DNA from: Clostridia bacterium
GTDB taxonomy: Bacteria > Bacillota > Clostridia > Christensenellales > CAAEEZ01
Assembly: GCA_900755035.1 (NCBI GenBank)
Contig: CAAEEZ010000014.1
Coordinates: forward strand, 16,863-80,862
Direction: 5' to 3'
Length of the DNA stretch: 64,000 bases
Shown here: in pieces, positions 1 through 64,000 of the stretch
Layout of the letters: every line of letters begins with the position of its first letter
Position numbering within the stretch: the first letter of the stretch is position 1
Position numbers and translations under genes: made by a program
The notes under the pieces: generated by a model
Told to the model about the DNA's origin: nothing
Seen by the model: the letters and a program-made list of their open reading frames with translations, nothing else
Database searches by the model: none

Positions 1-272
1 ATTTTCGACGCAGGTTTAAGAAAGATATTCCGTACTGAGATTATAAGCGAAACGACGAAAGATAACCCTAGCCCCCACACGTACAAGTTGGAATATAAAT
101 TGCCGATATTAAACAACTCGAATTTGAAAACGCCCGATATTATAAGACCGTAAATTAGGTATAAAAGTGGTATGTACAGCCCCAAAAACAGCATAATATA
201 GGCAATAACGTGTAATAAAAAATTTACTACCGAGCCTATCGTTTTGCCAAGTAGTAAAATAATGGTAATCAT
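1..272 (-). CDS. Integral membrane protein, N-terminal part only (gene runs off the left edge of the window)
   Basis: It is absent from the ORF track because no stop codon is reached. Hand translation of the minus strand from ATG 272..270 gives MITIILLLGKTIGSVVNFLLHVIAYIMLFLGLYIPLLYLIYGLIISGVFKFELFNIGNLYSNLYVWGLGLSFVVSLIISVRNIFLKPASK. This frame stays open to position 1 and is strongly hydrophobic. Its ATG overlaps the TGA stop of the TetR gene (ATGA). Confidence 0.5.
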   Translation of the reverse strand, partial: MITIILLLGKTIGSVVNFLLHVIAYIMLFLGLYIPLLYLIYGLIISGVFKFELFNIGNLYSNLYVWGLGLSFVVSLIISVRNIFLKPASK

Positions 273-823
273 ATTTTGATGAACTGCAATAGGCTGGCAA
301 TTTCCACGCCTTGCAAGCCTGCTAAGTCTTGAACGATAATTCCGTCGATTAGTACTAGTAGAAGGGTAGCGTAGTCTTCGCTGATTTTGTCGTCGTGAAT
401 TCTATCGTTTATTTTCATGCTAAGTAAATCTCGCCATATTACGTAATTTTCCCTAAACAGCGTCATAAAGTGTTCCTCGTTAGATAGGGCTTTGTTTATT
501 AAGTATAGGTGAAGTTTGCCACGTGGCGCTTCGTTTCTTGCGCCGTATTCAAGTACGTAATTCGTCAGTCGATTTATCGAGGTATCTTTATTGGCGTTGT
601 CAATCCAACTTAAAAAGTCGCCGGCAAGGTCGTTAAGATATTGTTTTATGATGTCGACGAAAATCAAGTCCTTCGACGAATAGTAGTAAAATAGCGTACC
701 TTTCGATATGCCTATTGCTTTTGCAATATCGCCAAGCGATACATTGTCTACTTCGTTTTCGTTGATAAGTTTAATGGTTTCGTTGATAATATCCTGTTTT
801 GAAATATTTTTTTTAGTTGCCAT
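269..823 (-). CDS. TetR/AcrR family transcriptional regulator
   Basis: 184 aa. The N-terminal helix-turn-helix signature (VDNVSLGDIAKAIGISKGTLFYYYSSKD) is typical of TetR_N, and the C-terminal half is helical and variable. Confidence 0.85.
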   Translation of the reverse strand: MATKKNISKQDIINETIKLINENEVDNVSLGDIAKAIGISKGTLFYYYSSKDLIFVDIIKQYLNDLAGDFLSWIDNANKDTSINRLTNYVLEYGARNEAPRGKLHLYLINKALSNEEHFMTLFRENYVIWRDLLSMKINDRIHDDKISEDYATLLLVLIDGIIVQDLAGLQGVEIASLLQFIKI

Positions 824-828
824 AGTTA

Positions 829-863
829 CCCCTTTAATGTTAAAATGATAACATTATAAAGGG
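829..863. promoter_or_regulatory. Palindromic candidate TetR operator in the divergent intergenic region
   Basis: There is a perfect 8-bp inverted repeat, TAATGTTA (835..842) - N6 - TAACATTA (849..856). It is extended by CCCCTTT / AAAGGG outer arms with a 2-nt bulge. It lies between the tetR start (823) and the divergent gene start (916) and overlaps a possible TTGCCA-N18-TAAAAT promoter (817..846). Confidence 0.45.
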
Positions 864-915
864 CAAAATGTCAAGGCTTACCTTGAATACGAATAAGGAG
901 AAAGGAGAGAATTAT

Positions 916-1821
916 ATGTTTGAGCATTGTTACGAGAATTATCAAAATTACGGAAAATGTATGGTTATGAAAAATAACGGGCTTACCGTTAAAGTTACCG
1001 TGGACGTAGGACCAAGAATTATTTACTTTGGTAACGATATGCAAAACTTTATGTGGAACGACCTAGACAGAGTAGTAGATAAAGGTGGAGAGTTTTTTGA
1101 CCAAAACTTCAAAAAGGGCGAAAAATGGTATATCTACGGCGGACATAGATTGTGGAAGTCGCCGGAGGACCTGGCTAGTTACAACCCTGATAACTATCCT
1201 GTCGAGATAATTTTAGGGGAAAACGACGTAACCTTCTTTTCAAAGGAACAAAAGACTACGGGGCTAAAAACGGGCTTTAAGATAAATTTTGAAGAGGACG
1301 GCGTAAAAATAACGCATATTTTCAAAAACGTTAGTGACAAGGTAGTAAAATGCAGTTTGTGGGGGCTTAGCGTACTTAAACAAGGTGGCGTAGAGATTAT
1401 CCCTGTAAACGACGACGAAACGGGATTATTGCCAAATAGAAATTTCGTATTTTGGGCGTATTCTGATTTTAACGACCCAAGGCTAAAAATAGATAACGAA
1501 TTTTGCACTTTGGCGCAAGACAATAAAAATACTAATGCGTTTAAGCTTGGTATGCTTTCAAAAAAAGGCATTTCCTGCTACCTAGTTGACGGCGATTTGT
1601 TCGTAAAAAGGTTTGAAAACGTAGAGGGTGAGTACGCTGATTATTGTTGTAACTTCGAAACGTATACTTCGGAAAACTTCTTGGAAATGGAAACGTTAAG
1701 CCCGCTTTACGAGATAAATCCAGGTGAAGAAAAAACGCACGTTGAAAAATGGACTGCGTATTTTGGCATTGGTAAAAACAAGGATTTCGACGGGGTAAAA
1801 TCGTTTATAAAAACGCTATAA
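916..1821 (+). CDS. Hypothetical cytoplasmic protein, possibly a galactose-mutarotase-like fold (DUF4380-like)
   Basis: The ORF track starts at 868, but ATG 916 is preceded by the strong RBS AAGGAGAAAGGAGAG. Motifs YGGHRLWKSPE and LEMETLSPL...PGE recall DUF4380/aldose-epimerase-like proteins. That assignment is from memory only. Confidence 0.55.
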   Translation: MFEHCYENYQNYGKCMVMKNNGLTVKVTVDVGPRIIYFGNDMQNFMWNDLDRVVDKGGEFFDQNFKKGEKWYIYGGHRLWKSPEDLASYNPDNYPVEIILGENDVTFFSKEQKTTGLKTGFKINFEEDGVKITHIFKNVSDKVVKCSLWGLSVLKQGGVEIIPVNDDETGLLPNRNFVFWAYSDFNDPRLKIDNEFCTLAQDNKNTNAFKLGMLSKKGISCYLVDGDLFVKRFENVEGEYADYCCNFETYTSENFLEMETLSPLYEINPGEEKTHVEKWTAYFGIGKNKDFDGVKSFIKTL

Positions 1822-1917
1822 AACAGGTGAGAATTTTCTAAAAATTACGAAATTCAAAAAAATCAGCACGTGTTTTTGAATTTTTGATTATTTTTATAAA
1901 AATTGCAAAAAAAATTT

Positions 1918-1949
1918 ATCGCACTACAAATTGTGGTGCGATTTTTTTT
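1918..1949 (+). terminator. Rho-independent terminator after the 916..1821 gene
   Basis: ATCGCAC ... GTGCGAT stem followed by a T8 run. Confidence 0.5.
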
Positions 1950-2025
1950 GACCACAATTCCCTTAGATTTTTGCAAAAAAAATCGAAAAAAAGTGCAAAT
2001 TTTAACTATTTTTTTTGCCTTAATA

Positions 2026-2054
2026 TTGACTTATTCGTTTTTGTAAATTAAAAT
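2026..2054 (+). promoter_or_regulatory. Sigma-A type promoter of the giant gene
   Basis: TTGACT (2026..2031), a 17-nt spacer, then TAAAAT (2049..2054). The RBS GAGAGG lies 6-7 nt upstream of ATG 2108. Confidence 0.5.
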
Positions 2055-2107
2055 AAATATGTGCTTATATTATATATACGCACGTGATGTAAAATTGAGA
2101 GGTAATT

Positions 2108-2185
2108 ATGAGAAAGTTGTTTAGTTGGAAAAAACTCGTTTTGGTTGCAGTATGCATCGCAATGGTTTTCACCTTCGTTGCATGT
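2108..2185 (+). other. Sec/SPase II lipoprotein signal peptide with lipobox F-V-A-C (Cys26)
   Basis: In MRKLFSWKKLVLVAVCIAMVFTFVAC|GEKT there is a basic n-region, a hydrophobic h-region, and a lipobox ending at Cys26 (2183..2185). Confidence 0.75.
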
Positions 2186-5100
2186 GGCGAAAAAACGAAC
2201 GTCGGCGGTAACGTCGTAGACAATCCTACTTTTAACCAAGAGTTCGGTCAATTACAAAGCGACCCTACTTCTGCGTTAAGTAAAGTGGCAGCGGCGCTGT
2301 TTACTGAAAGGGAAAACAAAAACAAAGTTAACCTAGGTTTTAACGGTGACCTAAAACTTAAACTTGGAAATAACGAACTTGTAGATATCAACGTGGACCT
2401 TCGTCTAAGCGTTGATAGAAAAGATGCAAGTGGTTCGAAGTTTAGTTTGGTAATAAACCGTAAAGGAAAAGATGGTGTTCAAAACCCGAAGATGCTACTT
2501 GGGGCGTACTTCGACGGGGTTGAATTGAAGGTGGACGCTCGTGGTACAAACGGGCATTTTTACGTTGTTGACACCGATATTATTTATCTTGTAAATCTTA
2601 TCGCGTCGGCTATAAATCAAACGCCGATAGAGGATACGTTGCAAGACGTAAGTAAGTACATAAAATCTTTGTTCCCTGTTCTTGGCGCAAGTATGGTAAA
2701 AGCAGGGGCAATGGACGTGTATGAGAAGTACGTTGCCGAGACGAATTCCTCGCAAATTACTTCGACCATCTACTTGAAGAAAACGATTATGTACGTAAAC
2801 AAGTTCCTAAGCGGTAACGGCGATATTAAAGGCGACTTGTACGAAACTATCGTTGGAATGGTTGGCGCAGACAAAATAAACCAAATCATCACGACGCTTA
2901 ACAAAGTTGCTAAATTCGTGCCTGACAACGCAACTATAAATATAGGTCTTGGCGTTATTGGCGCAAACGATAATTACAACCTAGTAAACGGCTCGTTCAA
3001 AGTTGGTTTTTCTAGCTTAGAGGCAGGCGTAACTGCGGTAGAACTAAGTATGGACGACCAAGCCGATTACGTTAAAAAACCTACCGATCCTCCTAGCGAA
3101 GAGGAAATTGACCGTGCAAAACTAGGTGCGGTTGCTTTTGACGTTGGTCTTGACGTAAGAATTACGAAAGGTAAAGTTTCTTTTGCAGATATCGACAAAG
3201 CACTTGGCGGAATACTAAACGGCTTTGTTCAAGGACTAGACCAAGATATTGATTTTAGCAAAAACTATATAGAAGTACCGGAAAGCGTTGGTACGGCTTT
3301 GCGTATTTCTTTTGCATTCCAACTAGATATAAAAGATAACAACAAAACAAACATTCTCGCAGAAATATATTTTGATAGCAACGGTAACGAAAAGAACGAT
3401 GACGGTAAGTCTTTGTTGCAAATTTATTATGTAGGTAAAGACCAAGCCTTCTATATCGATTTATCAGGATTTGGTAAGGCAAGCACTCTACCTAATAAAT
3501 TAAAGATTACAAAAGACTTAAACGGTAATTCTATTAACCTAACTCAAATGTTCTCGGATTTTATCCAAAAGATGATTACAGAGAGCGGTAAACTTGATTT
3601 CTCAACCGTAATTTCTATGGTAGCGGACGTATTTGGCAAGGATAAAGCCCCTGTAACCGAGGAGCAAGTTCAAACAATTAACCAAAAAATGCTTAACGAA
3701 TACGCTATTCCTACCGTAACTAACGAGCAAGGCGGAACTTCAATCGACGTAATGGCTATCGTTAAAATAATTTTGAAAGAATTACAATGGGACTACAACG
3801 ATAACGGCTCTTTCTACGGCTTCTCAGTAGAGATTTCGGCAAAAATGTTTAGGGAAATATTTGCCCAAATGGGTATGGATATTTCTCTATTAAAAGGTGC
3901 GTCGCTAGGTATTCACGTTACGCCGGATAAAGGTTTGGGAATTGAACTTGACGTAACTATAAACGCTGAAACTTACAAGGCTAACGGAGCAGACGAAGAT
4001 ATTGCAAACGATTTCCCTACTATGAACTTAGGGCTTGAAGTTTATATCGATTTATTTAAGGCGTTTGACGAAAGCAGGTTGCCTGCAGATAGACTAGACA
4101 ATAATTGGCAAACTCTTGAATTAAAATCAAAGGTTGATGAAAATGGCAAACTAGATATACTAAATTCTTTGCTTGCATCGTTATCGGGTAAAAAGGTATA
4201 TCTAAGTGCTGCTGCTCAATTTGATTTGCACGTAGACCAAAGTAACGGTGAAATCAACGTTGGCTCGTCGCTAAATAGTTCGATAGGTGGAGCGCTTGGC
4301 GCTGCTCTTGCCGACCTACAATTAAAGACGGGTGCAATAGACGTAACTTATACGCTAAAACTTGTTGCAAACGTAGATCTTGGCTCGTTAGTGAATATAA
4401 ATACCACCGAAGACGTAATGACGATAATCAAAAAAGTCCTTGGTGGCGACCAAGAATTAAGCATTACTTTAACTGCTAACTACGGACCGTACGGCGGACA
4501 AAAAGACGAAGAGATTTTGGCAATGCTACTAAGCAAGGGAGCATTGTATTTTGACGCCGAAAATATCGGTATTCCTAAAACTAAGATAGAACTTGATTCG
4601 TTATTCGAGGCAATCGACGGCTTATTGAAGAAACCGGAGAAAAACGATACTCCGTCTACTTCTGAGGCGACCGCAAGCGACCCTAACGCAACGATTAAAA
4701 CCGTGATTGCAATTCTTTCTAACGTAGACGTTATTAAAGTTATGGAGGGTGAAATTGCAATCGCTCTAAACAGCGCATTCCTAAACGTTTTAATCCCTAT
4801 GTTCGTAGGTGGTGGCTCTACGGGTCAAGCAGGTGATACCACGACGGGTACTATCGACCTAACGATGTCCAAAATTGAACTTGGTATCGACTTTAACAGC
4901 GATATTTTCAACAAGGATAAGGACTTTGAAAGCGTATTTAACAAAATGACTATCTATCTGGATTTGGCTACCGATCTAAGTGGAACGCAAGTTAACTTAG
5001 GCGTTAGAATTGGTGGAATAAATCTAGGTATCGTAGATACTAACGTAGATGAAGATTTGAAGGTAAGAAAAGCCTTCTTCCAAAATAGAAACGAGGACGA

Positions 5101-8100
5101 ATTTACTAATCCGTTAGAGAATAGTTTGTTAAACTTCGGTTTGACAGGTACGTTTAGATTAACGGGAGATGGCGAATTTACGTTTAATAATAAACCGCTT
5201 AATGGCGAAATAGGCGAGTTGTTGTCTACTTTGGCATTAATCATAGGTATGGATAACTTAAATGCAGTTATCAATTTGAATTTTGCTGCAGCTATTGACC
5301 TATCTAACTTTGAAAGCAATAATACTCAAATAGCTTTGACGCTAACTAATGCTAGCAATGATTTAATAGTAGGAGTTTACGTATACGATAAGTACGTGTA
5401 CGTAAATATTCCCGGACTGATTAAACCTTTCAGGCTTGAATTCGACGTAGTAAGTCTAATTTACGATTTAATTCAAGGCAATATTAAGTTGCCTGGAAAA
5501 GGCGAGGGACAAAACCCTGGTGGCGCAGTTGCGACTGCTGAAGGAGACGTTACTCAAGCAGAAGTACTTCGTTCTCTAATAAGTGTATCTACAAAAACTG
5601 CTAACGTAACTTTATCTTCTAATATGATTAAAGGTTTAGTATCGGCTCTTGTTGGTAGTATGACCAAAGGCGACGAAACGAATCCTCCTAAGATTGACCC
5701 ACAACTTGGCGACGAAATTATATCGCTAGTACAAACGTTGCCGTTTGACATTATGTTCATTGGTAGCGTATCGCACGAGTACGACGGCGAAGGCGCTGAT
5801 ACTTTCCTAGATAACTTGGTAGTTGACCTAAATATCTACGTAGGCGAGAAACTGGTAGAAGCGTACGAGCGTGGCGATGATTTGTCAAAACCACAAAACG
5901 GTGTAGTAGGACTAGGAATTAAACTAGGCGATATATATATAGATTATATAGATAGTAATAGTAAATTAGATGTTATAAGAGCGGCACTAGAAGAAAATAG
6001 GTACGACGACCTAGGCAAAATAGAGTCCGTAACTAACTTTGACATCAAAAATATACTAGCAAATACCAAAGCATCGCTTGCTTTTGACGGTTACTTATCG
6101 ATAACTTCTAACGGTGTTGATATCGGCTCAGACCAAACGATAGACAATAACATCATGATAGAGTTAAAAGAAATCATGAATACGCTACCTGAATTATTGA
6201 TAAATATAGGGGCGTTGCAAGTCGGCAAAGCAGATTTAATGAAGTTGTACTTCCACTTGGCAGTATCTGCTGATATAGGCGCAATACTTGATGGAAACTA
6301 TAACGACGCTATCGAGTTGTCGCTTGGTATTTATAGAGAAAAGTTTATAGATTACACTACTAGTGATAATGATAAACTCCTAAGCGTAGTGGTACTTTCC
6401 GGTAAAAATAGCGGAACGAAGGGCGTAACGTTATACGTGGACGCAAAAGGTCTTGCCGCAGAAGGTACTAATAACGATATTTTAAGTGGAAAGATTAAGC
6501 TTGAAAATATCGATCTAAATAGTTTGTTTGGAAGCTTGGGTATTCAAGAAACTGCAAGCGCAACCGCTGACGACTTTAATACCACGATGGTAAAAATGAA
6601 CGGCGTTATAGGTATAATAAACAGTGCATTACAAGCTATTTCTATAAGTAATAGTGGCTTGACCGTAAATCTTGGTGAAAAACTAATCGGTGTTATCGTA
6701 AATTTAATTACGAAAAACGACGGTTCGGTAAATGCAGGCGCATTGCCACTTACGGCAGGGGATATTAGGCTTGTTCTAAAACAATATGAAGAACAAGGTA
6801 TTACGTACGAGCCTGGATTACATGCCAAACTTGGCTTTAAGAATAAGGACGGTGGAGATACTGCGATTGCACTTGGTATCGGTCTATACAACTTGAATAT
6901 CGCATTTGCAAAAATGTCAGGTGCGTTCTTGCATGAAGATACTTTCGATACTTCTGAATACGTTTCTTTGCAAGAATTAAAACAAGTATCCGTATCGCTT
7001 GATTTAGGTTTGGACGTTGATATGAAAGAAGGCGTACATAACCTTAACCTATTAAATAAATACGGTAAGTTTATTGGCTCGCTTCAAAGCGTACTTGCAT
7101 TAACCGAAGAAGGCGGAAAGATCGTTATTGACCAAGGTGGCGCGGCTAAGGACTTGCACCTAAACGTATTGGTTCAAGGACAAATTGGCATTGCCGACGT
7201 AAATGCTACTGAGGTAAAACTACTTGTAACTAGCCATCCAACGCAAAAAGATAGATTAGACAAAACAAACGGTAAAGTTTTGGTTGCTATCTATTTGTAT
7301 AAAGATGAAATTTACGTTCAAAGCGATATATTAAATATAACCAACTTCAAAATCCCTAGTCTTGGTATCAGCCAATATATCAGCGACACCATAGGTGATT
7401 TGTTAAGTGGTGCAGGTGCTCAAGCTGCGGCGTTTGCTACGGCTAGCGAAGGACTTGATTTCTTAATCGGCGACAGAATGGCTGAAATAACCATAAGCAA
7501 AGTATTCTTGTCGACTTTGATTAAATACTTAGTACCTGCTGAAAGCGCAGACCTTGTAGACGCTATAATTAACAACTTGTTCCAAGGTTTGAAATTAGAT
7601 ATAAATCTAAGAACTATGTCGGCTTCGATTAACTTAGATGCAATTCTAAACGAAAAACCTGATAGCACGGGTGGACTAATTAACGCTACCTTAGCAATGC
7701 AAGGACTAGAAATTAGCGTATTTGAAAAGAATTTTATAAGCGAAGCAGATAAACAAACGTTTGCTAATTGTACTGAGGCAAAAACCAATGCATTTATTGA
7801 ATTTGGCGCAAGCGCAAGTATTAAGAGAGAAAAGATTACGGAGGATAAACAATTAACTCCGGATAATATCTTTGGACAATTAGCCGGCGTAGTGGACAAT
7901 TTGGATATGTTAGACCCTAATATCAGAGGTACTATCAATAGTATATTAAGGTCATTATATATCAATATTATGAGTGCTAAGGATGGTCAAGGTGTTCCTA
8001 CTGATGATGGTATGTATGTAAAATTAAACGTACTTGTACAAGTAAACCTTGATTGGAATAGTTGGCAATCGCTTGACCTAAGTAAATCTTCGTTTAGATT

Positions 8101-11100
8101 GTTACTTACCGATACGGGCAACAATCCTGTATTGGACGTATATCTAATAGGTTCTAACGATACTATGTATATTGACGCTCCTTTACTTGGTACTAACACC
8201 AAACTAGCGTTAAATGGTATCAACCTAATCGAACTTTACGAGCAAAGCAAAAACCCGGACGGCGGCGAAACCGTAAGTGAACTATCTACGGCAACTGCCG
8301 GCGTTGATATGCAAAAAATACTAGGAATAATCGACGGTGTTATCGGCAAAATCGAATTTGCCGATGGCGGAATGAGCGTAGGATTCGCTCCTAAGGCGCT
8401 AGTTGCTATTGCAGGCGCGTTAGGTCTTGTTCCTAGCCTAGATAGTGGACTTGTAGACGCAGTTGGTTCACTTGTTGAAACGTTACCTAATACTAGTGAA
8501 GGCAGTGGAATTTATATTGATTACGCAAAAGAAGTAAATAATAAAACTTCACCGGTGGTTGGATTAAGATACGGTTTAGACGGCGTTGGTATGATCGACA
8601 TCAATCTAAATCACTATGCTCTTGGTGCAGTTAATGATTTTGCTAGTGTGGACGTTACTACGTTGCCGTTTAAGGATAAAGACGGCCTTGCAAAAATGAG
8701 AGATTTTGCTAAGTACGATGGTGAGTACAGCAATTTGTCTAAACTACAAAATATTCAACTTGATATTAAAGGCGAGTTAAAGGCAGGACTTGAAAGCAAT
8801 AAAACGAATCCTATGGATTTAAGTAGTATGGTTCAAGGCGTGCTAGGTTCGATATTATCGCTTGCTCCACTTCAAGAAATAGGTGCTAAGATTTATTCGG
8901 ACGTAAAAGGCACGGACGTACTAAATTTCAGAGTTCAAGCAAACCTAGATATTGCTCATATCGTTGAAAATCTACAACTTGGCTTGACTGTTTACAAGAA
9001 AAATTCTACTAGCGAAGCCCTAATTGAAGTGTTCTACGATAAAGGTTCGTTATATGTAAACGCTCCTGATTATCTAGGCGAAAAAGCATTGAAGATTGCT
9101 AATTTGCTAGAACTATTTAGTGGCAACGGCGGTGCTTCTAGTACTGCTACGGGCGAGGGCGAAACCTTACCTAGCGAAACAATTAAGCAAGCGGCTGCAC
9201 TTAACGTTATTTTTGGTAAAGAGTTCGTTGGCGTGCACGTAACTAGCGGTATCTTTGCAATTTTAGTACAGTTATTGCAAGGAATGGATATCAACCTAAC
9301 CGAAGATATGTTTGCAAGCCTTGAAAATCAATTCGATATAGGTATCGAAATTGGTTCTACTAACGTAGACGAACATCTAAGCCTACCAGAGTTGTATGCT
9401 AGCCTATCTATTAAATTCGGCCCGGTAATGCTTGGCTTAAAGGCAAGCGAGCCAAGAGTTTCAATCGGTTCTAAGGAAAGCATAGTTCCTCAAAGAATTA
9501 TAGATAATTCGGCGCATTTCTCAGAAGTAACGTTCAGAGTTCAAGCAGAAGGTAGATTAGGTATAAGCGCAGATAAGACTATATTAGACTTAAATGCGTT
9601 GCTAAAAGAATTTGGCGTAAACGAAACGCTAGACTTTGGCGTTGATATCGCAAATCCTAACGACCCTAACGGTAAACCTATCAATCTACACTTAGGACTA
9701 GAATTAGACGCTGAAATTTGTCTTGGCGATATTAGTAAGTGTAATATCGCTTTAAGGGTAAACGCTTACAAAGACGAATATTCGTTTAGCGCTACTAACC
9801 CTAGCGAGCAAAAGAAAATAGGCGAAGTACTTGCATTGTATATGCACAAAAACAGCCTATATCTAGACTTAAAGAACAATATTATTGAGCTAACCGAAGT
9901 ACATATCAATACTGAGGCGCTAACGGGAATTATCGACGCTATTAAGGGCGCTATTTCCGGCGAGCAAACGACTGCTCCTGGTCAAAGTGGCGCAGTATCA
10001 ACGGCAGAGGCTACTGCTAACGATACGGCCAAAGAGCAACTAATATTATCTAACCTAATTCAACTTAACTTCAACGGCGTTGGCGCTGCCGACGGCGAAG
10101 GAGTATTTAGCGATTTGGGTAGCATCACTGCTGAAATTGGTGGTGTTGTAATCCAAAAAGTGCTTGAAATGCTTGGTCTAAATCACCTTGCAGGCGCAGG
10201 ACTTGCAGCCGTTATCAAAATTGATACCCCTACCGAAGGAAATAGCAATTTTGGTATTGGCATAAACGTAGTAACCGGTGATAACAGCACGTTGATAAAT
10301 AATCTAGGCTTGTACGTATGGCTCGGAAATATCAAAGTTGTTAAACAAAGCGAAAATACCGAAGAAAGTAGAAAGGCAAGTTTGTTGCCTCCTGCGGAGC
10401 TTGTTCAAAATGCATTTGAATTAAGCGATTTATACAAACAATTTATAAGCGTAGATATTACGGCAAGCTTGTCTATGATGACTTCTACCGTAGAGCCGCC
10501 TACCGATACGGACGAAAACGCAGGTGATAATAGCTTGATTATGAAGAATTTAATTACGGAATTCTTCAAAGGTTTCGTTCCTTGGATGCCGGACTTCGTG
10601 GCTCAGCTAGAAATCATAGGCAAGGAAAACGGTATGACGTACGAAGACTTTATGTCGTCGCACGCAATTAGGTTGCAAGCAAACGTAAACCTTGGAATGC
10701 TTATCAACAACAAAACTTGTACCATATGTAAGAAGGACTTTAATAGTTCGGATGCTATCTACCAAGCGAAGAAAGTTTGTCCATATTGCGGGGCAAGTAA
10801 CGAGCAAATAGAGGATAAAGGTTTCTACCTAGACGATATCGACTTAGGTATCGAAATTTTGAGAAACACCAAAGTTGAACTTGCTACCGTAAGCGAAACG
10901 CTACTTGGCTTGTATATTAGAAATAGCCAAATTGCTTTCTACGGCGAGCCGTTTGGACTAAACAACTTCGTTATCGAAAGAGATGCAGTTGAAAGCATTG
11001 CAAATACTATTAAGTATATTATCGGTCAAGGCACTTCGTCAGGCGCTTCTAACGGCGCATTATCTACGGCAGGCGAAAGCGGTGGTGAAACTAGTGGCGC

Positions 11101-14100
11101 AAGCGTGGATATCGTAGGACTAATAGGTAAACTTGTAAGACAAATTACTATATCTATGTATGCAGTAAGGGTAGCTGTAAGTGAAAACTTATTGTCGTAC
11201 ATTCCTGAACTAATGGAAAGCCTTGGCGTACAAGGATTCCCAGAGTTTGGATATCCGTCGCTAAACGAAAACAACTATATTCAAATAGGTTTAATACAAA
11301 ACGAGAAGGTAGACTTGTCGCTTCTATTAAATCTTGATATGTTTGGTCTAAATACTCAAATTGCAATCGAGGACGTAGGTCTTGGACTTGGCTCGAAGAA
11401 AGATATCGAGATGCCAAAAGATTTCTACGACGCTGAAAATAAAAAATTTATCGTAAGCAATTTGGATAAATTAGACAGTAGCAACAGCATACTAAACGTA
11501 AACGTAGAGGCTGAATTAAGATTAGATATCAACGAAGCAGATACCAACTTGTCAGCGTTACTTGGTGGTTTACTTGGCGATTTGAAAGTAGGCTACAAGA
11601 ACGATAAGACCATAACTAAGGACTTCTTATTAAGAATTAACGCACAAATAGATATTGCTGATTATTCGTTGGTACTTGGCGTGGAGATTATCGAGCAATT
11701 TGTAGATGGCGTAACTGCTCCTGTTACGGTGCTTGGTATTTATTATGATAGCGTAGATAGTACTGCGTACGTAAAATCTACAATATTGCCAAACATGAAG
11801 ATAACCGGTTTGGAACTAGATGTGCTTCTTGGTAAACTAATGGGACAATCGGCAGCCGAAGCTACGGCTAATGGTGCAAGTGCTATACGTCCTATTATAA
11901 ATCCGGACGCAATTAAAGAAAATTCTGATAGTCCTTCGGTAAAAGTAACACTTGCAATGCAACAATACTTTGCAGTGGCAATTTCCGGCGAGTTAATTAG
12001 CCAAATTATCAACGGTATAGACCAAATTAACTCTGTACCGGTACTTCCTGATTTTGAAGTAGCGTTAAGATTTGGTAAGAGCACTCCTGATTCTCCATTT
12101 GCAATAACTTTGCAAGTAGGGCTTGGTGAAAATAATCTAAACAACGAAAAGAAGTTCTTAATAGATTTAACTGCTAGCTTGTATCTTGGCCCTGTAAAAT
12201 ACGACCAAGAAAACAATAAGATGAGCGGTGGTACTTACGTAAACTTCTTAACTAAGGACGAGGCAACAAGTACGGATAATCAAATTATCACTAGCGAGAT
12301 GAGAGAATATCCAACGCTACTAAATATTGCGTTTGACGCTAACGGCGATATTAAGCCGGAGGTAATTGCTGAAACGGTAGAATTAGGTATCACTATGTTC
12401 TTGAACCTAGGCCACGAGCAAGGAAACTATAATTTCAGCAGTTTGTTAGCAGGTATCTTTGGTGAAAACGTAGAATTCGTTGCTATGGTTGAAGCATTAG
12501 AAAAACGTCAAACGAATCTTGCTATCGACGTAAAGGCGCAAATCAACGTAAATAACCTAATAATGAACGCATTGTCGGGTGTTGGCGTTAGTTTGAAGGG
12601 TACTAACTTGCAACTTACCATAAGCAAACAAGAATGGGATGATAAGAATAAGCAATATACTCCATTAGAAAAGGTAATGCAACTTACCTTCAAAGGTGGC
12701 GCAGGTAAGGACGGCAACGACGCATTATATCTAAAACTGTACGGTGCAGGTAGAAAAGATCCTAACGACGTAAACAGCACCGAGGATATCGCAATCGTTG
12801 TAGATACCATAAATATTATGGATATAGTAAACAAGGCAACAGGTCAAAGCACGGCAATATCTACTGCTAGCCCAACCACAGCCCTTGCAGACTTTATAAA
12901 TACTATAATCAAAGACGTTCATATTCGTGAGGTAGAGAGCGAAACAGGTGAAAAGTATATTAGAGCCGACGTAAACTTCGCTGCACATATCTTTGATGAC
13001 GTAATTAAACTTGTTACGTTGCTTACGTCGGATACGGCGAACGCTACTACCGAGCAAATTATGAACACCATTGCAAAATTGAATTTACCGGACGTAACAA
13101 GAGGCGGATTGTACCTAGCGTTCAACCAAAGTAAAGTTGGTCTTGGCGTAGGTCTTGACGTGCAATTAAATAATTCGGTAAATATCGCGCTAGGCTTAGA
13201 AATAAACGCTCTTGGCATAGTTAAGGACGAATCCGGCTTGATAATGCCTGAGGGAAAAGTAAGCGAATACAAGTCGGTTAGCGATTTGCAAGTAAAATTA
13301 CACTTCGAGGGTTATGCCGAGATGTCGAACCATAATACCCCAGAACCTATGAGTATAGGTGGTATTATCACTACTATCCTAGGACTACTTAACGTAAACG
13401 TAGGCGACGTAGACTTCAACGTAGAAACCACGAGCACCGAAAAATACGGCTTGATTTTGGACGGATATATCGACACTAACGATTTCCAACTAGATGAAAA
13501 CGGCAAGCCAAAAACAGCAAACACTAAGATTAAATTGTCGCTAACTAAGGAAAACCTTGTAAGTCAAGGTGAAAACGGCAGTCCAAAACACTTGCTTGAT
13601 ATCTACTTGGATTTTGCTAAAAAAGGCGTATATATTGACCTAACCGGTATGAACCTACCTAAACTTGCATTAACGGGACTAGATTTAGGTCAAATGCTTG
13701 GTAATATTATTAGCCCATATCTTGGTGGCCAACAAGGAACACAAACCATAGATGCAACGGCAACTGCTGATGGCAAAACTGTAATGTCGGCTAATAAATT
13801 GTCTGCAATGTTGTACTTAACTTTGGGCGTAGACGAAACTTCGCTAAGGTTTAATGCAGACCTAATCAACGCAATACTTCAACTTGTACTTGGCTACCTA
13901 AGCGACGCTAACCCTAATAACGATATTATAAATACGCTAAAAGGTATGACGTTGCCTGATTTTGGTACGGTTGCTCTAAGTTCGTTCAAGGACGAATCTG
14001 GCGTAGACCACTTGGAAGTACGTATTTACAGGGTAGCAGGTAAAGTGGATGATAACTATCTAGCGCTAGGCGTTAAGAACGCATGGTGGAACGTAAATCC

Positions 14101-17100
14101 TACGACTAACGGTAGCGATTTGGCAGTAACGAATACTGCTGATTACGGTACTATCTACGACCTAAAAGACGGTCTTGGTTTAAGGCAATTATACGTAGAT
14201 ACGACTATTAGCCTAAAATTTGATTTCAGCGATCCTGATAAAGCAACCGAGGCTAGCTCGTTTACAAGATATATCAGCAGAATGCTTGCGTTACTTATTG
14301 ATAAGAGTACGGACGAGGCAGCAATCAATAAGTACCAAATTATGATCGTAAGCGACAACGAGGCTAAGAAAGTACTTCAATACGAATTAAGAATAAAAGG
14401 TATTTTGGATATTACAGATATCTTTGGTGGTAGCAACCTATCTATCGAACTATGGAAGATGGATTTAATTCATACCGCACCAGATGATAGAAACAACGTA
14501 ATGTTACTTGGTGCTTACCTAAGAAAAGATTCAAGCAACGGTTTACCTACCTTGTTTGTGGATCTAAATAACTTAGGTTTACCTAGAATTAAACTAGTAG
14601 GTATAGACGTACTTCTTGGTGGATTAGGTTTGTCTTCGGCAACTGCTCAAAGCAACGTAATAGGCACCGGTAATTACGACGCTGTTGCGCAAGCCGCTAA
14701 AGATTTGCAAAACAGAGTAGTGATTGAGGATAATCAAGTTAAACTTGAAATCAATCAAGGATTCTTGTATGGTATACTTAGCGCTGCGCTTCCTGATGTA
14801 TTTAAGGATGGCTATATCAATGCGGGTGCAATGAAATTGCCTCTACCTAATGTTGCAGGTGTTGAACTACTTGTAGACCTATCTAACGGACTACAAAAAT
14901 TAAATCTAAACGCATATCTTGAAAAGGAAACTAGCAATCATATAGGTATCGAAATTAGACTAAACGAACTTGATATTGCCGGTGGCGAGAAAACCTTTGC
15001 TGATAATAAGATAGTTTGGACCGAGGTTGGAGATAAATATAGCAACGTTAAAGGTGAAAACTACTTTAATACGTTTGGCGCTGTACACGTAGGTACTTCG
15101 TTCACTGCTGATATGATTAATGAACTAGTTGAGTCTATAGATCCTAATATATTGATTCAGTATAACAAGAGAAGTGACGGATATTATAGGTGGCCAGGAC
15201 TTGCCACTGGTCATTACGAGACGATGTATCAACATGCCATTACCAGTGGAAAGGGCTGGGATTACAGAAGAATGGGTCAATCCTGGAATAATATTCTACT
15301 TAGTAGAGCATCAGGGAATAAGGCACAAGCCATAAGGCTTGCTGTTGTTGCTCGTTCTGGTGCAAATAATAGCACGTATGGTGGTACTAACCCTATATGG
15401 CCAACGCAAAAATTGCAAAATGGCGAAGCGATGGTAGACGTTTATTTGGGAGGAGATGGCAATATTTATGCAGATATTGATAAAGCTGCGAGAGTTACCA
15501 ATGCCTTAGGAGGAGTTATTCCTATCATAGCAATACCAGCAGGATTAAAAATTGGAAATATGATATTTGGTGCTGAGAATTCTGCTACATACGATGATCC
15601 TAATATAAGCGCAGTAGCTCTTGGCACGTCTGGTATGGCAACTGCTGCCAAAACCCCGAATGAAGAATTTTCTAGTATTTTTGCTAACTTTGATATAGGT
15701 AGTTTCTTAAAGGGTATCGAGATAAGAATTTATACCAATACAGAGAAGAATGGTGGATATGCTCAAACGGAAATTCAAGTCAAAGTAGACCCTGTAAAAA
15801 TTAATGAGATATTTAGAGCTGTAAACTATATGTTAGCAAATGTATTTGACCCTAAACATCAAGCAGCACATTGGAATGGCGACGGAGGAATCAACGACGC
15901 AAATAAACCGGTGATGCTTGGTGATACACTAAGGATATTCATTAAAGATGAGGTAAATGCTACGCTTGGAGGACTTATTTGGAACAATACTGCGAACGCA
16001 GATACTGATATTGGAAACTTGTTGGGTTCGTTATTGCCTCTTCCTGAATTAAATTGTAATTTGAGCGAAAGTGATGGTACTCATTTAGGAATGAAACCTA
16101 CAAGCGATCAGGCTACAAAGCTCGAATACGTAAGAAGTGAGTTAACATTGACGTTAGGATATAATCCTAATGAAGTAGGCATAGTTGGAGCATTAAAGTC
16201 AATAAATGCACAGTTTGGTAATAAATATGGTTTTGGTACTCACGAAAGCGGAAATAATGACCAGGCGCTGGAAGCAGTTAATCGTAAACTTGGATGGTTA
16301 GAATTAAACATTAAAGCACATGGAAACAATGAATTGCTTGGTACAAAAGCAGTATCTACCGTTAACGGCTACAACCGAGGAGAAGACGTATTGCAAAGAT
16401 TGTCTGAACAATACATTGCATCGGGTAACGGATATCCAATCGACGGTGGAAAAGAGGGAATTACCATTACCGATCCTGTTAAGTCCGTAGAAGAGATAAG
16501 AGAAAAAGTCGTAAACGGAAAAGGACTACCTACCAAAGCGAACGTTTCTTACCTAGACGGCACTTCTACAGGTGGTGCAATCAACGGCGAAGCAGAAACC
16601 ATGGTATCTATCGTATGGGACGATTCAAGGATAGATCTTAGCCCTAACGGAAGCAAAGATAGTTACCTATACGGCTGGATACAAAACAAGATGATTGCAA
16701 AAATCAAAGTAACCGTTGACACTAAGTATGAATTAAAGAATATTGACAGCTTTGAAATGGCTATAACTAGCGAACAAAACGCAATCGCTATTGAGAAACT
16801 TGGCAGTGGCAATATAGTTAAGCCAGATGGTAGCGCAAATATTAAGATAATAATGGAGTCCTACCTAACGAAGAACTTGCCGTCAATTATCTACGTACAA
16901 CAAGGCAACGAACCACTTCCTTGGATTTACTCGACTACTGCAGTTAAACGTATTATTTACAGAGAAATTACGGCAACGGGTGTACCTGGCAAAGAATACG
17001 ATAGCGAAACTAAAGAAGGTTTGACAGTACTATGGGATAGTGAAAGAGGCGAATACGTAAACGTAGAAGAAGTTGGTTGGAGGGGCGACTGGTATATCAG

Positions 17101-18889
17101 CAAAGATAGAAAAGAGCCTTGCCAAGGTAAACTTGAATGGGATACGTCAAATCTTGCTTGGTCTGCATTGAATCCTTACCTAATCAATACTACGGTAGGT
17201 GATGGAACGGTAGGTATGAAACTTATCACAGGAAAGATGGACGACTTCGTGCTAAAAGGCATCAAGGTTGAAGTAGAAAGAACGCTAGACGACAATGCGA
17301 TTATCGACGGATTAAATAAGGTATTTGGTGCATCTTCTAAAGATATGCTAGAAATAGATATTATTGATATGCCAAACTTTATCGAGAAGTTTAAGGAAAT
17401 CAGCAATGCCGTTACGGGTAACGGAGTAACTAGTTACGAAGGCAAAGGACTGGAAATAGACTTCGATGGCGGACTAAGGCTGAATATAAATCCTGACGAA
17501 ATATCGTTTGACTTATCTAATATCAATAGTTGGATAAGTGATGGTGGTAATAAATACGGTGGTGACGTACTAATTCTACCTGTCAAGATAACTAGAACAA
17601 TCAATAACCCTGGTGATATCGACGGAAGAGAAACCAACGTATTAAACGTAGACGTAAAAGTCAAGATAAATATGCTGGAACTAGTCGAGATAAGGTTAAA
17701 GAAGATGATGCTTATCGGAGGGCAAGAGATTCCTGAAACGATACAAATCGCGCTAAATCCTTACGGCGATTTTGTAAGTCAATTAAAGAAACAATTTGCG
17801 CCAGAGCAAGGCGTAAGGTATGTAATTGAAGGCATATTTAGGTCGAGCGATGGAATGCTTGATAAGTCTAAGCACATAGAGATTACCGAGGATTCGTTCG
17901 ATATGAATAGTACCGCAAGAGTTAAGTTTGACCTATCGTCTATCTACGGCACGTATACTTACAAGGGTGGTAATTCCTTCCTAAGAGTATTTGTTGGAGA
18001 TAATGCACTAGGATATTTGCAATCTATATTGCCAATTAGCGTAAGCGGTAGAATACTTCAAGGTATGACGATAGTTAATATCGACGAAGTAAACGTACTA
18101 GACGCTAACAGCCTAAGCAATATAGGCAAAGCCTTAGAGTTACAATTGAAGTTCTTGAAAGTTGGCGCAGATATCGAAAGTGATACTAATAACGTTCAAA
18201 TTGTATGGTACGATAAAGATAAATTGATGGAAGCTGCAAAGACGGGCAAGAAAGATTTAAGAATTGATGCAATTATCGGATTTAAGCAAAATGGCGAAAC
18301 GAAATTGAACAACTACTTGAATCAAAGAGTAACGCTACTTATCAAAAACGTTAAACAAATCTATGCTATGAGCCTTGTAAGGTTTGCTGGATTCCCTATC
18401 AATAAGGGTGCAGACGGCAAGTATATGCTACCTGCTAACGTAAATACCAACGTGGGCGATTTAGTTTATAGATATCACGACGAAACGGGTAGCCACGACG
18501 TAACTATCAAAGACGTAACCTTAACGGGCGACTTCAATGCTAAGACGGCTTACTACACGATAGGATTGTTTGACTTTGCTATCAAAGTGGACGACGATAT
18601 TACAAGAGTAACCAACTTCTTTACGGTAGATGCAGAAGGCAACAAGACGGACGTAAATAGGGTATTTAGCCAGGAGGCAGACGGAACGCTTGTAGTTAAG
18701 TACTCGTTCGTAGAAAAATTACCTAGCAAGCTAGTTATGGAACTAGCCGTACCTACCTTTGACGAAAAGGGTAATATAAACGGACAAAAACTAGTTTACG
18801 TAGACGTAAATCTAACCGGAACGTCTAGCCTAAAAGAAGCAACGGTACAGTATGGAGTACATACCATTAAGGTAAAAGTTACGAAATAA
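2108..18889 (+). CDS. Giant (5,593 aa) predicted surface lipoprotein with tandem ~290-aa modules; family unknown
   Basis: A single uninterrupted ORF of 16,782 nt. Its codon and dinucleotide usage matches neighbouring genes over most of its length. It has an N-terminal lipoprotein signal, its own promoter and its own terminator. It is extremely Cys-poor and rich in Asn/Gly/Leu/Asp/Ile/Val/Thr/Ala. I see no LPXTG, SLH, cell-wall-binding repeat or C-terminal TM segment. Confidence 0.9.
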   Translation: MRKLFSWKKLVLVAVCIAMVFTFVACGEKTNVGGNVVDNPTFNQEFGQLQSDPTSALSKVAAALFTERENKNKVNLGFNGDLKLKLGNNELVDINVDLRLSVDRKDASGSKFSLVINRKGKDGVQNPKMLLGAYFDGVELKVDARGTNGHFYVVDTDIIYLVNLIASAINQTPIEDTLQDVSKYIKSLFPVLGASMVKAGAMDVYEKYVAETNSSQITSTIYLKKTIMYVNKFLSGNGDIKGDLYETIVGMVGADKINQIITTLNKVAKFVPDNATINIGLGVIGANDNYNLVNGSFKVGFSSLEAGVTAVELSMDDQADYVKKPTDPPSEEEIDRAKLGAVAFDVGLDVRITKGKVSFADIDKALGGILNGFVQGLDQDIDFSKNYIEVPESVGTALRISFAFQLDIKDNNKTNILAEIYFDSNGNEKNDDGKSLLQIYYVGKDQAFYIDLSGFGKASTLPNKLKITKDLNGNSINLTQMFSDFIQKMITESGKLDFSTVISMVADVFGKDKAPVTEEQVQTINQKMLNEYAIPTVTNEQGGTSIDVMAIVKIILKELQWDYNDNGSFYGFSVEISAKMFREIFAQMGMDISLLKGASLGIHVTPDKGLGIELDVTINAETYKANGADEDIANDFPTMNLGLEVYIDLFKAFDESRLPADRLDNNWQTLELKSKVDENGKLDILNSLLASLSGKKVYLSAAAQFDLHVDQSNGEINVGSSLNSSIGGALGAALADLQLKTGAIDVTYTLKLVANVDLGSLVNINTTEDVMTIIKKVLGGDQELSITLTANYGPYGGQKDEEILAMLLSKGALYFDAENIGIPKTKIELDSLFEAIDGLLKKPEKNDTPSTSEATASDPNATIKTVIAILSNVDVIKVMEGEIAIALNSAFLNVLIPMFVGGGSTGQAGDTTTGTIDLTMSKIELGIDFNSDIFNKDKDFESVFNKMTIYLDLATDLSGTQVNLGVRIGGINLGIVDTNVDEDLKVRKAFFQNRNEDEFTNPLENSLLNFGLTGTFRLTGDGEFTFNNKPLNGEIGELLSTLALIIGMDNLNAVINLNFAAAIDLSNFESNNTQIALTLTNASNDLIVGVYVYDKYVYVNIPGLIKPFRLEFDVVSLIYDLIQGNIKLPGKGEGQNPGGAVATAEGDVTQAEVLRSLISVSTKTANVTLSSNMIKGLVSALVGSMTKGDETNPPKIDPQLGDEIISLVQTLPFDIMFIGSVSHEYDGEGADTFLDNLVVDLNIYVGEKLVEAYERGDDLSKPQNGVVGLGIKLGDIYIDYIDSNSKLDVIRAALEENRYDDLGKIESVTNFDIKNILANTKASLAFDGYLSITSNGVDIGSDQTIDNNIMIELKEIMNTLPELLINIGALQVGKADLMKLYFHLAVSADIGAILDGNYNDAIELSLGIYREKFIDYTTSDNDKLLSVVVLSGKNSGTKGVTLYVDAKGLAAEGTNNDILSGKIKLENIDLNSLFGSLGIQETASATADDFNTTMVKMNGVIGIINSALQAISISNSGLTVNLGEKLIGVIVNLITKNDGSVNAGALPLTAGDIRLVLKQYEEQGITYEPGLHAKLGFKNKDGGDTAIALGIGLYNLNIAFAKMSGAFLHEDTFDTSEYVSLQELKQVSVSLDLGLDVDMKEGVHNLNLLNKYGKFIGSLQSVLALTEEGGKIVIDQGGAAKDLHLNVLVQGQIGIADVNATEVKLLVTSHPTQKDRLDKTNGKVLVAIYLYKDEIYVQSDILNITNFKIPSLGISQYISDTIGDLLSGAGAQAAAFATASEGLDFLIGDRMAEITISKVFLSTLIKYLVPAESADLVDAIINNLFQGLKLDINLRTMSASINLDAILNEKPDSTGGLINATLAMQGLEISVFEKNFISEADKQTFANCTEAKTNAFIEFGASASIKREKITEDKQLTPDNIFGQLAGVVDNLDMLDPNIRGTINSILRSLYINIMSAKDGQGVPTDDGMYVKLNVLVQVNLDWNSWQSLDLSKSSFRLLLTDTGNNPVLDVYLIGSNDTMYIDAPLLGTNTKLALNGINLIELYEQSKNPDGGETVSELSTATAGVDMQKILGIIDGVIGKIEFADGGMSVGFAPKALVAIAGALGLVPSLDSGLVDAVGSLVETLPNTSEGSGIYIDYAKEVNNKTSPVVGLRYGLDGVGMIDINLNHYALGAVNDFASVDVTTLPFKDKDGLAKMRDFAKYDGEYSNLSKLQNIQLDIKGELKAGLESNKTNPMDLSSMVQGVLGSILSLAPLQEIGAKIYSDVKGTDVLNFRVQANLDIAHIVENLQLGLTVYKKNSTSEALIEVFYDKGSLYVNAPDYLGEKALKIANLLELFSGNGGASSTATGEGETLPSETIKQAAALNVIFGKEFVGVHVTSGIFAILVQLLQGMDINLTEDMFASLENQFDIGIEIGSTNVDEHLSLPELYASLSIKFGPVMLGLKASEPRVSIGSKESIVPQRIIDNSAHFSEVTFRVQAEGRLGISADKTILDLNALLKEFGVNETLDFGVDIANPNDPNGKPINLHLGLELDAEICLGDISKCNIALRVNAYKDEYSFSATNPSEQKKIGEVLALYMHKNSLYLDLKNNIIELTEVHINTEALTGIIDAIKGAISGEQTTAPGQSGAVSTAEATANDTAKEQLILSNLIQLNFNGVGAADGEGVFSDLGSITAEIGGVVIQKVLEMLGLNHLAGAGLAAVIKIDTPTEGNSNFGIGINVVTGDNSTLINNLGLYVWLGNIKVVKQSENTEESRKASLLPPAELVQNAFELSDLYKQFISVDITASLSMMTSTVEPPTDTDENAGDNSLIMKNLITEFFKGFVPWMPDFVAQLEIIGKENGMTYEDFMSSHAIRLQANVNLGMLINNKTCTICKKDFNSSDAIYQAKKVCPYCGASNEQIEDKGFYLDDIDLGIEILRNTKVELATVSETLLGLYIRNSQIAFYGEPFGLNNFVIERDAVESIANTIKYIIGQGTSSGASNGALSTAGESGGETSGASVDIVGLIGKLVRQITISMYAVRVAVSENLLSYIPELMESLGVQGFPEFGYPSLNENNYIQIGLIQNEKVDLSLLLNLDMFGLNTQIAIEDVGLGLGSKKDIEMPKDFYDAENKKFIVSNLDKLDSSNSILNVNVEAELRLDINEADTNLSALLGGLLGDLKVGYKNDKTITKDFLLRINAQIDIADYSLVLGVEIIEQFVDGVTAPVTVLGIYYDSVDSTAYVKSTILPNMKITGLELDVLLGKLMGQSAAEATANGASAIRPIINPDAIKENSDSPSVKVTLAMQQYFAVAISGELISQIINGIDQINSVPVLPDFEVALRFGKSTPDSPFAITLQVGLGENNLNNEKKFLIDLTASLYLGPVKYDQENNKMSGGTYVNFLTKDEATSTDNQIITSEMREYPTLLNIAFDANGDIKPEVIAETVELGITMFLNLGHEQGNYNFSSLLAGIFGENVEFVAMVEALEKRQTNLAIDVKAQINVNNLIMNALSGVGVSLKGTNLQLTISKQEWDDKNKQYTPLEKVMQLTFKGGAGKDGNDALYLKLYGAGRKDPNDVNSTEDIAIVVDTINIMDIVNKATGQSTAISTASPTTALADFINTIIKDVHIREVESETGEKYIRADVNFAAHIFDDVIKLVTLLTSDTANATTEQIMNTIAKLNLPDVTRGGLYLAFNQSKVGLGVGLDVQLNNSVNIALGLEINALGIVKDESGLIMPEGKVSEYKSVSDLQVKLHFEGYAEMSNHNTPEPMSIGGIITTILGLLNVNVGDVDFNVETTSTEKYGLILDGYIDTNDFQLDENGKPKTANTKIKLSLTKENLVSQGENGSPKHLLDIYLDFAKKGVYIDLTGMNLPKLALTGLDLGQMLGNIISPYLGGQQGTQTIDATATADGKTVMSANKLSAMLYLTLGVDETSLRFNADLINAILQLVLGYLSDANPNNDIINTLKGMTLPDFGTVALSSFKDESGVDHLEVRIYRVAGKVDDNYLALGVKNAWWNVNPTTNGSDLAVTNTADYGTIYDLKDGLGLRQLYVDTTISLKFDFSDPDKATEASSFTRYISRMLALLIDKSTDEAAINKYQIMIVSDNEAKKVLQYELRIKGILDITDIFGGSNLSIELWKMDLIHTAPDDRNNVMLLGAYLRKDSSNGLPTLFVDLNNLGLPRIKLVGIDVLLGGLGLSSATAQSNVIGTGNYDAVAQAAKDLQNRVVIEDNQVKLEINQGFLYGILSAALPDVFKDGYINAGAMKLPLPNVAGVELLVDLSNGLQKLNLNAYLEKETSNHIGIEIRLNELDIAGGEKTFADNKIVWTEVGDKYSNVKGENYFNTFGAVHVGTSFTADMINELVESIDPNILIQYNKRSDGYYRWPGLATGHYETMYQHAITSGKGWDYRRMGQSWNNILLSRASGNKAQAIRLAVVARSGANNSTYGGTNPIWPTQKLQNGEAMVDVYLGGDGNIYADIDKAARVTNALGGVIPIIAIPAGLKIGNMIFGAENSATYDDPNISAVALGTSGMATAAKTPNEEFSSIFANFDIGSFLKGIEIRIYTNTEKNGGYAQTEIQVKVDPVKINEIFRAVNYMLANVFDPKHQAAHWNGDGGINDANKPVMLGDTLRIFIKDEVNATLGGLIWNNTANADTDIGNLLGSLLPLPELNCNLSESDGTHLGMKPTSDQATKLEYVRSELTLTLGYNPNEVGIVGALKSINAQFGNKYGFGTHESGNNDQALEAVNRKLGWLELNIKAHGNNELLGTKAVSTVNGYNRGEDVLQRLSEQYIASGNGYPIDGGKEGITITDPVKSVEEIREKVVNGKGLPTKANVSYLDGTSTGGAINGEAETMVSIVWDDSRIDLSPNGSKDSYLYGWIQNKMIAKIKVTVDTKYELKNIDSFEMAITSEQNAIAIEKLGSGNIVKPDGSANIKIIMESYLTKNLPSIIYVQQGNEPLPWIYSTTAVKRIIYREITATGVPGKEYDSETKEGLTVLWDSERGEYVNVEEVGWRGDWYISKDRKEPCQGKLEWDTSNLAWSALNPYLINTTVGDGTVGMKLITGKMDDFVLKGIKVEVERTLDDNAIIDGLNKVFGASSKDMLEIDIIDMPNFIEKFKEISNAVTGNGVTSYEGKGLEIDFDGGLRLNINPDEISFDLSNINSWISDGGNKYGGDVLILPVKITRTINNPGDIDGRETNVLNVDVKVKINMLELVEIRLKKMMLIGGQEIPETIQIALNPYGDFVSQLKKQFAPEQGVRYVIEGIFRSSDGMLDKSKHIEITEDSFDMNSTARVKFDLSSIYGTYTYKGGNSFLRVFVGDNALGYLQSILPISVSGRILQGMTIVNIDEVNVLDANSLSNIGKALELQLKFLKVGADIESDTNNVQIVWYDKDKLMEAAKTGKKDLRIDAIIGFKQNGETKLNNYLNQRVTLLIKNVKQIYAMSLVRFAGFPINKGADGKYMLPANVNTNVGDLVYRYHDETGSHDVTIKDVTLTGDFNAKTAYYTIGLFDFAIKVDDDITRVTNFFTVDAEGNKTDVNRVFSQEADGTLVVKYSFVEKLPSKLVMELAVPTFDEKGNINGQKLVYVDVNLTGTSSLKEATVQYGVHTIKVKVTK
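2540..15646 (+). repeat. Protein-level tandem array of ~13-16 diverged ~290-aa modules (no nucleotide-level repeat)
   Basis: The module-end signature recurs. Examples are ALYFDAENIGIPKTKIELDSL, TLYVDAKGL...KIKLENIDLNSL, TMYIDAPLLGTNTKLALNGINLIEL, SLYVNAPDYLGEKALKIANLLEL, GVYIDLTGMNLPKLALTGLDLGQM and TLFVDLNNLGLPRIKLVGIDVLL. Each is followed by a G/S/T/A linker with an (S/A)TA core at nt 4667, 5531, 6560, 7436, 8291, 9143, 10010, 11063, 11861, 12860, 13754, 14639 and 15638. Spacing between motifs is 266-351 aa and mostly 284-299 aa. Confidence 0.6.
10718..10789 (+). other. CxxC-X16-CxxC zinc-ribbon-like knuckle pair inserted in one module of the giant protein
   Basis: In NNKTCTICKKDFNSSDAIYQAKKVCPYCGASNEQ the cysteines are at residues 2871, 2874, 2891 and 2894. 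The host module is about 60 aa longer than the typical module. Confidence 0.55.
14700..16380 (+). other. Compositionally atypical in-frame segment of the giant gene
   Basis: My hand counts of CG dinucleotides per 60-nt printed line are mostly 0-3 here. Flanking lines of the same gene give mostly 4-6. There is also a visible shift toward GAT/AAT/GGA codons from the GAC/AAC/GGC codons that dominate elsewhere. The encoded region is Trp/Tyr/His-richer (YYRWPGLATGHYETMYQHAITSGKGWDYRRMGQSWNN). Confidence 0.5.
16450..18886 (+). other. C-terminal ~800 aa of the giant protein: probable string of beta-sandwich / Ig-like domains
   Basis: Segments recur that look like LP..V.V...DG......V.W(D)...., for example LPTKANVSYLDGTSTGG...MVSIVWDDSRIDLSPNGSKDSYLYGWI, GLTVLWDSERGEYV, KLEWDTSNLAWS and VQIVWYDKDKL. 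These resemble the Big_4-type pattern found in Firmicute surface proteins. The match is by eye only. Confidence 0.35.
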
Positions 18890-18900
18890 CGATATAATTT

Positions 18901-18930
18901 AGCCCCGATTAGTCGGGGCTTTATTATTTT
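18901..18930 (+). terminator. Rho-independent terminator of the giant gene
   Basis: AGCCCCGA-TTAG-TCGGGGCT hairpin followed by a T-rich tract, 12 nt after the stop codon. Confidence 0.8.
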
Positions 18931-18984
18931 ATTTTGCCCGTTAAAAAAGTTTACTTTTATAATGCAAAATGATATATTGATATT

Positions 18985-19929
18985 ATGAATTTTGGAGTTA
19001 CGGCAGTAAGTTTGCTTACCCTACTGCTACTTGCAGTACCTGGGTGGATACTTAGAAAATTTAATATCGTAAGAAAAGAAATAATGAAGGAACTTAGCAT
19101 TATCCTTCTATATATCAGCCAACCGTTTTTGCTGATTGCATCTTTTCAAAAGGCAGAGTATAGCGAGCAAGTTTTGGTAGATATGGGCTACGTGCTACTT
19201 CTTGCGCTGTGTACGGTGTTTATAGTTAGCATAATAGCTTACGTCATTTTCCACAAACGCTTTAAGGAAAATTACCCAAATAGGCTACTTACTTTTGCGT
19301 CAATATGCGGAAATTACGGCTTTTTCGGTATACCCGTTTTGCAAATTTTGTTCCCAAACAAGCCCGAAGTGATAATTTATAGTACGGCGTGCTTATTAGT
19401 GCTTAATTTGTTTTGCTGGACGATTGGGGCGTTTTTGGTTAGTTCGGACAAAAAATACGTAAGCGTAAAAAAGGCTATTATCAACCCAACCGTAATAGCG
19501 GTTGTGATTGCTTTGCCTATGTTTGCAACCCAAACGAAACTACCTACCGAACTACTAACCGTGTGCGATTATATAGGGAATATTACCACGCCACTTTCTA
19601 TGCTGGTACTCGGTATGAGATTTAGCGAAGTGCGATTAAAAGATATATTTTCAAACCTTAAAAACTACGTGGCAATAATTATGAAACTTTTGATTTCGCC
19701 ACTGATTGCCTACGCATTACTGCAAATTCCTATGCCTATCAGCGATATGGCGCATAGATGTATCGTGATACTTATGGCAATGCCACCTGCAATCGTTACG
19801 CTGACTACGGTGGAGTGTTTTGCTTTGCCTGATATAAAGGACGACCTTGCAAGGCAAGCCTCGAATATAGTGGTAGTGGGCACTATCCTTTCTACGCTAA
19901 CTATACCGCTTATTGCATTATTGCCGTAA
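18985..19929 (+). CDS. AEC (auxin efflux carrier) family permease
   Basis: 314 aa with about 10 hydrophobic segments. The layout is typical of the membrane transport protein (Mem_trans) family. Confidence 0.7.
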   Translation: MNFGVTAVSLLTLLLLAVPGWILRKFNIVRKEIMKELSIILLYISQPFLLIASFQKAEYSEQVLVDMGYVLLLALCTVFIVSIIAYVIFHKRFKENYPNRLLTFASICGNYGFFGIPVLQILFPNKPEVIIYSTACLLVLNLFCWTIGAFLVSSDKKYVSVKKAIINPTVIAVVIALPMFATQTKLPTELLTVCDYIGNITTPLSMLVLGMRFSEVRLKDIFSNLKNYVAIIMKLLISPLIAYALLQIPMPISDMAHRCIVILMAMPPAIVTLTTVECFALPDIKDDLARQASNIVVVGTILSTLTIPLIALLP

Positions 19930-19998
19930 ATTTTTGTTGTAAAACTGCCACTTCGGTGGTATACTAATAATATAAACGAATATAAGGAGTGTACTCAA

Positions 19999-20202
19999 AT
20001 GGAATTAACCAAAGATACTTTAATAAAAGACGTTTTGACTTTTGGCGACCCTGAGGCTATCGTAGACGTACTACAAAGTTACGGTATGCATTGTATCGGT
20101 TGCGCTCTTGCTCACGGCGAGACGCTTGAAGATGCTGCTGCCGTTCACGGCGTAAACCCAGACGAAATAATTGCCAAAATCAAAGAGGTTTGCGGTAAAT
20201 AA
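19999..20202 (+). CDS. DUF1858 domain protein (hybrid-cluster-protein-associated redox disulfide type)
   Basis: 67 aa. The motif GMHCIGCALAHGETLEDAAAVHGV is characteristic of DUF1858. Confidence 0.7.
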   Translation: MELTKDTLIKDVLTFGDPEAIVDVLQSYGMHCIGCALAHGETLEDAAAVHGVNPDEIIAKIKEVCGK

Positions 20203-20213
20203 CCTAAATAAAT

Positions 20214-20237
20214 AGGACGCTAAGGCGTCCTTTTTTA
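20214..20237 (+). terminator. Rho-independent terminator
   Basis: GGACGC-TAAG-GCGTCC hairpin followed by T6. Confidence 0.7.
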
Positions 20238-20453
20238 TTTGTCTTTTATATATTTTTTGTTAGTGTTTTTAATTGGGAATTTTGAAACGAAACTGCATCT
20301 TGTTACATTGTGTTGTAAAAGGTTAGTAAAATCTATTATTATACAATTATATTAGATATTTTATTTATTTTCTTAATATTGTGTACATTATAAATATCCT
20401 AATAAAACGGCTAAAATTCGTAAGTTTTAATCATTGTTAAAGGTAGTTGAAAC

Positions 20454-20957
20454 TTAGATATATCTACATATCAAACACGCAGTTATAGTGCCTACGAAGG
20501 TGGCAATTAAACAAACGGGTATGCCGTAGCGTAGGTTTTTTATTTTCGTTTTGCAAAAATACACTACCGCTATGTAAAATACGGTGTCCGAACTGCCGAT
20601 AATTACCGAGGCAACCCTTGCTACGTAACTATCAGGGGAGTAGGTTTTGTATATGTTTTCTATAAGGGCGATAGAGCCGCTACCGCTAAACGGACGAAGA
20701 ATTATAAGTTCGCTAAGTTCTGGGGGAATACCTAAAAAAGTCATTAACGGCGAAAACGTTTTTACCATTAGGTCGCTAAGCCCCGACGATCGAAAAACCT
20801 CTATCATAATGCAAACCGTAATTAGATATGGTAAAATGGAAAAAATCATTTTGACGCTATCTTTTGCGCCACCCACAAATCCGTCGTATACCGACGTTTT
20901 TTTGTAGAAGGCGTAAAGTATGATTAAAATAAAAATTACGGGCAAAACGTAGTTCAT
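20454..20957 (-). CDS. spmB: Spore maturation protein B (nucleoside-recognition domain membrane protein)
   Basis: A 167-aa polytopic membrane protein. It overlaps the upstream spmA-like gene by 4 nt, and its size and arrangement match the spmA-spmB pair. Confidence 0.7.
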   Translation of the reverse strand: MNYVLPVIFILIILYAFYKKTSVYDGFVGGAKDSVKMIFSILPYLITVCIMIEVFRSSGLSDLMVKTFSPLMTFLGIPPELSELIILRPFSGSGSIALIENIYKTYSPDSYVARVASVIIGSSDTVFYIAVVYFCKTKIKNLRYGIPVCLIATFVGTITACLICRYI

Positions 20958-21520
20958 TTTGTACCTTTCCTAGTGCTTTTTCTGCATATTTTTGCAAGCA
21001 AAACTCCAACGAGTGTAGTGATTAGCGTGTTCATAAAAGATGGCAAGATAATATCGGCTGGATTTACGCTACCGTGAATTGCCCTAAGCGCAATAATAGT
21101 TGATGGTATTAGTTGTATAGAAGTGCAGTTGATAATTAGTAGCATTAGCATATCGTCGCTTGCGTAAGTTTTCCCCTCGTCCATAAGCGATATTGCGTTT
21201 ATGCCTGCCTTCGTGCCTGCGCCACCCATTCCTAAAAAGTTTGCCGTCATATTTAAGGCAATTTGATTTTCAGCCTTAGAAGAAGTTTTGAATAGCTTTT
21301 TTATTATTGGGCGAAACAGTCTAGTTATCTTGTCGCTAAGCCCCGTATTTTCGATAAGGCGCAGTAAAGATAGCCATACTGCGTAGACGGGTAAAAGGCT
21401 AATAGCAAGCCTAAATCCGCTCGTTGCCCCCGTAATTAGCGAGTTAAAGGCTAAATCGGGCGAGTTTATCGTAAGGATTATTAAACTGACGATTACAACA
21501 ACTACAAATATAAAATTCAT
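20954..21520 (-). CDS. spmA: Spore maturation protein A (nucleoside-recognition domain membrane protein)
   Basis: A 188-aa membrane protein with a Gate/nucleoside-recognition-like sequence (NMTANFLGMGGAGTKAGI). Confidence 0.7.
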   Translation of the reverse strand: MNFIFVVVVIVSLIILTINSPDLAFNSLITGATSGFRLAISLLPVYAVWLSLLRLIENTGLSDKITRLFRPIIKKLFKTSSKAENQIALNMTANFLGMGGAGTKAGINAISLMDEGKTYASDDMLMLLIINCTSIQLIPSTIIALRAIHGSVNPADIILPSFMNTLITTLVGVLLAKICRKSTRKGTK

Positions 21521-21635
21521 TTTGCCTCCGTTATAAATAAATGACGGATAGGAGTAGTAAATACCAAATATGTTTTACATTTTGTAATTTTAATTGTATA
21601 ATTACTATGACATATTATTTTTTGGAGGTTTTTCT

Positions 21636-23576
21636 ATGAAAGAAAAATATTACGTTACCACTGCGATTGCGTATACTTCGGCAAAACCGCACATTGGTAA
21701 TACCTACGAAATCGTTTTAGCGGATTTGGTTGCCCGCATTAAAAGAAAACAAGGCTACGACGTTTTTTTCCAAACGGGAACTGACGAGCACGGCGAGAAA
21801 ATCGAATTAAAGGCAAAAGCGAACGGAGTATCTCCAAAAGAGTACGTAGACGGCGTAGCAGGTGAAATAAAAAGAATTTGGGACTTGATGGATACGTCCT
21901 ACGATAAATTTATTCGTACTACCGATGACTACCACGAAAAACAAGTACAAAAAATATTCAAAAAATTGTACGAGCAAGGCGATATTTACAAGGGAGAGTA
22001 CAACGGTTGGTACTGCACCCCTTGCGAATCTTTTTGGACTGAGAGCCAACTTGTAGACGGCAAATGCCCAGACTGTGGTAGAGAAGTAAAAATGGCGAAA
22101 GAAGAAGCGTACTTTTTCAAAATGAGTAAGTATGCCGATAGGCTAATGAAATATTACGACGAGAACCCTAACTTTATCACGCCGATATCTAGAAAAAACG
22201 AACTTGTAAACAACTTCTTAAAACCAGGTCTACAAGACCTTTGCGTATCGAGAACGTCGTTTAAGTGGGGTATTCCCGTTGACTTTGACAATAAACACGT
22301 AGTGTACGTATGGCTAGACGCTTTAACTAACTATATCACGGGTATTGGCTACGACTGCGACGGCAATTCTACCGATACGTACAAGCGTTATTGGCCCGCT
22401 AATTTGCATATAATCGGCAAGGATATTATTCGTTTCCACTGCATCTATTGGCCTATTTTCCTAATGGCACTTGGAGAGCCACTTCCAAAACAAATATTTG
22501 GTCATCCTTGGCTATTACAAGACGGCGGAAAGATGAGTAAATCTAAGGGCAACGTAATATACGCCGACGACCTAGTAGATTTTTACGGTGTGGATGCGGT
22601 TAGATATTTCTTGCTTAGCCAAATGCCTTTTGATAACGACGGAATTATCAACTGGGATATCGTTACCGATACTATTAACGGCGAACTAGCAAACGTATAC
22701 GGCAACCTAGTTAAAAGAACTATTGCTATGTGCAACAAGTATTTTAACGGTGTGGTAGAGAATACGGGCGTAACCGAGCCTGTGGACGAGGAGCTAATTT
22801 CCCTTGCTAAGTCTACCAAAAAGAAACTAGAAGAAAAGGTGGATGCTTTCAAAATTGCCGACGCCTTAGCCGACGTATTTACCTTGCTAAGAAGGGCAAA
22901 TAAGTATATTGACGAAACTATGCCTTGGGCTTTATTTAACGACGAGTCTAAGCACGATAGGCTTAAAACCGTGCTTTATAACTTAATTGAAACGATAACT
23001 ATCGCTACGTCGCTTTTAGAGCCGTTTATGCCAAAATCAACTGCCGAAATCCTAAGACAACTAGGAGTAAAAGAAAGGGCGTGGGAAGTCCTTGATAAGT
23101 TCGGCTTGCTAGAAAACGGACATAAAGTTACCGATAAGCCTGAAATCGTATTTAATAGGCTAGACAACAAAGAAATCAACGAAAAAGTTAAGGCTATGTA
23201 CGAGGCGAGAAAACCAAAGGAAGAAAACAAAGTGGAAAACGTGGTAAAGATAGAAGAAATCACGATAGACGAATTTGCTAAGTGCAAGTTTGTGGTAGGC
23301 ACGGTGCTTACTGCCGAAAAGGTGGAAAAGGCTGATAAACTGCTAAAAATGACTATTGACGACGGCGAAAGAGTAAGAACCGTGGTTAGTGGCATTGCAA
23401 AATATTACACGCCTGACGAAATGGTGGGAAAACAAGTGGTGCTCGTTGCTAACTTGAAGCCTGCAAAACTACGTGGTATACTTAGCGAAGGTATGATTTT
23501 GTGCGCAAGCGCTGGGGAAGAATTAGCTTTAGTTGCCCCTATCAAGAAAATGCCTAGTGGTGCAGAGGTAAGGTAA
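21636..23576 (+). CDS. metG: Methionine--tRNA ligase with C-terminal tRNA-binding (Trbp111-like) domain
   Basis: The class I motifs HIGN and KMSKS are present, as is the zinc knuckle CTPCESFW...CPDCG. The C-terminal FAKCKFVVGTVL...KPAKLRGILSEGMIL is an OB-fold tRNA-binding domain. I chose the start at ATG 21636 behind a GGAGG RBS; the ORF track starts earlier at 21594. Confidence 0.95.
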   Translation: MKEKYYVTTAIAYTSAKPHIGNTYEIVLADLVARIKRKQGYDVFFQTGTDEHGEKIELKAKANGVSPKEYVDGVAGEIKRIWDLMDTSYDKFIRTTDDYHEKQVQKIFKKLYEQGDIYKGEYNGWYCTPCESFWTESQLVDGKCPDCGREVKMAKEEAYFFKMSKYADRLMKYYDENPNFITPISRKNELVNNFLKPGLQDLCVSRTSFKWGIPVDFDNKHVVYVWLDALTNYITGIGYDCDGNSTDTYKRYWPANLHIIGKDIIRFHCIYWPIFLMALGEPLPKQIFGHPWLLQDGGKMSKSKGNVIYADDLVDFYGVDAVRYFLLSQMPFDNDGIINWDIVTDTINGELANVYGNLVKRTIAMCNKYFNGVVENTGVTEPVDEELISLAKSTKKKLEEKVDAFKIADALADVFTLLRRANKYIDETMPWALFNDESKHDRLKTVLYNLIETITIATSLLEPFMPKSTAEILRQLGVKERAWEVLDKFGLLENGHKVTDKPEIVFNRLDNKEINEKVKAMYEARKPKEENKVENVVKIEEITIDEFAKCKFVVGTVLTAEKVEKADKLLKMTIDDGERVRTVVSGIAKYYTPDEMVGKQVVLVANLKPAKLRGILSEGMILCASAGEELALVAPIKKMPSGAEVR

Positions 23577-24343
23577 TGATAGATACTCATTGTCATCTTG
23601 ATGATGAAAAATTGTATCTTTCAGCCGGCGAAATTATATCTAAGTTTGACGAGCATAGTATTGAAAAGGTGATAAATGCAGGCGCAAGTTTAGAAGGCTG
23701 TAAACGTAGCGTTAAGCTATGTAATAAGTACGACAAAGTGTACGCTACGGTGGGTATACACCCCGAAGAAGCAACTGACTTTACTAGCGAAGCGAAAGAT
23801 TTTATTATAAAATCGGCAACTAATCCAAAAGTTGTGGCTGTTGGCGAAATAGGGCTTGACTACTACTACGAAGTGGTGGATAGGGCAGTGCAACAAAAGG
23901 TGATGGCTGAGCAAATAGAGATGGCAAAAAGCCTAAAACTACCGGTAGTACTGCACGTAAGAGACGCATTTAAGGACGCCTTAGATATATTGAAGGACAA
24001 TGCAAACAAACTTGATTACGGAGTCGTTTTACATTGCTACTCAGGTAGCCGTGAAATGCTAAGAGAGTTTGACAAATTCGACGTATTCTATTCGTTCGGC
24101 GGGGCAATCACTTTCAAAAATTACGTAAAAGCCGACGTTATTCAGGCTGTAAGACGGGATAGAATAATGCTGGAAACGGATAGCCCGTATCTAACGCCTG
24201 TGCCGTTTAGGGGCAAGGTAAATACGCCGTTAAACGTTACGCTAGTTGCAAATAAAATGGCAGAGATGCTAAGTGTAAGCGTGGACGAGATAGAAAAAAT
24301 AACTACGGAAAACGCAAAAACTATATATAGTAGGATAAGATAA
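23576..24343 (+). CDS. tatD: TatD family metal-dependent hydrolase (YabD-like DNase)
   Basis: The sequence has IDTHCHLD at the N-terminus and later LETDSPYL. The position after metG matches Bacillus, and the start overlaps the metG stop as TAATG. Confidence 0.9.
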   Translation: MIDTHCHLDDEKLYLSAGEIISKFDEHSIEKVINAGASLEGCKRSVKLCNKYDKVYATVGIHPEEATDFTSEAKDFIIKSATNPKVVAVGEIGLDYYYEVVDRAVQQKVMAEQIEMAKSLKLPVVLHVRDAFKDALDILKDNANKLDYGVVLHCYSGSREMLREFDKFDVFYSFGGAITFKNYVKADVIQAVRRDRIMLETDSPYLTPVPFRGKVNTPLNVTLVANKMAEMLSVSVDEIEKITTENAKTIYSRIR

Positions 24344-24939
24344 TGGATACTCTTGTATATGAATTAGACAAAAAATTGTATATTAACCTAACGAATCAAT
24401 GTTCTAACGACTGTGATTTTTGTATAAGAAATCATAGCGACGGCATTGAAGATTATTATTTGTGGCTATCGAAAGAGCCTACTGCAAATGATATTATTAA
24501 CGCCATAGAAGAAAAGGGCGTGGATAATTTTAGCGAAGCAGTTTTTTGTGGCTTTGGTGAACCGCTTTACGCCTTGGACGTAATGCTAGAAGTGGCAAAA
24601 TACCTAAAAGAGCACGGCTACAAAACCAGAGTGAACACGAACGGACAAGCCGATTTGATATGCGGTAAGGGCGTAGCAAAAAGGTTTAAGGGGCTAATAG
24701 ACGTAGTGAATATCAGCCTAAACGAAGCCTCTGCCGACAAATATCAAAACGTATGCCACTCAATATTTGGAACAGAAGGTTACGACGCTATGATAAAATT
24801 TGCTAGCGAAGTGAAAAACTACGCTCAAAAAGTGGTGTTTAGCGTGGTGGATACTATATCGAAAGAAGATATAGAAACTTGCAGAAAAATAGCAGATAGC
24901 GTTGGCGTTGATTTTAGAGTAAGGGAATATATAAAATAA
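24343..24939 (+). CDS. TatD-associated radical SAM protein
   Basis: It has the CX3CX2C motif (CSNDCDFC) near the N-terminus. It is small (198 aa) and translationally coupled to tatD through a TAATG overlap. This matches the TatD-family-associated radical SAM group. Confidence 0.75.
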   Translation: MDTLVYELDKKLYINLTNQCSNDCDFCIRNHSDGIEDYYLWLSKEPTANDIINAIEEKGVDNFSEAVFCGFGEPLYALDVMLEVAKYLKEHGYKTRVNTNGQADLICGKGVAKRFKGLIDVVNISLNEASADKYQNVCHSIFGTEGYDAMIKFASEVKNYAQKVVFSVVDTISKEDIETCRKIADSVGVDFRVREYIK

Positions 24940-24940
24940 A

Positions 24941-24962
24941 AGAGGGAATAACCCTCTTTTTT
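24941..24962 (+). terminator. Rho-independent terminator
   Basis: AGAGGG-AATAA-CCCTCT hairpin followed by T6. Confidence 0.7.
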
Positions 24963-25036
24963 ATCTTAGGTACTTCGGTTTCGTAAGAAACTTCGTCCTT
25001 TGTAATAGTAGTATTAGCAAACGAAATAAAAATATT

Positions 25037-25861
25037 ATGGATATTCGTAAAATATTAAAAGAAAATAATTTTAGGTTTAATCACTCTCTTGGGCAAAACT
25101 TTATAACCGACGACGTTTTGCTTGATAATATCGTAAAAGCAAGCGGAGTAACTAGCGAGGACGTCGTGGTTGAAATAGGCGTGGGCGCAGGCACTTTGAC
25201 TAGACACCTTGCAGACGTCGCTAAAAGGGTGATATCTTTCGAGGTGGACGAAAGCCTAAAACCCGTGCTAAAACAAACGCTAGCGGATAAAGATAACGTA
25301 ACGGTGATATTTAAGGACGTACTTAAAATGACCGATAGCGAGTTAAAAGAAATAATAGGCGAGCCGTTTAAGGTGGTGGCAAATTTGCCATATTACATCA
25401 CTACGCCACTTATTATGCGCTTTTTGGAAAGCAGTTTGACGGTAAAAAGCATTACGGTAATGGTGCAAAAGGAAGTTGCAGATAGGCTAGTTGCTACGCC
25501 AAATACTGCCGATTACGGCGTGATTACCGTTGCAGTTGATTTGCGTGGAGACGCTAGCATAAAAATGGTGGTGGATAAAACCAATTTTTATCCTATGCCA
25601 AAGGTGGACTCTGCCGTAGTTAGAATAGACGTTTACGACAAGTACGGCGGAGTAGACAAACAAAACGTAATGAAACTTGTAAAGTGCGGTTTTGCTATGC
25701 GTAGAAAAGTGCTTACGAATAATTTGAAAAACACCTATAATCTTGACAAAACGGAGTGTGAAAAAGTATTAAGTACGGCGGGATTTAGCCCACAAATTAG
25801 GGGCGAAGCGCTATCGACACAAGATTATATAAAACTATACGAAACTATGAAAAAGATTTAA
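25037..25861 (+). CDS. rsmA: 16S rRNA (adenine1518/1519-N6)-dimethyltransferase
   Basis: Motifs LGQNFI, VVEIGVGAGTLT and NLPYYITTP are diagnostic of KsgA/RsmA. Confidence 0.95.
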   Translation: MDIRKILKENNFRFNHSLGQNFITDDVLLDNIVKASGVTSEDVVVEIGVGAGTLTRHLADVAKRVISFEVDESLKPVLKQTLADKDNVTVIFKDVLKMTDSELKEIIGEPFKVVANLPYYITTPLIMRFLESSLTVKSITVMVQKEVADRLVATPNTADYGVITVAVDLRGDASIKMVVDKTNFYPMPKVDSAVVRIDVYDKYGGVDKQNVMKLVKCGFAMRRKVLTNNLKNTYNLDKTECEKVLSTAGFSPQIRGEALSTQDYIKLYETMKKI

Positions 25862-25864
25862 TAT

Positions 25865-25887
25865 AAGGCTACTTAGTAGCCTTTTTT
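25865..25887 (+). terminator. Rho-independent terminator after rsmA
   Basis: AAGGCTAC-TTA-GTAGCCTT hairpin followed by a T run. Confidence 0.75.
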
Positions 25888-26115
25888 GTTTGGGGAAAAC
25901 GACGTGGTGGTAAGGCGTATTGTTTTGCAAATTACGATACTCGGGTAATATTAGTAGGTAGTAGTTTGGTTGGCTAATGAATATACGGCTTGAATAGGGT
26001 GTGTTGTTTGGTAAACACAAAATCATTTATAAAGTAATATACCATTATACCAACGATTACCTGCATAATGTAATAATATTCTATTCTTTTACATATATTC
26101 AATTTGGAGGGGAAT

Positions 26116-27126
26116 ATGGTAAAGAATTTGATACTAAGTGGCGTAAGCAGTAAAAAATATAACGGTGTAATAAAGATATCCTTAGAGAATAAAACGGTGA
26201 AAACTAACTTGAATTTGCCTAATAAGGAATATACGCTAGTGGTGAAAACCGACGAAATAAGGGTATTTTATCCACTTTTGTCAGGAGAAACCTACAAGGT
26301 AGATTGCAACCTTGACGGCAATATTACGGTGCTAATTGCCGACGGGAAAGAGGGGCTATTGTATGGCAGTCAAGGGGAGAGAATAAAAGGGTACGTTTTG
26401 CTTAGCGAATACAGAAAGGCGTACGACAAAATAAAGGTCAGTAGGCTAGTGAAAATAGACGATAGCGTGCAAAATGACGAAAATACTATAAAGACTGAAA
26501 ACTCATATACGGAAAGTGAGCCACAAATTAAAGATATTAAAAATGACGATACGAACAAGAAAAATGAAAAGAGTAGCAAAAACGACGAAATAATTAGCGA
26601 TACGCCTATTCCAAAAGAAAATGAAAAGGATAGCGAAAATATGCTAGATGAAGCCGTAGAAAAGGGTTGCAAAGAAATAGATTTGGACTTAAATTCGGCA
26701 AGTAACGCCGTAGAAGAGAAAGACGTAGACGTAAAAACACTTAAAAAGAAAGTGGACGAAAGTAAGGAAATAAATGACGAAATAGTATACAAGGGTGATA
26801 ATTTTTATTGTGCAGTTCGCTCGCAACTTGACGAAATTTTCGTGTGTTATCCCGAAGAAAGCAAACTGAAAACGCTAGTGAAAGATTCTAAGTGGGCAAG
26901 AATAGATTACGAAAACGGCTATTACGTCGTGGGCGTTATTAGTGAAAACGACGAAGTAAAATATATTTGCTACGGCATACCGGGGATATATGTAGTAAAA
27001 CCGCCTGCCGAGGTGAAGGATATTGCAAGGTGGCTACCGTTAGATATAAATAAGCCACGAGACGAAGGCTATTGGTTAACCTATCAGGACGCAAAAACGG
27101 GCAAAACGCTGACGAACGATATATAA
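26116..27126 (+). CDS. Hypothetical protein with a Lys/Glu/Asp/Asn-rich central low-complexity region
   Basis: ATG 26116 follows a GGAGGGG RBS. There is an N-terminal beta-rich ~110 aa and a charged ~130-aa linker. The C-terminal domain has YYVVGVISENDEVKYICYGIPG...WLPLD. I recognise no family. Confidence 0.6.
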   Translation: MVKNLILSGVSSKKYNGVIKISLENKTVKTNLNLPNKEYTLVVKTDEIRVFYPLLSGETYKVDCNLDGNITVLIADGKEGLLYGSQGERIKGYVLLSEYRKAYDKIKVSRLVKIDDSVQNDENTIKTENSYTESEPQIKDIKNDDTNKKNEKSSKNDEIISDTPIPKENEKDSENMLDEAVEKGCKEIDLDLNSASNAVEEKDVDVKTLKKKVDESKEINDEIVYKGDNFYCAVRSQLDEIFVCYPEESKLKTLVKDSKWARIDYENGYYVVGVISENDEVKYICYGIPGIYVVKPPAEVKDIARWLPLDINKPRDEGYWLTYQDAKTGKTLTNDI

Positions 27127-27213
27127 TAACGTTATTAAATGTATTATAATCTTAATTAGATAGAAAAAATGGTATTGTATTATGATAAACAATGCGAATA
27201 AATTAAATTATTG

Positions 27214-27882
27214 CTATTCTTTTTCTATTTTATTTTGTAGTTCACTAACTTGCCGTTCTAGTTCAGCAACTCGTTGTTTTAATTTTGTACGTTTTGTCTT
27301 AACCGTTGTAAGTTTGTTAATTATACTTTTGAAATAAATGTTAAATTTAATAACAAGCCTATTGTTTGGAATTTCATTTCTATATACAAACTCAACGATA
27401 AAAGTGATGATGTTTATTAGTAAAAAACAAACAAATAAGTATAGTGAAGCGTGAATAGTAAGGGTGTAATTCGTAGAGTATATTCCAAACGGATTGATTT
27501 GGTAAGTAGTTATAGTATATATCATAGTTGCAAAAATAGGCACGTTTAGAAATAGTAGGAGTAAGTCCATTTTATAATTAGTGCCAAATAACTTCATAAA
27601 TAAAATAAAAGATATGCCGACAAGTGAAATAAGAGTTAACGAGTATAGAGAAATATGCAATGCTACATTGGTTATGAGAGCATCACTAGATAGTTCGCCA
27701 GAAAAAGCAAAATTTATTTGTTTGGCAAAAGTGGAAGTTGATGAAATATCCCAAGGTGGATCAGTAACGAGCAAGGTTACGCTAATTGTATAAAACGGTA
27801 AAAATAGAAATAGGAACAATATAATAAATTGAATTATGACGAAAATAGAATTAAAATATTTGTTTTGTATAATTCTTTTCAT
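27214..27882 (-). CDS. Multi-pass membrane protein with C-terminal coiled-coil tail (paralog 1 of a pair)
   Basis: 222 aa counted from MKRIIQNKYFN, with about 5 hydrophobic segments. The C-terminal tail is KRTKLKQRVAELERQVSELQNKIEKE. It is a paralog of 55048..55602. Confidence 0.6.
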   Translation of the reverse strand: MKRIIQNKYFNSIFVIIQFIILFLFLFLPFYTISVTLLVTDPPWDISSTSTFAKQINFAFSGELSSDALITNVALHISLYSLTLISLVGISFILFMKLFGTNYKMDLLLLFLNVPIFATMIYTITTYQINPFGIYSTNYTLTIHASLYLFVCFLLINIITFIVEFVYRNEIPNNRLVIKFNIYFKSIINKLTTVKTKRTKLKQRVAELERQVSELQNKIEKE

Positions 27883-27910
27883 AAAGATACTTTCCTTGTG
27901 TGGTGTCTTT

Positions 27911-27939
27911 ATTTTATATAAAAAAACATATAAAATCAA
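27911..27939 (-). promoter_or_regulatory. Promoter of paralog 1 (TTGATT-N17-TAAAAT)
   Basis: On the minus strand, TTGATT (27939..27934), a 17-nt spacer and TAAAAT (27916..27911) are followed immediately by AAAGACAC. The same architecture occurs at 54994..55022. Confidence 0.55.
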
Positions 27940-28107
27940 GAAAATAGGAGAAAACTAAGACAATATAGATAAATGTAATATCATTAACAATGACAATAAA
28001 GTTATGGGATATAGCGATAGGTAATATTTGGATTTAGGTTTAATTTATTATACAAAACAAATAAATATATAATAAATAATATCGCAATTATAAATAAATT
28101 ACGTAAA

Positions 28108-28140
28108 ACAAAAAACGAGGGTAGCCTCGTTTTTGTTTTA
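28108..28140 (-). terminator. Rho-independent terminator after ispDF (hairpin usable in both directions)
   Basis: AAAACGAGG-GTAG-CCTCGTTTT hairpin flanked by A/T runs. Confidence 0.6.
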
Positions 28141-28189
28141 TATAACCTAATAGTTGTAATAGGGTATTTATATAGTGGTTACTTGCAAA

Positions 28190-29299
28190 CTATATAATTG
28201 CTTTCACGCTACAAACGGAGTAGCACGCCATACCTTTTTCTTCGCCGATAATACCTAACGTTTCGGTGGTGGTGGCAGTAATTGATATTTTGCTTTCGTC
28301 AATACTTAACCTTTTGGCTAGGTTTTGTCTAATAAGTGGAATAACGGGTTTTAGTTTAGGGCGCTCGGCAAGTATCTCGGCGCTAACGTTATTTACGTAG
28401 TAGCCTTCGCTATGCAATAATTCTATTACCTTGTCAAGTAGTACTAAACTATCGGCGTTTAGGTATTTGTCGTCGTTGTCGGGGAAGTAGTAGCCTATAT
28501 CTCTAAGCCCCACAGCCCCTAAAAGAGCGTCCATAATTGCGTGCGTTAGTACGTCGGCATCGGAATGACCTAATAGCCCTAAGTGGTTAGGTACGTCTAT
28601 TCCGCCGAGTATCAGTTTTCTATTTTCGACAAGTTTGTGTACGTCGTAGCCAACGCCAACCCTAATATCTTGGTCGATATCGTGCCTTGTGGTTATCTTA
28701 ATATTTTGTTCTTCCCCTTTAATTAGGTGGATAGGTTTTACGTATTTATTAAAAAGTACGCCTTCGTCGCCTGCCGTAAGGTCGCTACTTAGTATTGCGT
28801 TTTTGATTAGGCTAGTTTTGAAAGCCTGTGGCGTTTGTATTCGTTTTACGCTACTTCTATCTAGATATTCGCCCGTTTTTACGTAGTATTCGCTGTCAAC
28901 TGCGTCCACGTATGGTATAGCGCTGTCGTAAAGTTTCACTTCGCTAATTAGTCTGTCTATTAGGGCAGTGGTTAAATATGGTCTTGCGCCGTCGTGGATA
29001 AGTACGTAGTCGCTACTCGTTTCGTCAAGGGCGTTCTTAACGCTTTCACTTCGTGTTGCGCCACCAAATACTATACGAATTTTAGGATATTTCTCTTGCA
29101 GTCTTTTTGCTTCGTCGTCGCTGTTTTTAGATGCGACGATAATAACGTCGTTAATTTCGCTATTTATAACGAAGGGATAAACCGACGATTCCAGCGTGGT
29201 AAAACCACTTACTTTATTTACTACGTAAGTAAGTTTGTTTACTCCTTCCATTCTGCTAGAACTGCCAGCTGCAACTACAATCGCCGTAATATTAGTCAT
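28190..29299 (-). CDS. ispDF: Bifunctional 2-C-methyl-D-erythritol 4-phosphate cytidylyltransferase / MEcPP synthase (IspD-IspF fusion)
   Basis: The N-terminal half has the IspD motifs (IVVAAGSSSRM, LIHDGARP). The C-terminal half has the IspF motifs (VGVGYDVHKL, GHSDADVLTHAIMDALLGA). Both lie in one 369-aa ORF. Confidence 0.9.
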   Translation of the reverse strand: MTNITAIVVAAGSSSRMEGVNKLTYVVNKVSGFTTLESSVYPFVINSEINDVIIVASKNSDDEAKRLQEKYPKIRIVFGGATRSESVKNALDETSSDYVLIHDGARPYLTTALIDRLISEVKLYDSAIPYVDAVDSEYYVKTGEYLDRSSVKRIQTPQAFKTSLIKNAILSSDLTAGDEGVLFNKYVKPIHLIKGEEQNIKITTRHDIDQDIRVGVGYDVHKLVENRKLILGGIDVPNHLGLLGHSDADVLTHAIMDALLGAVGLRDIGYYFPDNDDKYLNADSLVLLDKVIELLHSEGYYVNNVSAEILAERPKLKPVIPLIRQNLAKRLSIDESKISITATTTETLGIIGEEKGMACYSVCSVKAII

Positions 29300-29537
29300 T
29301 AAGCACCTCGTATAGTTTGTCGGCGTTTTCCTTTTTTACGTTGTCTTCTACGCTTAGCACCCTAAATTTAAGCGTGCTGTTTTGGTACACTACCTCTACT
29401 ATATCGCCGATTTTTACTTCCTTAGATGGCTTTGCTTGTTTGCCGTTTATAAGTATTCTATCTTTTTCGCAAGCGTCCTTACTTACAGTGCGACGCTTTA
29501 TTATTCTAGATACTTTCAAAAATTTGTCTATTCGCAT
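29292..29537 (-). CDS. S4-domain RNA-binding protein (YabO/Hsp15-like)
   Basis: MRIDKFLKVSRIIKRRTVSKDACE...INGKQAKPSKEVKIGDIV is an S4 domain. I chose the start at ATG 29537 behind a GGAG RBS rather than the longer track ORF. Confidence 0.8.
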   Translation of the reverse strand: MRIDKFLKVSRIIKRRTVSKDACEKDRILINGKQAKPSKEVKIGDIVEVVYQNSTLKFRVLSVEDNVKKENADKLYEVLND

Positions 29538-29637
29538 ATTTTTCTCCAAAAATATTGTAGCACAAAATAGCAAAAATATAAACACTAAAAAAATTTTCAA
29601 AATATTAAAATATTATAATCTAAGGCGATATATTCAC

Positions 29638-29674
29638 TTGACACGCTTGACAATAGGTGTTAAAATATTAAAAT
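29638..29674 (+). promoter_or_regulatory. Candidate tandem sigma-A promoters upstream of rpoB
   Basis: The first is TTGACA (29638..29643) - N17 - TAAAAT (29661..29666). The second is TTGACA (29647..29652) - N16 - TAAAAT (29669..29674). Confidence 0.4.
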
Positions 29675-29830
29675 CTATAATTATACTGATATTTATGCCC
29701 TATTTTACTTTTGGGTAAGGGAAAGGTATAGATTTTAGTAGGGTTTTAGGTGTTATTATCAACAAATTTACAACTAGTTAAAAGCAACTTTGCAATTAAC
29801 GTTTTATTAATTTTAGAAGAGAGGTAAAAT

Positions 29831-32800
29831 ATGTCTCAAAGAGTTCGCGAAGTTAACTATGGCACTACGAAAAGGAAGAGTTTTGCTCGAATTGAAGAAG
29901 TAATCGATATGCCATATCTTATCGAAGTGCAAAAAGATTCTTACGACAAGTTTTTAGCGGAGGGTATTAAAGAAGTTTTGGACGATTATTCGCCTATTAC
30001 CGACTATACCGGCAGACTTGAACTTGCATTTTTGGACCATCGTATCGAGGACAAGCCTAAGTACGATATCAAGGAGTGCAAAAACAAAGACGCAAACTAC
30101 GCTATTCCTTTGAAAGTAAAAGTAAGATTAACTAACAAAGAAACGGGAGAAATGAAAGACGACGAAGTTTTCATGGGCGATATCCCGCTAATGACCAACA
30201 GTGGTTCGTTTATTATCAACGGAGCAGAGCGTGTAGTCGTTAGCCAACTTGTAAGAAGCCCGGGCGTTTATACCGAAAAGGTAAAAGACAAAAACAACGA
30301 CGACCGTTATTTCACCACCGTTATTCCAAACAGAGGCGCTTGGCTTGAATTTGAACAAGACTTCAACGACGTTTCTTGGGTGCACGTAGATAGAACTAGA
30401 AAAATCGCTACGACCGTACTACTTAGAGCGCTTGGCTATGGTAGTAACGAGGCTCTTTTGGACTTGTTTGACAATAACGAGATTATTGCTCAAACCATAA
30501 AGAAAGATACATCTACTAGCGAAGAAGAAGGTAAACTTGAACTTTACAAAAGACTTCGTCCGGGTGAAGTACCTTCAAACGAGGCTTTGGTAAACCTTGT
30601 TCACAACCTATTCTTCGATTCTAAGAGATACAACCTAGAAAGAGTAGGTAGATATAAATTCAATAAAAAACTTGCTTTGTCTAACCGTCTAGTAGGCTTG
30701 ACCGCTTACGAGTGCGTAGTTAGTCCACTAACGGGCGAAGTTTTGGTAGAAAAGGGCGAAGTATTCACGAAAGAAACTGCGCTTAGCGTACAAAACAACG
30801 GAATTAACGTAGTGTACGTAACCAAAAAGGACGGCAATAGATTCAAGATGATAGGTAACAATACGGTTGACCTAGAAGCCCTTGTAGATTGCAACGCAAA
30901 AGAACTTGGCGTACTTGAAAGAGTTTATTATCCAATACTACGTAAAATGATGGACGAAATCGAAGATAAAGACGCTCTGATTATGGCTATCAAAAATAAC
31001 GCAAGCGAACTTGTTTCTAAGCATATTACTACCGACGATATTATCGCTACCATAAACTACAATATCGGTCTTAACGACGGTTTTGGCGTAACGGATAATA
31101 TCGACCACTTGGCAAACCGTCGTGTTCGTTCGGTTGGCGAGCTATTACAAAATCAATTTAGAATCGGTATTTCTAGACTAGAAAAAGTAATTAAAGAAAG
31201 AATGAGCATCGCGCAAGAGCCTGACGAGGTTACTCCGCAAGCGCTAATTAACATTAGACCTGTAACCAGCGCTATTAAAGAGTTCTTTGGTTCTAGCCAA
31301 TTATCGCAATTTATGGACCAACCAAACCCAATAGCAGAACTTACTCACAAGAGAAAACTTTCTGCGTTAGGACCTGGCGGTTTGAATAGAGAAAGAGCAG
31401 GCTTTGAAGTTCGTGATATTCACTACACGCACTACGGCAGAATGTGTCCTATCGAAACCCCAGAAGGACAAAACATCGGTCTTATTACTTCGTTATCTTG
31501 CTTTGCAAGGGTAAACGAATACGGATTTATCGAAACCCCTTATCGTAAGGTAGACAAAACTACGGGCGTAGTAACTAGACAAGTAGACTACTTGCCAGCC
31601 GACGTAGAGGACGAAATGATTGTAGCGCAAGCAAGCGAACCGCTTGACGACAATAATCGTTTTGTAAACTCTCGTGTTACTTGCCGTTACATAGAGGAAA
31701 TTAGGGAATTCCCAAGGGAAAAAGTAGACTATATGGACATATCGCCAAAGCAATTAGTTTCAGTTGCAACCGCACTTATCCCATTCCTTGAAAACGACGA
31801 TACGAACAGAGCGCTGATGGGCTCTAACATGCAACGTCAAGCAGTTCCTCTAATCAAAACCGAGGCACCTATCGTTGCAACGGGTATGGAGCATAAAATT
31901 GCTTACGATAGCGGTGTATGTATCATTGCTAAAAACAGCGGTGTATGCTCGTACGTAAGCGCAGATAAAATCGTGGTTACAACGGACGACGGCAAAGAGG
32001 ACTTCTATTCTTTGCGTAAGTTTGTAAGAAGTAACCAATGTACTTGTATAAATCAACGTCCTATCGTAGAAAAGGGACAAAGAATAATAAAGGGTATGGT
32101 TCTTGCCGATGGTCCTGCTTGTGATAACGGAGAACTTGCACTTGGTAAAAATATGCTTATCGGCTTTATGTGCTGGGAAGGATACAACTTCGAGGACGCA
32201 GTTCTTATTAGCGAAGACCTTGTAAAAGACGACGTATTTACTTCTATCCATATCGAAGAGCACGAGATTGAAGCGAGAGATACTAAACTTGGCGAGGAAA
32301 AAATCACGAGAGATATACCAAACCTTGGCGAAGACGCACTTAAAAACTTGAACGAAGACGGTATCGTTAGAATCGGTGCAGAGGTACACGCAGGCGACAT
32401 CTTAGTAGGTAAGGTATCACCTAAGGGCGAAACCGAGCTTACCCCAGAAGAAAGACTATTAAGGGCAATATTCGGCGAGAAAGCAAGAGAAGTTAGGGAT
32501 ACTTCGCTAAGAGTTCCTCACGGCGAAAGCGGTATCGTAGTAGACGTAAAAGAGTTTACTAGAAAGAATAAAGACGAGCTTGCTCCTGGCGTAAACAGAC
32601 TAATAAGGGTTTACGTAGCGCAAAAGAGAAAGATATCCGTTGGTGATAAGATGGCAGGTAGACACGGTAACAAGGGTGTCGTATCAAGAGTTCTTCCAAG
32701 AGAAGATATGCCGTTTATGGCTGACGGTACTCCATTACAAATCGTTCTAAACCCACTAGGCGTTCCTTCTCGTATGAACATAGGACAAGTACTAGAAGTT

Positions 32801-33676
32801 CACCTTGGCTTAGTTGCTAAAATGCTTGATTGGAAAGTTGCTACTCCTGTATTCGACGGCGCAGAAGAAGAGGACATCAAGGAATTGTTCGAGCAAAACG
32901 GTATGGAGAGTGACGGTAAAATTCAACTTTACGACGGAAGAACGGGTAAACCGTTTGAAAATAGGGTAACCGTTGGATATATGTACTATTTGAAACTACA
33001 TCACCTAGTTGACGATAAGATTCACGCAAGAAGTACTGGTCCTTACTCTCTAGTAACGCAACAACCACTAGGCGGTAAAGCGCAATTCGGTGGACAAAGG
33101 TTTGGTGAGATGGAAGTTTGGGCGCTAGAAGCGTACGGCGCAGCAAATATCCTACAAGAAATCCTAACCGTAAAATCCGACGACGTTGTAGGTAGGGTAA
33201 AAACGTACGAATCTATCGTAAAAGGCACGAATATATCCGAGCCGGGCGTTCCTGAATCGTTTAAGGTGCTTGTAAAAGAGTTTAACAGCTTAGCGCTTGA
33301 TATAAAAGTTATCAACGAGAACCACGAAGAAGTTGATATTAAAGAGTTTATCGAGGACGAAAGAGACGTTAAACCTATGAATAAGAAAGAGCAAGAGAAG
33401 AAGGAAATCAGCTTGTTCGACGATGGTATGAACGTATTCGGTGACTTTGATAGCGACATCAAGACGTTCGATACTACCGAGGACGAGGACGACGATATGA
33501 TTAACTTGTTCGCAGACTTCAACGAGAACACCGATTTAGATAAGATAGATATGTTCAAAGAGGAAGAAGAAGCAATCGACGACGAGGGCTTGGATTTCGG
33601 CGAAGACGACGATGACGAGGAAATTTTCGATGAAGAAATCGTTTTTGACGAAAATGAAAACGACGACAGGGACTAG
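29831..33676 (+). CDS. rpoB: DNA-directed RNA polymerase subunit beta, with extended polyacidic C-terminal tail
   Basis: The RpoB sequence is unmistakable ([62 protein letters not shown]). Confidence 0.97.
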
Positions 33677-33686
33677 GAGGATATAA

Positions 33687-36600
33687 ATGTTTGAATTAAA
33701 TGATTTTGACTCAATACAAATTAGTTTAGCATCTCCTGAAAAAATCAGGGGTTGGTCGCACGGCGAAGTATTAAAGCCAGAAACTATCAACTACAGAACC
33801 AGCAAGCCCGAGCCGGACGGCTTGTTCTGTGAAAGGATTTTCGGACCTGTACACGACTACGAGTGCCATTGCGGAAAATATAAAAGGGTTCGTCACGAAG
33901 GCGTTACTTGTGATAAATGTGGCGTTGACGTAACTACTTCTAAGGTTCGTCGTGAAAGAATGGGACATATCGAACTTGCTGCACCCGTTGCGCATATTTG
34001 GTATTTTAGAGGCGTTCCTTCAAGAATTAGTTTGCTACTTAATATGCAACCAAAAGAGCTAGAACAAGTAGTTTACTTTGCTGCATACGTAGTGCTTGAC
34101 CCAGGTAACACCGACGAAACGGGACTAGTAAAAAAACAAGTAATTACCGATAGAGAATACTACGATTTGGTAGATAAAATCGGTGAAGGCAAGTTTAGAG
34201 CAGAGATGGGCGCAGAGGCTATTAAAGAGTTACTTCAAGAGATAGACCTTGAAAGCGAAAGCAAAATGCTAAAAGAGGTAGTAAACAAATCTACCGGTCA
34301 AAAGAGAATACACACAGTTAAAAGACTTGAAATCGTAGAGGCTTTTAGAATAAGTGGAAATAAACCTGAGTGGATGGTACTAGACGTTTTGCCTGTACTT
34401 CCTCCTGATTTAAGACCTATGGTGCCACTAGACGGTGGAAGATACGCAACAAGCGACCTTAACGACTTGTATCGTAGAATAATCAACCGTAACAATCGTT
34501 TGAAAGATATGTTGCAAAGAAATACCCCTGCAATCATTATTCGTAACGAGAAGAGAATGTTGCAAGAGGCTGTTGACGCACTTATCGATAACGGTCGTCG
34601 TGGAAAGGCAGTATCAGGTCCTGGCAATAGGGAATTAAAATCACTAAGCGGTATGCTTCGTGGTAAGCAAGGTCGTTTTAGACAAAACCTATTAGGTAAA
34701 CGTGTAGACTATTCTGGTCGTTCGGTTATCGTTGTAGGTCCTGAACTAAAAATGTATCAATGCGGTTTGCCAAAGGATATGGCAAAAGAATTGTTCAAGC
34801 CGTTCATTATGCGTATTTTGAAGGAAAGAGAAATATGCAGGAATATTAAGAGCGCAAGAAGATACGTAGACCAAGGTAAGCCTCAAATTTGGGATATTCT
34901 TGACGAGGTAATTAAGGACCATCCCGTACTATTAAACAGAGCACCAACCTTGCACAGACTAGGTATCCAAGCATTCGAGCCGGTGTTAGTAGAGGGTAAC
35001 GCAATTAAACTTCACCCACTAGCATGTTCAGCGTTTAACGCAGACTTCGACGGAGACCAAATGGCAGTTCACTTGCCACTATCTATCGAGGCTCAAACCG
35101 AAGCAAGAATGTTGATGCTTTCAACGAATAACATTTTGAAATTGTCCGACGGACGTCCTATCGTGTCGCCAACGCAGGATATGGTACTTGGCGCATACTA
35201 TCTAACTATTCAAAAGGACGGTGATAAGGGCGAAGGCAAAGTATTTAAGGACGCTAACGAGGCTATGATGGCTTACGAGGACGGCGACATTACTTTGCAA
35301 TCAAAGATAAAAGTAAGAGTTACCAAAGAAATCGATGGTAAAACTTATTCAAAAATAGTGAATACTTCGCTTGGAAGAATTATTTTCAACGAGGCCATTC
35401 CGCAAGATATCGGTTTTGCAAAAAGAAATACGCCAGAGGATGAACTTGACTTTGAAATCGACTTCTTGGTAGGCAAAAAACAACTATCTCAAATCGTTGA
35501 CCACTGCTTCGAGTGCCACGGTGCACACGATACCGCTATGGTACTAGACGAAATTAAACGTCTTGGATATAAGTACTCAACTATCGGTGCTTTGACCACT
35601 AGCGTATTCGATATGACGATACCGGAGAAGAAGAAAGAGTATATCGAAGAGGCAGAGGAAAAAATCGTTAAGATAGAAAAACAAGCAAAGAGAGGACTTC
35701 TAAGTGAAGAAGACCGTTACAATCAAACTATCAAAGTTTGGAGAGAAACTGCAAGCGAAGTAGAGGAAGCGTTAAAGGGCGCACTAGATAAGTTTAACCC
35801 TATCATGATGATGGCTGACTCAGGAGCCCGTGGTAGCATGAGCCAAATTAGGCAATTAAGTGGTATGCGTGGCTTGATGAGTGACCCAACGGGTAGAATC
35901 ATCGAACTTCCTGTTAAATCTAACTTCCGTGAAGGCTTGACGGTGCTAGAATACTTCATTTCTTCTCACGGTGGACGTAAAGGTCTTGCCGATACTGCAT
36001 TAAAGACGGCAGAATCAGGTTACTTAACCAGAAGACTTGTAGACGTTTCGCACAACGTAATAGTAGTCGAGGACGACTGTGGTGATACCCGTGGCGTAAC
36101 CATTACCCCTATTATGAGTGGCAAAAACGTTATCGAACCGCTTAAAGATAGAATTGCAGGTAGATATACTATCGAAGATATATTCCATCCTGAAACGGGC
36201 GAACTTATCGTTAAGAAGGATACTATGCTTTCTAACGAACAAGCCGAGGCTATTGAAAAGGCAGGCATTACCTCCGTTAGAATTAGAAGCACGCTTACTT
36301 GTAAAACTAGAAACGGCGTATGTTCTAAGTGTTACGGTAAGGATATGTCGTCTAACAATCCTGTTCGTAGGGGCGAGGCAGTTGGTATTATCGCAGCGCA
36401 ATCAATTGGTGAACCAGGTACTCAGCTTACGATGAGAACCTTCCATACCGGTGGTATCGCAACGAGTGACGATATTACGCAAGGTCTACCACGTGTCGAA
36501 GAATTGTTCGAAGCAAGAAACCCTAAAGGTATGGCTATCATTGCTGAAAAGGGTGGTAAATGCGAAGTTTACGTTCAAAACGACAAGAAAGAAAAGAATT

Positions 36601-37283
36601 TTGGCAAAACTATCGTTAAGGTAATAAACGGCGACGACGTAACGGAGTATGCATTACCTATCGGCGCAAAGGTAAAAGTTGCAACGGGCGACGAAATTGA
36701 AGCAGGTACTGCTTTGATGCAAGGTTCAATAAACCCTCAAGATATGCTAAGAGCAAGAGGCGTTAAGGGCGTACAAGATTACATTACCAAAGAAGTTCAA
36801 TCCGCATATAGAACTGCCGGCGTAGAAATTAACGACAAACACATCGAAATTATCGTTAGACAAATGCTACGTAAGGTAAGAATCGAAACGCAAGGTGATA
36901 CTAATATGTTGCCAGGTACTTTGGTTGATATTTTTGATTATGAAGACGAGCAATCGAGAGTACTTGAAAACGGTGGTGTACCAGCAAGCGCAAAGAGAAC
37001 GTTACAAGGTATTACCAAGACGGCTCTTGCAACCGATTCGTTCTTATCTGCTGCATCATTCCAAGAAACTGCAAAGGTTCTAACCGACGCTGCTATTAAG
37101 AATAAGGTAGACCCACTACTTGGATTAAAGGAAAACGTAATTATAGGTAAGTTGATTCCGGCTGGTACGGGTAACAAATATTACAAACATTTCGTAGCGG
37201 GGGAAGTAAGAGAGCAACCTACCGTTACCGTGGATAACATATTGTCCGATATCGACGAGTTCGATTACGACGACGAGATTTAA
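33687..37283 (+). CDS. rpoC: DNA-directed RNA polymerase subunit beta'
   Basis: It has the zinc finger CHCGKYK...CDKCG, the catalytic NADFDGDQM motif, and bridge helix and trigger loop regions. Confidence 0.97.
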
Positions 37284-37292
37284 GGAGAAGAA

Positions 37293-38468
37293 ATGAGATT
37301 ATTTACATCTGAAAGCGTAACTGAGGGACATCCGGATAAGGTTTGTGACAAAATAGCCGATAGCATTCTTGACGCTATTTTGGAACAAGACAATAAAGCG
37401 CACGTAGCGTGTGAAGTATGCACAACTACAGGTTTGGTTATGCTACTTGGTGAAATAAGCGGGAAATTCCATATTGATTATCAAGACATAGTAAGAAATA
37501 CCATAAAAGAGATTGGATACGTTGACGGCGATATTGGTTTCGACTACAAAAGTTGTGGTATTATCAACTCGCTTCATAAACAATCTGTGGATATTGCGCT
37601 AGGCGTAGATAACGCTAGCGAGCATAGAGAGGGTGGTCAAGAACTTGACTTAATAGGAGCAGGCGACCAAGGTATGATGTTTGGTTACGCATCGAACGAA
37701 ACCGAGGAATATATGCCTCTTGCAATCACTCTTGCTCACAAACTAACTATGCAACTTACGAAAGTAAGAAAAGACGGTGTAATGCCAGAGCTTAGACCCG
37801 ACGGAAAAGCGCAAGTTACCGTTCAATACGGGGACGACGGAAAGGCTGAAAGAGTACATACGATAGTCGTTTCAACTCATCACGACGCTAACGTTGATAT
37901 GGATACTTTGCGTGAAAAAATTATCGACAAGGTAATTAAGGCGGTAATTCCAAGTGAACTACTAGACGAAAACACGTTGATTTACGTAAACCCTACGGGT
38001 AGATTCGTTATCGGCGGACCAAACGGCGATGCAGGCGTAACGGGTAGAAAAATTATCGTGGATACCTACGGTGGATATTCTGCTCACGGCGGTGGCGCAC
38101 TAAGTGGTAAAGACCCTACGAAAGTGGATAGAAGCGCAATGTATATGGCAAGATACGTATGCAAAAACTTAGTTGCAAGTGGTATTTGCCAAAAGGTACA
38201 ATTACAAGTTGCTTACGCCATAGGTAGATCGCACCCTGTATCCGTAAACGTAAATACGTACGGTACGGGCAAAGTTAGCGACGAGACTATTTGCGATATA
38301 GTAAATAAGTTGTTCGATTTGCGTCCTGCCGCTATTATCAAAAAACTTAAACTAGATAGACCTATCTACGCAGAAACTTCTAACTACGGACATTTCGGTA
38401 GAAAAGGTTTTACCTGGGAAGAGTTAGATATGGTAGACAGCATCAAAAAGGAATATCAAAATATTTAA
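37293..38468 (+). CDS. metK: S-adenosylmethionine synthase
   Basis: Motifs [25 protein letters not shown] and [16 protein letters not shown] are present. It starts 9 nt after the rpoC stop, with no leader. Confidence 0.97.
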
Positions 38469-38480
38469 TCGAAGGTGTAT

Positions 38481-40700
38481 ATGACTATTCAAGGTTGCGT
38501 TGAACAAATAATATTTTGTAACGAAACGAATAATTATATGGTAGTAGATTTGTCTTGCAGCGGTGAACTTATCACCGCTGTAGGTATATTTCCAACTATT
38601 CAAGTTGGCGAAACGCTAATGCTAGAAGGGGAATATCAAGTAAATCCCCGTTTTGGCGAGCAATTTAAGGTGTCTAACGTAAAGTTTGTAGCCCCCACGA
38701 CCAAAGAGGACGTGGTGGCTTTTTTGTCTAGTGGACTTATTAAGGGGCTTGGCAAAAACAAAGCAAAAAGTATAGTTGACGTCTTTGGCGAAAAAACGCT
38801 AGATATAATAGAAACTACACCTATTAGACTAACTGAGATTAGAGGAATAGGCAAAAAAACCGCTATGGAAATAGCCGATTCCTACCAAGAAAATAAACAA
38901 ATGAAAGATACTATAATGTATCTTCAAAAGTACGATATAACTACGAATTTATCTATAAAAATATACAAAGCGTACAAGGGAAAAGTACAACGAGTATTAG
39001 AGGAAAATCCTTATAAACTTATCGACGATATAGACGGCGTTGGTTTTGTAATTGCCGATAGAATTGCTATGAGTATGGGCGTAAATTACGACAGCGTTCT
39101 AAGGATAAGGGCGGGGATAAACTACGTACTTACCGAAAAATGCACTCAAAGTGGAAATACTTGTTTACCTAAGGGCGAAACGATAAATGCAGTTATGGAA
39201 ACTTTGAAAATTTACGAGGAAAATAAGATTACCGAAGTTTTGGACACGATGACTATTACGGGCGAAATAAAGGAAACCGTGATAGAGGAAAAAACTTTCG
39301 TAAGTAAAAATATATACTATTACAGCGAACTTGGTATCGCTGAAAAAATGATAGCGCTATTTAACGGTGCAAGCGAAATACATATAAACTTAGAAGCCGA
39401 TATAAGCGAATTTGAGTTTGTAAACGGCATTAAACTACACGATGCGCAGAAAAAAGCAGTTGAAAACGCCGTGCAAAACGGAATAGAAATTATAACGGGT
39501 GGACCAGGAACGGGTAAAACCACCATTATAAAGGCAATACTATCTATTCTAAAAAGCAAAGGGCAAAAGGTGGCGCTTGCAGCCCCTACGGGAAGGGCAA
39601 GTAAAAGACTACAAGAGGCAACGGGCGAAAATGCAAAAACGTTGCATAGACTACTTGGCATAAATCCAAGTAGCGACGGCGGTGCGTTCTTGTATAACGA
39701 AAGAAATAAGTTGCCGTACGATACCGTGATTATCGACGAGATAAGTATGGTGGACGTAATACTATTTAACTCCTTCTTAAAGGCGTTAGAAGTGGGTACT
39801 AGACTTATATTAGTAGGCGATAAGGACCAACTGCCTAGCGTAAGTCCCGGTAACGTGTTGAAGGATTTAATAAGTAGCAAAATATTCTCGGTAGATATGC
39901 TAACGCAAATTTACAGGCAGGACGAGGACAGCCTAATCATTACTAACGCCCACAGGATAAATACGGGTGAAATGCCTATAATTACGGGCAAAGCCAAGGA
40001 CTTTTTCTTTGAAGAACACCTATCTAGCGAGGACAACTTACAAACAGTATTAGACCTGTGCTACAAAAGACTACCAGGATATACGAAGGTAAGCCCAAAA
40101 GAAATACAAGTGCTTGCCCCTATAAAGCGTGGCGTGGACGGAGTGAATAATCTAAACGTGGAGTTGCAAAAACTACTTAATCCGCCTAGCGATAGAAAGA
40201 GAGAATTGCACCACGGCTCTACTATATTTAGAGAGGGCGACAAGGTAATGCAAACCGTAAATAACTACGACTTAGAGTGGACGGGTGAAACGGACGGTGT
40301 GGGCGTATTTAACGGAGATATGGGCGAAATTCGAAGGATAAACACCTCGGATAAAACGATCGAAGTGGAGTTTGAAGACGGAAGGAGAGCCGTTTATTCG
40401 GACGGAGAGTTTGACCAACTTATTCTAAGTTACGCCATAAGCATACACAAAAGTCAGGGTAGCGAGTTCGACGTATTAGTTATTTGTATAAGTAGCGGTG
40501 GCTACATAATGCTGAATAGAAATTTGCTATATACGGCGGTAACTAGGGCAAAAAAAACCGTGATAATAGTCGGCAGTAAAAAACATTTATACCATATGGT
40601 AAAAAACGACGAAGTAACTACAAGATACAGTCTACTAAGATATTTGCTTACTCAAACTATGAATGCGGGAAGGACGATAGGATATTATGACGGATTTTAA
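38481..40700 (+). CDS. recD2: SF1B ATP-dependent RecD-like DNA helicase (RecD2)
   Basis: It has Walker A (GGPGTGKTT) and Walker B (IIDEISMVD) motifs, a helix-hairpin-helix N-terminal region, and SIHKSQGSEF in the C-terminal motif. The start could alternatively be GTG 38475. Confidence 0.85.
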   Translation: MTIQGCVEQIIFCNETNNYMVVDLSCSGELITAVGIFPTIQVGETLMLEGEYQVNPRFGEQFKVSNVKFVAPTTKEDVVAFLSSGLIKGLGKNKAKSIVDVFGEKTLDIIETTPIRLTEIRGIGKKTAMEIADSYQENKQMKDTIMYLQKYDITTNLSIKIYKAYKGKVQRVLEENPYKLIDDIDGVGFVIADRIAMSMGVNYDSVLRIRAGINYVLTEKCTQSGNTCLPKGETINAVMETLKIYEENKITEVLDTMTITGEIKETVIEEKTFVSKNIYYYSELGIAEKMIALFNGASEIHINLEADISEFEFVNGIKLHDAQKKAVENAVQNGIEIITGGPGTGKTTIIKAILSILKSKGQKVALAAPTGRASKRLQEATGENAKTLHRLLGINPSSDGGAFLYNERNKLPYDTVIIDEISMVDVILFNSFLKALEVGTRLILVGDKDQLPSVSPGNVLKDLISSKIFSVDMLTQIYRQDEDSLIITNAHRINTGEMPIITGKAKDFFFEEHLSSEDNLQTVLDLCYKRLPGYTKVSPKEIQVLAPIKRGVDGVNNLNVELQKLLNPPSDRKRELHHGSTIFREGDKVMQTVNNYDLEWTGETDGVGVFNGDMGEIRRINTSDKTIEVEFEDGRRAVYSDGEFDQLILSYAISIHKSQGSEFDVLVICISSGGYIMLNRNLLYTAVTRAKKTVIIVGSKKHLYHMVKNDEVTTRYSLLRYLLTQTMNAGRTIGYYDGF

Positions 40701-41493
40701 GGGTAAGATGCTAAATTTTAGGTACGACCTAGCAAGAAAAAGCAACAAGCTAAGGGAGAAAGCCGAGAAAAATAAGGCGATTAAATGCACGTTAAACGGA
40801 ATTTTCCCCGAAGATATTACGTGTAATTATTGTGGAAAAGAACTTAGTAAGAAAAGTCGTAGTGGATTATGCGACGAGTGCTTGCAAAAGTTAAGGAAAA
40901 ACGACGGCAGAATTTGCGTAACTTGTGGTAGACCGTTCGATAGCGAAACGGACTATTGCTTAGGTTGTCAAAACAACGAGCGATTTTTCGAATTTTGTAG
41001 GTCGCCACTAGTGTACGAAGGGATAGCAAAGGAGTTAATGCACGCTTTTAAGTTTAGCGGGAAGCGTTATCTTGCAAAATACTTCGTTAGTTTTATGATA
41101 GATACCTATCTAGATAATCCTTTTAATTGCGACGTCGTTATCGCAGTGCCTATTTCAAAACGCAAGTATTTGGAGCGTGGATATAATCAAAGTGAACTGC
41201 TTGCAAAGGAATTAGCAAATAGATTGAATATCGAGTACGACGATAGTCTACTTGAAAAGATTAAGGATACTAAAAATCAGGTTGGATTAGGTAAAAAGGA
41301 AAGAATAGAAAATTTGCGAGGTGCGTTTCTTGCCTCAAAAGAGGTAAAGGGCAAAACCGTGCTACTAATAGACGACGTACTTACTACGGGTAGCACCGTA
41401 AACGAGTGTAGCAAAGAACTAATGAAAAAGGGCGCTAATAGCGTGCAAGTTATAACGGCTACGTCGGTAGAAGAAAAATATTATATGGTGTAG
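40687..41493 (+). CDS. comFC: ComF family protein (ComFC-type, phosphoribosyltransferase domain with N-terminal double zinc ribbon)
   Basis: It has CNYCG...CDEC...CVTCG...CLGC zinc knuckles plus the PRTase motif VLLIDDVLTTGST. It overlaps the end of recD2 by 14 nt. Confidence 0.8.
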   Translation: MTDFKGKMLNFRYDLARKSNKLREKAEKNKAIKCTLNGIFPEDITCNYCGKELSKKSRSGLCDECLQKLRKNDGRICVTCGRPFDSETDYCLGCQNNERFFEFCRSPLVYEGIAKELMHAFKFSGKRYLAKYFVSFMIDTYLDNPFNCDVVIAVPISKRKYLERGYNQSELLAKELANRLNIEYDDSLLEKIKDTKNQVGLGKKERIENLRGAFLASKEVKGKTVLLIDDVLTTGSTVNECSKELMKKGANSVQVITATSVEEKYYMV

Positions 41494-41606
41494 TTTTTAC
41501 AAAATACGCCGTTTATCGTAGATAATATTAAATATATATGTATATATATTGTGTTTACACTTTTTTGCTTTTAGTGTAGAATAGAAGTAGCATTATAGGA
41601 GAAGAT

Positions 41607-44264
41607 ATGAGTATTTTTAATAAAATCTTTTTATCCGAAAACGATAGAAACGTAAAAAAAATCAAAAAAATTGCCGATAAAGTATTAGAACTAGACGAGC
41701 AATTTTCCAAAAAGAGCGACGAAGAGTTAAAAAACCTTACTGCGACTCTAAAAGAAAGATATCAACAAGGCGAAAGTTTGGATAGCCTTTTGCCCGAAGC
41801 GTTTGCAAATTGCAGAGAGGCTGCGTGTAGAGTGCTTAAAATGAAGCACTTCCCCGTACAAGTTATGGGTGGCGTGTGCTTGCACCAAGGCAGAATAGCC
41901 GAAATGCACACGGGTGAAGGTAAAACGCTCGTTGCAACCTTACCAGCATACCTTAACGCACTTGCTGGAAGGGGCGTATTCGTAGTAACCGTCAACGACT
42001 ATCTAGCATCAAGGGATGCTCAGTGGATGGGCAAGATATACAAGTTTTTAGGCTTGACGGTAGGCGTAGTCGTTAGTGGAATGAAACCCGAGGAAAAGAA
42101 GAAGGCTTATTCTTGCGATATAATTTACGCAACTAACAACGAACTAGGCTTTGACTATCTAAGAGATAATATGGTGCTAGACAAGGACGACAAAGTGCAA
42201 AAAGACTTGTACTTTGCAATCGTGGACGAGGTGGATAGTATCCTTATCGACGAGGCGAGAACACCGCTTATCATTAGTGGCGCAGGTAGTAAGTCTAGCG
42301 ACTTATACGTAAAGGCAAATCGTTTTGTAAAAGGCTTAAATGAAGACGACTATTTCGTAGAAGAAAAGGACAAAACGGTAAACCTTACCGAAGAAGGCGT
42401 AGCAAAGGCAGAACTTTATTTTAAGCTTGAAAACCTTGCAGACCCAAATAATACCGACCTTGTACATCATATTCGCCAAGCGTTAAAAGCGAATATTATT
42501 ATGAAGAAAGATAGCGACTATATCGTATCCGACGGCGAAGTGCTAATCGTAGACGAGTTTACAGGTAGAATTATGATAGGTCGTAGATATAGCGACGGCT
42601 TGCACCAAGCAATCGAAGCAAAGGAAAACGTTGCGATTAGGGCTGAAAACAAGACGATGGCTACCATTACATTCCAAAACTATTTTAGGTTATTTGAAAA
42701 GTTAAGTGGTATGACGGGTACTGCAAAAACCGAAGAAGAGGAATTTAAGGGTATTTACGGGCTAGACGTAGTGGTGCTTCCAACAAACTTGCCTATAAAA
42801 AGGATAGACGAAAACGACGTTATTTACCCAACCGTAAAAGGCAAAATCAAGTGCATTATCGAAGATATTAAGGAGTGTTACGACCGTGGTCAACCTGTCT
42901 TAGTAGGTACTATTACGGTTGAAAAGAGTGAAGCGCTAGCAAAGGAACTAAGAAGAGAAAAAATACCTTGCAAAGTGCTAAACGCTAAAAACCACGCACT
43001 AGAAGCAGAAATCGTAGCGCAAGCAGGTAAGAAAGGCGCAGTTACTATTGCAACTAATATGGCTGGTCGTGGTACGGATATTTTGCTAGGTGGTAACCCA
43101 GAATTTTTGGCAAAAGAAGAAATGCAAAAACTTGGTTACGAGCTAGATATTATCGAGCAAGCAACTTCTTTTGCAACCATTACCGACGAACAAGTACTAA
43201 AAGCAAGAGAAAAATACAACGAGTTATACGCTAAATACAAAGAGCAAACCGATAAGGAAAAAGCAGAAGTTAAGGCAGTAGGCGGACTACGTATTATAGG
43301 TACTGAAAGGCACGAAAGTAGACGTATCGACAACCAATTACGTGGTCGTGCAGGTCGTCAAGGCGACGAAGGTTCTTCTATTTTCTACATATCTATGGAG
43401 GACGACCTAACTAGGTTGTTTGGTGGCGACAAAATGAAGGCAGTTGCAGAAACCTTGCACGCCGAGGAAGATATGCCTATAACAAACGCCATTATATCCA
43501 AGTCGATTGAAAGAGCGCAAAAGAGCGTAGAAGGCAGAAACTACTCTATAAGAAAACAAGTGCTAGCTTACGATAACGTAATGAACAAGCAAAGGGAGAT
43601 TATCTACCAAGAAAGAAATAAGATTTTGGACGGAGTAGAACTTCATAGCCAATTACTTGATATGATAAATCCTATTGCTCAAAACGTAGTAGGGTACTAC
43701 GCCGACTACGATACCGACTTTAACGAGTGGGATTACGATGCGTTTAATAGGGCTATCGAGGCAAGACTACTTGACCAAGGCACGAACTTTATGACGCCTA
43801 AAAAAGCGGCTGTGTTCGACGTGTACAAGTTGTCCGAGATGATTACCGAAGAGGCAATTAAGCAATACGAGGCTAAAATAGAAAGGGCAAAAGAGCAAGG
43901 TATCGACTTTACTAAAATAGAAAGATTCATTATGTTGAAAGTAATAGATACCAAGTGGATGGCGCATATCGACGATATGGACGTATTAAGGCACGGTATC
44001 GGTCTACGTGCGTACGGTCAACGTGACCCGGTTGTTGCATATCAAAAGGAAGGCTTTGATATGTTCGAGGAAATGCTTGACGCAATCAAAACCGACACGG
44101 TATGCTTCCTTCTTAAAGTAAGCGTAGAGGAAAAGGAACAAAACCAAGAGGAAATCGTAAAAAATTCGAGTGCAAAACACGCTAAAAAGACGGTGGGAAG
44201 GAACGATCCTTGCCCTTGCGGAAGTGGTAAAAAGTACAAGAATTGTTGCGGTAAAAACCTATAA
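41607..44264 (+). CDS. secA: Preprotein translocase ATPase SecA
   Basis: It has the DEAD-like motor motifs (MHTGEGKTL, VDEVDSILIDEARTPLIISG, TNMAGRGTDI) and the C-terminal zinc motif CPCGSGKKYKNCCG. Confidence 0.97.
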   Translation: MSIFNKIFLSENDRNVKKIKKIADKVLELDEQFSKKSDEELKNLTATLKERYQQGESLDSLLPEAFANCREAACRVLKMKHFPVQVMGGVCLHQGRIAEMHTGEGKTLVATLPAYLNALAGRGVFVVTVNDYLASRDAQWMGKIYKFLGLTVGVVVSGMKPEEKKKAYSCDIIYATNNELGFDYLRDNMVLDKDDKVQKDLYFAIVDEVDSILIDEARTPLIISGAGSKSSDLYVKANRFVKGLNEDDYFVEEKDKTVNLTEEGVAKAELYFKLENLADPNNTDLVHHIRQALKANIIMKKDSDYIVSDGEVLIVDEFTGRIMIGRRYSDGLHQAIEAKENVAIRAENKTMATITFQNYFRLFEKLSGMTGTAKTEEEEFKGIYGLDVVVLPTNLPIKRIDENDVIYPTVKGKIKCIIEDIKECYDRGQPVLVGTITVEKSEALAKELRREKIPCKVLNAKNHALEAEIVAQAGKKGAVTIATNMAGRGTDILLGGNPEFLAKEEMQKLGYELDIIEQATSFATITDEQVLKAREKYNELYAKYKEQTDKEKAEVKAVGGLRIIGTERHESRRIDNQLRGRAGRQGDEGSSIFYISMEDDLTRLFGGDKMKAVAETLHAEEDMPITNAIISKSIERAQKSVEGRNYSIRKQVLAYDNVMNKQREIIYQERNKILDGVELHSQLLDMINPIAQNVVGYYADYDTDFNEWDYDAFNRAIEARLLDQGTNFMTPKKAAVFDVYKLSEMITEEAIKQYEAKIERAKEQGIDFTKIERFIMLKVIDTKWMAHIDDMDVLRHGIGLRAYGQRDPVVAYQKEGFDMFEEMLDAIKTDTVCFLLKVSVEEKEQNQEEIVKNSSAKHAKKTVGRNDPCPCGSGKKYKNCCGKNL

Positions 44265-44279
44265 ACCCCAAGGAGAGAT

Positions 44280-45381
44280 ATGATAGATTTTTTTGAAACC
44301 AGACAAACGCTGAAAAGACTTAGGGGAATAGTCGTTTCGGCGGGGGAGTCTCTTTGACTTAAATAAGGTAAAAGAAGAGATAGAGAAACTAACCGAGGAG
44401 CAGAACAAGGAAGATTTTTGGCTAGATACCGAAAACGCTCAAAAAGTATCGGCTACCTTAAAACGTAATCAAAATAAAATAAATAAGAACGTTGCTTTTT
44501 TGTCTAGGATAGACGACCTTGAAACTATGGTGGACTTAGTTGAAGAAGAAATGGACGAAAAAGAGGCAGAGGAAATTGAAAACGAACTAAAAAGCCTAGA
44601 AGCCGACCTAGAAAAATATAGGTTAGAAACGCTATTTAAGGGCAAGTACGACGGCTTAAACGCCATACTTACCTTGCACGCAGGAGCGGGCGGAACAGAG
44701 GCTCAGGATTGGGCAAGTATGCTGTTTAGAATGTATTCAAGGTACGTGGAAAAGAGCGAAAAATTCTCACTTAGCGTGCTTGACGTTCTTGACGGCGACG
44801 AGGCTGGCTACAAGTCCATTACGTTTAGAATAGAAGGCGACAATGCGTACGGCTTTTTCAAGGCGGAAAAGGGCGTTCATAGGCTGGTTCGAATATCGCC
44901 GTTTGACGCTAATAAGCGTAGGCACACGTCGTTTGCATCTCTTGACGTAATGCCTGAGATAATCGACAACGACGAAATAGTTATTCGCCCCGAGGAAATA
45001 AAGGTGGATACCTACCGAAGCAGTGGAGCGGGTGGTCAGCACGTAAATAAAACGTCGTCGGCAGTAAGAATGACGCATATCCCAACGGGAATAATCGTTC
45101 AGTGCCAAAACGAAAGAAGTCAAATACAAAATAGAGAAACGGCGCTTAATATGCTGAAAGGTAAACTTGCCGAATTAAAAGAAAGAAAACAGCAAGAAGA
45201 AGCGCAAAATATTCAGGGCGACCTAAAAAAGATAGAATGGGGTAGCCAAATAAGAAGTTACGTATTTTGCCCTTACACTATGGTAAAGGACCACCGTACA
45301 GGATACGAAACGGGCAATATTCAAGCAGTAATGGACGGAGAAATAGAGGATTTTATTTACGAATACCTAAAACGTTGCTAA
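44280..45381 (+). CDS. prfB: Peptide chain release factor 2, expressed through programmed +1 ribosomal frameshift
   Basis: Frame 0 reads ATG 44280 ... GGG GAG TCT CTT TGA (stop at 44355..44357). The +1 frame continues from GAC 44356 without a stop into the track ORF (44500..45381), which carries SPF and GGQ (RSSGAGGQHVNK). The joined product starts MIDFFETRQTLKRLRGIVVSAGESL/DLNKVKEEIEKL... Confidence 0.9.
44343..44358 (+). promoter_or_regulatory. RF2 autoregulatory +1 frameshift site
   Basis: GGGGAG (an internal Shine-Dalgarno-like element), then TCT, then CTT TGA C. This is the canonical slippery Leu codon followed by an in-frame UGA with a C at the next position. Confidence 0.85.
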
Positions 45382-45382
45382 T

Positions 45383-46444
45383 ATGACTTACGAAGAAATA
45401 ATTGAGGAAAAATTTAATAAAATCAGGGACAAGGAAGATATCGTAATTTTGGGTATCGAGTCTAGTTGCGACGAAACTGCTGCTTCTGTGGTAAGGGGCG
45501 GAAGAGAGGTGCTTTCAAATATCGTTGCCTCGCAAATAGATATTCACCGTAGGTTTGGTGGAGTCGTACCTGAAATAGCAAGTAGAAATCACGTAACTGC
45601 AATAGACAACGTGGTAAAAAACGCATTAAAGGACGCAAATATGACCTTGGACGACGTGGACTGTATAGCAGTTACTTACGGGGCAGGGCTACTTGGAGCA
45701 CTAATAGTTGGCGTAAGTTATGCAAAAGCACTTTCTTTTGCTAAAAAAATACCACTAATTGCAGTTAGCCACGTAAAAGGGCATATATCGGCAAATTACG
45801 TCGCTAATAAAGAGTTAGAGCCACCGTATATCTGTTTGCTTTGTTCGGGCGGACATACTGCTATTATAAAGGCAAAAGACTACGGCACCGTTGAAATGCT
45901 AGGTTCTACGCAGGACGACGCAGTAGGCGAAGCGTTCGATAAGGTAGCAAGAGTATTAGGCTTGCCGTACCCTGGTGGACCCGAGGTACAAAAACTTGCT
46001 AGGGAAGGCAAGGCGAATATTCCTTTTCCAAAGCCGTATAAAAACGAAAAGCATTACAATTTTTCTTATAGTGGCATTAAAACGGGTGTAATAAATTACG
46101 TTAGAAACAACGAGGATAGAAAAGTCGAGATAAACAAGGCGGACGTAGCGCGCTCTTTTCAAGAGGTGGCAGTGTCTATGTTAGTTGACAACGCAGTTAG
46201 AGCGGCAGAGGATACGGGCATTAAAAAAATAGTAGTTGCAGGTGGCGTAGGTGCAAACGAAAGGCTAAGGGAATTGCTTAGCCAAAAGGCAAAGAAAAAA
46301 GGTATAGAAGTGTACTATCCGCCACTAAAATTATGCACGGACAACGCCGTTATGATAGCAAGTTGCGCTTACTTTATGATAAAGTCGGGCGCAAGACCTG
46401 CTAAGGCAGATTTGGACGCTAGTTCAACGGTAAAAATTCAGTAA
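45383..46444 (+). CDS. tsaD: tRNA N6-adenosine threonylcarbamoyltransferase
   Basis: ILGIESSCDETAA, HxxGH (SHVKGH) and the Kae1/TsaD C-terminal motifs are present. Confidence 0.95.
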   Translation: MTYEEIIEEKFNKIRDKEDIVILGIESSCDETAASVVRGGREVLSNIVASQIDIHRRFGGVVPEIASRNHVTAIDNVVKNALKDANMTLDDVDCIAVTYGAGLLGALIVGVSYAKALSFAKKIPLIAVSHVKGHISANYVANKELEPPYICLLCSGGHTAIIKAKDYGTVEMLGSTQDDAVGEAFDKVARVLGLPYPGGPEVQKLAREGKANIPFPKPYKNEKHYNFSYSGIKTGVINYVRNNEDRKVEINKADVARSFQEVAVSMLVDNAVRAAEDTGIKKIVVAGGVGANERLRELLSQKAKKKGIEVYYPPLKLCTDNAVMIASCAYFMIKSGARPAKADLDASSTVKIQ

Positions 46445-46446
46445 AA

Positions 46447-46477
46447 AAAGCCCTTAAATTAGGGCTTTTTATTTTTT
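46447..46477 (+). terminator. Rho-independent terminator after tsaD
   Basis: AAAGCCCT-TAAATT-AGGGCTTT hairpin followed by a T-rich tract. Confidence 0.75.
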
Positions 46478-46702
46478 CGTTTTAGTTTATAAAAGTTAGG
46501 AAAAGGGAGTTTTTAGTAGCAAGGCAAGTAAGCGATAAAAAACGGTTTTGTATAGTATATATATTTATATCTAATATCTATAACAATATTTATCTAGTGG
46601 CTGTAAATTCCTTGATTTTGGATATAAAATATGCTAAATTATACTTATAAAAAAATTTTTTTCAATAATATTTTATAATTTTTCAAAAGCAGTACAATTT
46701 AT

Positions 46703-46731
46703 TTGACATATTGTCTAAATATTGATAAAAT
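46703..46731 (+). promoter_or_regulatory. Sigma-A promoter of the str-type ribosomal protein operon
   Basis: TTGACA (46703..46708), a 17-nt spacer, and TG-extended TAAAAT (46726..46731). It sits in a very AT-rich, UP-element-like 300-nt intergenic region. Confidence 0.5.
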
Positions 46732-46785
46732 GATATAACTTGTAGTAGGTGCAAGTATTATAATATTGTCAAAAATATTAGGATA

Positions 46786-47040
46786 ATGGAAGAGTTAAAA
46801 GAAAAACTTGCTAACAAAACTTTAAGAGTCGTTGGTTTAAGACAAGTCTTAAAGGGTTTAGATAAAGGCGAGATCGGGTGTGTTATTCTCGCCAAAGACG
46901 CAGATAGTTATTTCAAAAGATGCGTTACCGAAAGCGCAAAAGAAAGCGGCGTTAAAGTAATCGAGGTACAATCCAAAGTATTACTTGCTTCCTATTGTAA
47001 CGTCGAAGTGCTGGTGGGCGTAGCCGGACTGAAATGCTAA
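46786..47040 (+). CDS. ybxF: L7Ae/L30e family ribosome-associated protein (YbxF-like)
   Basis: An 84-aa L7Ae-fold sequence (VVGLRQVLKGLDKGEIGCVILAKDAD). It is positioned directly upstream of rpsL, as in Bacillus. Confidence 0.75.
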   Translation: MEELKEKLANKTLRVVGLRQVLKGLDKGEIGCVILAKDADSYFKRCVTESAKESGVKVIEVQSKVLLASYCNVEVLVGVAGLKC

Positions 47041-47129
47041 AAGCAAGCATCTGTGCTTAAACAGAAATAGTATGGGTATCCTTCGGGGTTGCTGGACACT
47101 CATCCGAAAAATTTACAGGAGGTAATACA

Positions 47130-47501
47130 ATGCCAACAATTAATCAATTGATTAGGCAAGGCCGTCAAAAACAAGTTACAAAGTCAAATTCACCTATTTT
47201 GGAGAATTGTCCTCAAAAGAGAGGTGTTTGCCTTAGCGTAACTACCACTTCTCCAAAAAAACCAAACTCAGCACTTAGAAAAATCGCTAGGGTTAGATTG
47301 GTTAACGGTATGGAAGGTACTGTTTATATTCCAGGTATCGGACATAACCTACAAGAGCACAGCGTTGTTCTTATGAGAGGCGGAAGAGTAAAAGACTTGC
47401 CAGGTGTTAGGTATCACATTATTCGTGGTGCATTAGACGCAGCAGGCGTTGCTAACAGAAAGCAAGCTAGATCAAAATACGGCGCAAAGAAAGCAAAATA
47501 A
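47130..47501 (+). CDS. rpsL: 30S ribosomal protein S12
   Basis: [12 protein letters not shown]...[10 protein letters not shown]... Confidence 0.98.
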
Positions 47502-47549
47502 TTGCTTCGGATGACAAAACAACCAAATAAGATATAAGGAGAAATAAAT

Positions 47550-48020
47550 ATGCCTAGAAGAGCAGGCGTCCCAAAGAGAGACGTTCTACCTGATCCAGTG
47601 TACGGAAGCAAGGTTATTACCAAGTTAATCAACCAAGTTATGTACGATGGAAAAAGAGGTACGGCGCAAACTATCGTTTATGACGCTTTTGAAATAATTG
47701 AACAAAAATTATCACTAAATCCTATGGATGTATTTAACAAGGCATTAGAAAACATTATGCCTGTGTTAGAAGTTAAAGCAAGAAGAGTTGGTGGTTCTAC
47801 CTACCAAGTTCCACTTGAAATTAGACCTGACAGAAGACAAACGCTTGGTATAAGATGGCTAGTTCTTTACGCTAGAAAAAGAGGCGAAAAGAATATGGAT
47901 GCTAGATTAGCCGGCGAAATCATGGACGCTTATAACAACACCGGTGCTGCCGTTAAGAAGAAGGAAGATACGCACCGTATGGCAGAGGCTAACAAAGCAT
48001 TTGCACACTATCGTTGGTAA
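47550..48020 (+). CDS. rpsG: 30S ribosomal protein S7
   Basis: MPRR...VLPDPVYGS...[16 protein letters not shown]... Confidence 0.98.
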
Positions 48021-48045
48021 TCCCCGACGTAGTGAGGAGGAATAA

Positions 48046-50121
48046 ATGTCAAGAGAATATTCTTTAGAGAAAACTAGAAATATCGGTATTATGGCGCACA
48101 TCGACGCTGGTAAAACCACTACTACCGAGCGTATCCTATTCTATACGGGAAAAACTCACAAACTTGGTGAAACCCACGACGGCGCTGCAACTATGGACTG
48201 GATGGAGCAAGAGCAAGAAAGAGGTATTACTATTACTTCTGCCGCTACTACTTGTCATTGGGCAGACCACTGCATCAATATTATTGATACCCCGGGCCAC
48301 GTTGACTTTACCGTAGAGGTTGAAAGAAGCCTTAGAGTACTAGACGGAGCAGTTGCTTTGTTCTGTGCAAAGGGTGGCGTTGAACCTCAATCTGAAACCG
48401 TTTGGAGACAAGCAGATAAATACCGTGTACCAAGAATTGCATTCGTAAACAAAATGGACGTTATCGGCGCAAACTTCTACAATGCGGTAGATATGATGAA
48501 AACCAGACTAAAAGCCAATGCAGTTCCTATCGAACTACCTATCGGTAAAGAAGATACTTTCGTAGGTATTATCGATCTAATTGACGAGGATGCGGTTATT
48601 TACGATAACGACCTAGGTACTCAATTCCATACTACTGAAATTCCTGACGATATGAAAGAAGAGGCTAGCGAAGCAAGACAAACTCTTATCGAGGCGCTTG
48701 CTGATACCGACGACGATATTGCAGAGAAATTCTTAATGGAAGAGGAAATCACCGTTAACGAAATCAAAGCAGCATTAAGAAGGGCTACCATCGGTATGAA
48801 AATTACCCCTGTTATGTGCGGTAGCGCATACAGAAACAAGGGTGTACAAAATCTACTTAACGCTATTATTGATTATTTACCATCTCCTATCGATATTCCA
48901 AGTATCGAAGGAACGACTTTGGATGGACAACCTGAATTAAGACATTCTAGCGACGACGAGCCGTTTAGCGCATTGCTATTCAAGGTTATGACCGATAAAT
49001 TCGTAGGTAAACTTGCATTCGTACGTATTTACTCAGGTGTACTTACCACAGGTTCTTACATTATGAACTCGTCTAAGGGTAAGAAAGAAAGAGTAGGCCG
49101 TATCGTTAGAATGCACGCTAACGAAAGACAAGATATTAATGAGGCTTACGCCGGTGATATAGTTGCTATCGTAGGATTAAAAGAGTCTACGACCGGTAAC
49201 TCACTATGCGATCCTGACCATCCTGTTATTCTGGAAGATATGGAGTTCCCAGACCCGGTTATTAACGTTGCTATCGAGCCTAAGACCAAAGCAGGTCAAG
49301 AAAAAATGGGCTTAGCGCTAGTTAAACTTGCCGAGGAAGACCCTACTTTCAAAACCTATACTAACCAAGAAACCGGACAAACTATTATTGCAGGTATGGG
49401 CGAACTTCACCTAGATATAATCGTAGATAGACTTCTTCGTGAATTTAAGGTTGAGGCAAACGTTGGTAAACCACAAGTTGCTTATCGTGAGTCTATTAAG
49501 AAAACCGTTCAAAAAGAAGGCAAATTCGTTCGTCAATCTGGTGGTAAAGGTCAATACGGACACTGCGTAATCATACTTGAACCATTAGAGCCAGGCACGG
49601 GTACTCAATTTGAAGATAAAACCGTTGGTGGAAGTATTCCAAAAGAGTATATCCCAGCAGTTCAAGCAGGTATTATGGAAGCAAGCCAATGCGGCGTTCT
49701 AGCAGGATATGAAACCGTTGACTTCAAGGCAACCGTTATCGACGGAAGTTACCACGAAGTTGACTCGTCAGAAATGGCGTTCAAAATTGCTGGTTCTATG
49801 GCTTTCAAAGAGGCTGCTAAGGCTGCAAACCCTGTACTACTTGAACCTATTATGAAAGTAGACGTAACTTTACCAGACGAATATCTTGGCGACGTAATGG
49901 GAGGATTAAACTCTCGTCGTGGACAACTAAAAGGTATGGAAATGTCTAACGGTGTACAACTTGTATCTGCTGACGTTCCGCTATCTGAAATGTTCGGATA
50001 TGCAACCGACCTAAGAAGTTGCACGCAAGGTAGAGGTAACTACTCAATGCAATTCTCGCACTATGCCGAAGTGCCAAACAGCATTGCTGAGAAAATTATC
50101 GGCGAAAGAGCAAAAAAATAA
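48046..50121 (+). CDS. fusA: Elongation factor G
   Basis: It has the G-domain motifs [17 protein letters not shown] and NKMD, followed by the full EF-G domains II-V. Confidence 0.98.
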
Positions 50122-50199
50122 TATAGCATATTTTATGCAATTATGATATAATAATAAATACAATAATAAAAAATAAGAATTTGTAGGAGGAATTTCAAA

Positions 50200-51411
50200 A
50201 TGGCAAAGGCTAAATTTGAAAGAAACAAACCCCATGTAAACATTGGAACCATTGGTCACGTTGACCACGGTAAGACCACTTTGACTGCTGCTATCACTAT
50301 GTATTGCGCATCTAAGGGTAACGCTGAAGCAATGAAATACGACCAAATCGATAAGGCTCCAGAAGAGAAGGAAAGAGGAATAACCATCAATACTTCTCAC
50401 GTTGAGTACGAAACTGCTAATCGTCACTACGCTCACGTTGACTGCCCAGGACACGCAGACTACGTTAAGAACATGATTACCGGTGCTGCTCAAATGGACG
50501 GCGCTATCCTAGTAGTTGCTGCTTCTGACGGTCCTATGCCTCAAACTAGAGAGCACATCTTGCTTGCTAGACAAGTTGGCGTTCCAAAGATCGTAGTATT
50601 CATGAACAAAAAAGACTTAGTAGACGATCCAGAACTTCTTGAATTAGTTGAAATGGATATCAGAGAATTACTAAGCGAGTACGATTTCCCTGGCGACGAT
50701 ACCCCTATCGTTATCGGTTCTGCTGCTAAGGCAATCGAAGATTTACAAGCTGGTAAAACCGAAGATGAATCTGAGTGGGTTAAAGCTATCGCTGAATTGC
50801 TTGATGCAGTTGACGAATATATCCCTGCTCCAGTTCGTGACACCGAGAAACCTTTCTTGATGCCAGTTGAGGACGTATTTACTATTACTGGTCGTGGTAC
50901 TGTTGCTACCGGTAGAGTAGAGAGAGGATGCTTAAAGATGCAAGATAAAGTTCAAATCGTAGGTCTTCAAGATCAACCTACCGAAACCGTTATTACCGGT
51001 ATCGAAATGTTCAGAAAACTTCTTGACGAAGCATACGCTGGCGATAACATCGGCGCACTTCTAAGAGGTGTTCAAAGAACTGATATCGAAAGAGGACAAG
51101 TTCTTGCAAAACCAGGTTCAATCAACCCTCACACTCATTTCACTTCTCAAGTTTACGTTCTAACTAAAGAAGAAGGTGGAAGACATACTCCTTTCTTTGA
51201 TGGATATCGTCCACAATTCTATTTCAGAACTACCGACGTTACCGGTTCTATCAAACTACCAGAAGGCGTTGAGATGGTTATGCCTGGCGATAACATCGAT
51301 ATGGAAATCACTTTGATTACCCCAATCGCTATCGAAGAAGGTCTTCGTTTCGCTATCCGTGAAGGCGGAAGAACCGTTGGTTCAGGCGTTGTAGCAAAAA
51401 TTTTAGGCTAA
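50200..51411 (+). CDS. tuf: Elongation factor Tu
   Basis: [18 protein letters not shown] and NKKD are present, and the protein is 403 aa. Confidence 0.98.
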
Positions 51412-51440
51412 TTATCTGCAAATTCATAAAATAATCGTTA

Positions 51441-51464
51441 TGCGTGCCTTTAATTAGGCACGCA
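51441..51464 (+). other. Stable stem-loop between tuf and rpmG without a U tract
   Basis: TGCGTGCCT-TTAATT-AGGCACGCA forms a 9-bp stem. The downstream sequence is not T-rich, so it may be a weak terminator, a processing signal or a stability element. Confidence 0.35.
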
Positions 51465-51561
51465 GGCGATAAATTTAGCAAGATAATAAAACACGAAATC
51501 CTTATTTTGCATAAGGGTAGAGTGTCTACGCAATTTTTTGCGTAATAATGGAGGTGTTACT

Positions 51562-51726
51562 GTGGCTGCGGGAACAAATACAACCAAGATAACCTTAGCT
51601 TGTACGGAATGTAAACATCGTAACTATACCAGTACGAAAAACAAGAAAAATACTCCTGACAGAATGGAATTACAAAAATATTGTAAATTCTGCAAAAAAA
51701 CTACAACTCATAAAGAAACCAAATAA
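51562..51726 (+). CDS. rpmG: 50S ribosomal protein L33
   Basis: GTG 51562 lies behind a GGAGG RBS. The product ...[46 protein letters not shown] has the L33 zinc-ribbon form. The track ORF start at 51538 is probably too far upstream. Confidence 0.85.
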
Positions 51727-51740
51727 TCGGGAGGTTTTTA

Positions 51741-52001
51741 ATGGAACAAACTAAATCCGATAAAAAGGAAAAAAATAATGCTCCTGTTAAAAATAAGGAG
51801 AAGAAAGAGGGATTTTTCAAAAGAACGGGCAGAAAATTCAAAGAATTTTGGTCCGAACTTAAAAAAATTACTTGGCCTGATGCTAAAACCGTTGGCAAAA
51901 ATACGCTTATCGTTTTAGTTGTCGTTTTGATTTTCTTCTTAGTAATTTGGGGATTTGACAGTTTACTAGCATATCTGCTGGGATTATTAGTTAGCGCATA
52001 A
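51741..52001 (+). CDS. secE: Preprotein translocase subunit SecE
   Basis: 86 aa, with a basic N-terminus and a single C-terminal TM preceded by ELKKITWP. It sits between rpmG and nusG. Confidence 0.9.
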   Translation: MEQTKSDKKEKNNAPVKNKEKKEGFFKRTGRKFKEFWSELKKITWPDAKTVGKNTLIVLVVVLIFFLVIWGFDSLLAYLLGLLVSA

Positions 52002-52012
52002 GGAAGGATATA

Positions 52013-52537
52013 ATGGATAATAATGAAGCAAAATGGTATGTAATCCACACATATTCATCTTATGAAAATATGGTAGAGACCAACCTACGTAATATGATTG
52101 AAAATAATAATCTTCAAGATAAAATTTTCGACATAAGAATACCGGTTGAGGACGATATCGTTGAAAAAAACGGCAAACGTAAGGTCGTTCAAAAGAAAAA
52201 ATTCAAAGGTTACGTTTTTGTAAAAATGATTTATACCAACGAAATTTGGTATCTTATCACAAATACCAGAGGCGTTACCGGTTTTGTCGGTCCAAAGGGC
52301 AGACCTGTTCCAATTTCTAACGACGAAGTAAGAAGAATGGGACTAGAAGAGATTGCAGTAGAGGATTTCGACATCAAGGTAGGAGACAATATCCAAGTTA
52401 TCTCCGGTGCATTAGAAGGCTTCCCTGGTGAAGTTGTCGAGGTACTTGGCGACAAACAAAAGGTTAAAGTTATCGTATCGATGTTCGGCCGTGAAACGAC
52501 TGTTGAACTTGATTTTAACCAAGTGGAAAAAATCTAA
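52013..52537 (+). CDS. nusG: Transcription termination/antitermination factor NusG
   Basis: It has an NGN domain (KWYVIHTYSSYE) and a KOW motif (GDNIQVISGALEGFPGEV). Confidence 0.95.
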   Translation: MDNNEAKWYVIHTYSSYENMVETNLRNMIENNNLQDKIFDIRIPVEDDIVEKNGKRKVVQKKKFKGYVFVKMIYTNEIWYLITNTRGVTGFVGPKGRPVPISNDEVRRMGLEEIAVEDFDIKVGDNIQVISGALEGFPGEVVEVLGDKQKVKVIVSMFGRETTVELDFNQVEKI

Positions 52538-52645
52538 TATTTTGAGGAAAAATATTAGTAATACCTTAGGGTATTATGTGGGAGAACGTAAATCTTTTTA
52601 TGCGTTCGAGAAACCACGTTTGTGTAGTGAAGGAGGTATTTCGCT

Positions 52646-53071
52646 ATGGCAAAGAAAATTACGGCAGTAGTAAAATTACAATTACCGGCAGGTAAAGCAA
52701 CTCCGGGACCACCAGTAGGTTCTACCCTTGGTCCGTTCGGTATCAACCTTCCGGGCTTTACGAAAGAATTTAACGCTAAAACCCAAGACAAAGTTGGTCT
52801 TGTAATTCCTTGCGTTATTACGATTTATGCAGATCGTTCTTTCACCTTTATTTTGAAAACCCCACCTACGCCTGTTTTAATTAAAAAGGCATGTGGTATT
52901 GACACGGCTTCGGCTAAGCCGAATTCAGTAAAAGTAGCAAAACTAACCAAAGCACAAGTTAGAGAAATCGCTGAAACGAAAATGCCTGACTTAAACGCTG
53001 CTTCTATCGAGGCTGCTATGAGTATGGTTGCTGGTACTGCTCGTTCTATGGGCGTTACCGTTGAAGATTAG
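52646..53071 (+). CDS. rplK: 50S ribosomal protein L11
   Basis: [25 protein letters not shown]... Confidence 0.98.
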
Positions 53072-53086
53072 TAGGAGGATATTAGA

Positions 53087-53770
53087 ATGAAAAAAGGTAA
53101 AAATTACGTTGATTCTGTAAAACTAATCGACAAAACCAAACAATATACGGAAAGTGAGGCAATGGAAGTAGTACTTCAAACTGCAAAAGCAAAGTTTGAC
53201 GAAACTATCGAACTTCACGTAAGACTAGGCGTTGACCCTCGTCACGCTGACCAACAAGTTCGTGGCGTAGTAGTACTACCTAACGGAACCGGTAAATCTG
53301 TTAAAGTTTTAGTTCTTGCAAAAGGACCACAAGCAGATGCAGCAGTAGCAGCAGGTGCTGATTACGTTGGCGGTGAAGAACTTATACCTAAAATCGAAGG
53401 CGGTTGGGTAGATTACGACGTTGTAGTTACCACCCCTGATATGATGAGATTCGTTGGTAAATTAGGTCGTGTGTTAGGTCCTAAGGGCTTGATGCCAAAC
53501 CCTAAGAGTGGTACTGTTACTATGGACGTAGCAAAAGCAATCAACGAGATTAAAGCAGGTAAAGTTGAGTACAGAGTAGATAAATCTGCTATAATTCACT
53601 GTCCTATCGGGAAGAAGTCTTTCGGACAAGAAAAACTTGTTGAAAACTATACTACTTTGATGGATGCTATTATCAAGGCTAAGCCAGCAGCAGCAAAAGG
53701 TCAATACGTAAAATCTATCAGCCTTTCTAGCACGATGGGCCCTGGTGTAAAAGTAACTTATAGAGGTTAA
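53087..53770 (+). CDS. rplA: 50S ribosomal protein L1
   Basis: It is 227 aa with the motifs [20 protein letters not shown] and [10 protein letters not shown]. Confidence 0.98.
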
Positions 53771-53774
53771 TTGC

Positions 53775-53803
53775 TTGACAAAAGTTTGGTAATTATCTAT
53801 AAT
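53775..53803 (+). promoter_or_regulatory. Consensus sigma-A promoter for rplJL
   Basis: TTGACA (53775..53780), a 17-nt spacer, then TATAAT (53798..53803). Both hexamers are perfect. Confidence 0.65.
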
Positions 53804-53953
53804 AATAAAGAATTTAATATCCAAAGACCGTAAGCGCCTTAGGGCATAATAGATACTTACCGAGGAAACAAGTAAAGTAGCATTGTGCCTTATTCGGTCT
53901 TTTGAATAAGGCACTATTTATTTTGAAATAACAAATTTATATAGGAGGTAACG
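53804..53953 (+). promoter_or_regulatory. rplJ (L10) leader with terminator-like attenuator hairpin
   Basis: This is a 150-nt leader. It contains GTGCCTTATTC-GGTCTTTT-GAATAAGGCAC (53885..53914) followed by a T-rich tract (to 53924). That is consistent with the Firmicute L10(L12)4-responsive leader. Confidence 0.5.
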
Positions 53954-54445
53954 ATGTCAGCAGCATTAGAAAACAAAAAGCAAGTTGTAGAAGAAATTAA
54001 ACAAAAGATTCAAAATGCTAAGTCTTTGGTTTTGGTTGACTACAAGGGAATCAACGTTATAGACGACACCGAACTGCGTAAAAAATGCAGAGAAGCAGGC
54101 GTTGAATATAAAGTTTTGAAGAACAGACTTGTTAAAATTGCGTTCAATGATTTGGGAATTAACGACTTTGACAGTTATCTAGAAGGTACTACCGCTATTG
54201 CGTTTGCTAACGGCGACGAAATGCAAGCAGCAAAAATAATGGTAGAGTCGGCTAAAACTATTAAGGCATTAGAGACCAAATGTGGTATGTTCGAGGGTAA
54301 ATTTATCGACAAAGCAGGTGTTGAGGCTATTTCAGCAATTCCTGGAAGAGAAGTTTTACTTGGACAATTATGTGGTTTGTTGAAGAGCGGATTAAGCGGA
54401 CTAGCAGTCGCTTTGAAACAAGTAGCAGAGCAAAAAGCAGAATAA
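53954..54445 (+). CDS. rplJ: 50S ribosomal protein L10
   Basis: 163 aa with typical L10 sequence (LVDYKGINV..TELR), immediately upstream of rplL. Confidence 0.95.
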   Translation: MSAALENKKQVVEEIKQKIQNAKSLVLVDYKGINVIDDTELRKKCREAGVEYKVLKNRLVKIAFNDLGINDFDSYLEGTTAIAFANGDEMQAAKIMVESAKTIKALETKCGMFEGKFIDKAGVEAISAIPGREVLLGQLCGLLKSGLSGLAVALKQVAEQKAE

Positions 54446-54473
54446 TTATTAGAAATTTTTGGAGGATATAAAA

Positions 54474-54848
54474 ATGGCAGATATTGCAAAAATGATAGAA
54501 GAAATTAAAGGTATGACCGTTATGGAACTTAACGATTTTGTTAAGGCAATCGAAGAAGAGTTTGGCGTTAGCGCAGCAGCTATGGCAGTAGCAGCTCCAG
54601 CAGCAGGTGGTGCAGCAGCTCCAGCAGCAGAAGAGAAAACCGAGTTTGACGTAGTTCTAAAAGAAGTTGGTGACCAAAAGATTAAGGTTATCAAAGTTGT
54701 TAGAGAAGTTACCGGCTTGCCTCTAGGCGATGCTAAAGCATTAGTAGACGGCGCTCCTTCAACCATTAAAGAAGCAGTTGCTAAAGAAGCAGCAGACGAG
54801 ATGGTTGCTAAATTCAAGGAAGTTGGCGCTACTATCGAACTTAAATAA
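54474..54848 (+). CDS. rplL: 50S ribosomal protein L7/L12
   Basis: I place the start at ATG 54474 ([12 protein letters not shown]...). The upstream TTGGAGGA at the track start (54459) is the RBS. The protein has an Ala-rich hinge and ends C-terminally in ...GATIELK. Confidence 0.95.
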
Positions 54849-54870
54849 TTTACCTAATAAATTTGTTAAA

Positions 54871-54897
54871 AAGACCACGAGAGTGGTCTTTTTTTAT
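54871..54897 (+). terminator. Rho-independent terminator after rplL
   Basis: AAGACCAC-GAGA-GTGGTCTT hairpin followed by T7. Confidence 0.8.
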
Positions 54898-54993
54898 TGC
54901 TAATTTTACGATAGCATAAGTCTGCGTAATTATAGGCATAAGTATTTGTAGTTAAATATTTAAGTCAATTATTTGATATATTTATCTATCTCC

Positions 54994-55022
54994 TTGATTT
55001 TTATTATTTTTTCTAATAAAAT
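54994..55022 (+). promoter_or_regulatory. Promoter of paralog 2 (TTGATT-N17-TAAAAT)
   Basis: TTGATT (54994..54999), a 17-nt spacer and TAAAAT (55017..55022) are followed by AAAGACACACAAGGAGAGTGTCTTTATG. This is nearly identical to the region upstream of 27882 on the minus strand. Confidence 0.55.
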
Positions 55023-55047
55023 AAAGACACACAAGGAGAGTGTCTTT

Positions 55048-55602
55048 ATGAACAAATTTATTCGTAATAAAAACTATAAGTATTTTAATTTAATGCTTTG
55101 CATTATCTTGTTTTTATTTGCAATGCTAATTATTTTTACACCTATTATTAAATCGCAATTTATAATTTATACAAATACAGTAGAGGGTGGAGGTTCTTTG
55201 TATAATTTTTGGGACTTTTTAATTACCAATAATCTACTAGTAAACTCAACTTATTCTCTAACCTTAACTACTTTTGTATTAGTTGTACTTATTTTAATAT
55301 TTGTAGTAGTAAAAATATTTATTAATTTCTTTATCTTTGATTTTGGAATTAGCATATTATCATTAACTACACTAATTTTATGTACAAAAAATATTGAGCT
55401 AAATACTTTCTATGTTGATTCTCCATTGAATATCTCTAATTACTCTTGGTCTCCAAGCATAGCCTTTTATTTATTGATACTACTTACTATACTCACCTTA
55501 ATTCTAGGTATTATTAACTTAAGATATATTCACACAGTTCCTATCTTTAATTTTTTTTGTAATTCAAAATATCAAAGTAAAAAGAAAAGAATACAAGAAT
55601 AG
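55048..55602 (+). CDS. Multi-pass membrane protein (paralog 2 of a pair), lacking the coiled-coil tail
   Basis: 184 aa counted from MNKFIRNKNYKYFN. The topology is similar to paralog 1, and the YFN and YSLTL motifs are shared. The track ORF start at 54973 reads through the promoter and leader. Confidence 0.6.
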   Translation: MNKFIRNKNYKYFNLMLCIILFLFAMLIIFTPIIKSQFIIYTNTVEGGGSLYNFWDFLITNNLLVNSTYSLTLTTFVLVVLILIFVVVKIFINFFIFDFGISILSLTTLILCTKNIELNTFYVDSPLNISNYSWSPSIAFYLLILLTILTLILGIINLRYIHTVPIFNFFCNSKYQSKKKRIQE

Positions 55603-55642
55603 TACAACAAGTACAAGAATTACAAGATAAAATAAATAATTA

Positions 55643-55667
55643 AGAGTAGCAAACGCTACTCTTTTTT
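55643..55667. terminator. Terminator hairpin between convergent genes
   Basis: AGAGTAGC-AAAC-GCTACTCT hairpin followed by T6 on the plus strand. The minus-strand side is A/T-rich. Confidence 0.65.
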
Positions 55668-55704
55668 GATGATATATTTAATTGTAGTTTGCTTGTAGTA
55701 GCAA

Positions 55705-56016
55705 CTATTTTTTCTTTTTCTTCGTTACGCAACCCGTTTTTATCATGCCGTCGTCTACTTTTATATATTCGTTACAGCAAGCGCAATAGGCGTTGTAAGA
55801 GCAATGGTCGTTTTCGCATTTGATATCAGTGGAAAAGTCGATTGCGTTGTAGTCGTCGCCTGCTTCTATGTCGGCAAAAGATTGCGCAAGTATTCCACCA
55901 GCACGTTTTTTCCTAGATAAACAGCTGCCTTTTTCGTCAAAATTTACCATACTTGCAGTGCATTTAGAACAAATATTATGTTCGCAATTTTCAGTATAAC
56001 ATTCAATTTTAGTCAT
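55705..56016 (-). CDS. DUF1540 domain protein (two Cys-rich repeats)
   Basis: IECYTENCEHNICSKCTASMVNF and IKCENDHCSYNAYCACCNEYIKV match the DUF1540 pattern, which is common in spore-forming Firmicutes. Confidence 0.65.
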   Translation of the reverse strand: MTKIECYTENCEHNICSKCTASMVNFDEKGSCLSRKKRAGGILAQSFADIEAGDDYNAIDFSTDIKCENDHCSYNAYCACCNEYIKVDDGMIKTGCVTKKKKK

Positions 56017-56121
56017 ATTAGCCTCCTACTTGATTATTATTTACAAGGCGGAAAGTTTTATACAAAAATTATTCTTGAAAAAATAGCGGTTTTATGGTAT
56101 ATTTACAAGTAGAGGTGCATT

Positions 56122-56562
56122 ATGAAAGTTTTATTGTTACAAGACGTAAAAGGACAAGGAAAAAAAGGCGAATTAGTTGACGTAAACGACGGATACGCAA
56201 GAAACTTTTTACTAAAAAAGAAACTTGGCGTAGAGGCAACTAACGACGTTATGAATACTTATAAACAAAAGAAAGCGAGCGACGACAAACGTCGTGAAAA
56301 GGAAATAGCCGAGGCAAGAGAACTAGTTGAAAGATTTAAGACGATGGAAGTAACCGTAAAGGCTAAGTGTGGCGACGGCAAAATGTACGGAAGCATTACG
56401 GCAAAAGATATTGCGGACGCACTAACTACTTACGGTATCGAACTAGACAAGAAGAAAATCGTGCTAAAAGAGAATATAAAGGCGCTAGGCAGATACGAAC
56501 TAGAAGTGAAAGTTTACGCTAATATCAGCGGAAAATTGACGATAAATGTTGTTGCAGAGTAA
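56122..56562 (+). CDS. rplI: 50S ribosomal protein L9
   Basis: [30 protein letters not shown]... Confidence 0.95.
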
Positions 56563-57301
56563 TTTTGTAAAAGAAGGCGAAAGAATAGACGATTTGCAGT
56601 ATGACGGGTTAAAGATTATTCAAAACCCGTCTTTATATTGTTTTACGTCAGACGCAGTACTGCTAGCGAATATGGTGAAAGCAAACCATAAGGACGTGGT
56701 GTGCGACCTTGGTACAGGCAGTGGCATAATTGCAACGATAGTTGCTACGAAAACGAACTGCAAAAAGGTGTACGGCGTGGAGTTGCAAGCCTATATGAGC
56801 GATATGGCGTCAAGAAGCGTAAAAATGAACGGGCTAGAAGATAGGATTGAAATAATCAATTCGCCTATGCAAAACGCCACGGAAATATTAGGCAAAGAGA
56901 GTTGTTCGGTGGTTGTGTGCAACCCGCCGTATCAAAAGGTAGGGGCTGGCGAAAAACAACTAAAAGAAGAGATTGCAATATCCCGTCACGAAGTGAAAGT
57001 TACCCTTGAAGAAATAGTTACGTCGGCGTGTAATTTGCTAAAATACGGTGGTAAATTTTATATAATTCACCAAACAAAAAGAATGGCGGAACTAATTTAT
57101 CTATTAGAAAAACACGACCTTAGGGTGAAAAAAATCACTATGATACAGCCAAAGGCAAATAAAAACGTGGATACGGTGATAGTAGAGGCAACGAAAAACG
57201 GAAAAGTGGGACTTATTGTCCCACCGCCACTTGTCGTATTTAACGACGACGGCACGCCAACTAGCACGGCGGAGAGTATTTATAGAAATGACGAAAGGTA
57301 A
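56546..57301 (+). CDS. Class I SAM-dependent N6-adenine methyltransferase (YabB/TrmN6-like)
   Basis: It has the SAM-binding motif [10 protein letters not shown] and the catalytic NPPY motif (VVCNPPYQK). It sits upstream of rsmI, as yabB does in Bacillus. Confidence 0.75.
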
Positions 57302-58094
57302 ATTATATTTGGTGGCAACGCCGATAGGCAATATGGAAGATATAACCCTAAGGGCTATAAGAACGCTTAAAGAAGTGGATATTATTGCTTGCGAAGATAC
57401 TAGGCACTCGTTGCCACTATTAACACATTACGAGATAAAAAAACCGCTTGTAAGCTATTACAAACAAAAGGAACAAGAGGGTAGCGAGTATATTTTGTCC
57501 AAACTTGAAGAAGGGCAAAACGTGGCGCTTATTAGCGATGCAGGAATGTGTTGTATCAGCGATCCAGGGGCAGTTTTGGTACAAAAAGCGTGGGAAAACG
57601 GCTACGAAGTAACGGTAGTACCAGGACCGTCGGCAGTAGTAAGTGCGTTTGCCCTTAGTGGAATAACCGAAAGCACGGGTTTTTGTTTTTTGGGATTTTT
57701 GCCACAGCAATTAAAGGCAAGAAAAACGCTACTAGCAAAATACAAAAACGTAGACGTTCCACTCGTTTTTTACGAGTCGCCACACGATATTTTGAAAGAT
57801 TGCGAGTTTTTGCTTGAAGAACTAGGCGACAGGGAAATCGTGATAGTAAAAGAGATAACCAAAATATACGAAAAAGTGATTAAATGCAAATTGTCTAGCG
57901 TTGAAATTGAAAACGCTAAGGGCGAATTCGTGCTTATAGTAAAACCACGTGAGCAAGGGTACGAGATGAGCATTGAGGAGCATTTAATGGGTTATATTGA
58001 TGCGGGTATGGATAAAAAGTCGGCTGTAAAACAGGTGGCAAAGGATAGAAATATTCCTAAAAACGAAGTGTATCAAGTGGCGTTAAAACTATGA
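57288..58094 (+). CDS. rsmI: 16S rRNA (cytidine1402-2'-O)-methyltransferase
   Basis: I place the start at ATG 57288 behind a GGAGAG RBS. The sequence begins [20 protein letters not shown]...ACEDTR, which is tetrapyrrole-methylase-fold RsmI. Confidence 0.9.
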   Translation: MTKGKLYLVATPIGNMEDITLRAIRTLKEVDIIACEDTRHSLPLLTHYEIKKPLVSYYKQKEQEGSEYILSKLEEGQNVALISDAGMCCISDPGAVLVQKAWENGYEVTVVPGPSAVVSAFALSGITESTGFCFLGFLPQQLKARKTLLAKYKNVDVPLVFYESPHDILKDCEFLLEELGDREIVIVKEITKIYEKVIKCKLSSVEIENAKGEFVLIVKPREQGYEMSIEEHLMGYIDAGMDKKSAVKQVAKDRNIPKNEVYQVALKL

Positions 58095-58903
58095 AAGAGT
58101 TGTTTGAACTAATAGATTCTTATATAAATAAGGACGAATATTTTATAATAAACACGGGCGAAAAAAGCGTGTTAATTGCTTGTTTTCCATACGTGCCGTA
58201 CGAAAAATGCGATAAATATCACGGGGCGATAGACGCCTACTACTATACTTCGAACGAAAGTTACTTTTTGGTAAAAGAATTGATAGGTAAAATTAACGAA
58301 ATGGGCATAAATGCTGAATTTTCCAAAGAGTACGTAAAACCGTTGGTGGTAAAAGCAAATTTTGGCGAAAAATTAAAAAGTAGCCTTGTGGCAGTGCAAA
58401 AGTACGGCACGAGAGTAGTTTTTCAAGCAGTAGACGTGTATTTAAGGGTGGAGAAACTAGGCAGTTACAAAAGCAAAAATTTGTGCGACGGCTGTGATAA
58501 ATGCGTGGTTGCTTGCCCTAATAATGCGCTAGAACAAGGGTTTAATAGGGCGAAATGCCTTAGGAATTTTCAGGATTTAACGGACCTTGGTGAACCTAGC
58601 GAGAAAAGAGCGCAACAAAATAGGATAATTGGTTGTGATACTTGTCAAAGGGTTTGCCCGTATAATAAGGAAGTAGCCGAAAAGCCTATTCCTAGTGAAC
58701 TTTACGAGTTTTGCAAACTAGAAAACCTATTAGAAAAGTCAAGGGAAGGACGAAAATCGCTAGATTTTTTGGAAAAGTACGTAGGCAAAAACTTTCTTAG
58801 GGTAAATAGAATTAGGCGAATGACGGTAAACGCAATACTTAATTCGGGAAGCGAAGGGCTAGTAGAAAAACTAACTAAGGAAGAAAAAGAAGGTAATTTT
58901 TAG
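58091..58903 (+). CDS. 4Fe-4S double-cluster protein, epoxyqueuosine reductase (QueG)-like but short
   Basis: CDGCDKCVVACPNNAL and IIGCDTCQRVCPYN match the two QueG ferredoxin motifs (GCDxCQxVCPxN). At 270 aa it is shorter than the typical ~380 aa. It has an ATGA overlap with rsmI. Confidence 0.5.
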   Translation: MKELFELIDSYINKDEYFIINTGEKSVLIACFPYVPYEKCDKYHGAIDAYYYTSNESYFLVKELIGKINEMGINAEFSKEYVKPLVVKANFGEKLKSSLVAVQKYGTRVVFQAVDVYLRVEKLGSYKSKNLCDGCDKCVVACPNNALEQGFNRAKCLRNFQDLTDLGEPSEKRAQQNRIIGCDTCQRVCPYNKEVAEKPIPSELYEFCKLENLLEKSREGRKSLDFLEKYVGKNFLRVNRIRRMTVNAILNSGSEGLVEKLTKEEKEGNF

Positions 58904-58943
58904 GTCGAATATCGACAAAATGCGATACGACCTAATTTTTTTT
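58902..58943 (+). terminator. Rho-independent terminator
   Basis: AGGTCG..TATCG / CGATA-CGACCT composite stem followed by T8. Confidence 0.55.
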
Positions 58944-59002
58944 AATCTTTTTTGGTAAAATTCGCAACTAAATAGGTGCTAATATGGTAGTCGAGGTGAA
59001 AG

Positions 59003-60220
59003 ATGCTGGACTTAATAAATAAAAAATTTGCCTGCGACTGTGGAAAAACGCACGACTTAGATACGGAAATTTTAACTGCTAAGGGAGATATAGATAAAAT
59101 ATATTTAATGCTAAAAAAGTACTACGCCGTATCTAGAATTGCGATTGTGTACGACGTAGCAGTTAGCGAGTGGGCGCAAAAGGTGTTGGAAAACTTAGTA
59201 GAAAACTCCTTTGATATAAGTGAGATTTGCTACGAAAAACTGACGTACGCAAGAAAAGCCGATGCCGAAAAACTGATAAATTTACCCGAAAACGTAAGGT
59301 TTATTATAGGTATAGGCAGTGGCAGTATTGCTACGGTGGTTAGATACGCATCAATGGTACGTGGCAACGATTACGGGCTGGTAGCAACTGCGCCGTCTAC
59401 GGATAGTTACCTTGATAATTACGCAGTTTTTGGCGATAAGGTGGAGGCGTGTAGGTCTCCAAAGTTCGTGATTGCCGACGAGACGGTGTATCAAAAGAGC
59501 AAAGAATACCTTACGGCTAGTGGAATAGGGGCAGTTTTTAGCAAATTTCTTACGATTTTTATGCTGAAATATAGAAAGGCAATATTTAAGGAAAAATATT
59601 GCAACACGGTAGTTAGCGATATGGAAAAACTGCTATTAGGCTTTGTGAAAGAATACGAAACGTCTAATAATCAAAGCAAATTTTTAATGGAAACGCTAAT
59701 TAAACTTTCACTTGCAAAAAATTATTTGTCGGTAAACGTAAATTCGGGCGAGATAACGGCGTATCTACTATCTGCCTCGAAGGAAAGCCGATTTTACGGT
59801 GAAAATCTGTTTTTGGCAAGTTACCTTGTGGTTAGTCTATATCAGTCCTATTTAAGTGGAAATTTCGACGATACGCTGATACCTGCCGACTACGTAAAAG
59901 GACTTAAACTTTTAAGTTATCAACTTAACGAAGAATATAATTATTCTAAGGAAAAATTTAGGGGATATAAGGAAACGAACGTTACTGCCGTTGGCTATCT
60001 AATAAAAGAATATAGGGGAGATTTTATAAAGTTTTTGCAAATTGATACGGACGAATGGGCAAAAGCGTTTAGAAGGTGCTACTATGACGCTGGTTTTTGG
60101 CTTAGGGGGTATTTGTCGGCAAGCGATTTGCTGAAAGTATTGTCCTTGTCCGGCCTAATTGCTAAGGACAGTTTGCTTGGCTACGTGAAAGAAACGGGAT
60201 TTATGGAAGATATGCTATAA
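59003..60220 (+). CDS. Glycerol-1-phosphate dehydrogenase / iron-ADH superfamily-like protein, probably non-catalytic
   Basis: IIGIGSGSIATVVRYAS....LVATAPSTDS resembles the AraM/EgsA nucleotide-binding core (GxGSGxxxD/V...TAPSxDG). The whole 405-aa protein contains a single His, at residue 17. Confidence 0.45.
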   Translation: MLDLINKKFACDCGKTHDLDTEILTAKGDIDKIYLMLKKYYAVSRIAIVYDVAVSEWAQKVLENLVENSFDISEICYEKLTYARKADAEKLINLPENVRFIIGIGSGSIATVVRYASMVRGNDYGLVATAPSTDSYLDNYAVFGDKVEACRSPKFVIADETVYQKSKEYLTASGIGAVFSKFLTIFMLKYRKAIFKEKYCNTVVSDMEKLLLGFVKEYETSNNQSKFLMETLIKLSLAKNYLSVNVNSGEITAYLLSASKESRFYGENLFLASYLVVSLYQSYLSGNFDDTLIPADYVKGLKLLSYQLNEEYNYSKEKFRGYKETNVTAVGYLIKEYRGDFIKFLQIDTDEWAKAFRRCYYDAGFWLRGYLSASDLLKVLSLSGLIAKDSLLGYVKETGFMEDML

Positions 60221-60270
60221 ATGGGCGTCGATTAGTTGTATTTTAGCCCTACCTATTGTAAAATAAAGGT

Positions 60271-61059
60271 ATGAAGAATATTAACGAAGTAGAATTATTT
60301 TTGCTAGATTTAGACGGAACGGTATATCTTGGGAGTAACGAAATAGACGGTGCGTTTGATGCCGTAAATACCCTTAGAAAACAGGGCAAAAGGATATGTT
60401 TTTTAACTAACAACTCGTCAAAGTCGCAGGTTGCCTACGAAGAAAAGTTGAATAATATGGGGCTAACCGTTACAAGCGACGAAATATATACGAGTGGTAT
60501 GGCGGCGGCTGAGTTTTTGAACAAAAAGTACTTTGGCAAAAAGGTTTTCGTGCTAGGAACGGAGGCTTTGAAGCAGGAGTTAATTAGTTACAACGTGCCA
60601 CTTAGCGATTATGTAGATGCAGAGGTTGCGCTACTGGGCTTTGATACGGGGCTAATTTACGACAACTTATACAAGTTTTGTTTATTACTGCAAAGAGGGG
60701 CTGAATACGTAGCAACGCACCCTGATAACGTATGCCCAGCGCCACTTGGGGATATGCCCGATGCAGGTTCGTTTATAAAAATGATAGAAGTGGCTACGGG
60801 TAGAGTGCCCGACTACGTATGTGGCAAGCCGTACTCGGTAATGGCAAATTGCATTAAGGATAGGTTTAACTTGAAAAGTAATCAAATTGCTATGGTAGGT
60901 GATAGGCTGTATACGGATATTGCTTTTGGCATAAACAACGATTTTTATTCAGTTTTGGTGCTTAGCGGCGAAACCGACCAAAAGATGCTAGAAAAGAGCG
61001 ATTTGTCGCCTAGTTTGGTAATTCCGTCGATAAAAGAATTGCCACAAAAAATAAAATAA
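60271..61059 (+). CDS. HAD-IIA family phosphatase (NagD/AraL-like)
   Basis: The HAD motifs are FLLDLDGTVY (motif I), FLTNNSS (motif II), K at GKP, and MVGDRLYTDI (motif IV). Confidence 0.85.
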   Translation: MKNINEVELFLLDLDGTVYLGSNEIDGAFDAVNTLRKQGKRICFLTNNSSKSQVAYEEKLNNMGLTVTSDEIYTSGMAAAEFLNKKYFGKKVFVLGTEALKQELISYNVPLSDYVDAEVALLGFDTGLIYDNLYKFCLLLQRGAEYVATHPDNVCPAPLGDMPDAGSFIKMIEVATGRVPDYVCGKPYSVMANCIKDRFNLKSNQIAMVGDRLYTDIAFGINNDFYSVLVLSGETDQKMLEKSDLSPSLVIPSIKELPQKIK

Positions 61060-61131
61060 TAAAAACATATTTATAAATTTAGTTTGACATTTATTATATA
61101 ATAATATATTTTTAATATATTAGGAGTTACA

Positions 61132-62889
61132 ATGTCAAACTTTCTTTTTTTAGCGGAAACGATTTCAGCTGACAAAGCAATACAAATTTCTATGCTGGTT
61201 ATCTATATTCTTATGATGGTAACCATTGCTTTTATATGTCGTAAAAAAAGTAGTACGCTAGACGATTTTTTCCTAGGTGGTAGAGGACTTGGCGGTTGGA
61301 TGAGTGCATTTTCCTACGGAACTACCTACTTTTCGTCGGTTATTTTTATAGGATATGCAGGAAAGTTTGGTTGGAATATGGGTATTGCCTCTATTTTTAT
61401 AGGTATTGGCAACGCTTTAATCGGCACTTTGCTAGCGTGGAAAATACTTGCTAACCCTACTAGGCTAATGACTAGGCGTCTTGGCGCAGTTACTATGCCG
61501 GACTTCTTTGCAAAGCGTTACGACAGCCCGAAAATGAAAATGGTAGCGTCTATTATCATATTCGTATTTCTAATTCCGTACTCTGCGTCGGTATATCAAG
61601 GGCTAGGATATTTGTTTGAAATGGTGTTTGGTATCGACGTTTTGTGGTGCGTAATTATAATGGCGGTACTTACTGCTTTGTATCTATTTTTCGGCGGATA
61701 TTTTGCTACGTCTTTGTCAGACTTCGTGCAGGGCATAATTATGCTAGTGGGTGTAGTGCTTATGGTATGTTTCACCCTTAATCACCCTAACGTAAATTGG
61801 GCAGAAGGATTTGAAAAACTAACCGAAATGGGATTTGGTTTTAATATATCCACAGAAGGTGGTTGGGACTCTCCCGTATTTAATCTAGTTATTTTGATTT
61901 TGCTTACTTCGTTTGGTATATGGGGGTTGCCACAATCGGTGCATAAATTCTATGCAGTAAAGGATAAAAAAGCGATAAATAAAGCGATGGTGGTGTCTAC
62001 CGTATTTTCGTTATTAGTTGGCGGTGGAGCGTACTTTGTGGGAAGTATGTCGCATTTGTTTTTTGGTAATACCTTGCCACAGGGCGGATACGATACCGTT
62101 ATTCCTATTATGTTGCAACAGGCGTTGCCTGCCGCTTTATTAGGACTAATCGTAGTGCTAGTATTATCGGCAAGTATGAGTACCCTTGCATCTCTTTCCT
62201 TAGCGTCCGGTTCGGCTATTGCCGTAGACCTATACAAAGGCTACGTAAAACCTAACGCAACCGACAAACAAGTAAACGTAAGATTGAAAATGTTATGCGT
62301 ATTGTTTATATTAGTTTCCGTAATACTTGCAGTAACTAACAGCCAAGCCATAGTAGACTTTATGAGTTTATCGTGGGGAACGCTTGCGGGTTGTTTTATA
62401 GGTCCTTACGTATTAGGGCTATATAGCAAAAAAGTAAACAAGTACGGTGCGTGGACTAGTCTTATTATGGGGCTTGTAACTACGTTCGTTTTGGTGTTCG
62501 TGTTCGGCGCAATCTCGCCAAACCCAAATTACGACGGCTTTTTGGCAATTGTAAAAGGTGGAATTAGTAGAAGTCCGTTAATAGGCGTTATATGTATGGC
62601 GCAATCGGTAATAGTTACCTACCTAGTTAGTTTGTTTACTAAAAAGACGGATAAAAAACTATTGGACAAATGCTCTAACGACAGCGAGCAAGAAATAGAG
62701 AACGAAGTAGTGCAAACAAGCGAGAGCGATTGCAAAGAAAACGCAAGTATAGACGGCGAAATAATAGAAGAAGCAAGCAAAACCGTTATAAATGAAAGCG
62801 ATAGAGTACAAGACGGCGTTAACGTTGATTGTTTATTAGCGACTGAAAGCGTAGAAACGGACGAAACTTGCTATATAGATAATCATTAA
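61132..62889 (+). CDS. Sodium:solute symporter (SSS) family transporter with acidic C-terminal extension
   Basis: It has about 13 hydrophobic segments and an SSS-like layout (FFLGGRGLGGWMSAFSYGTTYFS). The last ~80 aa are hydrophilic and acidic. Confidence 0.75.
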   Translation: MSNFLFLAETISADKAIQISMLVIYILMMVTIAFICRKKSSTLDDFFLGGRGLGGWMSAFSYGTTYFSSVIFIGYAGKFGWNMGIASIFIGIGNALIGTLLAWKILANPTRLMTRRLGAVTMPDFFAKRYDSPKMKMVASIIIFVFLIPYSASVYQGLGYLFEMVFGIDVLWCVIIMAVLTALYLFFGGYFATSLSDFVQGIIMLVGVVLMVCFTLNHPNVNWAEGFEKLTEMGFGFNISTEGGWDSPVFNLVILILLTSFGIWGLPQSVHKFYAVKDKKAINKAMVVSTVFSLLVGGGAYFVGSMSHLFFGNTLPQGGYDTVIPIMLQQALPAALLGLIVVLVLSASMSTLASLSLASGSAIAVDLYKGYVKPNATDKQVNVRLKMLCVLFILVSVILAVTNSQAIVDFMSLSWGTLAGCFIGPYVLGLYSKKVNKYGAWTSLIMGLVTTFVLVFVFGAISPNPNYDGFLAIVKGGISRSPLIGVICMAQSVIVTYLVSLFTKKTDKKLLDKCSNDSEQEIENEVVQTSESDCKENASIDGEIIEEASKTVINESDRVQDGVNVDCLLATESVETDETCYIDNH

Positions 62890-62977
62890 ACAGTATTGTC
62901 GTACTAAGGCAAGGCAAAAAAATAAAATTTAACGAAAATTGAATAAAAATTTTTTAATAGTAAATACTTTACACGTT

Positions 62978-63439
62978 ATGCGTAAAGTATTTATTTTTTT
63001 ACTAATTATTTTGGGTTTTTCGCTTGAATTTAGTAGCCCTATAACGACAACCGTTAATCTTACTAGCGCCATAAAAGAGGCGGAGGGGGAAATATATCAA
63101 ACCACGAAAGCGGGCGAAGAGTTTATGAGCGTGTTGGATAAAAAGGTATACAAAGTAAAGGCTTCTACTAGCGAGATAGCAAAGAGAATTAAGGACGAGG
63201 ACGTTGTTGCCGTTACGGTTAGAATAAAAGGGAAATTCAACGACGTAGAGAAGATTTTAAGTAGGTTTGGGGTAAAGATAATAAGTGAACAAAATATTTG
63301 TGAAAAAAAAGTAATTTATGCGTATAGTAAATTTTTTAGCGGGTATAATCTTGCAAGAAATAAAGACCAAAACATTCAAATCGTGGTGCGAGAAAACGAC
63401 GTCGTCGTAGGTATTCCGTTGATTGTTTCTGGATTTTAA
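62978..63439 (+). CDS. Secreted/membrane-anchored hypothetical protein, possibly YwmB (DUF1779)-like
   Basis: I place the start at ATG 62978 (MRKVFIFLLIILGFSL, signal-like). The C-terminal ...NIQIVVRENDVVVGIPLIVSGF resembles the YwmB family ending. This assignment is from memory only. Confidence 0.4.
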   Translation: MRKVFIFLLIILGFSLEFSSPITTTVNLTSAIKEAEGEIYQTTKAGEEFMSVLDKKVYKVKASTSEIAKRIKDEDVVAVTVRIKGKFNDVEKILSRFGVKIISEQNICEKKVIYAYSKFFSGYNLARNKDQNIQIVVRENDVVVGIPLIVSGF

Positions 63440-63448
63440 GGAGGATAT

Positions 63449-64000
63449 ATGAATAACGACAAAAAAGACGAAAAAGCAAAAGGCGGTAAGGTTCTTGCGT
63501 TTATCAAACACAATGCGTATTACTTAATTATGGGCGTATGCCTTATTGCTATTATCACAATGGTTTCTGTGGCTATTGCAGGCGTAAATAACGACGCTGA
63601 CCAAACCATTAAACCGGTAGAGCCTAAGCCAGACGTTCCTACTATCGAAGAAGTAGATATGAATTTTATATTGCCGGTAAAAAATGCTAAGGTTGTAAAC
63701 GGATATAGCGAAAAGGACAAATTATATTATAATCCTATTTTAGAGCAATATTCTTTTCATGCAGGCGTGGATTTTGCTACCACTGAAAAAAGCGCGGTAC
63801 TTGCCGTTCTTGACGGAGAAGTTATCAAGGCTCAAAAGCACAAGATGTACGGCTACGTAATCGAAATTAAGCACGCTAAAAATATTACCACCGTGTATCG
63901 TTCGCTTGAAGATATCAAAGTAAAGGTGGGCGACAAGGTAAAGAAGGGCGACGTAATTGGTTACACTTCTAAAAGCGATATTAGCGAAAGCAACCTAGGT
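63449..64000 (+). CDS. M23/LytM family metallopeptidase-domain membrane protein, N-terminal part (runs off the right edge)
   Basis: It is absent from the ORF track because no stop is reached. ATG 63449 lies behind an AAGGAGG RBS. The hand translation begins MNNDKKDEKAKGGKVLAFIKHNAYYLIMGVCLIAIITMVSVAIAG (a TM segment). It continues through FHAGVDFATTEKSAVLAVLDGEVIKA...ITTVYRSLEDIKVKVGDKVKKGDVIGYT (M23 HxxxD and beta-barrel motifs). Confidence 0.75.
   Translation, partial: MNNDKKDEKAKGGKVLAFIKHNAYYLIMGVCLIAIITMVSVAIAGVNNDADQTIKPVEPKPDVPTIEEVDMNFILPVKNAKVVNGYSEKDKLYYNPILEQYSFHAGVDFATTEKSAVLAVLDGEVIKAQKHKMYGYVIEIKHAKNITTVYRSLEDIKVKVGDKVKKGDVIGYTSKSDISESNLG

Follow-up and report, generated by a model that had tools for sequence, protein, structure and literature searches.

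A 5,593-residue predicted lipoprotein of an undescribed modular family from a Clostridia bacterium, a candidate surface fibril or adhesin

The giant adhesins and fibrils of Firmicutes (Ebh, SasC, SraP; Big, Rib, FIVAR or Cna-B proteins) carry beta-sandwich repeats of 70-110 residues that are near-identical to one another and variable in number, and are held at the cell by LPXTG/sortase, SLH, CWB or C-terminal TM anchors. Among uncultured gut Firmicutes, giant surface proteins with novel repeat families are not rare. Wall-less Mollicutes possess large multi-domain surface lipoproteins, several of them cleaved by proteases at short motifs within disordered segments. Two kinds of lipid-handling proteins also invite comparison, namely the AsmA/TamB/YhdP and eukaryotic VPS13/ATG2 repeating-beta-groove proteins, which are very long, beta-rich and membrane-anchored at the N-terminus, and the LolA/LolB/LppX-LprG carriers, in which an unclosed beta-barrel surrounds a helical plug. 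To our knowledge, tandem arrays of LolA/LolB/LppX-type domains have no precedent. A survey of giant Clostridia proteins from gut metagenomes describes constructions of RCC1, beta-propeller, dockerin, LRR or fibronectin domains (bioRxiv 10.1101/2023.11.21.568195). None of those domains is present in the giant protein described here, which is encoded in a stretch of 64,000 nucleotides from an uncultured gut Clostridia bacterium (contig CAAEEZ010000014.1; hereafter, the window).

The giant protein resembles the Firmicute adhesins in its size class, its (here predicted) extracellular location, its tandem array of one module, its acidic and Cys-poor composition and its rapid divergence; distal Ig-like (Big_4) domains are a further likeness, seen in distant family members only. 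Unlike the Firmicute adhesins, it is predicted to be anchored through an N-terminal lipobox, its module is a mixed alpha/beta unit of about 286 residues, its module copies are divergent and positionally conserved, and it is without any detected known repeat family: Big, Rib, FIVAR, Cna-B and cadherin domains gave no Pfam match in the giant protein or in two orthologs. The protein represents a new repeat family inside a known general kind. Its features are listed in Table 1.

Table 1. Positions in the window of the giant lipoprotein gene, its parts and its neighbours
Feature	Positions	Strand	Residues	Remarks
TetR-family regulator gene	269..823	-		Pfam TetR_N, E=1.5e-10
Gene for 317-aa cytoplasmic protein, no assigned function	868..1821	+		faint DUF4380 match, E=0.0088
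Second terminator-like hairpin	1918..1942			behind upstream gene
Sigma-70-type promoter-like site, TTGACT-N17-TAAAAT	2026..2054	+		consensus only, 10/12 matches
Shine-Dalgarno GAGAGG (RBS)	2097..2102	+		read from sequence; ATG 5 nt downstream
Giant lipoprotein CDS	2108..18889	+	5,593 aa	mature form 603 kDa, pI 4.6
Signal peptide and lipobox F-V-A-C	2108..2185	+	1-26	lipidated Cys26 predicted; PROSITE-type regex
N-terminal region, two degenerate modules	2186..3715	+	27-536	HMM 18 and 91 bits
Module 3	3716..4666	+	537-853	family HMM 130, leave-one-out 34.9 bits; AF2-modelled
Module 4, begins ATA	4667..5530	+	854-1141	HMM 143, leave-one-out 29.1 bits; AF2-modelled
Module 5	5531..6559	+	1142-1484	profile HMMs
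Module 6	6560..7435	+	1485-1776	profile HMMs
Module 7	7436..8284	+	1777-2059	profile HMMs
Module 8	8285..9139	+	2060-2344	profile HMMs
Module 9	9140..10009	+	2345-2634	profile HMMs
Module 10	10010..11062	+	2635-2985	inserted CxxC-X16-CxxC zinc-ribbon-like knuckle
CTIC...CPYC knuckle in module 10	10718..10789	+	2871-2894	four Cys
Module 11	11063..11860	+	2986-3251	profile HMMs
Module 12	11861..12859	+	3252-3584	profile HMMs
Module 13	12860..13753	+	3585-3882	profile HMMs; first AF2 model
Module 14	13754..14638	+	3883-4177	profile HMMs
Module 15, divergent last copy	14639..15637	+	4178-4510	HMM 52, leave-one-out 9.7 bits
Non-module C-terminal region, presumed distal end	15638..18886	+	4511-5593	1,083 aa, 119 kDa
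C-terminal segment shared with P0005	16460..16918	+	4785-4937	BLASTP E=2.7e-8
Intrinsic-terminator-like hairpin and T-run	18901..18930	+		hairpin proper 18901..18920
Two Gate-domain (SpmA/SpmB-like) genes	20454..21520	-		

The giant gene is read from an ATG through 5,593 codons with 0 internal stops and occupies 26.2% of the window, in agreement with the single uninterrupted frame of 26% described in the first-pass annotation. At 39.5%, its GC content is near the 39.1% of the whole window. The promoter that had been called good is present as a site, but such sites show no enrichment over shuffles: two were found, with 1.8 expected. Because shuffled sequences give similar counts, the site is compatible with a promoter and is not proof of one. 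The hairpin terminator proposed behind the gene was recovered as an 8-bp stem with six GC pairs and a 4-nt loop, followed by the T-run TTATTATTTT. A second terminator-like hairpin lies between the 317-aa gene and the giant gene, and since the two hairpins flank the giant gene, a monocistronic unit is plausible.

The two upstream genes accompany the giant gene at related loci. TetR shows 96% identity between the window and L004, and its position is unchanged in L003, L004, L005 and L006; it is probably unlinked to the giant gene in function. The 317-aa gene, with identities of 81% (L004) and 65% (L003), is always found directly upstream of the giant gene. The SecA proteins of the window and L004 fall into the same 90% cluster, and the giant proteins of the two are only 56% identical. 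At 56% against 81-96% identity, divergence is far faster in the giant protein than in the neighbouring ones.

The N-terminus (MRKLFSWKKLVLVAVCIAMVFTFVAC, followed by GEK) fits the PROSITE PS51257-type lipobox rule at Cys26. The criterion asks for an uncharged hydrophobic h-region and then a Cys at about position 15-35, and the regular expression [LIVMFWSTAG]2-[LIVMFYSTAGCQ]-[AGS]-C matches as T-F-V-A-C, so that the SPase II-type signal named earlier, with lipobox FVAC and Cys26, is predicted here as well. The rule holds for each of the 16 family members whose N-terminus is complete, at Cys24-27, position -3 being Phe in the window protein and Leu in most relatives. The n-region, MRKLFSWKK, has 3 K/R within its first 8 residues, and 3-4 K/R are present in each of the 16. 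A Kyte-Doolittle peak of 2.44 spans aa 4-29; the signal peptide is the sole strongly hydrophobic 19-mer except for a borderline module helix (aa 883-901), and apart from that helix no second TM-like segment exceeds the threshold. No C-terminal sorting signal or C-terminal hydrophobic segment was found, a scan for LPXT[GAN] gave a single, internal match (LPLTA, aa 1546), and SLH, CW_binding and LysM had no Pfam match. Motif, hydropathy and Pfam scans therefore bear out the reported lack of LPXTG, of SLH or wall-binding repeats and of a C-terminal TM helix. Together with the absence of any library match (see below), the conserved lipobox supports a membrane-tethered extracellular mega-protein, as had been proposed.

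The protein is acidic, rich in Asn, Asp and Gly, and poor in Cys. Besides Cys16 and Cys26 of the signal peptide, there are exactly nine Cys in the mature chain (positions 1888, 2538, 2545, 2871, 2874, 2891, 2894, 4650 and 5005), four of them in the CTIC...CPYC knuckle, which matches the earlier count of about nine with four in one knuckle. Scans of the giant protein returned no DxDxDG calcium motifs and a lone RTX-type GG.G.D match (GGAGKD, aa 3530); collagen-like repeats and coat-protein features were likewise not found in it.

Between the signal peptide and the C-terminal region lie 15 tandem modules, two degenerate (at about aa 50-178 and 211-499) and 13 clear. The building block, previously estimated at about 290 residues, was confirmed by leave-one-out profile HMMs: omitted modules score 8.9-54 bits, each above all 100 of its own shuffles, whose maxima are 4.4-11.3 bits. 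The repeats are visible solely with profile methods; BLASTP self-comparison of the giant protein found none even at E=50, and pairwise phmmer among the modules yielded marginal matches only. By the family HMM, the module count per family protein is 13-17. Paralogous modules are 14-25% identical and orthologous modules 35-68%. Because orthologous modules are more alike than paralogous ones, the array is, on these alignments, old and free of concerted evolution. The conservation of each module position suggests that the modules do more than add length. An internal duplication of the module into two RBG-like halves was considered and rejected (hhalign probability <1%).

Two modules stand apart. 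Module 10, with a leave-one-out score of 8.9 bits, is among the two most divergent copies; its knuckle gives faint zinc-ribbon family matches in Pfam and NCBIfam, all under their cut-offs, and the four Cys are retained in orthologs P0003 and P0004. Module 12 has the highest share of strain-level variable columns (12%). The inter-module linkers are Gly/Ser/Ala-rich and carry a near-invariant Thr-Ala motif, [A/S]-T-A-[D/E], in which Thr/Ser reaches 86% and Ala 94% across 67 family linkers, family modules otherwise being about 15-20% identical. In the window protein, [AS]T[AG] is found in 13 linkers.

No known family accounts for the module. Scanned with hmmscan in six overlapping pieces (E<=1), the protein had no significant match in Pfam or NCBIfam, a PHROGs search of the giant protein gave none, and PDB sequence searches with single sequences, a two-module profile and a C-terminal profile found nothing significant. 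The PDB searches listed only two rows, both of them de novo designed proteins (E about 0.8). An AF2 model of modules 3-4 reached a mean pLDDT of 71.9 and a pTM of 0.56, with 36% strand and 26% helix by DSSP; each module comprises about 11-12 strands and 4-5 interleaved helices. The linker, including the Thr-Ala motif, and the chain ends fall below pLDDT 50, which together with the pTM fits flexibly joined units. Foldseek of module models against PDB and BFVD gave no significant match; a first AF2 model of one module, from 13 paralog rows, had a pLDDT of 56.8, and its Foldseek matches are meaningless. The earlier description of the family as unrecognised holds in every domain and structure library searched, and the confident profile or structural match that would have spoken against it was sought in Pfam, NCBIfam, PHROGs, PDB and BFVD and not encountered.

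A repeat-profile search found 36 proteins among 1.84 billion representatives, eleven of which are giants of 5.6-7.9 kaa. The source names examined are all "hypothetical protein", and they come from MAGs of Clostridia, Eubacteriales or Christensenellaceae. This undescribed family is marked by a lipobox, at least 13 tandem modules, Thr-Ala linkers and a non-module C-terminal region, all of which the window protein shows, with 15 module matches. The short family matches that were checked are apparent fragments from short contigs and not single-module genes. An oyster protein (P0024, E=2.9e-7 over 66 positions) is considered a chance match or contamination, as the iterated family HMM does not match it. 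A word-index search with the N-terminal 1,300 aa retrieved one fragment only (P0001); those with module and C-terminal alignments retrieved nothing and missed known relatives too, so their negatives weigh little. A GTDB scan with the single giant protein found no relative; a second scan used signal-peptide patterns only, so it reaches close relatives and does not show absence elsewhere.

The C-terminal region is more hydrophilic than the module region (GRAVY -0.27 vs +0.02) and beta-rich, as judged by eye only. It was matched neither by the module HMMs nor, even with an ortholog profile, by Pfam or PDB entries. The only part of it that BLASTP detects in the distant member P0005, aa 4785-4937, aligns to P0005 residues 5826-5995 and holds the pattern 'LP..A.V.Y.DGT...V.WD', which is Big_4-like by eye and not confirmed by hmmscan. 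In P0013, a distant member, the C-terminal region contains CarboxypepD_reg domains and Big_4, the latter exceeding the Pfam cut-off with 34 bits, and that of P0005 has a Big_4 match below threshold. By these profiles, the C-terminal region appears Ig-like only in distant relatives and not in the window protein.

What might such a protein do? Most likely, with a probability of about 0.5, it is a lipid-anchored, segmented surface fibril or adhesin. This reading is the best fit among the three put forward by the first-pass annotation, given the segmented globular modules, the flexible linkers, the C-terminal region that looks beta-rich and the fast divergence. The protein would be exported by Sec, and Lgt and signal peptidase II would attach diacylglycerol to Cys26, so that the lipidated N-terminus remains inserted in the outer leaflet of the cytoplasmic membrane. 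Each module would form a globular bead of its own on flexible linkers, giving a segmented stalk of roughly 60-100 nm (our own estimate from domain sizes) that spans the wall and keeps the C-terminal region away from the cell. There, the C-terminal region may bind a partner, for instance a glycan, a particle, another microbe or host mucus, and the exposed position would account for the rapid sequence divergence. Because the module fold matches nothing, we infer the stalk from architecture and not from homology. Pfam recognised no binding domain in the giant protein, which counts against an adhesin. The modules are also unusually hydrophobic for a passive spacer, and the near-invariant Thr-Ala motif is unaccounted for in a simple stalk.

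An alternative is that the modules are LolA/LolB/LppX-like half-barrels that bind hydrophobic ligands or lipids, in which case the chain would be a membrane-anchored conduit, relay or reservoir across the wall and not an adhesin. Its cargo would be lipids or lipid-linked envelope precursors. Lol proteins have the highest Foldseek probabilities for the two-module model among matches with >100 aligned columns (LolB 9tpm, 0.69; LolA 9azz, 0.66 and 0.44), followed by TbpB (0.35, 0.33) and LolB 1iwm (0.28); the lipid-binding LmcA 7shw reached only 0.09. The first single-module model independently drew FadL and ORP3 lipid-binding domains; the number of strands and helices per module is similar to that of the carriers, and the relative hydrophobicity of the modules and the individual conservation of each position are also consistent with this reading. 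However, none of these matches is significant (E >=1.7e-3, TM <=0.29, rmsd >=15 A). For the carriers themselves, E is >=1.8e-3, target-normalised TM 0.22-0.29 and rmsd 15-16 A, values that do not establish an equivalent fold. The module exceeds the carriers by about 100 residues, there is no sequence-profile similarity, neither lipid-binding families of Pfam and NCBIfam nor PDB sequences are matched, and lipid transport beyond the membrane has no clear purpose in a presumably single-membrane Clostridia cell. We regard this explanation as unlikely.

A polyprotein-like precursor has also been considered, in which [A/S]-T-A-[D/E] serves as a proteolytic processing or glycosylation site and about 15 distinct units of about 30 kDa, in place of a single 600-kDa fibre, form a surface coat or layer. 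The motif far exceeds the modules in conservation, sits in a low-confidence segment as is typical of short linear motifs and, by eye, obeys what we take to be the small-x-small rule of type I signal peptidase sites; the module positions, moreover, are individually conserved. The surface lipoproteins of Mollicutes share the lipid anchor, the large exposed protein, the short linker motif and the fast evolution, although they have no sequence relationship to the giant protein, its host belongs to a walled Clostridia lineage, and processing is here purely hypothetical. Neither a protease gene nor a glycosyltransferase gene adjoins the giant gene in the window, L002, L003, L004 or L005, the short family matches look like contig fragments and not single-module genes, and the motif could equally cap the first helix structurally. 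A precursor of this kind is likewise unlikely.

More improbable still is a new type of extracellular machine in place of a passive fibre, namely a lipid-anchored chain of 15 non-interchangeable half-barrels, each with a hydrophobic pocket, that pass or store lipids across the wall, with the near-invariant Thr-Ala motif as a regulated cleavage or glycosylation site through which the precursor gains its working form. Its cargo may be lipids, or lipid-linked envelope or partner-derived molecules. If true, the chain would be a Gram-positive counterpart, by function and not by ancestry, of bridge-like lipid-transfer proteins.

The AsmA/TamB-like groove suggested earlier found no support. The giant protein is like AsmA/TamB/YhdP and VPS13/ATG2 in its great length, N-terminal membrane anchor, beta-richness, alternating hydrophobic patterns and relatively hydrophobic repeats. 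Yet its anchor is a lipid and not a TM helix, and the model (mean pLDDT 72) has interleaved helices in each module (26% helix), low-confidence linkers and no apparent continuous groove. hmmscan of the six pieces (E<=1, Pfam and NCBIfam) did not return AsmA, AsmA_2, TamB/DUF490, DUF748 or Chorein_N, and Foldseek of the two-module model gave no significant match to TamB, LptD, VPS13 or ATG2, LptDE being at rank 50 (E=0.18, probability 0.03). Proteins of the groove type bridge two membranes, in a diderm envelope or at an organelle contact; outer-membrane markers were not seen within the window.

A role in sporulation, as a spore-surface scaffold or a sheath, was also proposed earlier and is very improbable. 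What speaks for it are the two nearby Gate-domain genes, a protein type that is not sporulation-specific, and a BclA_C match in one ortholog that is weak and below significance (E=0.0017). The neighbourhood is one of housekeeping genes (MetRS, TatD, KsgA, rpoBC, SecA, str operon), the promoter-like site is of sigma-70 type, collagen-like repeats and coat-protein features are absent, and the lipobox would tether the protein to the producing cell's own cytoplasmic membrane.

That the frame is open by accident, as a product of chimeric assembly or of a gene in decay, is hardly credible, given fifteen full-length variants in independent assemblies, frames open at 56%, 46%, 43% and 39% identity, and a gene GC close to that of the window. 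The variants comprise an identical protein (P0048) and 14 others with 97-99.6% identity and 5,587-5,596 aa, on many contigs of up to 329 kb. Orthologous frames run without a stop for 4,455 and 4,478 codons at the first two of those identities, and P0003 (43%) and P0004 (39%) are colinear with the giant protein over its full length. A chimera or interruption was thus looked for and not found. Eight synonymous and five non-synonymous codon differences separate the gene from that of L005 in 2.7 kb. The sole broken copy is P0012 (3,725 aa), a protein with a frameshift-like tail, encoded on a 12.8-kb contig.

Whatever the protein does, its 286-aa module defines a domain family that has no counterpart in Pfam, NCBIfam, PHROGs, PDB or BFVD and merits a database entry and a structure, and 16.8 kb of a small genome are devoted to the giant protein. 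If it is a surface fibril, it would probably be the largest exposed structure of these cells and a prime candidate mediator of attachment to mucus, particles or partner microbes. Cultured Christensenella species aggregate into dense flocs with Methanobrevibacter smithii inside (PMC7002349). No protein of the family turned up under the name of a Christensenella species, its MAGs being labelled only Christensenellaceae, Clostridia or Eubacteriales, and a link to these flocs is therefore hypothetical. No cultured member of the host lineage was found. The lineage is widespread in public metagenomes, its exact EF-Tu occurring on 56 contigs and its exact S12 on 133. One relative comes from a Hadza-labelled MAG.

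The giant gene consists of 5,593 codons without a stop and, as the first-pass annotation stated, fills 26% of the 64-kb window with one uninterrupted reading frame. The promoter-like site proposed upstream and the hairpin terminator proposed downstream (8-bp GC-rich stem and T-run, 12 bases past the stop codon) were both located, each as a consensus match only, and from such matches a single-gene transcription unit is plausible. The GC content of the gene (39.5%) equals that of the window (39.1%), so recent import is not suggested. A protein identical to the translated product (P0048) was found on four contigs, the longest being 285 kb, and 14 further full-length variants (5,587–5,596 aa, 97.0–99.6% identity) come from different assemblies, on contigs reaching 329 kb. 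A 2.7-kb stretch from another sample differs from the giant gene at 13 bases, corresponding to eight synonymous and five non-synonymous codon changes. The orthologs P0003 (5,800 aa) and P0004 (5,654 aa) are colinear with the giant protein from end to end (43% and 39% identity), and in two GTDB species representatives the frame is open across all 4,455 and 4,478 codons compared (56% and 46% identity). The identical protein, the 14 variants and the open orthologs rule out an assembly chimera or pseudogene as far as sequence tells, and the chance that the ORF is an artefact is negligible. Another family member, P0012, has only 3,725 aa and ends in a basic, low-complexity, frameshift-like tail, while its contig runs on; the allele is broken or the assembly is in error.

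Coordinates of features in the window, the giant protein and the loci of relatives (L002–L005)
Feature	Position	Strand	Remark
317-aa cytoplasmic protein gene	868..1821	+	faint DUF4380 match only
Counterparts of 317-aa gene	L004 8307..9206; L003 8210..9151; L005 3001..3954		
Terminator-like hairpin	1918..1942		closes gene upstream of giant gene
Promoter-like site TTGACT-N17-TAAAAT	2026..2054		consensus match only
Shine-Dalgarno GAGAGG	5 nt before ATG of giant gene	+	from sequence
Giant gene	2108..18889	+	ATG start
Hairpin terminator	18901..18930		consensus match only
Linker motif, giant protein	aa 854, 1142, 1485, 1777, 2060, 2345, 2631/2635, 2986, 3252, 3581/3585, 3883, 4178, 4511		
Linker motif, window	nt 4667, 5531, 6560, 7436, 8285, 9140, 9998/10010, 11063, 11861, 12848/12860, 13754, 14639, 15638	+	
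CxxC-X16-CxxC zinc-ribbon-like insertion	10718..10789 (aa 2871-2894)	+	module 10
ORF, 340 aa	26104..27126	+	
ORF, 241 aa	27214..27939	-	
Fused IspD-IspF gene	28190..29299	-	369-aa product
CTTTGAC	44352..44358		just 5' of release-factor-2 ORF
Release-factor-2 ORF	44500..45381		
EF-Tu	50200..51411		
P0012	L002 1400..12577		

BLASTP of the giant protein against itself detected no internal repeat. A pattern, ...LY-x-D...LG...K...L followed by a Gly/Ser/Ala stretch and [AS]-T-[AG], was observed to recur every 266–355 residues. The chain was split at this motif, profiles were built from all pieces but one, and the omitted piece was scored against 100 shuffles of itself. Omitted pieces scored 8.9–54 bits, each above the best of its own shuffles (maxima 4.4–11.3 bits), and the proposed building block of about 290 aa is therefore real. 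With an iterated family profile of 286 positions, 15 copies tile aa 50–4496, the first two being degenerate; no duplication inside the module was found (hhalign probability <1%). The last 1,083 residues contain no module match and are more hydrophilic than the module region (GRAVY −0.27 vs +0.02). Within this C-terminal region, aa 4785–4937 form the only stretch detectable by BLASTP in the distant member P0005, and look Big_4-like by eye, without confirmation by hmmscan.

The array differs from typical adhesin stalks, in which repeats are near-identical and copy-variable. Paralogous modules within one protein share 14–25% identity, compared with 35–68% for same-position modules across species, and the count of 15 is kept in the giant protein, P0003 and P0004; the array is therefore old, its positions individually kept without concerted evolution. 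Between the window and L004, a relative's locus, identity is 96% for TetR, 81% for the 317-aa neighbour and 56% for the giant protein, and the two SecA proteins share a 90% cluster. As a whole, the giant protein evolves fast relative to its neighbours. Strain-level variable columns lie along the whole chain (0–12% per module), with peaks in module 12 and aa 4801–5100.

Only 36 proteins match the module profile (HMMER, 1.84 billion representative proteins, E≤1e-3). Among them are eleven full-length giants of 5,595–7,924 aa with 12–16 matched stretches each; most of the remainder look like fragments, from short contigs in those checked. All source names seen are "hypothetical protein" from Clostridia or Eubacteriales MAGs. 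An oyster protein (P0024, XP_061194365.1, Saccostrea echinata) matched the first module profile at E=2.9e-7 over a 66-position stretch and is probably a chance match, being missed by the iterated family HMM. The PROSITE-type lipoprotein rule holds in each of the 16 N-terminally complete members (Cys at position 24–27), the strongest argument that the predicted lipobox is functional. The longest and most distant members carry Big_4 and CarboxypepD_reg domains, which are Ig-like surface-protein modules, in their C-terminal 1,000–3,200 residues; Big_4 passes the cut-off in P0013 (34 bits) and stays below it in P0005.

Searches of six overlapping pieces of the giant protein against Pfam, NCBIfam and PHROGs at permissive thresholds gave nothing beyond one match confined to the signal peptide and sub-threshold zinc-ribbon matches, the latter falling on the Cys knuckle. 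PDB sequences yielded nothing with the giant protein, a 43-row two-module profile or a C-terminal ortholog profile, and Pfam searches of the C-terminal regions of two orthologs gave only a non-significant BclA_C match. A single-module model from 13 paralog rows was poor (pLDDT 56.8). A two-module model (aa 537–1141, 43 in-register rows of real sequences) reached pLDDT 71.9 and pTM 0.56, with 36% strand and 26% helix, and pLDDT fell below 50 at the inter-module linker (target residues 307–321) and the chain ends. Each modelled module runs through a helix, a short hairpin, a helix and long antiparallel strands broken by 2–3 helices, and ends with the conserved LY-x-D hairpin, one more strand and a C-terminal helix. 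Foldseek returned no match at E≤1e-3 in PDB or BFVD, and the module fold is therefore unrecognised with those libraries. The earlier description of a protein of unrecognised family agrees with the Pfam, NCBIfam, PHROGs, PDB and BFVD searches.

Considering these data, we assign a probability of about one half to the giant protein being a lipid-anchored, wall-spanning surface fibril or adhesin. It would be exported via Sec and lipidated at Cys26, and its 15 globular modules would form a long segmented chain across the wall, presenting the C-terminal region outside the cell. Consistent with this best-supported reading are the anchor, the beads-and-linkers model, the fast divergence of the protein and the Ig-like domains of its relatives. 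As noted earlier, the protein lacks an LPXTG sorting signal and a C-terminal TM helix. LPXT[GAN] occurs once, as LPLTA at aa 1546 in the interior of the chain, and there is no second TM segment. Three features argue that the stalk is more than passive: the hydrophobic modules, their conservation position by position, and the linker motif.

A chain of half-barrels binding lipid or a hydrophobic ligand is an unlikely alternative. Among matches aligning over more than 100 columns, the top Foldseek probabilities were for LolB (0.69), LolA (0.66 and 0.44), TbpB (0.35 and 0.33) and LolB 1iwm (0.28), with TM-scores ≤0.29 and rmsd of ~15 Å; for the single-module model, FadL, ORP3 and porins came up at E>0.1. 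A LolA-like half-barrel should be read as a lead rather than a finding. The AsmA/TamB-like groove suggested at first failed on both testable features, a profile match and a continuous all-beta architecture, and only the loose notion of handling hydrophobic cargo survives from it. A polyprotein processed or modified at its Thr-Ala motifs is as unlikely as the half-barrel chain, and a spore or sheath scaffold is very improbable.

Across the family, 67 linkers share the consensus (Gly/Ser/Ala-rich)-A-x-[A/S]-T/S-A-[D/A/E]-[D/G], with Thr/Ser conserved in 86% and Ala in 94%. A near-invariant dipeptide in Gly/Ser/Ala-rich linkers of low AF2 confidence, within a very divergent family, suggests a short functional motif. 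Type I signal peptidase sites follow a small-x-small rule, which the linker motif fits by eye, so cleavage may occur there; O-glycosylation or capping of the following helix are other possible roles. The Cys count given from the sequence proved exact: the signal peptide has two, Cys16 and Cys26, and the mature chain nine, four of which form the knuckle CTIC-X16-CPYC, a module 10 insertion kept in P0003 and P0004. The 7–8-kaa clade has a different Cys-rich linker insertion, C..H.D.DGDG.CD.CG, between modules 5 and 6 in P0008 and P0012.

Giant repetitive surface proteins of gut Firmicutes are a well-known kind. The Clostridia examples in a survey of giant bacterial genes contain RCC1, beta-propeller, dockerin, LRR and fibronectin domains (bioRxiv 10.1101/2023.11.21.568195). 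The giant protein differs in having a large, mixed alpha/beta repeat unit without known match and an old, non-homogenised array; also new is its predicted lipid anchor, where sortase or wall-binding modules would be usual. The giant protein is solid, well-delimited protein dark matter from a prevalent uncultured gut lineage. Flocculation and methanogen association have been described in cultured Christensenella (PMC7002349); a link to this family, known from MAGs only, is speculative.

The EF-Tu, RpoB, S12 and SecA of the window have exact matches in MAGs labelled only "Clostridia bacterium" or "Eubacteriales bacterium". EF-Tu is found unchanged on 56 contigs but is alone in its 90%-identity cluster; the lineage is thus frequent in public metagenomes and distant from all else sampled. 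Of the two GTDB relatives, one is a MAG named "Christensenellaceae bacterium"; the other is named "uncultured Clostridia bacterium" and has "Hadza" in its isolate name. Housekeeping genes (MetRS, TatD, KsgA, IspDF, rpoBC, MetK, RecD2, SecA, RF2, str operon) surround the giant gene, and no secretion system, sortase, protease or glycosyltransferase gene adjoins it. The 317-aa gene, 65–81% identical across species, lies directly upstream and the divergent TetR gene beyond it, a synteny kept in every relative examined; one distant family member has a PIG-L deacetylase gene upstream instead. The 340- and 241-aa ORFs gave no meaningful Pfam match, only a sub-threshold coiled-coil CEP63. IspD and IspF of the MEP pathway are fused in one product. 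In the release-factor-2 ORF, the PCRF match begins at profile position 48; with the CTTTGAC just 5' of the ORF, this is the classical prfB +1 programmed frameshift arrangement.

Follow-up and report, generated by a model that had tools for sequence, protein, structure and literature searches.

The giant gene and its borders

The stretch of DNA that we analysed (the window; 64,000 nucleotides) comes from an uncultured gut Clostridia bacterium and carries a giant ORF of 5,593 aa, which runs uninterrupted in a single frame (2108..18889; this and all features below lie on the + strand) and is the ORF to which the residue numbering of the initial annotation also refers. The gene is monocistronic, and the genes adjoining it are housekeeping genes. 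Upstream, a terminator-like hairpin (1918..1942; 11-bp stem, then a T run) closes the mutarotase unit, and a promoter-like site, TTGACT-17-TAAAAT (2026..2054), is proposed from a consensus match alone (10/12 positions); a GAGAGG ribosome-binding site precedes the ATG. A further terminator-like hairpin, with an 8-bp stem of 6 GC pairs and a T-rich tail, lies directly 3′ of the stop codon (18901..18920).

Inspection of the sequence revealed an N-terminal lipoprotein signal peptide, MRKLFSWKKLVLVAVCIAMVFTFVAC, with lipobox Cys26 (2108..2185). As this is a lipoprotein signal on a secreted product, the giant protein is probably lipid-anchored. Of the 29 relatives above 3,000 aa, 25 share this architecture, 23 recognised via a lipobox pattern and 2 more (FAC) by eye. 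Signal peptide and lipobox are followed by 14.5 tandem modules and then by a distinct C-terminal region of 1,080 aa (residues 4514-5593; 15647..18886) that has no match to the module HMM; among all ORFs in the window, this HMM matches the giant ORF only.

An array of diverged modules

The module is ~290 aa long (266-351), and the periodicity proposed in the initial annotation was borne out by a leave-one-out test, in which an HMM from 11 modules was searched against the omitted twelfth, with 20 shuffles per module as control. All 12 modules were recovered, with E-values of 5e-16 to 8e-4 (5.3-45.3 bits), and the overall maximum among shuffled modules was 7.4 bits; the weakest, modules 7 and 9, scored 5.5 and 5.3 bits vs 1.9 and 0.8 for their own shuffles, values that fall below this overall maximum. 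From the N-terminal side, these copies are module 1 (residues 854-1141; 4667..5530; E 2.5e-12), module 2 (1142-1484; 5531..6559; 6.2e-9), module 3 (1485-1776; 6560..7435; 3.3e-15), module 4 (1777-2061; 7436..8290; 3.1e-11), module 5 (2062-2345; 8291..9142; 5.2e-14), module 6 (2346-2634; 9143..10009; 1.5e-6), module 7 (2635-2985; 10010..11062; 7e-4), module 8 (2986-3251; 11063..11860; 6.8e-6), module 9 (3252-3584; 11861..12859; 7.7e-4), module 10 (3585-3882; 12860..13753; 5e-16), module 11 (3883-4177; 13754..14638; 2.2e-8) and module 12 (4178-4510; 14639..15637; 3.2e-6).

Further modules had been suspected before residue 854, and the 12-module HMM found 2.5 copies there, none of them in its training set: the C-terminal half of a module (residues 83-165; 2354..2602; HMM positions 194-275, E 8e-4) with the end signature HFYVVDTD..., module N2 (residues 240-470; 2825..3517; E 1.7e-8) with the end signature AFYIDLSGFGK...KLKI, and module N3 (residues 570-832; 3815..4603; E 1.8e-9). 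Module 7 is the longest copy and contains a zinc-ribbon-like insertion, recognised by inspection, with four cysteines spaced C2871-x2-C2874 ... C2891-x2-C2894 (10718..10789) that are kept in P0002 and P0003. Weak Pfam matches to a zinc-ribbon or a zinc-finger were also seen, in one A4 member each.

Every module ends in the consensus ...LxxYL..G.LYVDL...KIxLxGIDLxxLL, and the Tyr of the previously described (L/I/A)Y(V/I/L)(D/N) signature is at least 90% conserved across 14 copies. We modelled module 10 with AlphaFold2 from an alignment of 46 rows. The model, of moderate confidence (pLDDT 74, pTM 0.63), is mixed alpha/beta, with about 10 strands, mainly antiparallel and 9-13 residues long, and 5-6 helices; the end-signature region is predicted as hairpin-strand-helix (pLDDT 87-95), and a helix at residues 5-16 coincides with the amphipathic helix that had been expected after the linker.

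Among described families we detected no relative of the module: Pfam, NCBIfam and PDB sequence profiles gave no match, and the top Foldseek hits in PDB and in the viral-fold set BFVD had E-values of 0.14 and 0.08, no TM-score exceeding 0.3. The profile search that the initial annotation had suggested pointed to a rare family, with 97 cluster representatives among 1.84 billion. Twenty of the 97 span 5,595-7,924 aa, in which the profile matches up to 17 stretches, and the long representatives are nearly all lipoproteins of 5.6-7.9 kaa from uncultured Clostridia or Christensenellaceae; the short ones are mostly contig-end fragments. Where a source is named, the entries are each called 'hypothetical protein' and come from MAGs of Eubacteriales or Clostridia, and one relative lies in a Christensenellaceae MAG.

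At the DNA level, TRF and a repeat finder gave nothing beyond chance matches, none longer than 37 nt, in line with the earlier reading that the repeats are invisible in the nucleotides. Paralogous copies are 13-24% identical to one another, whereas between a copy and its positional orthologs, taken from three other species, identity is 37-71%. Taken together, these results indicate that the array is old and has been kept copy by copy, in agreement with the selective maintenance that had been postulated.

A conserved motif in the linkers

The modules are joined by low-complexity linkers of variable length, rich in Gly/Ser/Thr/Ala/Glu/Gln, in which the initial annotation had placed 13 (S/A)TA sites. 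All 13 are present, with three amendments: the [SA]TA near 2346 begins at residue 2345, two of the spacings are 298 and 295 rather than 299 and 294, and in linker 2635 orthologs conserve AVSTA at residues 2629-2633, not the EATA four residues downstream. The sites read S-E-A-T-A (residues 852-856; 4661..4675), A-V-A-T-A (1140-1144; 5525..5539; orthologs AFATD, AITTA and ALATA), A-S-A-T-A (1483-1487; 6554..6568), A-F-A-T-A (1775-1779; 7430..7444; orthologs AYSTA, AIATA and ALATE), E-L-S-T-A-T-A (2058-2064; 8279..8299), A-S-S-T-A (2343-2347; 9134..9148), which is the weakest site and is not conserved by orthologs, A-V-S-T-A-E-A-T-A (2629-2637; 9992..10018), of which the AVSTA part is conserved (orthologs AMSTA, ALATA and ALATT), A-L-S-T-A (2984-2988; 11057..11071), A-E-A-T-A (3250-3254; 11855..11869), A-I-S-T-A (3583-3587; 12854..12868; orthologs ALATG, ALSTA and ALSTA), D-A-T-A-T-A (3882-3887; 13751..13768), S-S-A-T-A (4176-4180; 14633..14647) and, in the last linker, G-M-A-T-A (4509-4513; 15632..15646; AMATA in P0003).

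Comparison with shuffled composition had been set beforehand as a test that could tell against the motif. We observed 19 [SA]TA matches vs 3.3 +/- 1.8 expected, and none of 2,000 residue shuffles reached 19; 17 of the 19 lie inside the 13 linkers, the other two being at residues 3218 and 5268. The longer pattern A-[VILMFY]-[AS]-T-A occurs 5 times, always in linkers, vs 0.1 expected (2,000 shuffles, maximum 2), and A-Φ-(A/S)-T-A, with an acidic or small residue next, is the better way to write the motif. It does sit between modules, as also proposed earlier: the linkers have indels on both sides of it, and the one module tail that was modelled has low confidence (pLDDT 56); the single-module models split the motif in two.

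Among orthologs, a comparison that the initial annotation had asked for, the motif columns are kept while the remaining linker drifts: identity is 0.52 in the motif (Thr 0.80) vs 0.27 in the flanking linker and 0.45 in the module core. At linker 2986, ALST is identical in four of four orthologous sequences from four species despite adjacent indels of up to 17 residues. Conservation is at the peptide level, and synonymous codons at the motif vary freely. A de novo search of 324 linkers yielded x-A-(L/S/V/T)-(A/S/T)-(A/T/S/N)-A-(E/D), at 7.8 bits vs 6.1 in shuffled linkers; composition alone accounts for 6.1 of the 7.8 bits of this family-wide score. Clade-specific versions are 4- to 11-fold enriched within linker windows, and the most distant clade has a different motif, PQNA / APxNAE, so the role need not be the same throughout the family.

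Of the known site rules compared with the motif (signal-peptidase, rhomboid, Bacteroidetes and sortase), none fits fully. The small residues at -3 and -1 of a signal-peptidase site are present, but a membrane h-region is lacking and the presumed P1 is replaced in about a fifth of orthologous cells; the P4/P1/P2′ rule of rhomboid sites is broken at P2′, and the transmembrane domain is missing. Asp never precedes the motif Thr at the 13 sites, as D-(S/T)-(A...) would have it, and the giant protein lacks the C-terminal anchor of sortase substrates.

Possible roles of the array and its linkers

One explanation, to which we give about an even chance, is that the giant protein forms a long surface fibre made of segments, with the linkers as hinges, and that the motif acts while the chain is intact. 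Once the protein has been exported by Sec and lipidated, its N-terminus would tether it to the cytoplasmic membrane, and the chain would reach through and past the wall as a segmented fibre, with the modules as its stalk, the linkers as joints between them and the fast-evolving C-terminal region as the distal end, probably contacting a ligand. The motif would be a short linear element working inside an uncut chain rather than a site for cutting the protein into 15 pieces; our first choice is a putative mini-strand or anchor pair (Φ + Thr) that docks on the neighbouring module and fixes the geometry of the joint, and our second is O-glycosylation at the motif Thr, which would protect the joint. 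Given the moderate confidence of the module model, the fibre geometry is a guess. The stalk repeats of known fibrillar adhesins are typically near-identical, whereas the modules of the giant protein are far more diverged.

Glycosylation as the role of the motif, in which a motif-reading glycosyltransferase modifies the linker Thr so that the exposed joints are stiffer and better guarded from gut proteases, seems to us unlikely. The inter-module linkers of clostridial cellulosome scaffoldins are glycosylated and offer a parallel, and the best-conserved residue of the motif is a Thr that sits in exposed, low-complexity Ser/Thr/Ala-rich linkers; O-glycosyltransferases usually accept both Ser and Thr, however, and Ser seldom substitutes at this position. 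In the Bacteroidetes, another phylum of the gut, general O-glycosylation is directed by a short motif, D-(S/T)-(A/I/L/V/M/T) (PMC8550257), but 0/13 sites have Asp before the Thr, so the linker motif is not of this kind. In the most distant clade the position is Asn without an N-X-S/T sequon, and no glycosyltransferase gene was found within the window. We know of no such glycosylation motif in Clostridia.

One may also postulate a polyprotein, in which a serine-type endopeptidase (signal-peptidase-like, rhomboid-like or wall-associated) cuts each linker after the motif Ala or Thr and releases ~15 different 30-kDa proteins that stay surface-associated or diffuse off, although we consider this quite unlikely. 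The motif forms a conserved island in variable, flexible linkers, as a protease recognition site would, and the individuality that each module conserves from one species to another is what distinct products would show. Assuming a cut after Ala, small residues occupy -3 and -1 in 13/13 sites; signal peptidase I needs a membrane-spanning h-region, however, and none precedes the sites, while in ~1/5 of orthologous cells the Ala at the presumed P1 gives way to D, E, F, T, P, R or N and it is the preceding Thr that is best kept. Φ-A-T-A likewise fits P4-P1 of the rhomboid site of Providencia TatA, I-A-T-A|A, in which a large hydrophobic P4 and a small P1 are required (PMC2941825), but P2′ is hydrophobic in 1/13 sites and no transmembrane segment lies downstream, so the rhomboid rule fails. 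Precedent for motif-directed cutting of large surface proteins exists in the Mycoplasma hyopneumoniae adhesins P97/P102, whose disordered regions are cut at S/T-X-F|X-D/E while the cell retains the fragments (PMC3322551). Against a polyprotein, no protease gene lies beside the giant gene, neither stand-alone modules nor a split gene were seen among the 97 relatives, and the lipid anchor would stay on the first fragment only.

That the motif is a by-product of composition, the look of any Ala/Ser/Thr-rich hinge, read by nothing in linkers that are plain spacers, we regard as improbable. The score of shuffled linkers (6.1 of 7.8 bits per site), the weak or unconserved sites such as linker 2346 and the variation from clade to clade agree with it, but the five motif columns are ~2x as conserved as their neighbours in orthologous linkers, the Thr column exceeds even the module core, A-Φ-(A/S)-T-A occurs 5 times vs 0.1 expected, ALST is identical in four species despite nearby indels, and a conserved hydrophobic residue within a polar linker is not an effect of composition. 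Very improbable, finally, is a conduit for lipid or hydrophobic cargo, in which the amphipathic antiparallel strands of successive modules form a continuous groove and the linkers are the disordered loops that regularly separate units in repeating beta-groove proteins such as AsmA/TamB/YhdP or VPS13: the mainly antiparallel strands of the model, the regular linkers and the top Foldseek neighbours (meander sheets, whether open or closed, and lipid-binding proteins: Osh4/ORP, FadL, BamA and porins, all non-significant) are in its favour, but Pfam, with E-values as high as 10 admitted, gave no AsmA, TamB or DUF490 match, aligning the 46-row profile of the module to E. coli TamB, YhdP and AsmA with hhalign gave probabilities below 0.2%, the best 50 Foldseek matches listed include no structure of TamB or Lpt, each unit has five helices, the protein has a lipobox at its N-terminus and not a transmembrane helix, and a Clostridia host presumably has no outer membrane to bridge.

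If the giant protein is a segmented surface fibre, its C-terminal region would probably be the part that meets a ligand. Pfam and NCBIfam searches found no match in this region and no recognised adhesive domain in the giant protein. The region carries five (W/F)(D/Y)x(S/K) signatures and a hypervariable patch (residues 4800-4980; 16505..17047): of 48 strain-level differences from P0001, which is 99% identical, 26 fall within these 180 residues. Big_4 Ig-like domains occur near the C-termini of relatives.

A giant predicted lipoprotein with ancient module copies

The giant gene is a single open reading frame of 5,593 codons at 2108-18889 on the + strand and takes up 16.8 kb of genome; its product carries a lipoprotein signal followed by 14.5 ancient copies of a new module, joined by flexible linkers that hold a conserved short motif. 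The initial annotation, which numbers residues along this same frame, had reported a regular module of about 290 residues, and profile searches bore this out: an HMM built from any 11 of the 12 linker-to-linker modules (m1-m12, residues 854-4510) detects the twelfth (E 5e-16 to 8e-4), as against at most 7.4 bits for the same module shuffled. The two lowest scores, 5.5 bits for m7 and 5.3 bits for m9, exceed those of their own shuffles but stay below that overall shuffle maximum. Further modules had been suspected before residue 854, and the 12-module HMM matches one stretch at residues 240-470 and another at 570-832 (E about 1e-8 to 1e-9) as well as a half copy at residues 83-165, all of them outside its training set, bringing the total to 14.5 copies over residues 83-4510.

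The module's end signature was also recovered, its central Tyr being at least 90% conserved across 14 copies. No repeat is visible at the DNA level, as had been claimed, and the paralogous copies are mutually 13-24% identical. In a four-way alignment with orthologs, modules are 37-71% identical to the ortholog module at the same position, far above their identity to neighbouring modules within the same protein. Because positional identity so exceeds identity within the protein, we conclude that the array was assembled before these genera split and that all copies have been kept since, in line with the earlier proposal of an old and selectively maintained array.

The N-terminus bears a predicted lipoprotein signal peptide with lipobox. 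Residues 1-26, MRKLFSWKKLVLVAVCIAMVFTFVAC, can be parsed as MRKLFSWKK-LVLVAVCIAMVFT-FVA-C26, comprising a basic n-region, a hydrophobic h-region and the lipobox Cys, and the orthologs carry the canonical LVAC lipobox. Among the 29 relatives that exceed 3,000 aa, a lipobox lies at residues 19-40 in 25, of which 23 were recognized by pattern and two, with FAC, by eye; three of the other four have an N-terminus that is not signal-peptide-like and look truncated, and the fourth, P0052, has a Met start and no signal peptide.

The initial half copy is the C-terminal half of a module only (residues 83-165; window 2354-2602), and residues ~4520-4580 after the last linker (window 15647-15850), read by eye as a helix, hairpin and helix, resemble the N-terminal subdomain of the module, although the module HMM gives this stretch no score. 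Taken together, these two features raise the possibility that the structural unit may be phased differently from the linker-to-linker unit. Module 7 contains an insertion of the form CxxC...(16)...CxxC (window 10718-10789, residues 2871-2894) in a protein in which Cys is otherwise rare (0.2%). All four Cys are kept in the orthologs P0002 and P0003, and there is a weak Pfam zinc-ribbon or zinc-finger match in one member each of a 46-row alignment of module copies from the giant protein and its relatives; the insertion looks like a zinc-ribbon-like knuckle or a disulfide pair in an exported protein.

A known domain or solved relative was ruled out as the identity of the module by a series of null searches. 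No Pfam or NCBIfam model matches the giant protein, the whole of which was searched in pieces, and PDB-sequence profile searches with the module returned zero matches at E up to 10; Pfam searches of the 46 individual modules likewise gave no consistent match. We modelled a single module, module 10 (residues 3585-3882), with AlphaFold2, using module boundaries that split the linker motif in two. With the 14 paralogous copies only, the model reached a pLDDT of 58; with the 46-row alignment, which adds the relatives' modules, it reached a pLDDT of 74 and a pTM of 0.63. The better model begins with an opening helix, followed by a hairpin and a pair of helices; next come three long strands, then a poorly defined loop that leads to a strand and a helix, and two further long strands. 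It closes with the end signature, a hairpin, short strand and terminal helix modelled at a pLDDT of 87-95; the tail is of low confidence (pLDDT 56). Foldseek found no significant neighbour in the PDB for either model (best E 0.14, TM at most 0.3) and nothing significant among the BFVD viral models for the better one. The weak best matches were meander sheets such as porins, BamA, FadL and Osh4.

The giant protein shares some features with AsmA-like proteins (TamB, YhdP and AsmA), which are also very long, are dominated by long antiparallel amphipathic strands and have periodic disordered loops, but differ in anchor type and presumably in the type of envelope of their carriers. No sequence or profile similarity between them and the module was found, the single-module model gave no significant fold match, and homology to AsmA, TamB and YhdP was rejected: alignment of the module profile with the three E. 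coli proteins using hhalign gave a probability below 0.2%, and AsmA, AsmA_2, DUF490 and TamB had no Pfam match at E up to 10.

The linker motif and its possible roles

All 13 linker sites listed in the initial annotation are present as quoted; two of the spacings are off by one, and the match near residue 2346 begins at 2345. At linker 2635 the site conserved in orthologs is AVSTA (2629-2633) and not the adjacent EATA. The tripeptide [SA]TA occurs 19 times in the protein against 3.3 +/- 1.8 expected from composition, a count reached in none of 2,000 residue shuffles, and 17 of the 19 matches fall within the 13 linkers; the longer form A-[VILMFY]-[AS]-T-A is found at five places, all of them in linkers, where 0.1 would be expected.

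The motif persists in orthologs while the linkers around it vary in sequence and in length, with indels of up to 17 residues on either side. Across four orthologs, linker 2986 reads GALSTAG, GALSTAG, SALSTFG and GALSTAN, linker 3585 reads AISTA, ALATG, ALSTA and ALSTA, and linker 1142 reads AVATA, AFATD, AITTA and ALATA. The motif is best written as A-Φ-(A/S)-T-A with an acidic or small residue after it. Mean pairwise identity is 0.52 over the five motif columns and 0.80 in the Thr column, compared with 0.27 in flanking linker columns and 0.45 in module cores; as a group the motif columns do not stand above random core 5-mers, 310 of 2,000 samples reaching the same mean. Clades carry variants of it: ALATA or ALASA, EAVTAD or EAITAD and, in the most distant group, PQNA or APxNAE. 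A de novo motif search over 324 linkers returned x-A-(L/S/V/T)-(A/S/T)-(A/T/S/N)-A-(E/D), which scores 7.8 bits per site where shuffled linkers give 6.1. The motif is real, yet short and partly carried by composition. Its codons vary synonymously, so that the constraint lies on the peptide; this variation, together with the lack of DNA repeats, rejects a DNA-level signal.

We consider the motif foremost a putative docking or joint-setting element inside an intact chain. A mini-strand would fit it, since a buried-type hydrophobic residue is combined with a beta-branched Thr.

The second-ranked explanation is O-glycosylation of the Thr, the most conserved of the compared columns. The general O-glycosylation motif of Bacteroidetes, D-(S/T)-(A/I/L/V/M/T) (PMC8550257), was rejected as the specific site, as the residue before Thr is A or S at 13 of 13 sites and never Asp.

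Third, one may postulate that the linkers would be processed proteolytically, by analogy with the P97/P102 adhesins of Mycoplasma hyopneumoniae, for which mass spectrometry has shown processing at S/T-X-F|X-D/E in disordered regions (PMC3322551). Those adhesins are likewise large surface proteins with a short motif recurring in disordered inter-domain regions, and we count their wall-poor or Firmicutes-related lineage as a further likeness; they differ in motif sequence, in size (1-2 kaa) and in not being regular module arrays. Among the window ORFs scanned, up to ~nt 55,600, there was no protease, sortase or glycosyltransferase gene, the ORFs at nt 56,546-63,439 lying outside that scan. No tested type of cleavage site matches the motif completely. 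Signal peptidase I requires small uncharged residues at -3 and -1 that follow a membrane-embedded h-region at the membrane surface. If the cut followed the Ala after Thr, the -3/-1 rule would hold at 13 of 13 window sites, with D, E, F, T, P, R or N as the would-be -1 residue in about one fifth of orthologous cells; such a site was rejected for want of an h-region, since what comes before the sites is the amphipathic helix that ends a soluble module, and then 5-17 polar residues. In a sortase signal, an LPXTG-type pentapeptide stands before a hydrophobic C-terminal segment that ends in a basic tail; such a signal was rejected since the motifs lie inside the protein, have no Pro at -3 and run into polar residues and a soluble module instead of an anchor tail. 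Rhomboid proteases recognize a large hydrophobic P4, a small P1 and a hydrophobic P2' and need a transmembrane helix, and the site in Providencia TatA is IATA|A-F (PMC2941825). Φ-(A/S)-T-A reproduces the P4 and P1 of this site, Φ-A-T-A corresponding to P4-P1. Over the 13 sites P1 is small in 13 and P4 hydrophobic in seven, but the P2' residues (D, G, D, E, V, G, A, E, G, P, G, S and K) are hydrophobic at one site only; no linker is followed by a transmembrane segment in the sequence, and P1 is not strictly kept in orthologs, so that a rhomboid substrate was rejected as well.

In a fuller version of the processing scenario, a lipoprotein precursor would be cut at the motif joints to yield about 15 subunits of 30 kDa, all different and each conserved in its own right, that assemble in gene order as a hetero-oligomeric surface structure of this gut Clostridia lineage. 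We regard this as improbable; if true, it would be an unusual bacterial polyprotein of a previously undescribed kind, and of far greater interest. Ranked last is a mere composition effect.

The C-terminal region and known surface proteins

The C-terminal 1,080 aa (window 15647-18886) differ from the module array. In this region Pfam and NCBIfam gave no match, to an adhesive or ligand-binding domain or otherwise, and Pfam Big_4 Ig-like matches lie near the C-termini of more distant family members. Five (W/F)(D/Y)x(S/K) signatures, at residues 4837, 5011, 5134, 5274 and 5367, are spread over the region, which has no BLAST-level self-similarity; it probably represents another array of repeats, diverged still further than the modules. 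In comparison with P0001, a 99%-identical database counterpart, 26 of the 48 differences cluster within 180 residues (4800-4980; window 16505-17047), a clustering suggestive of diversifying selection, or else of recombination, at the distal end.

We read these observations as a chain that is tethered by its N-terminal lipid and would extend as a segmented fibre, with the linkers as its putative joints and the C-terminal region with its strain-variable patch as the likely distal working end. Giant repetitive surface proteins are an already known kind. In Gram-positive examples such as Ebh, SasG/Aap and Bap-type proteins, a stalk of tandem domains is made of repeats that are usually near-identical and usually belong to known stalk domain families. 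The giant protein resembles these fibrillar adhesins in being very large, secreted and probably cell-anchored, with a long tandem-domain stalk and a distinct, faster-evolving far end, and in the Ig-like Big_4 domain of its relatives. Their anchor is a C-terminal LPXTG or wall-binding domain, whereas here it would be an N-terminal lipid on a predicted lipobox; their repeats are Ig-like, FIVAR or G5-E, in contrast to a 290-aa mixed alpha/beta unit without Pfam or PDB relative; and near-identical copies contrast with diverged copies that are not visible in DNA and have a conserved short motif at every joint. Judged by what defines a fibrillar adhesin, the surface anchor and tandem stalk are found (lipobox, 14.5 modules), and the known, highly similar stalk repeats are not (no family match; 13-24% identity).

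What is new is a module without described relative, present in extremely diverged copies that are nonetheless conserved position by position across genera; the predicted N-terminal lipid anchor and the apparent conservation of a motif at every joint are further novelties. Costly size, copy-by-copy conservation and a strain-variable distal patch make the protein a good candidate for the main contact with the host, food particles or other microbes. The exact module and linker boundaries are now given and the motif is sharply defined, such that it can be used for mutation, for proteomic searches and for finding the enzyme or surface that reads it.

Distribution and genomic setting

When 1.84 billion cluster representatives were scanned in full with the module profile in HMMER, only 97 proteins were recovered, 20 of which are 5,595-7,924 aa long with up to 17 matched stretches each; the module, ~290 aa long and confined to lipoproteins of 5.6-7.9 kaa, thereby constitutes a new domain family. 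The family was delimited with the first-round HMM, as iteratively rebuilt HMMs drifted. Nearly all full-length members open with a signal peptide and lipobox, and the short members are mostly contig-end fragments, which led us to reject stand-alone or split modules. A word-indexed homology search returned no relative above 5,000 aa, not even the 99%-identical one, yet these proteins are in the collection and HMMER detected them in its exhaustive scan; that search may overlook giant proteins systematically. The gene belongs to an uncultured gut Clostridia lineage near Christensenellaceae and is a 'hypothetical protein' in every database: the 99%-identical cluster has 39 members, and the three that are named are each a 'MAG: hypothetical protein' of Eubacteriales or Clostridia bacteria. 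With one genome per GTDB species, relatives occur at 64% identity in an uncultured Clostridia MAG from the Hadza gut and at 46% in a Christensenellaceae MAG, each with the same 5' synteny as the window. Our literature search found no relevant account of a giant protein in Christensenellaceae or of giant genes with lipoproteins.

Between a terminator-like hairpin (1918-1942), at which the mutarotase gene upstream ends, and the ATG of the giant gene lie a promoter-like site (2026-2054) and a GAGAGG ribosome-binding site, and a terminator-like GC-rich hairpin with a T-rich tail (18901-18920) follows its stop codon; as predicted from these signals, the giant gene stands alone. TetR regulator and mutarotase genes lie 5' of it, and 3' are an AEC transporter gene, metG, tatD, rsmA, ispDF, rpoB, rpoC, metK, recD2, secA, prfB and tsaD, beyond which come rpsG, fusA, tuf, nusG and rplA. 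By annotation these neighbours are chromosomal housekeeping genes; no relative of the giant protein was found on viral contigs, and on both grounds we rejected a phage origin. Upstream, three species (L001 1-10954, L003 1-9151 and L004 1-9206), with giant proteins that are 46-99% identical, share a syntenic run of metabolic genes. The shared order is Mur-ligase-like, phosphomutase, acyltransferase, GH127, HGSNAT-like, a 161-aa ORF, TetR, mutarotase and the giant gene, the 161-aa ORF being missing from the L003 list of ORFs of at least 120 aa. No functional tie of these genes to the giant gene is apparent.

Two further loci in the window deserve mention. The prfB ORF (44500-45381) covers no more of the release factor 2 model than positions 65-353, and a CTTTGAC site 5' of it (44352-44358) is framed right for the classical programmed +1 frameshift, which indicates that TGA is read as stop in this organism. 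At 23576-24939, a TatD-family nuclease gene overlaps by one base with the gene directly after it, for a TatD-associated radical SAM protein (TIGR04038 / TIGR04100), the known partner of this nuclease.
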